DNA of 24,831 bases, from NCBI GenBank assembly GCA_046861385.1, contig JBHHTW010000030.1, positions 1 to 24,831 on the forward strand, written 5' to 3'. Source of the DNA: Fidelibacterota bacterium (lineage in GTDB: Bacteria > Fidelibacterota > Marinisomatia > Marinisomatales > TCS55). Of the stretch, positions 1 through 24,831 are shown one piece after another. Made by a program: the position numbers and the translations under genes. Position 1 is the stretch's first letter; each line of letters opens with the position of its first letter. The notes below the pieces were generated by a model. It searched no databases. It had not been told where the DNA came from and saw only the letters and a program-made list of their open reading frames with translations.

Positions 1-2282
1 TCCCAATCATCACCCGGGGGATTATCGCGGTAATGCTCGCACCGGGGAATATAAACACGACTGGGGTTTGTTTTCCGCCCCGGGAACATATCTTCTAATT
101 CATCTGATGCCTTAAATGATTCAATGGCTTTTTCCCAATTCTGGTTGCGATATAATTCCAGAGCATTGTGATATGCAGGGAGTAGTTTATCATACCCGGG
201 AGGCATATTCCCTGCTTCCGCTATGAGTTCGAAAACTTGGGCTGGTTCTGTTTTCCCCATGACGATTACATAATCCAAGTCCCGCCAGATGAATTGATCT
301 TTGCAAGCTTTATAAGTTTCCTCAGCCACCTGAATATAAATACCGTACTGTTTAGCAGACGCTTCAAGGCGGGCTGCTAAGTTTACAGTATCTCCCATCA
401 TGGTATAATTCATTCGAGTGGAAGAGCCGACATTTCCAATTACAACTGGTCCAGTATTAATCCCAATCCTGTTTTGCATATTGTGGACAATTTCCGGCCA
501 TCTGTCTCCTTCGCTCAGCCACTTCTTTCGAAGTTCACCTAATCTCTCTTGCATTTTAACCGCTGTTAAACATGCCCAGTACTCATGATCTTCTACCGGG
601 GCCGGAGCACCGTAAAATGCAACAATAGCATCACCAATATATTTATCCAGCGTCCCTTTATTCTCCAAAAGTCTGTCTGTCATTTCGGTTAAATATTCAT
701 TTAATAACTCTACCAAGTCGGACGCAGACAGCTTTTCGGAAAAGCTGGAAAAACTTTGAATATCAGTAAAAAATGCTGTGTGGTGTCCTTCTTCACCTCC
801 CAGTTTTGGTTCTTCTTTATTTTCATACATTTGATCAATCAATTCAGGAGAAATATATGTGCTGAAGGAGTTTTTTAAAAAGCGTTTATCTTTTTCAACC
901 ACCAGAAAATTATAGAGAAAAACTCCCAGGTAAGTTGCGCCAATCGATATAGCTGGGCGGACAATTTCCCACATCTTTAGTCCTGTAAGAAATTCATTGT
1001 AAGTAAAAAGCATCCAGATTACAACTACGACGATGGGGATAGGCAGCGAATATAATGTCTTTTTTGGAACGCTCACAAAAATCCCCAGTAGAGTACATAA
1101 AGCAAGGATTACTGCAAAATTGGTTTGTGTATCGGTGATGGATACAAATTCATTTTGCAAAATACTATGAATCACATTGGCATGGATTTCCACTCCGGAA
1201 AATGTTTCCTGGACGGGTGTATTACGCAAATCCATAAGCCCCGGGAGAGATGCTCCCACAATCGCAACTTTCCCTTTCCAATAGGATGGATCCAATAATT
1301 CGGGATCCATGCAGTACATGAATGGTAAATAATAGAATGTTTTGAAATAGCCAAAATAATTGACGTACATACGGCCTTTTTCATCAATGGGGATTTCCCT
1401 AACAATCGATCCTGTTGTATCCCGCATCGTCAATATCAAATTTTCGAAGTCGTAGTTTAGACCGTCTTTCGGAACACCTAGAATATCCATCGCTGCTGCC
1501 ATGGTCAATGATGGATACACATGATTGGGTCCTTCGAACCAAATAGCTGTCGGTGAACGTCGAATGATACCATCGTCATCCTGTGGGAAGTTTGCGCTGC
1601 CTGCTCCAACGGAAGCTTGAAAAAGATCTGGAAACGTGTTCCCCAGACGATCAGCTTTCGGTAACCGCCTTGCTTGATCTTCCGGAATGATAATTAAATG
1701 ATCAGGACGGTCATAACCCTCCGGTTCTGCGTCCATCTTATAAAGAAAATTGAGCGTGTCCTCTTCTTCAAATACCATTGCATGGTAGGTCTTTTGGCTT
1801 TCGTATGTAGAATTCACCAACCGCGTCGGATCATTACTCAACAAAAACTGATTTGTAACATCAGCCAAATATTCATCGTGAGGAGCGCTGTCATTATTCA
1901 ATGCATTCACCAAGTCAAAATTGAATGTGTTTTCAGGATCGAAAATTATATCAAAAAGAAGGGCTAATGGCTCACCGGAGGTGACGACATCGATGAGTTG
2001 GCCATGATAAGCCTGTGGCCAATTGTAAAAGCGTCCAAGTCCTCCTTCCTCTGCGGGAGCTACGGATTGCTGTTCAATATCAATAATGACTACTGTATCA
2101 ATAGATGCTTCTTCCACGCCGGCAACGCTTGCCCGCATTCGGGCGTCATAAGACTGGTATTCATAACCATCTAATAGATCCGTGAGGAAAAAGCCTTCTG
2201 CGTTGGTACCAAAAGCAACGATAAAGCCTATAGTCAAACCAATAACAGCACCTATGCCTAGGCGTTTTAAGAATTCATTCAT
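1..2282 (-). CDS. CHASE2-domain membrane adenylate cyclase, class III (3' end truncated by window edge, >760 aa)
   Basis: Not in ORF track; translated by hand from ATG at 2282: MNEFLKRLGIGAVIGLTIGFIVAFG (TM), CHASE2 motifs VVIIDIE..LGRFYNWP..LLFDIIF and SGVEIHANVIHSIL, hydrophobic TM block ~900-1130, cyclase motifs TAFFTDIQSFSSFSE, DKYIGDAIVAFYGAP, RIGINTG, NYTMMGDTVNLAARLE, then YHNALELYRNQNWEKA and PPGDDW(D) at the edge. Frame spot-checked as consistent at 2282, 1191, 630 and 3. Confidence 0.95.
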   Translation of the reverse strand, partial: MNEFLKRLGIGAVIGLTIGFIVAFGTNAEGFFLTDLLDGYEYQSYDARMRASVAGVEEASIDTVVIIDIEQQSVAPAEEGGLGRFYNWPQAYHGQLIDVVTSGEPLALLFDIIFDPENTFNFDLVNALNNDSAPHDEYLADVTNQFLLSNDPTRLVNSTYESQKTYHAMVFEEEDTLNFLYKMDAEPEGYDRPDHLIIIPEDQARRLPKADRLGNTFPDLFQASVGAGSANFPQDDDGIIRRSPTAIWFEGPNHVYPSLTMAAAMDILGVPKDGLNYDFENLILTMRDTTGSIVREIPIDEKGRMYVNYFGYFKTFYYLPFMYCMDPELLDPSYWKGKVAIVGASLPGLMDLRNTPVQETFSGVEIHANVIHSILQNEFVSITDTQTNFAVILALCTLLGIFVSVPKKTLYSLPIPIVVVVIWMLFTYNEFLTGLKMWEIVRPAISIGATYLGVFLYNFLVVEKDKRFLKNSFSTYISPELIDQMYENKEEPKLGGEEGHHTAFFTDIQSFSSFSEKLSASDLVELLNEYLTEMTDRLLENKGTLDKYIGDAIVAFYGAPAPVEDHEYWACLTAVKMQERLGELRKKWLSEGDRWPEIVHNMQNRIGINTGPVVIGNVGSSTRMNYTMMGDTVNLAARLEASAKQYGIYIQVAEETYKACKDQFIWRDLDYVIVMGKTEPAQVFELIAEAGNMPPGYDKLLPAYHNALELYRNQNWEKAIESFKASDELEDMFPGRKTNPSRVYIPRCEHYRDNPPGDDW

Positions 2283-2371
2283 TATTTGTTATTTTATGCT
2301 AATACTACCCATTTAATTTCCCTTAATACAGAGGGATTTTAGGGAATAATAGTAAATTTGTTTTTTCATCA

Positions 2372-2421
2372 TAGTACAGACATTCTTGTCTGTACTACTG
2401 CAGACAAGAATGTCTGCAGTA
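2372..2421. repeat. REP-like inverted pair of 11-bp hairpins
   Basis: TAGTACAGACA-ttct-TGTCTGTACTA (2372-2397) and TACTGCAGACA-agaa-TGTCTGCAGTA (2396-2421); cores 2377-2392 and 2401-2416 are exact reverse complements; intergenic. Confidence 0.8.
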
Positions 2422-2586
2422 CATTTGTATATATACCGTAATTCAAAGCTTTTGAAACAGCCTCAATGAAAGGTTTTTTGAACACCCGCCCCCCAAGCTC
2501 TTCTCCTTCGTATAATTACTAACTCAAGTCCTTTTATAGTTTTAATTATTTTCATACGATTCACTATTGCTGGATTTATAATAAAC

Positions 2587-3363
2587 TTATTCTTCAGCTG
2601 CGTCCAGTTCTTTATTCCATTTCACAAAGTCTAGATCTCCGTCTTTTGTTTGATCGAATTCAAACATATGGTATTTGCCATCTTTGCGGATATTGATCTG
2701 CATTCCTTCTGCCAGTGTCACCCACTCTTCCAAGGTTACTTCATAGGGACCGGAGACTTGAGTCGGCGCCTTTATTTCTGTTAAGGGCCCAAGTGTGAAT
2801 TTCGGTTTTCCAGGAGTACCGCCGGGAGCGCCAGATTTTCTTTTGTCCTGGCGTTCTTCAATCACATTTTTAGCTGCATTTACATCCACTTTCCCGTTAT
2901 ACACCAAGACCTCACTTTCATCTTCTCCTGCTTTTGCTCTGTACTTGGTTCCCCGAATGGCCGCCACAGCTGTAGGAGTTCTTAACTGTACATTTTTCTT
3001 CTCTCCAAATGCAGCCTTGGCAGACACAAATACATTTCCTCTCTTTAAGTTGGCTTTGAAATTCTTCACCATGGGTTTTACACTGGCTTCGTTCAATTCT
3101 AACTCAGAATTTTCACCCAAGCGAACTTTACCGCCGCCTTTCAGGGTGATTTCAGCTCGGGATTTTGCAGCCGTTTTGATAATATCCCCCTCAAAAACCG
3201 GACGATTTGGTTTTGCTTTTTCCCACGATTCATTGCCGGAGGATTGAACTTCAACTTTTCCTAAAGGTAGTGAGATTTTACCAAACTGCTTTCCGGCTGA
3301 ATATCCATTACTGACAAACACAACCATCAATAAGATTGTAATAGTTGAAAATAATTTTTTCAT
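2587..3363 (-). CDS. Exported FecR-domain protein (258 aa) without cytoplasmic anti-sigma domain
   Basis: Sec-type signal peptide; FecR-like motifs GKVEV, VFEGDIIKTAAKSRAEITL..G..VRLGENSEL, LRTPTAVAAIRGT, VLVYNGKVDV; RBS AGGTG 5 nt upstream. Confidence 0.88.
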   Translation of the reverse strand: MKKLFSTITILLMVVFVSNGYSAGKQFGKISLPLGKVEVQSSGNESWEKAKPNRPVFEGDIIKTAAKSRAEITLKGGGKVRLGENSELELNEASVKPMVKNFKANLKRGNVFVSAKAAFGEKKNVQLRTPTAVAAIRGTKYRAKAGEDESEVLVYNGKVDVNAAKNVIEERQDKRKSGAPGGTPGKPKFTLGPLTEIKAPTQVSGPYEVTLEEWVTLAEGMQINIRKDGKYHMFEFDQTKDGDLDFVKWNKELDAAEE

Positions 3364-3415
3364 TATTTCACCTATTTAGTATAATTGTTATTTTTGTTTT
3401 CATTTCGTTACCATC

Positions 3416-3445
3416 ATAATAATTCAAAAACCATGATGATGGCAA
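3416..3445 (-). promoter_or_regulatory. Possible sigma70-type promoter for the FecR-domain gene
   Basis: Minus strand TTGCCA-N18-TATTAT just downstream of the terminator; overlapped by palindrome CAACATATGTTG (3443-3454). Confidence 0.3.
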
Positions 3446-3459
3446 CATATGTTGTAAAT

Positions 3460-3490
3460 AAAAAAGGCTCCTGACTAAGGAGCCTTTTTT
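3460..3490 (-). terminator. Rho-independent terminator (bidirectional form) ending the giant-protein operon
   Basis: AAAAAAGGCTCCT-gacta-AGGAGCCTTTTTT perfect inverted repeat with A/T tracts, 26 nt after the stop at 3517. Confidence 0.9.
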
Positions 3491-3516
3491 AGAAGGCGCT
3501 GATCTTTAATGAGTTA

Positions 3517-6500
3517 TTATTTTACCATAATCATTTTATTGGTTTTATTCAGGATCATTTTTCCGGAAACATCTTTGATTCTTGTTGTGTAAAAATAGAC
3601 TCCACTGGCAACTCGTTTCCCATCACGATTCAATCCTTTCCAAATCATATTATGGTATCCCGCCGGGCGCAATTCATTATCTATTATGCGGGTGACTTCT
3701 TCACCCAATATGTTGTAGACAATCAGATCAACTGTGGCTATATCCTCCAATGTAATCAGAATCGATGTTTGTGGATTGAATGGATTCGGATAATTTTGGC
3801 TGATGCTGTATCGATCAGGATAAAGGTCAATGCCGGCATTATTATCGCTTAAAAATTCCTTCGTTCCAGCAATAAAACGAATATTATGAATGGATTTAGC
3901 ATTGCTAACAGCGTACCTATAAACAGGATTCCATCGTAAATCCTGGGCGACGCCCAATGTTACGTCAATGAGAAACACATCAAAATCAGACGGAATATCG
4001 TTTTGTCCTTCAAAATATAGATACACATTATATTTGTCATCTTCCGCCGCGACATTCATATCCCAGAATTCACCGTCTTTTTTAATTGACCGGATGTCTT
4101 TCGTATATGTATCTCCATTTTTAGCCCAATTGCTATGGTCCATCATGAGAGAGATACCCCCTGGCAGCATGGGCGGTTCAAAAGCATCCATTTCATCATA
4201 GTCATCCTTCGCAGTTGCCAACACTCCGATTGTATTTAGTTCGTCAACCCCTAATCCATTTCTGGCTTTAATATCGACCAGCCACTCATTTTCCATCAAA
4301 ACAATCTCTTGATCTAATTGTTTCGCCATACCGCCATTGCTTTTTCTCGGCTTGATATAAATGTTATTTGCTGAGGCGGCCGATTTATAAATATAGCCCT
4401 TCCAGGGTTCAATTTCGGTGGGGTTCAACCAGTTGCTGTCATACGTGTAGAGATTGTCATCACCAGCTAAGTTTGTGGAATCATTGATGTATACATTCGT
4501 TAGAGGTATACTAAAATCATACGGGTTCCCAAACATAATCCAATCACCGGATACGAGCGTAATCGGGAAGTCAACATCTGAGGTGACTGTTCTGGTTTGC
4601 CCAGTATTAATATTCAATGCAGGGTCTTTCACAATAAGGAAATAGCCTGCGCCGGGTTGGAGGGTTGAAATATTCGCAAATTCAGACCATGCACCGCTTC
4701 CACTATATTCAAATAACCGCCATTTGGTATCGTCATACTCGCCCAGATCATCCACCAGAATATTAGTGGGTGTACTATTGGCAGCTTGTCCTGGGAAGGA
4801 CAAGAGTTGATAACTGGTAACAGCAGAACCATTTGGAATTCCAGTCGGCCAACGATCTGCGCTAGAAAGACCTGGCTCGGTGATAGTTATGGAAGTGGAA
4901 TAATACCCTTGAGAGGGTTTATAAATCTCATTCCCTGCAGCATCTCTGGAATAGAGATAGTACTCCATACCGGAAGAGGTAACAAAACTACTGGCGATCT
5001 GATAGGTATTTAGAGTTGACATATCCACCGGGCCCTGCCACTGAACTTCACCGCCTTTTCGGTAATACAGTTCGGCTATATCAATTCCGGATGTATTATC
5101 GCTAAATGCGGCTGTTATGGTTACGGTTGTATTTTCCGTTCCTTCCAATACGGGGTTGTGTGAAATAGTAGGACTGGTGAAATCCACATTAAACGTCTGT
5201 GGATTACTGGAGGTCGTTTCGTTCCCGGCGCTATCAAAGGCCACGACGCTCCAACTATAAGTACCCTCAGAAAATTCACCGGGAACCTGATGGGCTGTGG
5301 AATCTGGATCAATAGAATATATATCGGATGTATTGATAACCAGATCATAGTGTTCTAAACCGGCTGTAGCATCTGAGGACGCATTCCACTGAAATCGAAA
5401 TTTGGATTGACTATACCAGTCATTCATAGGATACATAAGGGTAAAATCATTCGGGGCTGTATTATCCCATTTCGCTTCAATTGACTGTGCATTAATGCTA
5501 TTTTCATTCCCGAGATTATCCTCCAGCCATACATCAATTAATGAAACAGCATTGTTCGGTAATGCTATATTTTCCAAACTTTGTATTCCAGGTACAGCCA
5601 CATAGGTTTCGCTGCCTCCATCAATCGTGTAATGAGCGCCTGCAATTCCAGAGTTCTCGGATGGGTTTGTCCAAGATATTGTGAAATCATTTACACTCGT
5701 CCACCCATTCGGATTAATTGCGATATCCAGGACAGCCTCGGGTGCGGTCACTTCAAAGAAATGATATTGGTTAGATTGGGTTGAAATACCATTAGAAGTA
5801 AGCTGTACTACAAAATCAAAACTCCATGTGATATCAGATTTTACTTGCAATGTTATGGAAGCAGCTCCGTCTTGGGTAACATTGTCAGAACGAATAATAT
5901 TAACCCAATCAACAACGTTCGATGGTATTAATTCCCATGTGATCGGTGTACCATTTGCAACATCATTTCCAAATTGGTCAATAACGTTACCGCTAATTTC
6001 TCGTTCTTCTGTCTGATTAACGGTTGTATCGGATTGTTCAATAATCCAAACTGAATCCGGAGCACCCGCCACCACTTTAAAATAGCCGCTTTGGGCAATC
6101 GTTCCATTGTCTTCAACCGTAACAGAATTCAAATCATTCAACGTGGTGGTAGTATAAAATGTATTGCTTATCCGTCCCCATAGGTCAGAATCGTATGTAA
6201 AATTATTATCTAACGTTCCAGCAGCAGCAGCCCAGCTAATGGTAGGATTTGTCTGATAATGACCTATAATGTTATATACTTGAGCCCTAACAGTTACACC
6301 GCCACCCATTATCGAACTGGTGTCTGGGCTGACTGGAATTATATCATCAGCTAAGGGATACAATACAACTATATTACCCGTAGTATACCCACTTTGATCA
6401 TGAAAATAACTTCCTGCGTCGGCAAAAGTATTATCGGGGTCAAGCCAGTTTTCAGTTGTATCCATATCAATGGCTGGTGCAGAACTTAATAATGTAAAAT

Positions 6501-9500
6501 CACCGGTGTTGTAATTCGCAAATTGATCCGTGCTATTTACAAATGATCCTGTATTAATAATTGTACCTGTCCCTGAAGCGCTGCCTTCCAAAATTGAATA
6601 ATTCAAGGCAACCGTACCGTCATTGACAATCAGAGAAGTACTGTTTTCATTTCCAGCAATGGTAATATGCTCAATGGTGGCGTTTCCATTAATGGTCAAA
6701 GGTATAAAATCTGATCCTACCCCCTCGATAACCATATATGAATAAACATCATTTACTGCTCGCCCGGCAGATAAGATATTGATAATGACCCCACCATATG
6801 AAGAATCAGGATCTGTGCTTTTAAATGATATGGGATTCATGGAAGTGCCGCTAATACCAAGCACACCTTCGACCGTCAGAGTCGCTCCCGGTTCAAAATA
6901 TACTGTCCCACCAGCATCAATATTCATGGTGTCGCTACTTGTCACTATTAAATCCCCCGTAAGAACGGCAGATTCTTCACTGGTTATTTCTACATTACCC
7001 GATGTTGTACCACTATAAAAATCTCGCAAACGGGGAAAAGCTCCCATATCCACGACGGTACTGTCACTATCATAAATCGATTCGGGGTTTCCCGCGTCAA
7101 TGCATGGACTTTGAATTCCAATTCTATAATTGCCAAGTGCCGCATCAATAAATAATGGATTATCACTAATATTGCCAGAACCGGTATAGCTTCCTTGTAT
7201 GGCTGAATACGTGATAGTGGGAGAGCCGAGGATAGACGAACCATTGTTCCAAATAATTGAATTTGTTACTGAAACATTGCCGCTCGAATTATCCTCAATA
7301 CCAATAAAATTGCCGTATATCGTCATATTATATAGTGCTGCCGCTGCAGTATTATTAACGGATATGCCACTGGAATTCGAGTGAGTAATTAACAGATTAT
7401 ACAAGGTTGCTGTTGCGTTATTATTGATTTGTAAAATATCGTTGTTGCCGATTCCATTTGTTAAATGCAAATCATATAGTCCCGGGGAACCACCGGTAAT
7501 TTTATAGTATCCATCAATAGTTACATCGTCAGGAATTCCACTATGTCCAACAATCGTAATATCCTTACCCCAGTTATTTAATAACTCATGATAATTTCCC
7601 GGTAAAATTCTTATCTCATCATTAAAAATAGCTCGGTTTAATGCATATTGAATTGTTTTATGAGGCTGGATATCTGTTCCCATATTGGCAGTAACAGAAT
7701 CCGAACCGGTGGTGGACACATACCAATAATGTTTGGTATAAGTACCTGAAGAATCGAGTGTATTTTCATAGGCGCCCATATCGGGTATGCTATCCGAGCG
7801 AGCAAAGCCTTCTATATCATAGAGAACGCCGGCGCTTCCATTTGCTTTACCAATTACCGGTGACCAGTCTTTGAGATGGAAATCACCGTTCAATCCATCC
7901 ACGAAACCAGGACGACCATTATAATTGCCAATTCCGGCATTTCCACCCATCACATCGGAAAAAGCGACAGAAACGCTATTATCTAATGGGCTGTTATACC
8001 AAATAATGGAATTGGAAATATTCAGTTCTCCGCTGAAGCTGATAAGATCATTTCCTCTATTCCCCACAGCTGTGGTAAAATCAATCGTCACATCGCCACC
8101 GCTTGCAGCAATGGCTCCTGATTCTGCTGCACGGTTTGCAGTAAAGACACAGTTAATAAAGCGTGTGTGGGAATTGGAGGCATATACAGCTCCACCTGAG
8201 CCGTTGGGGGCAGAATTATTTTCAAAAATTACATTTTCAAATACAGGATCTGCATTTAAAATAAACACTCCACCGCCATTTTCTGGAGTTGAACCATTCA
8301 TGATGGTTATACCTTTGATCAAAACAGAATCTGACTCGCTGCTATCGAATACAAAAGCGCGTCCCTGATTTTCACAATCAATTATCGTACTGGCGGAACC
8401 GACAGCTGAACGAATGATCCGTGCAACTCCGTTCATACTTAATTCTCTATTTCCTAAACCGCTGTATATACCAGGAGCCAATTCAATCGTATCCTTAAAG
8501 GAAGATTGATTTAATGATTCCTTGATTGTCCTCAATGCATTGGCAGGAGACGAACCATCGTTATTATCATTTCCACTATTATCTACATAATATACTGAAC
8601 GGCGTGGTTCAGCGTTCCGGTGCTCAATAGGTCCAATATCCGGTAATGTACTATCCGGTTGAGGTCGTGCATTGCCCAGGAAATCCGTTGTTGGTACATC
8701 CCTATCCTCATCACTGAAATAATCATAATAGGATTCAAGACCAAGCCCAATGGCTCCGGAATATTCCGAAAGTGAAAAATTTCCCGTATCAGACCCAATT
8801 ATCTCCGGATCAAATGAATAGTTATCACCCAGGTTCATCACCGGGGATCCTTCCTGTAATATGCAGTTTTCCACCGAGGAGGCATAATCAATATCGCGGC
8901 TGTTAGATCCATTCTCCATGTTATCCCAAAATATAGTGTTGACTATTCCTATGTCAGGATTGGAACCATTGCCGATGGCTGCGGGTCCATTTCCGGATTC
9001 ATTTTCCAGAAACAGGGAGTGAATTACTTGCAATTTGGATTCAGATAGGTCGACGTAAATAGCCCCTCCCTGTGCCTGTGCTGTATTTTGGTAAAATATA
9101 CAATTTGACACATTACAATTTGCATTATCAATAGACAGGGCACCTCCTTGAGAGAAATTATTACTGGAATTTTCCTGGAATAAAGTACGCCTTATCTTGA
9201 CTGAACTGGCTCCGGATACGAAAACAGCCCCCCCACGGAAATCGGTACTGTTATTGTAGAATATACAATCCTTGATTTTAAGCTCGCTGTTGTTATTAAT
9301 ATTTACAGCTCCTGATTCACTATTCTGAATAGTAATACCAATTAATTTCGACTTAAATGTTTCCCCACTAATGACTTCCAGAAAAGAGTTACCGTCCAGC
9401 TCAACCACTGTAGTATCCGGGCCATACATACTCATAAGAACCAAATTTTTCACACCATTCTGAACAATGTCATTATTGTATTGAAAATCAAGATCGCGAT

Positions 9501-12500
9501 TTTTTGAACCTGTATATGTCCCCGGCATAAGCATGATGGTATCGCCGTCCACGGCAGTCTCAATGGCATCCCGGATGTATCTCAATGGATCATTCAGGCT
9601 GCCTTCACCGCTGACCGAACCGTTGTCAGTATCCACAACCCAAACAGGTCCCTGGAAAAATGGTGTTGCTTTTACCTGGAGAGAAGGAGAGCTTTCAAAA
9701 CCACCTGTGTCTAAAGCGGTTACGTAAAACCAATAATTTTCTCCATTGGTTAAGCTGCCTATGGTTGTACGCGTTGTAAACCGTCCGGAAACAGTATCGT
9801 CTACGGTAAATGTAATTGAATCATCGCTGACATAAGCAACATATCGATCCACATTCTGATCTGGCGAAAAGTCCCAGTCCAAAAGAACAGCTTGATGGAG
9901 TGGCGTTGCCACTAAATTCTGTACCGGGGCCGGGAAGGGCGTGATGGCCAGGTTATGTTCATAAGCTCCCATATCGGGGTTAGAGCCGGATGGAACTGGA
10001 CGGGTATTCCCTGCCAGATCAACGGTTGGTGCAAAAATAGGATCTCCATTTGTATTTTCACTTTCCGTTTCACCGGCGCCTATGGCGGGGCTGCGATCAC
10101 TGAGGACATACGTTAAATCAACAAATTCCGGGTTTGCTTCAAATACACCATCTTCGTAATTATCAACATCGCCACCTTGTATGATTGAATATGACACAAA
10201 ATGATTCACATCCAGCCAATCATCAATTTGCAGTTGTTTCTGTAGCGGTGTATTTCCAGAAACAATGCTGTTAAAAAGGTTAAATTTAGTCCCTGAGTCA
10301 CCGGAACCGTAAGTCACGTATATACCCGCACCGTTTTCAAACTGATATTGATCAATATTATTATTATCTACAATTGTAGAATTAATGATCGTTGCTTTTC
10401 CTCCCCGTACGGTGATACCAGCGCCTCGAGAAGGGGAAGATGATCCTGCTGTAGCAGTGTTGCGAGCTATTACAGAGTTGATAGCAGTCAATTTATTATT
10501 GTCATTCCAACCTATATAAATACCGGCACCATAAGCATCCGCGGAAATCGCCGTTAATGAATTATCCAGTATTTTAGTTCTTATAACAGTAATACGGCTG
10601 TCATCTTTTCCCTGGATTGTTCCACCTTCTCCTGAACCACTGGATATGGAAACATGATTATTTTCAATCACGCAGTCTACAAACCGGACATCGCCAGCGC
10701 TCACACGGATGACGGGGGCCTCCTCAGGATTGGTTTCCGTACCATTTTCCTTGATGATACAATTTTTAAATATTACTCCGGATGTTGTTGTTATCTGTTG
10801 GTTTAAGCTATAATCCCAATAAGATTGTCCTTCCACCCTGACTGCGTTTCCCCATCCATCACTTTCACCACCACCTGTTATTGTAAAACCAATAATATGC
10901 AATGTGGTATCCGTTTTATCGACAATTTCAAATAATCGTTTACTACCCTCACCATCTAAGATAGTTGTTGCTGCGCCATCCCTGGATTTGAGAACGATAT
11001 TTTTCGGTTGACCATCATTGCTATCTCCATTATTGTAAACAAAAACCAAATTCTGATCATCTGATCTGTCATAGGTACCAGGTAAAACAATAACAGTGTC
11101 TTTTAATCCATCTGTCCTTGAAAGAGGATCTACCGCATCTATAGCATCTTGGATTTCTCTAAATGGTAATGAAGGGGAACCGTCCTTGCCAGAACCGGAT
11201 GTTTGAGTTTCATCCACATACCAAAGGGGACCTACCCATTTTGGTACACCTGAAACTTCATTGGATTTCGAAGACTCATATCCATCCAGGTCCTTGGCGG
11301 CTACAGCAAAATAATAAGTAATACCATTATCTAATCCAGTGGCAGTGTATGAGGGAGTTCCCGATATACTGTCTAAGAGGGTTGTTGCGGTTGCTGTGCC
11401 GTAATAAATCATATATTGAGAGATATCATCTTCCGTATTGGCTGTCCAGCTCAATGTGACGGAGGAATCGCCCACTGCTTCCATAACGAGATTTTGAGGT
11501 TTTGAAGGATAGGGCGTTGTTGAAAGACTGTTTTCAAAGGCACCTAAATCCGGATTAGAACCAGAAGGCTTTGGGCGGCTATCATTGTTGTAGTCGAAGG
11601 CAGGAGCTGTAACTCCCTCGTATTGATCAATACCTGCACCGATGGCTAAACTTGCAGTGGATAGTGTATAATCTCCATTTCCAATAAATCCTGGGTCTGC
11701 ATCCATTAAATAGGTTTCATTCAATCCCGTTTCACTAAAAAATTCAATAATTGAATAATCGATTAAAGCATTTGTGCTGCCAAACGGGCCGGCATTATTG
11801 GATAAATTTACTCTGGCATCATCTACATAAGTTCCGGTTGCATTGTCGGTAATAATTGAATTAAAGATGATGACCGGATTATCCGATGGATTATCCCTGC
11901 AAATTCCTGCGCCGCCCCAGTCTCCATAAATTGTATTGGGCGATATTTCATTATCAGCTATAGTGCTATTAATCAATCGCAGTCCTTGATCAACGCCATT
12001 ATATTGTGCCGGTCCAGATCCATATTGATACAAATCACTAGAAAAATAAATGGCTCCACCGTAGGTCCTTGAGTCAGAAAAATTGGACTGGGCATTATTT
12101 CCTGTTACCAGACAGTTAATCAGATCTACCCGGGGATAACGACTGTAAATCCCGCCACCATATACATAGGATCCTTCCACCGTATTATCACTGATTGAAC
12201 AGTTGATAAACTTAATTGGAGGTCCTTGTGCAAACCAGGAATCAATATAGACCCCGCCTCCATTTGCCCAAGATGAGCTTTGGTATGGATTACTGTCAAT
12301 TGAATTAGAATCAATGCGTGTATTTTCAAAATAGGGGACAGCACCGTAGCCAATAAAAAGCGCACCACCGAAAAAGTTTTTCCCATTATTATTACTTGAA
12401 TTGGTTATCGTAGAACTGTTCTCTGCAATGATACAATTCAAAAACTGTGAACGGTAGATTGTTGTATCAGCGCCAAAGTTGAAATTATCGGCTCCGCCGA

Positions 12501-15500
12501 TACGAATCGGCGCATAGATATTCATGTCATCAGCCGAGGCAGGAGCAACAGTTAAATTGCGGAATTCACAACCATCAAAGACCGGTTCTGCCTGAAATAT
12601 CCAGATGACACTTAATAAATCCTGACTGGAGGCTCTGGAATCAATGAATTTACAATTTTCAAAACTTGGCGCCCATTCGTCAATACTTTTGTCAGGCCCA
12701 TTGATCACAATTAATGGTTTGGAATTGTCTCCATTTTGGAATGTGAACCCAATAAATTTTGTAGAGTTAGTATATCCATTGTAGGACCCTCCAAATTCCT
12801 TATCCAATCGCAAGGCTGACCGGTTACCGCTCGCGCCACCCGCGTCAATAATCGTTGTGGCTGGACCATCCACCGACTCGAGAATAAGTTGTTTTCCTAT
12901 CAAGTCCACAACCGGTTCATTATTCAGACCTGTGTAAGTACCCGGATTAACCAAAACCCGCACCCCATCAATTACATTGGATGCATTGATTGCTTCCTGA
13001 ATGGATCCATATGGTTTGGTATCAGACCCATCCGGTGTATAACCTGCCCCTGCCGAATCGACATCCACGTAAATGGTAGTACCCAAGAATTGAGGTGTGA
13101 CTGATATTTCAGAAGAGAAAGCGCTTTCATATCCTGAAGAATCGATCGCAGTCATACGAAAATAGTAAATTTGACTGTTACTGAGACCCGTTATTGTATC
13201 CGTCACTGTTGTCCTGCCGGTCACATCTTTCTGTTTAACGGTAGGGCCGGAAGTGGTGCCATAATATATTCCGTATTTTTCTACATCCGTTTCGCTATGA
13301 GCGGTCCACGTCAGAATTACTTGTCCATCACCCGGGGTAGCAGCAAGGTCCGTTGGAGCATCTGGCACTGGTGATTCTCCTAATGAATTTTCAATAGCTC
13401 CTATATCCGGATTGGACCCAGATGGGTTGGGGCGCACATTTCCCAAGAAATCAGTACTGAGAATATGGTTATATCCAGGGTAGGTGCTTTGGCTTCCCGA
13501 TGCTCCGGCTCCCAATAGTCCACTGCGAACATCTAAAGAGAATATATTGTTGAGGTCATCTGTAAAATGAGGATCCTCGCTCAAATTGCTTTCACCGCTA
13601 AAAGCCTCCTGTGCATCTGAATAATGCATGGTGATATTAAAAAAGTTATCTCCTGCAAACATTTGATCACCGGAATTGATTGTGGACGATGCGGTGTTTC
13701 CCCAGATGATTGAATTTAGAAAATATATTGCGCTTGCATTATCATTTATCCATAAAGCACCTCCACGGCTCTCATCGGGGAAATCAGTATTTTCAGCATT
13801 ATTCTTCAATAAATCGCTATGGACAAAATATACATTCGCTCCGTTATCAATGGCTCCACCGCCGCCGCGACTCCAATAATTTGAAACTCCTGTTCTGGTT
13901 AGTTCATTATTAAAAATAATCGTATTGATAAAATAGACATTTGTATTCTGCCCGGTAATATAAAATCCACCGCCAAACATATCATTTTGAGGCCCATTGG
14001 CTGTTCCCACATTTCCACGAATAACGGAATTTTTTATTGTAACGGACTCAGTACTGCCATTGCTTATATAAACCCCTACACCATTAACATCGCCGGAAAA
14101 ATTCCCGGATGTCATTGGCGCTGAATTGCCCTTGATGACTGTTCCATCAATCGTAGCGCTCGTATTTTCAATAAAAATACCTGCTCCAACGGCAGCTTTA
14201 TTCCCTGGACCAATAACACAATCAATAATATTAACAGAACCTGCATTGAAGAGAATCATGGCTCCGCCGTATCCATTTTGAGAAAGGGCGTTAACAATCT
14301 TCAAGCCTTTTATGGTCATGGCTGAATAAGGAAATAAATCGAGGTCAAAGGCGCTATGCCTGTTATCAGCACTGGCACCCACATCTATCGTGACAGAATC
14401 CGCGCCGCCTACACCCATAATAAAGAGATCTTTTTGGGGATTCAAATCATAGTTACCCACACCGGAATATGACCCTGGTTTGATTTTTATTGTATCCCCG
14501 GATACAGCTTTATCAATCGCCTGCTGTATAGTCAAAAACGGTGATGTTAAACGCCCATCTCCGGTAGTATTGCTCCCATTTTCAGCAACCCAAAAAGTCG
14601 GACCGGTATAATCCGGCGTGGCGTTTACCGTATCAGAATAGGCGCTGGTAGTGCCATCCTGTCCTTTATATTTTATTGCAAAATAATACATTGTTCCATT
14701 GGTGAGGCCGGTAATCGTTTTTGTGACAGTGGTTCCATCTGAAGTACTGTCTGCAAGAAATGTCGCTGTTGAGGCGTCTCGTTGATAGATATACGTCTTT
14801 GCAACACCACTGCCGCTTGGAGCATCCCAACTAAGTGTAACCTGTTGCGGTGCTGCTGCGATAGAAAGGTTAGAGGGTGTTTCTACACTTGGTACAGCGG
14901 ATACCGGTGTCGTCATGGCGCTGGAATCTCCGTCTATTTGAATGCTTCTGATCCCATAATAATAGGTGGTGCCGTTCACTAGCCCGGTATCAGAATAATT
15001 TGAAGCAGTCGATGCTGCAGTACCAATTGCCGTCAGGTTAATTGATGTCGTTCCTCTATAGATTTTGTAATTGGCTATGCTATCTGATATGGAGGCGGTC
15101 CAACTCAAATCGACTTGCTGATAAGAAGGAATCGCTGTTATGTTTGAAGGTGAAAGCACCTTTGGTACGGTATAAGTCAATTGCAAATAAGCAACTTTAT
15201 CATCCGGTGCGCTACCCATATTTGTTGTAAAAGGATAATTCCCTGCATTGGAATCGCTCCAGCCCCTGCGGCCTCGGTCGGAGTTAGACCCGGTGTGGCG
15301 CAGATAGACCCCGCCTCCAGATGCATAATTTGTATTATCATGGCTGAATTCCACTACCAGATTATCCAGACCGTTCCATAAAATGGGTGTGATGGGGAAT
15401 CTGACCCAGGCCCCTGTGGGGAAGTCTGCAGTATAATGGTAGGTAGGACCATAAACGACGCTTGTGGTTAAAAAAGAATCGGAAAGAGCTGCCTCGTTGG

Positions 15501-18500
15501 TCCAGGCTGTGGCGATTCGAAAGGAAGAAAGATCCATCCCCGGTGTTTGTGCGGGATAAATGTCGATTGCTGTAATGGTAGCTCCGGGACTAAGTCCTGC
15601 ATTGTCCAAGTCGGCGGCGTGATAAAGAGATTGATGTTTTACGTCGTGGTAGTACGTGTTCAAAGCATAGCCCTGATCTTGACTTCCGGTTGATGTAGTA
15701 GTGGCTCCCACCAAAAGCTCCACAGTAACTTTTGCAGTTGGCGTTACACTTACCTCATTGGAATAGCCGCTCCCCTGTCCGGCGCTGTCAACAGCTGTCA
15801 CCTGGTAATAATAGGTGGTGTCGTTAATGACACTATGATCCGTATAAAAGGTGTCCGGCGGCGAGGCGGCCATTACACTGTCTAATAGGATCAGACTGGT
15901 AGATCCCCATCGACGGTAAATGCGATATTTTGCAAGATCAGAGTCCGGTATTTTATTCCAAGACAGAGTCACAGATTCATTTGAACCGGCAGCAGTAAGG
16001 TTCGTCGGTGTACCGGGACTTGGATCCCAACCGCCAGCGTCATATAATGTTTGAATTTCTGTAGAAGTTATCGCCCGATCGTAGATACGGAATTCATCAA
16101 TACTACCGTAAAACCACTCACTATTAAAACCCGCACCTATAGCAGGTTGATCGGTTATAGATACCTGGCCCGTCCAAGCTCTTTCAAAATCCAGCTCTCC
16201 ATCTATGTATCCTTTTACAGTGGTGCCATCATAAGTCAAACTAAGTTGATACCACTCGTTTGGGTTTACGTGATGAGATCCATCACCATCGCTAAAACTT
16301 CCATTACTTGTGCTAAAATGATACCGTAGTATATCATCTCCAGCGGCAACGGATGCCCCCACTTGGACAAACCCGGTAATGGTACCAAATACCCATCGCC
16401 AAGTATTCGTGTTTGTATATTTAAACCAGGTTTCAACTGTGAGATCGGAAAGATTATTCATACTATTGGGTATTGTTACATAATCAGTATTTCCATCAAA
16501 ATAATACGCCTTTCCCCAATCACCGAAACGATCGTATGTTTGGGTTGCGCCGTACTTGGTGCCGTCATTCCCCTCGCCGCTTCCGTCCAAAACGTTTCCA
16601 TAAAAATTATACAGGGCAACCAGTCCGTCCGGCACAATGGTGGGCATAACGTGGACGGTGTCCGATTGATCGCTTACCTGTCCGGCGCTGTCTACGGCAG
16701 TAACGTAATAATAATATAGGGTATCGTTATCCACCACATTGTCAACATAAAATGTATCCGGTGAAGACGCGGCTACCACACTATCCAACAGATTGAGGTT
16801 CCACTGGGTCTTGCCCCGGTAAATGCGGTATTTGGCTAAGTTATTATCTCTCACTGGATCCCATCCAAGTGTCAGTTGGTCATTCCCGGGTGTAGCGTAA
16901 AAATTTTGGGGTGTGGTCGGAGCTGGGTCCCAGCCGCCGACTTCAAATAAAGTCTGGATTTCTGATGTGGTTAAAGCGCGATCGTAAATACGGATGTCAT
17001 CAATGACACCATCAAAATAGTTGCTGCCTCCCGCATATGACCCTACAAAAATTGATGAAGAATTTGTGCTTATATTTCCAGACGTTTGGTATTGTCCATC
17101 CAAAATACCATTTACATATAAACTAATCGACTGATTATTATAAGTAGCTGTAATGTGATACCAAGTATTGGCAGATAATACAGTTGTTCCATAAAAATTC
17201 CCCAAATTTCCAAAATGCGTATACAACAATTGGTTTTGCGATGATATTTCTATATCAAAATCTATATTATTACCAGATCTCTTCTCAATTATAGTTCCAC
17301 CAACAACATCTAGGTTAATCCATAAATCTATTGTCAGGCTGTTGGTTATTAATCCGTTATTAAAACTATTAAAAAGTAAATAATCACTCACACCGTCAAA
17401 ATTATAGGCTTTCCCCCAGTTATTGAAACGGTTGTAAGTTTGGTTTGCACCGTAGTTCGTTCCGTCATTCTCTTCACCACTGCCGTCTATCATATTCCCA
17501 CTAAAATTATATAATGCTACCAGTCCATCCGGCACAATGGTGGGCATGACGTGGACAGTGTCGGAGTTGCTGCTCTCTTGCCCCGCGCTGTCAACGGCTG
17601 TAATGTAATAATAATATAAGGTGTCGTTATCCACTGCATTATCTGTATAGGCTGTGTTCGGCGACGATGAAACCAATACGCTGTCTAATATATTAATATT
17701 CCATTGAGAATTACCGCGGTAAACACGGTATTTAGATAAATCTGAATCACCCACCGGGGTCCAATTGAGTGTAAGCTGGTCATCTTTGGGCGTTAATGTA
17801 AAATTCGTTGGTGTGGAGGGTGTTGGATTAGTCGCCGAAGGGCTGGCGCTTACCTCACTGGAATAGCCGCTTTCATTCCTGTTAGTATCCACAGCAGTAA
17901 TCCGGTAGTAATAAGTAGTTCCATTGGTCAGGCCTGTAATTGTTTTTGTTGTATCACCAATACTTGTTGTGGAATCCACCTTCGCAGTCGGGTTGGTGGA
18001 AGTGCCTCCATAAACAATATACTTGTCAAAGTCGGTTTCTGTATTCTTATTCCAAGTCATAGCAATTTGTTGGTCTCCTGCACTAAGTACAAGATTTTGA
18101 GGAGCTGCTGGTGGCAGAGTGTCCATACCTGTTCCGCTTAAAGTGACTAATTTTAATGTGTCGCCAAATTCCGAATCATTACTAAATACCCTTAATGTAT
18201 CCGGATAGGAAGTGATTGCTATGGGAGTAAAAGAAACCGTTACTGATAAACTATCCCCGGGATTTATATTTCCAGATGTAGGATTGACCGAATAAGTTGA
18301 TAGACCCTTTGTTATATTGCTGACTGTAAGAGTATCGTTACCAATATTCTTTACATAATAGGTCCAATTCGAGGTAGTGTTAATTTGAACATTTCCAAAA
18401 TTGTGGAAAGATGAAGTTAAAAATATTTCTTTTGATAGAGGCATTTCGCTCACATCACTGGAAAATCCGCTCTCATTCCCTAATGTATCCACACCAGTAA

Positions 18501-19989
18501 TACGATAGTAATAAGTAGTCCCACTGGTTAAACCAGTCATTGTTTTTGTTGTATCACTAATGTTTGTTGTGGAGTCCACCTTCGCAGTCGGGTTGGTGGA
18601 AGTGCCGCCATAAATGATATACTTGGCAAAGTCGGTTTCCGTGTTCTTATTCCACTTCAGGGTAATCAGGGAATCCCCGGGAGAAGCGGTGAGACCCGTG
18701 GGAATAGCCGGGGGAACATTATCAAAGGGAACTGCATTTACTTCACTTGAATAATCACTCAAATTCCCGGATGTATCTACCGCTTTAATACGATAGTAAT
18801 ATGTAGTACCATTGGTTAGACCGGTAATTGTTTTTGTTGTATCGCTGATGCTCAACGTTGAATCCACTTTTTCCCAGGGATAAGACCATATGCCGCCGTA
18901 TATATAATATTTTGATACAATACTCTCTGTATTTTTATCCCACCTTAGCGTCACTTGAGTGTTCCCGGGAGTGGCAGTGAGGCCCGTAGGAGCGGCAATC
19001 AGTGAGCTTCCGGTCGCCTGGCTGGAATATCCGCTTTCATGTCCGGCGCCGTCAATAGCTGAAATTTTGTAATAGTACGTTGTTCCAAAAGTAACATTTG
19101 TGTCAGTATAAGAACTGCTGGTTGATGAAGAGTCAATTTTATTACTGGCTGATGGTGTAAAACCGCTGGTGGTACTACGGAAAATATAGTATTTAACTAC
19201 ATCATAATCAGTGCTTGCAGTCCAATATAGGTAAATCTGTCCTGATTGACCGGTTGCTGTTAGATTTGTAGGCGATGATGGTACGGTAACATCAAGTGAA
19301 TTATAGTAACTTGAAATTTCGGATGCTGATAAAGCTCTATTGTAGATTTTAAGTTCATCAATATCAGTATCGATTGCTGTGTCACAAATAATGATATCAT
19401 TTGAATTTGTTTTCGCCGGATCTGTCGTACTTGAAGAACTAATCAGTTTACTGTCAAGATAGTAAGCATGCCCGGTTGACGTTTTTGTATAAGCAACATG
19501 GTGCCAAGCATTGTGTGTTAATTGATTGGAATTGCTGACTTGTTTCCAATAACCGGTAACATTGCTTCGGTAACCGGCAATAACCGGTCCAAAATTATAT
19601 TGATTCCACAATTGCCGAAATACATAAAAATTATACGTTGTACTGGAACCCTTTTTAACCAGAGTTTGCGCAGCACTTTGATTACTTCGCTGGCGAAACC
19701 AAAAATGAACTGTAAATGAATCCGGCATATTAAAACTGCTATTATGCGGGATGGAAATTTTATCAGAAGTACCTGCTATATTGGCGTATCCACCCGATAT
19801 TCCCCCAGTGGCAGGAAAAGTAACACTTCCTGTCGTTATTCCATTATACCCACTTCCGCTGGCATCATTTGCATTACCATTAAAAGGGAAATATACAAGT
19901 TGACCAACAGCGCTTGTTGAGGTTTCTGTTGCAAGTAATAAGGTCGGTAATATTATTATAGATAAATAAGTTGTTAACCTTTTAGTCAT
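3517..19989 (-). CDS. Giant secreted multi-domain surface protein (5490 aa): LamG x3, FN3 x~12, ASH/choice-of-anchor-D-like Ig, right-handed beta-helix modules x6-7, Ig-like domains, C-terminal FlgD-Ig/T9SS-type sorting domain
   Basis: Signal peptide; LamG motifs (LVYFPFNGNANDASG..WHHVAYT..IDELKIYNRAL); FN3 motifs (PTGLTATP..LxW..GLTNGTTYYYRIxAVD); YVxxxGxD..GS..P..TIQxAI..GD.I...PGxY caps with DxxGNxRP..PDxGAxE ends; C-terminal QNYPNPFNP..VYNILG..W.G....G..VASGVYFY..KM..K; RBS AGGA upstream. Confidence 0.95.
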   Translation of the reverse strand: MTKRLTTYLSIIILPTLLLATETSTSAVGQLVYFPFNGNANDASGSGYNGITTGSVTFPATGGISGGYANIAGTSDKISIPHNSSFNMPDSFTVHFWFRQRSNQSAAQTLVKKGSSTTYNFYVFRQLWNQYNFGPVIAGYRSNVTGYWKQVSNSNQLTHNAWHHVAYTKTSTGHAYYLDSKLISSSSTTDPAKTNSNDIIICDTAIDTDIDELKIYNRALSASEISSYYNSLDVTVPSSPTNLTATGQSGQIYLYWTASTDYDVVKYYIFRSTTSGFTPSASNKIDSSSTSSSYTDTNVTFGTTYYYKISAIDGAGHESGYSSQATGSSLIAAPTGLTATPGNTQVTLRWDKNTESIVSKYYIYGGIWSYPWEKVDSTLSISDTTKTITGLTNGTTYYYRIKAVDTSGNLSDYSSEVNAVPFDNVPPAIPTGLTASPGDSLITLKWNKNTETDFAKYIIYGGTSTNPTAKVDSTTNISDTTKTMTGLTSGTTYYYRITGVDTLGNESGFSSDVSEMPLSKEIFLTSSFHNFGNVQINTTSNWTYYVKNIGNDTLTVSNITKGLSTYSVNPTSGNINPGDSLSVTVSFTPIAITSYPDTLRVFSNDSEFGDTLKLVTLSGTGMDTLPPAAPQNLVLSAGDQQIAMTWNKNTETDFDKYIVYGGTSTNPTAKVDSTTSIGDTTKTITGLTNGTTYYYRITAVDTNRNESGYSSEVSASPSATNPTPSTPTNFTLTPKDDQLTLNWTPVGDSDLSKYRVYRGNSQWNINILDSVLVSSSPNTAYTDNAVDNDTLYYYYITAVDSAGQESSNSDTVHVMPTIVPDGLVALYNFSGNMIDGSGEENDGTNYGANQTYNRFNNWGKAYNFDGVSDYLLFNSFNNGLITNSLTIDLWINLDVVGGTIIEKRSGNNIDFDIEISSQNQLLYTHFGNLGNFYGTTVLSANTWYHITATYNNQSISLYVNGILDGQYQTSGNISTNSSSIFVGSYAGGSNYFDGVIDDIRIYDRALTTSEIQTLFEVGGWDPAPTTPQNFYATPGNDQLTLGWDPVRDNNLAKYRIYRGKTQWNLNLLDSVVAASSPDTFYVDNVVDNDTLYYYYVTAVDSAGQVSDQSDTVHVMPTIVPDGLVALYNFYGNVLDGSGEGNDGTKYGATQTYDRFGDWGKAYYFDGNTDYVTIPNSMNNLSDLTVETWFKYTNTNTWRWVFGTITGFVQVGASVAAGDDILRYHFSTSNGSFSDGDGSHHVNPNEWYQLSLTYDGTTVKGYIDGELDFERAWTGQVSITDQPAIGAGFNSEWFYGSIDEFRIYDRAITSTEIQTLYDAGGWDPSPGTPTNLTAAGSNESVTLSWNKIPDSDLAKYRIYRRWGSTSLILLDSVMAASPPDTFYTDHSVINDTTYYYQVTAVDSAGQGSGYSNEVSVTPTAKVTVELLVGATTTSTGSQDQGYALNTYYHDVKHQSLYHAADLDNAGLSPGATITAIDIYPAQTPGMDLSSFRIATAWTNEAALSDSFLTTSVVYGPTYHYTADFPTGAWVRFPITPILWNGLDNLVVEFSHDNTNYASGGGVYLRHTGSNSDRGRRGWSDSNAGNYPFTTNMGSAPDDKVAYLQLTYTVPKVLSPSNITAIPSYQQVDLSWTASISDSIANYKIYRGTTSINLTAIGTAASTASNYSDTGLVNGTTYYYGIRSIQIDGDSSAMTTPVSAVPSVETPSNLSIAAAPQQVTLSWDAPSGSGVAKTYIYQRDASTATFLADSTSDGTTVTKTITGLTNGTMYYFAIKYKGQDGTTSAYSDTVNATPDYTGPTFWVAENGSNTTGDGRLTSPFLTIQQAIDKAVSGDTIKIKPGSYSGVGNYDLNPQKDLFIMGVGGADSVTIDVGASADNRHSAFDLDLFPYSAMTIKGLKIVNALSQNGYGGAMILFNAGSVNIIDCVIGPGNKAAVGAGIFIENTSATIDGTVIKGNSAPMTSGNFSGDVNGVGVYISNGSTESVTIKNSVIRGNVGTANGPQNDMFGGGFYITGQNTNVYFINTIIFNNELTRTGVSNYWSRGGGGAIDNGANVYFVHSDLLKNNAENTDFPDESRGGALWINDNASAIYFLNSIIWGNTASSTINSGDQMFAGDNFFNITMHYSDAQEAFSGESNLSEDPHFTDDLNNIFSLDVRSGLLGAGASGSQSTYPGYNHILSTDFLGNVRPNPSGSNPDIGAIENSLGESPVPDAPTDLAATPGDGQVILTWTAHSETDVEKYGIYYGTTSGPTVKQKDVTGRTTVTDTITGLSNSQIYYFRMTAIDSSGYESAFSSEISVTPQFLGTTIYVDVDSAGAGYTPDGSDTKPYGSIQEAINASNVIDGVRVLVNPGTYTGLNNEPVVDLIGKQLILESVDGPATTIIDAGGASGNRSALRLDKEFGGSYNGYTNSTKFIGFTFQNGDNSKPLIVINGPDKSIDEWAPSFENCKFIDSRASSQDLLSVIWIFQAEPVFDGCEFRNLTVAPASADDMNIYAPIRIGGADNFNFGADTTIYRSQFLNCIIAENSSTITNSSNNNGKNFFGGALFIGYGAVPYFENTRIDSNSIDSNPYQSSSWANGGGVYIDSWFAQGPPIKFINCSISDNTVEGSYVYGGGIYSRYPRVDLINCLVTGNNAQSNFSDSRTYGGAIYFSSDLYQYGSGPAQYNGVDQGLRLINSTIADNEISPNTIYGDWGGAGICRDNPSDNPVIIFNSIITDNATGTYVDDARVNLSNNAGPFGSTNALIDYSIIEFFSETGLNETYLMDADPGFIGNGDYTLSTASLAIGAGIDQYEGVTAPAFDYNNDSRPKPSGSNPDLGAFENSLSTTPYPSKPQNLVMEAVGDSSVTLSWTANTEDDISQYMIYYGTATATTLLDSISGTPSYTATGLDNGITYYFAVAAKDLDGYESSKSNEVSGVPKWVGPLWYVDETQTSGSGKDGSPSLPFREIQDAIDAVDPLSRTDGLKDTVIVLPGTYDRSDDQNLVFVYNNGDSNDGQPKNIVLKSRDGAATTILDGEGSKRLFEIVDKTDTTLHIIGFTITGGGESDGWGNAVRVEGQSYWDYSLNQQITTTSGVIFKNCIIKENGTETNPEEAPVIRVSAGDVRFVDCVIENNHVSISSGSGEGGTIQGKDDSRITVIRTKILDNSLTAISADAYGAGIYIGWNDNNKLTAINSVIARNTATAGSSSPSRGAGITVRGGKATIINSTIVDNNNIDQYQFENGAGIYVTYGSGDSGTKFNLFNSIVSGNTPLQKQLQIDDWLDVNHFVSYSIIQGGDVDNYEDGVFEANPEFVDLTYVLSDRSPAIGAGETESENTNGDPIFAPTVDLAGNTRPVPSGSNPDMGAYEHNLAITPFPAPVQNLVATPLHQAVLLDWDFSPDQNVDRYVAYVSDDSITFTVDDTVSGRFTTRTTIGSLTNGENYWFYVTALDTGGFESSPSLQVKATPFFQGPVWVVDTDNGSVSGEGSLNDPLRYIRDAIETAVDGDTIMLMPGTYTGSKNRDLDFQYNNDIVQNGVKNLVLMSMYGPDTTVVELDGNSFLEVISGETFKSKLIGITIQNSESGAVNINNNSELKIKDCIFYNNSTDFRGGAVFVSGASSVKIRRTLFQENSSNNFSQGGALSIDNANCNVSNCIFYQNTAQAQGGAIYVDLSESKLQVIHSLFLENESGNGPAAIGNGSNPDIGIVNTIFWDNMENGSNSRDIDYASSVENCILQEGSPVMNLGDNYSFDPEIIGSDTGNFSLSEYSGAIGLGLESYYDYFSDEDRDVPTTDFLGNARPQPDSTLPDIGPIEHRNAEPRRSVYYVDNSGNDNNDGSSPANALRTIKESLNQSSFKDTIELAPGIYSGLGNRELSMNGVARIIRSAVGSASTIIDCENQGRAFVFDSSESDSVLIKGITIMNGSTPENGGGVFILNADPVFENVIFENNSAPNGSGGAVYASNSHTRFINCVFTANRAAESGAIAASGGDVTIDFTTAVGNRGNDLISFSGELNISNSIIWYNSPLDNSVSVAFSDVMGGNAGIGNYNGRPGFVDGLNGDFHLKDWSPVIGKANGSAGVLYDIEGFARSDSIPDMGAYENTLDSSGTYTKHYWYVSTTGSDSVTANMGTDIQPHKTIQYALNRAIFNDEIRILPGNYHELLNNWGKDITIVGHSGIPDDVTIDGYYKITGGSPGLYDLHLTNGIGNNDILQINNNATATLYNLLITHSNSSGISVNNTAAAALYNMTIYGNFIGIEDNSSGNVSVTNSIIWNNGSSILGSPTITYSAIQGSYTGSGNISDNPLFIDAALGNYRIGIQSPCIDAGNPESIYDSDSTVVDMGAFPRLRDFYSGTTSGNVEITSEESAVLTGDLIVTSSDTMNIDAGGTVYFEPGATLTVEGVLGISGTSMNPISFKSTDPDSSYGGVIINILSAGRAVNDVYSYMVIEGVGSDFIPLTINGNATIEHITIAGNENSTSLIVNDGTVALNYSILEGSASGTGTIINTGSFVNSTDQFANYNTGDFTLLSSAPAIDMDTTENWLDPDNTFADAGSYFHDQSGYTTGNIVVLYPLADDIIPVSPDTSSIMGGGVTVRAQVYNIIGHYQTNPTISWAAAAGTLDNNFTYDSDLWGRISNTFYTTTTLNDLNSVTVEDNGTIAQSGYFKVVAGAPDSVWIIEQSDTTVNQTEEREISGNVIDQFGNDVANGTPITWELIPSNVVDWVNIIRSDNVTQDGAASITLQVKSDITWSFDFVVQLTSNGISTQSNQYHFFEVTAPEAVLDIAINPNGWTSVNDFTISWTNPSENSGIAGAHYTIDGGSETYVAVPGIQSLENIALPNNAVSLIDVWLEDNLGNENSINAQSIEAKWDNTAPNDFTLMYPMNDWYSQSKFRFQWNASSDATAGLEHYDLVINTSDIYSIDPDSTAHQVPGEFSEGTYSWSVVAFDSAGNETTSSNPQTFNVDFTSPTISHNPVLEGTENTTVTITAAFSDNTSGIDIAELYYRKGGEVQWQGPVDMSTLNTYQIASSFVTSSGMEYYLYSRDAAGNEIYKPSQGYYSTSITITEPGLSSADRWPTGIPNGSAVTSYQLLSFPGQAANSTPTNILVDDLGEYDDTKWRLFEYSGSGAWSEFANISTLQPGAGYFLIVKDPALNINTGQTRTVTSDVDFPITLVSGDWIMFGNPYDFSIPLTNVYINDSTNLAGDDNLYTYDSNWLNPTEIEPWKGYIYKSAASANNIYIKPRKSNGGMAKQLDQEIVLMENEWLVDIKARNGLGVDELNTIGVLATAKDDYDEMDAFEPPMLPGGISLMMDHSNWAKNGDTYTKDIRSIKKDGEFWDMNVAAEDDKYNVYLYFEGQNDIPSDFDVFLIDVTLGVAQDLRWNPVYRYAVSNAKSIHNIRFIAGTKEFLSDNNAGIDLYPDRYSISQNYPNPFNPQTSILITLEDIATVDLIVYNILGEEVTRIIDNELRPAGYHNMIWKGLNRDGKRVASGVYFYTTRIKDVSGKMILNKTNKMIMVK
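3520..3810 (-). other. C-terminal secretion/sorting domain (T9SS type A-like / FlgD-Ig) of the giant protein
   Basis: YSISQNYPNPFNPQTSI...IVYNILGEEV...AGYHNMIWKGLNRDGKRVASGVYFY...KMIMVK. Confidence 0.85.
16021..17820 (-). repeat. Tandem ~900-bp FN3+LamG duplication inside the giant gene
   Basis: 16621-16660 vs 17521-17560 are 37/40 identical at 900-bp offset; both units read SDTVHVMPTIVPDGLVALYNF and end RIYDRAxTxxEIQTLxxxGGWDP. Confidence 0.9.
17941..18654 (-). repeat. Near-identical FN3 coding repeat, two copies 600 bp apart (17941-18054 and 18541-18654)
   Basis: 104/114 nt identical by manual count, with a 32-nt perfect run (17975-18006 = 18575-18606). Confidence 0.92.
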
Positions 19990-20015
19990 AATATATCCTG
20001 TTTCAAATTTGTTTA

Positions 20016-20726
20016 TTAAGGCAGTGCCGGCGGTTCAGGCAACACAGCCGGAGCCTGTTCTAAATTCAAATAATAGTAAGCACCGCCCCCGGCTGCTGCA
20101 AGACCCAGTGTGGTCCAAAGCAGCCAACTGCTTCCACCTTTTTTGGCAGGTTGAACCGCCGCGGCCACTACTTCCGGTTGCTTCTTTTTTGCTAATATGT
20201 GTTCGGGGGGTGTCAGTCCCAAAATTTCCCACGCAAGGATTTCAATTTCGGTGATCAGTCCGTCAATTTCTCCTTTATAGGATTTGCTGACCGTTTTAAT
20301 GGTCGCACCCGATTCCACTGAAAACATTTTGGCATCAATAGTATATGTGTTCCCAAGCTTGCCAAAAGCTCCGGAAATCATGTTTTGCACACCAAGCATG
20401 GCTCCCACTTCTGCGGCACATTCATCTGATGTACATCCTGATTGCTGAAATCCCTGTTCTTCTAGAATTTCAGACATCTGGCCTCGTTCTACCAAAATTA
20501 CTGCATTGGTATTGGCCAACTCAGAGGAAAGCCTGTCCGTTAGTGTCGCTGATTCTAATTGGGAAATACCCCTGCCTTCAAAATCCAAAACAGCCACTGT
20601 GTATTTGCCGGAAGCAAGTTCTGCTGAGGTTTCTTCATTGATTGTCGGGTTCCCCTGTGCCAGTAACCATACCGGTAAGAGTACTCCCAAAAGAACAATG
20701 ATTGTTTTTAGTTTGGTTAGCATCAT
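20016..20726 (-). CDS. CsgG/HfaB-like (FlgO/TolB-N fold) exported protein with C-terminal Gly/Ala-rich hydrophobic helix and Pro-rich tail
   Basis: TVAVLDFEGRG..LTDRLSSEL....ILVERGQMSEILEEQGFQQSGC....CAAEVGAMLGV..MISG..GKLG..Y.I..KMFSVESG. Start moved from TTG 20738 to ATG 20726 because GGAG lies 6 nt upstream of it. Confidence 0.8.
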   Translation of the reverse strand: MMLTKLKTIIVLLGVLLPVWLLAQGNPTINEETSAELASGKYTVAVLDFEGRGISQLESATLTDRLSSELANTNAVILVERGQMSEILEEQGFQQSGCTSDECAAEVGAMLGVQNMISGAFGKLGNTYTIDAKMFSVESGATIKTVSKSYKGEIDGLITEIEILAWEILGLTPPEHILAKKKQPEVVAAAVQPAKKGGSSWLLWTTLGLAAAGGGAYYYLNLEQAPAVLPEPPALP

Positions 20727-20784
20727 AGTGCGCTCCAATTTATCAAATGATTATTAAATGTTTCCGTGCTCTGGAACACATGTA

Positions 20785-21432
20785 TTACTCCTGCTCTGCC
20801 AGTAATTCATCGATTAGCGCAGACAATTCGCCTTCTAAATCCTCATCCTCATGAAATCCCTGCCTTGCTGAGCGAATGATTTGAAATTTATCAATGACAA
20901 ATAATCTGGGCAATGTTTTTGCTCCGTACCTTTCTTTTGCTACCCCCCGTGTATCATATAAAATAGGAATGGTGATTCCTTTTTCACCTAGAAAAGGACC
21001 TGCTTTGGGAGAATCCTCAAAACCGTTATTATTCCGAGTCGCTTCTGTAATATCCACCAGGAAAAATTTGATAGGTTTATCTTTATACTTCTGATATACG
21101 TTTTCCAAATGAGGTAATTCTTTCATGCATGGTTTGCACCAGGTGGCAAAGAAACTTAATACTACAGGATACCGGTTCGGTTGGGACATGAATTTGCGTA
21201 ATTTCTTATCGCGTTCTACCGTCCAGTTTTTTAGAAACTCGAATTTCCCCGGCGCATACATCAACGCCCACGACGGCGCTAAATCACCCGGTTTTAACCC
21301 GGGGTCCGTAGTGGTATCATGAGGAACAACGGCGACTTCACCTGTATCCTGCGCAAGACCCATACTACCTGTCATAATTATTATTGTAATCAATTTAACG
21401 AAAATGTTCACAGTTATCCTTTCTCTAATCAT
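20785..21432 (-). CDS. TlpA/ResA-like thiol-disulfide oxidoreductase, exported or membrane-anchored
   Basis: PGDLAP, VVLSFFATWCKPCMKELPHL, PILYD, YG..TLPRLFVIDK. True start may be GTG at 21411 (AAGGA 5 nt upstream). Confidence 0.9.
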   Translation of the reverse strand: MIRERITVNIFVKLITIIIMTGSMGLAQDTGEVAVVPHDTTTDPGLKPGDLAPSWALMYAPGKFEFLKNWTVERDKKLRKFMSQPNRYPVVLSFFATWCKPCMKELPHLENVYQKYKDKPIKFFLVDITEATRNNNGFEDSPKAGPFLGEKGITIPILYDTRGVAKERYGAKTLPRLFVIDKFQIIRSARQGFHEDEDLEGELSALIDELLAEQE

Positions 21433-21455
21433 ATTTTTTTATTCCGTAGAAATTA

Positions 21456-22280
21456 TCAGTCCAAAACAAACAGAACCCTGCAATCCTTAAGAATTCCATT
21501 GGAGCTGTTGGCAGATTGAATTTTCATTACATCTGCATTTGCAACTATTACATCTGCTCCGTTTGTACCGCTGGCAGAAACACCTTTAATGACCAGGGGA
21601 TTGCCCTTGATTCGGTCATCTGCCTGTGCCCTGTCTAATCCTTTGGCATAACCGACCACACCGTTTTGAATAGCATATTCCCTTGTATAATTCCCTGGAC
21701 CGTAAACGACTCCGCCATTCTGATCCAGAATTCTCGGAGACATCGCCGGACGGATACCAAGACCCCGGGTATCAATAATTAATCCGGTAATGGCTGATGT
21801 GGTGGGAGCAGTTAATTCCCCAGTTGGCGGAACCGCTCCGGGGATAGATGGAGGTAAAAATCCTGTTGGCGGTGTGATGACATCCGATATCCCGCTCATG
21901 GGGACTTCATACGTCACCTCAATAGAAGTATCGCTTAAATATTTGGGCTCCCCCACTTGTACGGCGCCACGAATTGCTCCTTGCACTCGCGATTTGATTA
22001 CATCATCAAACATGGCATTGCTCATGGTTGTTTCACTGGTCACAACCACACCGTTTACAATTTCAATAAGTTGACGCAACGCATCCTGTTTTGCGATTCT
22101 CAAAGCAGCTCGACGGGCCTGTCCCGCATTAATTACATTTTCAGGAATAAATCCAATACCAGTCGCCTGGATCGTTCTATTAGAATAGTTAATAGAACCC
22201 CTCTCGAACTGTTCACCCACAAACGATGTTTGTCCTGCAACAATACTTAAAATGAATATGATTGATAATACCTGTTTCAT
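21456..22280 (-). CDS. LPP20-like exported protein with additional C-terminal domain (274 aa)
   Basis: Signal peptide; IQATGIG...ARRAALRIAKQDALRQLIEIVNGVVVTSETT...IKSRVQGAIRGA resembles LPP20/FlgP-type domains; Pro-rich linker; then TGLIIDTRGL..PAMSPRILD domain; RBS AGAGG. Confidence 0.65.
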   Translation of the reverse strand: MKQVLSIIFILSIVAGQTSFVGEQFERGSINYSNRTIQATGIGFIPENVINAGQARRAALRIAKQDALRQLIEIVNGVVVTSETTMSNAMFDDVIKSRVQGAIRGAVQVGEPKYLSDTSIEVTYEVPMSGISDVITPPTGFLPPSIPGAVPPTGELTAPTTSAITGLIIDTRGLGIRPAMSPRILDQNGGVVYGPGNYTREYAIQNGVVGYAKGLDRAQADDRIKGNPLVIKGVSASGTNGADVIVANADVMKIQSANSSNGILKDCRVLFVLD

Positions 22281-22294
22281 AGCGAACCTCTTAG

Positions 22295-23413
22295 TTATTG
22301 CACAATTTCTGCTGTAATACGATTTCCGGATAATCCTGTCACCTTAAAATCTAATCCATCCGGAGATGTTCTGCTTAATCCCATAGCTAAGGCTTGTGCT
22401 TTTCCTTCAAATTCAACCTCAAATTCAGCCACGCCATCATTTAAACTTTTTGCGTAGGCATTCCTAACTCCGGATACGGTTTGGGCTTTTAAAAAGGATT
22501 CAAATGTCATATAAGACATGAAATCAGCATTTTTTAAGACGATATATACTTTGATAAAATTCGATTGTTGAGTACTCCATTTTAAGATTAGCTGCCGGAT
22601 AATATCATTCCCCAATTTACCCACTGCTTCCTGGGTGGCATTTACTCCGGCTGTGGAGGCTGATATATGAGGTTTTTTACCGTGAGCATTGGGTACAACT
22701 GCTAAAATCTCTCCTGTATCAGCGCGTACAATTTTACCACTGATATCTGCTTGTCCGGAAACCATATTATATATTTTACCTCCGGATGAAATTTTCGCAG
22801 AACCAATAACGATTACTTCTGCTCCGAGCATACTTGCTATTTTTGCTGCAGCTGATACATCCCCGGCTAATGCCTGATTATAATCTGCTTGTCCTTTTAG
22901 AGCAGATACAAGTTGACGATCCACCACATCAAACCCTTTATCGTAAAACATACTCAATAATTTTGTTTCAGCAAAATCTGTGGGGATGTCGTCAATTAGA
23001 TTGTCTTCCCGAATCATAAAAATAATCCTCGGACGGTTCATAGAATTCAGAAGAGTTTGAAGAGCGGCCTCATCCTGCATAACCTGATCGAGCATTTGGG
23101 TAACTTCTGCATTCAGAGTTACCTCCCAAAGACCATCGGGTCCTTGTTTTTCAGATACAATTTCGAATGTTTTAACAAACCCCTGAGCTTTGGAGTAAAT
23201 ATTATCACTCAATGATGTTGCAGTCACAACGGTTTCTGACGAAATAAATGCCCCAAGCCCTACTTCAACTGCGTCCCGTTTTGCCTGTTCTATAGCTGCG
23301 TCTTTCGTTTGTCCGTACCCCGTTCCTTGAGCTGTTTGACTTTGCGGCCAAAGGATAGAAATAGAAACCAAAAAAACAAGACCTATTGCCTTTATGCGTA
23401 GATTAGACTTCAT
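22295..23413 (-). CDS. FlgT-like exported protein (FlgT-N-like plus CsgG/TolB-N-like middle domain, 372 aa)
   Basis: AQGTGYG.TKDAAIEQAKRDAVE...G.FISSET..GFVKTFEIVSE..EVTLNAEV (FlgT-N-like); RPRIIFMI..AET.L...F..KGFDVVD..AEVIVIGSA..KIVRADTGEILA (CsgG-like fold); small C-terminal alpha/beta domain. Confidence 0.65.
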   Translation of the reverse strand: MKSNLRIKAIGLVFLVSISILWPQSQTAQGTGYGQTKDAAIEQAKRDAVEVGLGAFISSETVVTATSLSDNIYSKAQGFVKTFEIVSEKQGPDGLWEVTLNAEVTQMLDQVMQDEAALQTLLNSMNRPRIIFMIREDNLIDDIPTDFAETKLLSMFYDKGFDVVDRQLVSALKGQADYNQALAGDVSAAAKIASMLGAEVIVIGSAKISSGGKIYNMVSGQADISGKIVRADTGEILAVVPNAHGKKPHISASTAGVNATQEAVGKLGNDIIRQLILKWSTQQSNFIKVYIVLKNADFMSYMTFESFLKAQTVSGVRNAYAKSLNDGVAEFEVEFEGKAQALAMGLSRTSPDGLDFKVTGLSGNRITAEIVQ

Positions 23414-23489
23414 CCTCTAATTATCCCCTATGTTGAATGTTCAGTGAAATTATCTAAACATACTATCTATATGCAAATTAAACATCAAT

Positions 23490-23511
23490 AAATGTGATTT
23501 AAATCAATCTT
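23490..23511. promoter_or_regulatory. CRP/FNR-family-like binding site in the divergent promoter region
   Basis: AAATGTGATTTAAATCAATCTT, 17/22 match to CRP consensus AAATGTGATCTAGATCACATTT; perfect 12-bp palindromic core TGATTTAAATCA (23495-23506). Confidence 0.5.
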
Positions 23512-23588
23512 TGTTAATCACTATCTTTTTTTTTAAATAAATTTCTTCATATATTCCACCAAGTTGTACGAACGATAAGGGTAAAACC

Positions 23589-24707
23589 ATGAAAAATATA
23601 CTATATTTTGCATTGGCACTAATCATTTTTGCCGGATGCAGTCAAAAACCGCAAAGTGACGTTGATACGCCTGAATACCATTTCAAGGCGGGGATGCGGG
23701 CAGTTGAATCCGGTAATTATACTGCCGCCATAACCTCATTCCAACGATCTGTTGATCTTGATAAAAAATTTGCAATTGGTTATTGCGGGCTGGGATTAGC
23801 CCATGCCTATCTGGGACATATCAACGAGGCAAAAAGCAATGTGAATAAAGGTGTTGGTAAGGGCGGTAAGGATCCTGATGTTTTGGCTTTGGGCGCCAGG
23901 GTGTGGATTACACTTCGGGGACATGAAAAATATTGGTTTAAGCGGTCTACCAAAATATTGGATAAAGCGCTGAAAAAGAAGAAAAACCACGAGGCGTCCT
24001 TATATTATTACGGTGTTGCCCATTTATATAATTATGAATTTGATAGCGCCGGATCCTATTTCCAAAAAGTTGTGTCCAGAAAAGGGGAGTACGCAGGAAA
24101 GGCGGATGACAAATGGACATTGGCGCAAAAAATTGTTCGGGCAATGCCGGGAACATCTGTTGGGAAAAAAGTAGCACTGCATGAAAAAATTACTCGAGCT
24201 GATCTTGCTGTGTTATTTGCAGAAGAATTAAAAATCAGTGAATTATTTGCCAGAATGCCTCAGCAAAATGCGGGATTTCAGACCCCGGGACAATATAACG
24301 CTGCCGGTAGTTCAGCAGGCAATCCAATGGACAGCAAGGGACATTGGGCAGAAACATGGATTAATGAAATGACCAAATACAGTGTATTGGAAGTCAGCCC
24401 TGATAGAAAATTTCACCCCGATGATGTGATTACTCGAGCTGAATATGCCATGGCCGTCCAGCGGTTGCTGGTGGTTGCCACTCGAGACGCCGGATTAGAA
24501 ACTCGCTATTTCGGAGAAAATCCGTCCCGGTTTAGCGATGTGCCCAGCAGCCATTACGCCTATAATGCAATGGCTCTTTGTTCCGAAAGAGGAATCATGC
24601 AAACGGATTTGCTTACAGGAAACTTCAACCCATCCGGAACAGTCACCGGAGCAGATGCTCTGCTGATAATACGGGCGATACAAAATTCTTTGCGAATGAC
24701 ATTTTAA
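23589..24707 (+). CDS. Lipoprotein with N-terminal TPR repeats and C-terminal S-layer homology (SLH) domains
   Basis: Lipobox IFAG|C17; TPR-like HFKAGMRAVESGNYTAAITSFQRSVDLDKKFAIGYCGLGLAH and LYYYGVAHLYNYEFDSAGSYFQKVV; SLH motifs D.KGHWAE.WI....F.PDD.ITRAEYA and FSDVPSSHYAYNA......GIM; RBS AAGGG 7 nt upstream. Confidence 0.88.
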   Translation: MKNILYFALALIIFAGCSQKPQSDVDTPEYHFKAGMRAVESGNYTAAITSFQRSVDLDKKFAIGYCGLGLAHAYLGHINEAKSNVNKGVGKGGKDPDVLALGARVWITLRGHEKYWFKRSTKILDKALKKKKNHEASLYYYGVAHLYNYEFDSAGSYFQKVVSRKGEYAGKADDKWTLAQKIVRAMPGTSVGKKVALHEKITRADLAVLFAEELKISELFARMPQQNAGFQTPGQYNAAGSSAGNPMDSKGHWAETWINEMTKYSVLEVSPDRKFHPDDVITRAEYAMAVQRLLVVATRDAGLETRYFGENPSRFSDVPSSHYAYNAMALCSERGIMQTDLLTGNFNPSGTVTGADALLIIRAIQNSLRMTF

Positions 24708-24774
24708 ATTCATCATCATAGCTAATAGGAGTCTACTCCGAAAACCGTGTTTTTGTTTAACCAACGTTGCGGTG

Positions 24775-24798
24775 TGCAGACAAGAATGTCTATCGTAC
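24775..24798. repeat. Third, degenerate copy of the REP-like element
   Basis: TGCAGACAAGAATGTCT (24775-24791) is identical to 2399-2415; intergenic, downstream of the TPR-SLH gene. Confidence 0.7.
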
Positions 24799-24831
24799 GG
24801 TTGAAAAGATGAAATTGAATCGGATTCGACC

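Follow-up and report, generated by a model that had tools for sequence, protein, structure and literature searches.

To our knowledge, no ligand has been identified for CHASE2, a sensor domain that is extracytoplasmic and very widespread; its only studied case, that of Sinorhizobium meliloti, points to envelope proteins as partners, and the signal is known for none of the systems that pair FecR with CHASE2. According to the available portions of two reports, the CHASE2 cyclases of S. meliloti need an outer-membrane protein in order to perceive a protein signal (PMC7529298, PMC13001267). An earlier note on the locus described here had attributed FecR-like and TPR domains to NsrA of this species; this disagrees with the accessible part of a third report, in which the FecR domain belongs to SMc02177 and the TPR repeats to SMb20495, both targets of Clr and dispensable for signal perception (PMC5498481). 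As far as the available sections of the respective papers go, genes for FecR and TPR proteins are found in clusters with those for CHASE2 cyclases and a phosphodiesterase in Campylobacterota (PMC9239204), and LysM-FecR genes cluster with CHASE2 kinases in an operon in Burkholderiales/Burkholderia (PMC5192318). In magnetotactic bacteria, mtxA is located beside a CHASE2 cyclase (PMC4439547).

The window, i.e., the whole stretch of DNA analyzed, is one whole contig (24,831 nt) of an uncultured marine bacterium of the Fidelibacterota, and its new feature is the linkage of a non-flagellar FlgT/FlgP module with a FecR-CHASE2 pair. No description of this gene composition was found in the literature, consistent with the earlier statement that no characterized system is composed in this way, and no paper was found that names CHASE2 together with FlgT, FlgP or LPP20. 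ORF listing combined with domain and fold checks showed that all eight ORFs are real, with g8 on the plus strand and g1 to g7 on the minus strand, the latter separated in row order by 14, 23, 46, 26, 153 and 304 bp. Every protein begins with basic and then hydrophobic residues, as expected for export signals. The earlier picture of eight exported or membrane proteins, seven co-directional and g8 divergent, was thereby borne out, and the names given to the genes also held by fold and profile, for g4 in its N-terminal CsgG half only. The 175-bp divergent spacer between g8 and g1 (positions 23414–23588) probably carries a shared promoter; a sigma-70 promoter scan of the locus is uninformative for this phylum. 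The locus comprises three modules rather than one eight-part machine: M1 (g8-g1-g2, plus g3), M2 (g6-g7) and M3 (g4 and the giant gene g5).

A FlgT- and FlgP-like envelope module

Neither g1 nor g2 had a Pfam match at E≤0.01, and their labels hold because structure and profile support them. The g1 product (22295–23413) is a secreted FlgT-like protein with LPP20-like N-terminal, TolB_N/CsgG-N-like middle and alpha/beta C-terminal domains. Its AF2 model (pLDDT 75) matched FlgT (3w1e; Foldseek E 1e-8; VIA Z 11.3 over 209 residues, model 26–282 to chain 1–267), 8z5n_0 (Foldseek E 7.6e-9) and TolB_N (VIA Z 11.5), and the FlgT fold, that is, FlgT_N plus a TolB_N-like middle domain, was found in it. 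The Pfam FlgT_N profile gave 15.3 bits, below the cut-off of 28.8 (E 0.03), and the NCBIfam LipL46-like profile gave E 1.6e-11 with a score far under its cut-off. Across the order, g1 proteins are 60–93% identical. The secreted g2 product (21456–22280) combines a FlgP/LPP20-like N-terminal domain (profile E 2e-9 to 2e-6 against FlgP chains; Z 7.4 against Lpp20, 5ok8) with a C-terminal domain that resembles domain 2 of Tp0624 (5jir; Z 15.3, rmsd 2.4 Å over 112 residues, 28% identity; profile E 3.6e-7). Pfam LPP20 matched 9 of 9 g2 orthologues (best E 5.2e-6), and the window's own g2 scored 14 bits versus a cut-off of 25.9.

The divergent gene g8 (23589–24707) codes for a lipoprotein (FAGC lipobox) whose N-terminal part carries TPR repeats and whose C-terminal part carries two SLH domains (61.9 bits in Pfam). 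Of the 74 Marinimicrobia loci with 1.4 kb or more of upstream sequence, 73 have g8 next to g1. The domains of the wall-anchored TPR scaffold proposed earlier are present, but its anchoring is uncertain: g8 contains the only SLH matches in the whole genome (97.85% complete), and a CsaB-type pyruvyl transferase (PF04230) was not found there. An exported TlpA/ResA-type thioredoxin (Redoxin 57.1 bits, WCKPC motif) is encoded by g3 (20785–21432). Where the downstream sequence of a Marinimicrobia locus is long enough, g3 comes after g2 (61 of 62 loci); it is missing from a compact form of the locus (family f21). No flagellar genes were detected among the genes of the window, and FHIPEP/FlhA was not found in the same 97.85% complete genome. 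The locus shows relatives of flagellar outer-ring proteins employed outside any flagellum in Marinimicrobia, a phylum abundant in the ocean, which bears on the evolution of these rings. A separate FliF-FliG-MotAB row is located on another contig of this genome.

The FecR protein and the CHASE2 cyclase

The first gene of M2, g6 (2587–3363), encodes a secreted FecR-domain protein (62.2 bits versus a cut-off of 24) with a conserved C-terminal domain of about 60 aa. It lacks the cytoplasmic anti-sigma part of FecI-FecR-FecA regulators and their adjacent ECF sigma and TonB-dependent receptor genes: g6 starts with a signal peptide, and no sigma factor or receptor family was found among the eight genes. 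Its neighbor g7 (3–2282) encodes a CHASE2 sensor (145.4 bits in Pfam), with one helix ahead of it and a hydrophobic membrane block behind, followed by a class IIIb adenylate cyclase domain (Guanylate_cyc, 89.2 bits); since the ORF runs off the contig end, the protein is some 10 residues short (orthologues have 762–790 aa). The cyclase domain aligned best to CyaB of P. aeruginosa (3r5g, E 7.5e-36) and also to CyaC (1wc0). Both alignments showed that the FTD, KYIGD, T and N..R positions are kept, which we take to be the metal, substrate and transition-state residues of class III cyclases. This CyaB-like alignment, together with the set of catalytic motifs, makes the previously predicted cAMP output plausible, and outside this locus the genome codes for six cNMP-binding proteins. 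The 304-bp spacer between g6 and g7 contains a REP-like double hairpin (2374–2421; 11-bp stem), copies of which occur on six other contigs with a variant on a seventh; in orthologous loci this spacer has only a few to about 110 bp.

Gene arrangements in related genomes

The linkage of the envelope genes with the FecR-CHASE2 pair, suggested by a single contig in the earlier note, was found in Marinimicrobia in three gene orders with differing flanks. Arrangement A has g8 divergent and then g1-g2-g3-g4-giant-g6-g7, flanked by PAP2 and carA/carB; of 21 mapped loci, 10 have it in full, and six more break off at a contig end, either within the giant gene or shortly ahead of it. Arrangement B (g1-g8-g2-g6-g7, co-directional, without g3, g4 and giant) was found in all three genomes mapped from a family whose relationship is no closer than the class, next to genes for ribonucleotide reductase, a PorU-like peptidase and maf. 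Arrangement C (g6-g7-g8-g1-g2-g3, with neither g4 nor giant) occurs in three loci flanked by gyrB-gyrA-yggS. Arrangement A alone proves little because nearby housekeeping genes are equally syntenic within the order. Among the matches listed, 28 genomes carry g1 and the best g7 match on one contig and strand, 1.5–25 kb apart. Neither g1 nor g7 is present in one complete genome of the same family that consists of a single contig, and in a family of approximately 1-Mb genomes g1 was found in 0 of 30 and g7 in 1 of 30. Gene content, folds, an intact set of catalytic motifs and conserved linkage are shown.

It could be argued that the modules are merely independent neighbors, with M1 serving generally in the envelope or in wall tethering, M2 acting as a FecR-CHASE2 sensor of the usual kind that has a ligand of its own, and M3 being an adhesin cassette, kept together by shared ancestry and envelope co-expression with no signal passing between them. 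Consistent with this possibility, distant relatives carry M1 alone: 8 of 80 metagenome loci have g2-g8-g1 and five shorter ones g8-g1, no FecR or CHASE2 match was found in these loci within the sequence covered, and their neighbors, where tested, were PriA, NlpC/P60, glycosyltransferases and DsbD. Further, 41 of the 80 loci contain a g1 relative without any other gene of the locus (16 of them with at least 3 kb on both sides). One Marinimicrobia genus has M2 with g4 and a giant gene on one contig and M1 after another giant gene on a different contig, and in a third genome of this genus the cyclase is present, of FecR only the C-terminal 92 aa remain, and g1 was not found. CHASE2 cyclases were detected in 239 of 301 genomes of the phylum and g1 in 93 of 301, which means that the majority of these cyclases function without M1. 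The genome studied here itself has a second CHASE2 cyclase, with a FecR gene one gene away and no M1 genes at that locus. On the other hand, M1 and M2 remain adjacent in three orders with three sets of flanks, and an unrelated metagenome lineage has a direct coupling: in three of its loci, and partly in a fourth, the gene for a full-length g2 homologue and the beginning of a CHASE2 cyclase gene overlap. Genes of the TPR-CsgG, CsgG-like and g1-family types lie divergently to this g2 homologue, and FecR is absent. We therefore regard mere neighborhood as rather unlikely, although it deserves some weight. The co-occurrence of the small genes, raised in the earlier note, stands for the three orders in which M1 and M2 adjoin and does not extend to distant relatives with M1 alone.

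In module M3, the g4 product (20016–20738) has an LpoB/CsgG-N-like periplasmic domain (CsgG 28.9 bits, LpoB 27.7 bits in Pfam) as well as a CX4C pair, with a hydrophobic helix at the C-terminus. A CsgG channel was considered and rejected: the match covers profile positions 3–97 of 210, i.e., the N-terminal LpoB/TolB_N-like part, and the channel-forming half is missing, so that the former CsgG-like label applies to the N-terminal half only. Paralogues of g4 are present on two other contigs. The 5490-aa surface protein g5 (3517–19989) contains a signal peptide, three LamG_3 domains, fn3 and Ig repeats, five beta-helix modules, a FlgD_ig tail (27.1 bits versus a cut-off of 27) and a putative T9SS-type tail (TIGR04183, type A, 22.3 bits versus a cut-off of 23); in relatives the fast-evolving giant ranges from 1877 to 5591 aa. 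The giant, cast as a surface antenna in the earlier note, is not a required one: we consider it and g4 accessory, because both are absent from two of the three linked orders.

The opposite view would place the adhesin at the center, with g1–g4 and g8 assembling, anchoring or quality-controlling the giant, the thioredoxin handling its cysteines, and FecR-CHASE2 only regulating or reporting adhesin production. Giant genes do lie beside M1, beside M2 or beside the two together, as seen in arrangements A and D and also in a g4-giant-g6-g7 form; each is preceded by a g4-like gene, the 17 cysteines of the giant and the CX4C pair of g4 are encoded alongside a thioredoxin gene, and the genome has the SprA translocon (588.6 bits). 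However, a giant gene is missing from arrangements B and C as well as from the stand-alone triads, g3 is kept with M1 in arrangement C in which g4 and the giant are missing, and in related loci the small genes are 62–86% identical versus 30–54% for the giants, a contrast that would not be expected of a closely matched assembly apparatus. An adhesin-centered machine thus appears improbable.

Proposed signaling and relation to known systems

The presence of flagellar-ring-like proteins beside a cAMP sensor suggests that envelope proteins feed a CHASE2-type sensor. Our preferred reading, whose chances we consider about even, is that the core of the locus is a five-gene envelope-to-cAMP unit (g1, g2, g8, g6 and g7), usually with g3, and that M3 is a lineage-specific insert; every protein contact in such a unit, and the nature of its signal, we infer. 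M1 would assemble beneath the outer membrane like its flagellar relatives, with g8 linking this scaffold to the wall or some other partner. Through the FecR protein g6, the scaffold's state may then be relayed to the periplasmic CHASE2 domain, which would set cAMP synthesis by g7, and the cNMP-binding proteins encoded elsewhere would read the cAMP. M3 may contribute an input, for example the load borne by a surface adhesin, and would not be required. A bolder version, which we view as quite unlikely, is a non-flagellar ring or cage of the FlgP/FlgT type under the outer membrane, held by the TPR-SLH lipoprotein, that mechanically couples surface structures (here the giant T9SS adhesin) to the FecR relay and CHASE2. 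If true, CHASE2 receptors would respond to how an envelope scaffold is assembled or to its mechanical state, instead of to a small ligand, and particle-attached ocean bacteria would have a touch-to-cAMP pathway. For the five-gene core, the locus provides defined and strongly conserved candidate partners of CHASE2 (the FecR protein, the FlgP-like and FlgT-like proteins and the TPR-SLH lipoprotein), and the compact five-gene form could be rebuilt in E. coli.

Compared with the S. meliloti pathway (NsrA, CyaK/CyaD1/CyaD2 and Clr), the locus is similar in its CHASE2 cyclase, in its proposed input via an outer envelope protein and in CRP-type readers, and differs in that NsrA is described, in the available portions of the reports, as a beta-barrel outer-membrane protein (PMC7529298, PMC13001267), whereas no match to a beta-barrel family and no Clr-like gene were found in the window. 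With the described FecR and CHASE2 pairs, the locus shares a secreted FecR protein encoded immediately ahead of a CHASE2 cyclase, and a TPR protein belongs to the cluster. Of the Campylobacterota cluster set (cyclase, FecR, TPR and phosphodiesterase), FecR and TPR are present, but no phosphodiesterase family was found among the window's genes, and LysM is also absent; similarity to MtxA was insignificant (E 0.12). Here, the TPR protein bears SLH domains and FlgT- and FlgP-like genes are added. Tp0624 of Treponema pallidum (5jir) resembles g2 in that an LPP20-like domain precedes domain 2, but the OmpA-like third domain is missing from g2, and the putatively wall-binding (SLH) part resides on a separate protein, g8. 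With regard to the Vibrio H-ring (FlgT, FlgP and FlgO) and the Campylobacter FlgP basal disk (3w1e, 8z5n, 9hmf), g1 has the N-terminal and middle domains of FlgT, the N-terminal domain of g2 matches FlgP chains by profile, and the TolB_N/FlgO/CsgG-N fold is found in g4 and in the middle domain of g1. Different from those structures, the putative ring described here has no flagellar context, and g2 differs from FlgP in having no lipobox (its sole cysteine is residue 267) and an extra Tp0624-D2 domain. Unlike H-ring genes, those of this locus are accompanied by genes for a TPR-SLH lipoprotein and a cyclase.

Gene products of the window and their likely roles

The window makes up the whole of contig C54 of the source genome (2.43 Mb in 104 contigs, 97.85% complete). 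Eight long ORFs were found, each of which could be assigned to a family or fold, confirming the eight genes observed in the earlier note. Only g8 lies on the plus strand, 175 bp from the divergent g1; the minus-strand row reads g1, g2, g3, g4, g5, g6 and g7 in order of transcription, with spacers of 14-46 bp as far as the giant gene g5, and afterwards of 153 and 304 bp. The unusual length of the 304-bp gap between g6 and g7 is explained by a REP-like double hairpin (window 2374-2421), copies of which occur on contigs C5, C22, C33, C56, C72 and C80; contig C89 has a variant form. The contig end cuts g7 about 10 residues short of its orthologues (762-790 aa).

Five genes (g3, g4, g6, g7 and g8) were named via Pfam and NCBIfam. 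g1 and g2 had no Pfam match at E<=0.01; their orthologues were aligned and both proteins were modelled (pLDDT 75 and 65, respectively). The top structural matches of g1 were FlgT as a chain in the Vibrio LPHT ring structure (E 7.6e-9) and FlgT on its own (E 1e-8), and FlgT was the sole entry that aligned over two g1 domains (209 residues at Z 11.3). Taken by itself, the middle domain of g1 matched TolB_N, PelC and CsgG, each at Z ~11. By profile, the N domain of g2 resembled FlgP chains (E 2e-9 to 2e-6), and by fold it matched Lpp20 (Z 7.4). The g2 C domain superposed at 28% identity on Treponema Tp0624 domain 2 (Z 15.3, rmsd 2.4 A; profile E 3.6e-7), to which it is clearly homologous; the Tp0624 paper describes its domain 2 as previously uncharacterised (PMC5104382). 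Atlas clusters nearest to g1 and g2 came from Thermodesulfobacteriota and Fibrobacterota and serve as leads only.

FlhA was not found in the 97.85%-complete source genome, and therefore g1 and g2 are not components of a conventional flagellum. The same genome has, at C83:33919-41477 (locus L201:920-8478), a co-directional row of CarboxypepD_reg, two TPR, MotA, MotB, FliF-like and FliG genes. The MotB is of the OmpA type, the FliF-like protein of the YscJ_FliF_C type, and FliG has all of its domains (N, M and C); the row may encode a rotor and stator that lack a flagellar export apparatus. A specific tie between this row and the g1-g2 genes was rejected: a FliG-like gene occurs in 221 of 301 phylum genomes vs 93 for g1, and families without any g1 still carry one.

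The remaining labels of the earlier note also stand by profile and fold, except that g4 is no CsgG channel. This protein has an LpoB/CsgG-N-like domain, a CX4C pair and a C-terminal hydrophobic helix (by Pfam and sequence) and covers positions 3-97 alone of the 210-position CsgG profile, which rules the channel out. Two larger paralogues occur in the genome (C22:462-1982 and C68:446-1897); one, 64% identical to g4, has two LpoB/CsgG-N repeats and DUF5683, and the other combines PEGA with a tail resembling an outer-membrane barrel. A TlpA/ResA-type thioredoxin (WCKPC) is encoded by g3. The giant g5 (5490 aa) contains LamG, fn3 and Ig-like repeats as well as five beta-helix modules that all close with the motif PD-G-E; its FlgD_ig/T9SS-type tail scores slightly below the TIGR04183 cut-off, and the SprA translocon is encoded in the genome. 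The lipoprotein g8 combines TPR repeats with two SLH domains (window 24330-24659), and no other SLH match occurs in the genome. A search of the 97.85%-complete genome for a CsaB-type pyruvyl transferase (PF04230) found none; the usual ligand of SLH domains may be absent.

The FecR protein g6 carries a signal peptide. Its nearest NCBIfam entries were Leptospira Lsa33 and LipL45, with scores far under their cut-offs, and MtxA was dropped as a relative (E 0.12, insignificant). g7 combines CHASE2 with a class III cyclase, whose catalytic domain is closest to Pseudomonas aeruginosa CyaB (E 7.5e-36) and Spirulina CyaC. In alignments with these two, g7 retains the FTD and GD aspartates, the KYIGD lysine and the N..R pair and has threonine at the second specificity position, a residue set that we read as typical of class IIIb adenylate cyclases. 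The window encodes no cNMP-binding protein and the rest of the genome six. Complex prediction with CHASE2 residues 28-395 and FecR residues 24-258, each supplied as an alignment, gave a score of 0.07 (mark 0.32) and weighs neither way. A second CHASE2 cyclase locus, on contig C79 (L003:7960-16172), has the order 396-aa protein, FecR, 903-aa protein, CHASE2 cyclase and 311-aa protein, so that FecR is one gene off; no Pfam family was found for the 396-, 903- and 311-aa proteins.

Gene orders across Marinimicrobia

The 301 phylum genomes were searched with g1 and with g7, and long flanks were taken for 20 places. g1 was matched in 93 genomes and g7 in 239, with several paralogues per genome. In at least 28 genomes, among the matches listed, g1 and the best g7 match lay on the same contig and strand, 1.5-25 kb apart. 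A second set comprised 80 Marinimicrobia loci from a public genome collection, a search of which returned Marinimicrobia-type contigs only. Three of these bear record titles of other taxa (Thaumarchaeota, Flavobacteriaceae and Legionellales for L087, L098 and L102); they have a Marinimicrobia-type cluster with 73-82% g1 identity, and the titles are probably binning errors.

Four gene orders were seen. Arrangement A, the order of the window, was seen in full in 10 of the 21 mapped loci, and in six more the contig ends inside the giant gene or ahead of it; this arrangement is flanked by PAP2 and carA/carB. Arrangement B (g1-g8-g2-g6-g7 on a single strand, without thioredoxin, g4 or giant) was shared by all three genomes mapped from a family that is related at class level only, and its flanks hold ribonucleotide reductase, maf and a PorU-like peptidase. 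In one of these genomes, G131, the compact row is directly followed by a C25 peptidase of 1285 aa (L033:11935-15792), which has a FlgD_ig tail and is PorU-like, of the T9SS sortase type. Arrangements C (g6-g7-g8-g1-g2-g3, flanked by gyrB-gyrA-yggS) and D (giant-g8-g1-g2-g3) were each found in three of the 80 Marinimicrobia loci. Counting only those of the 80 with sufficient sequence on the relevant side, g8 adjoins g1 in 73/74 and g2 comes next after g1 in 69/69; the next places in the row are taken by g3 (61/62) and g4 (52/56).

The g8-g1-g2 group thus stays beside the g6-g7 pair through three rearrangements, and this conserved adjacency is our main evidence for a functional tie. The likeliest reading, to which we give about even confidence, is a five-gene envelope-to-cAMP unit. 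Input would come from the FlgT/FlgP-like scaffold together with the TPR-SLH lipoprotein and would be relayed by FecR to the CHASE2 adenylate cyclase, with the giant adhesin cassette as an optional addition.

Separability of the modules

The earlier note had proposed one sensing system with cAMP output. Its core gains from the adjacency in three orders, but the giant and g4 are accessory and the g8-g1-g2 module also occurs alone. The g4-giant pair is a fast-evolving accessory cassette, because it is absent from arrangements B and C and the giants are variable and divergent: they range from 1877 to 5591 aa, two g4-giant pairs now and then share a locus, and identity in related loci is 30-54% for giants and 62-86% for the small proteins. 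In two genomes of one genus, g4-giant-g6-g7-g4' is on one contig and giant-g8-g1-g2-g3 on another. An apparatus centred on the adhesin, with which giants beside either group might agree, seems improbable given the orders that do without one.

A third genome of that genus (G240, L203:9557-12147) has gyrB-gyrA-yggS, a FecR cut to its conserved C-terminal 92 aa and an intact CHASE2 cyclase; g1 was not found in this genome, and FecR and the g1 module may have decayed together. Four genomes with a g7 orthologue and no g1 (G107, G225, G251 and G216) were uninformative, their contigs ending in or beside a giant or FecR gene.

Distant g1 relatives were collected by profile search (889 clusters at E<=1e-30), and 80 metagenome loci were scanned. 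The g2-g8-g1 triad was present in eight and g8-g1 in five shorter loci, with no FecR or CHASE2 match within the sequence covered in any of these 13. Among the others, nine had g1 with a downstream CsgG-like gene, 12 had CsgG-like genes upstream, three had g4-g2-g1-g2, two had g2-g1, and 41 had g1 alone. Since it occurs there without FecR or CHASE2, the g8-g1-g2 module is an independent, widespread envelope module. That the three groups are merely independent neighbours is accordingly a possibility we take seriously, although conserved adjacency within Marinimicrobia makes it the less likely account. In three of the 12 loci with upstream CsgG-like genes (L177, L187 and L189; L175, of the same type, is cut), a gene that overlaps the start of a CHASE2 cyclase gene encodes a protein matching the g2 profile across both domains. 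Two TPR-CsgG fusions, a CsgG-like gene and a g1 relative lie divergent to this pair, and FecR is absent. By gene content, such loci are a second, independent CHASE2 link, unlike the window in composition and sharing its theme.

Comparison with known systems

FecR and CHASE2 gene pairs have been noted in print and, in the parts of the papers available, left unexplained (PMC9239204, PMC5192318, PMC4439547). These parts describe cyclase, phosphodiesterase, FecR and TPR genes together in Campylobacterota (PMC9239204), LysM-FecR together with a CHASE2 kinase in Burkholderiales (PMC5192318), and mtxA followed by a CHASE2 cyclase in magnetotactic bacteria (PMC4439547). The earlier note had likened the window to Sinorhizobium meliloti, with NsrA carrying FecR-like and TPR domains. 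As far as the accessible text of the sources goes, the CHASE2 cyclases of S. meliloti sense a protein signal via NsrA, a beta-barrel outer-membrane protein (PMC7529298, PMC13001267), and the FecR and TPR proteins are separate Clr targets, dispensable for perception (PMC5498481); that account of NsrA was therefore not borne out. In the literature outside subscription-only journals, we found no paper joining CHASE2 with LPP20, FlgT or FlgP. What is new here is the link of a module of the g8-g1-g2 type to a FecR-CHASE2 pair, and the existence of a compact five-gene form.
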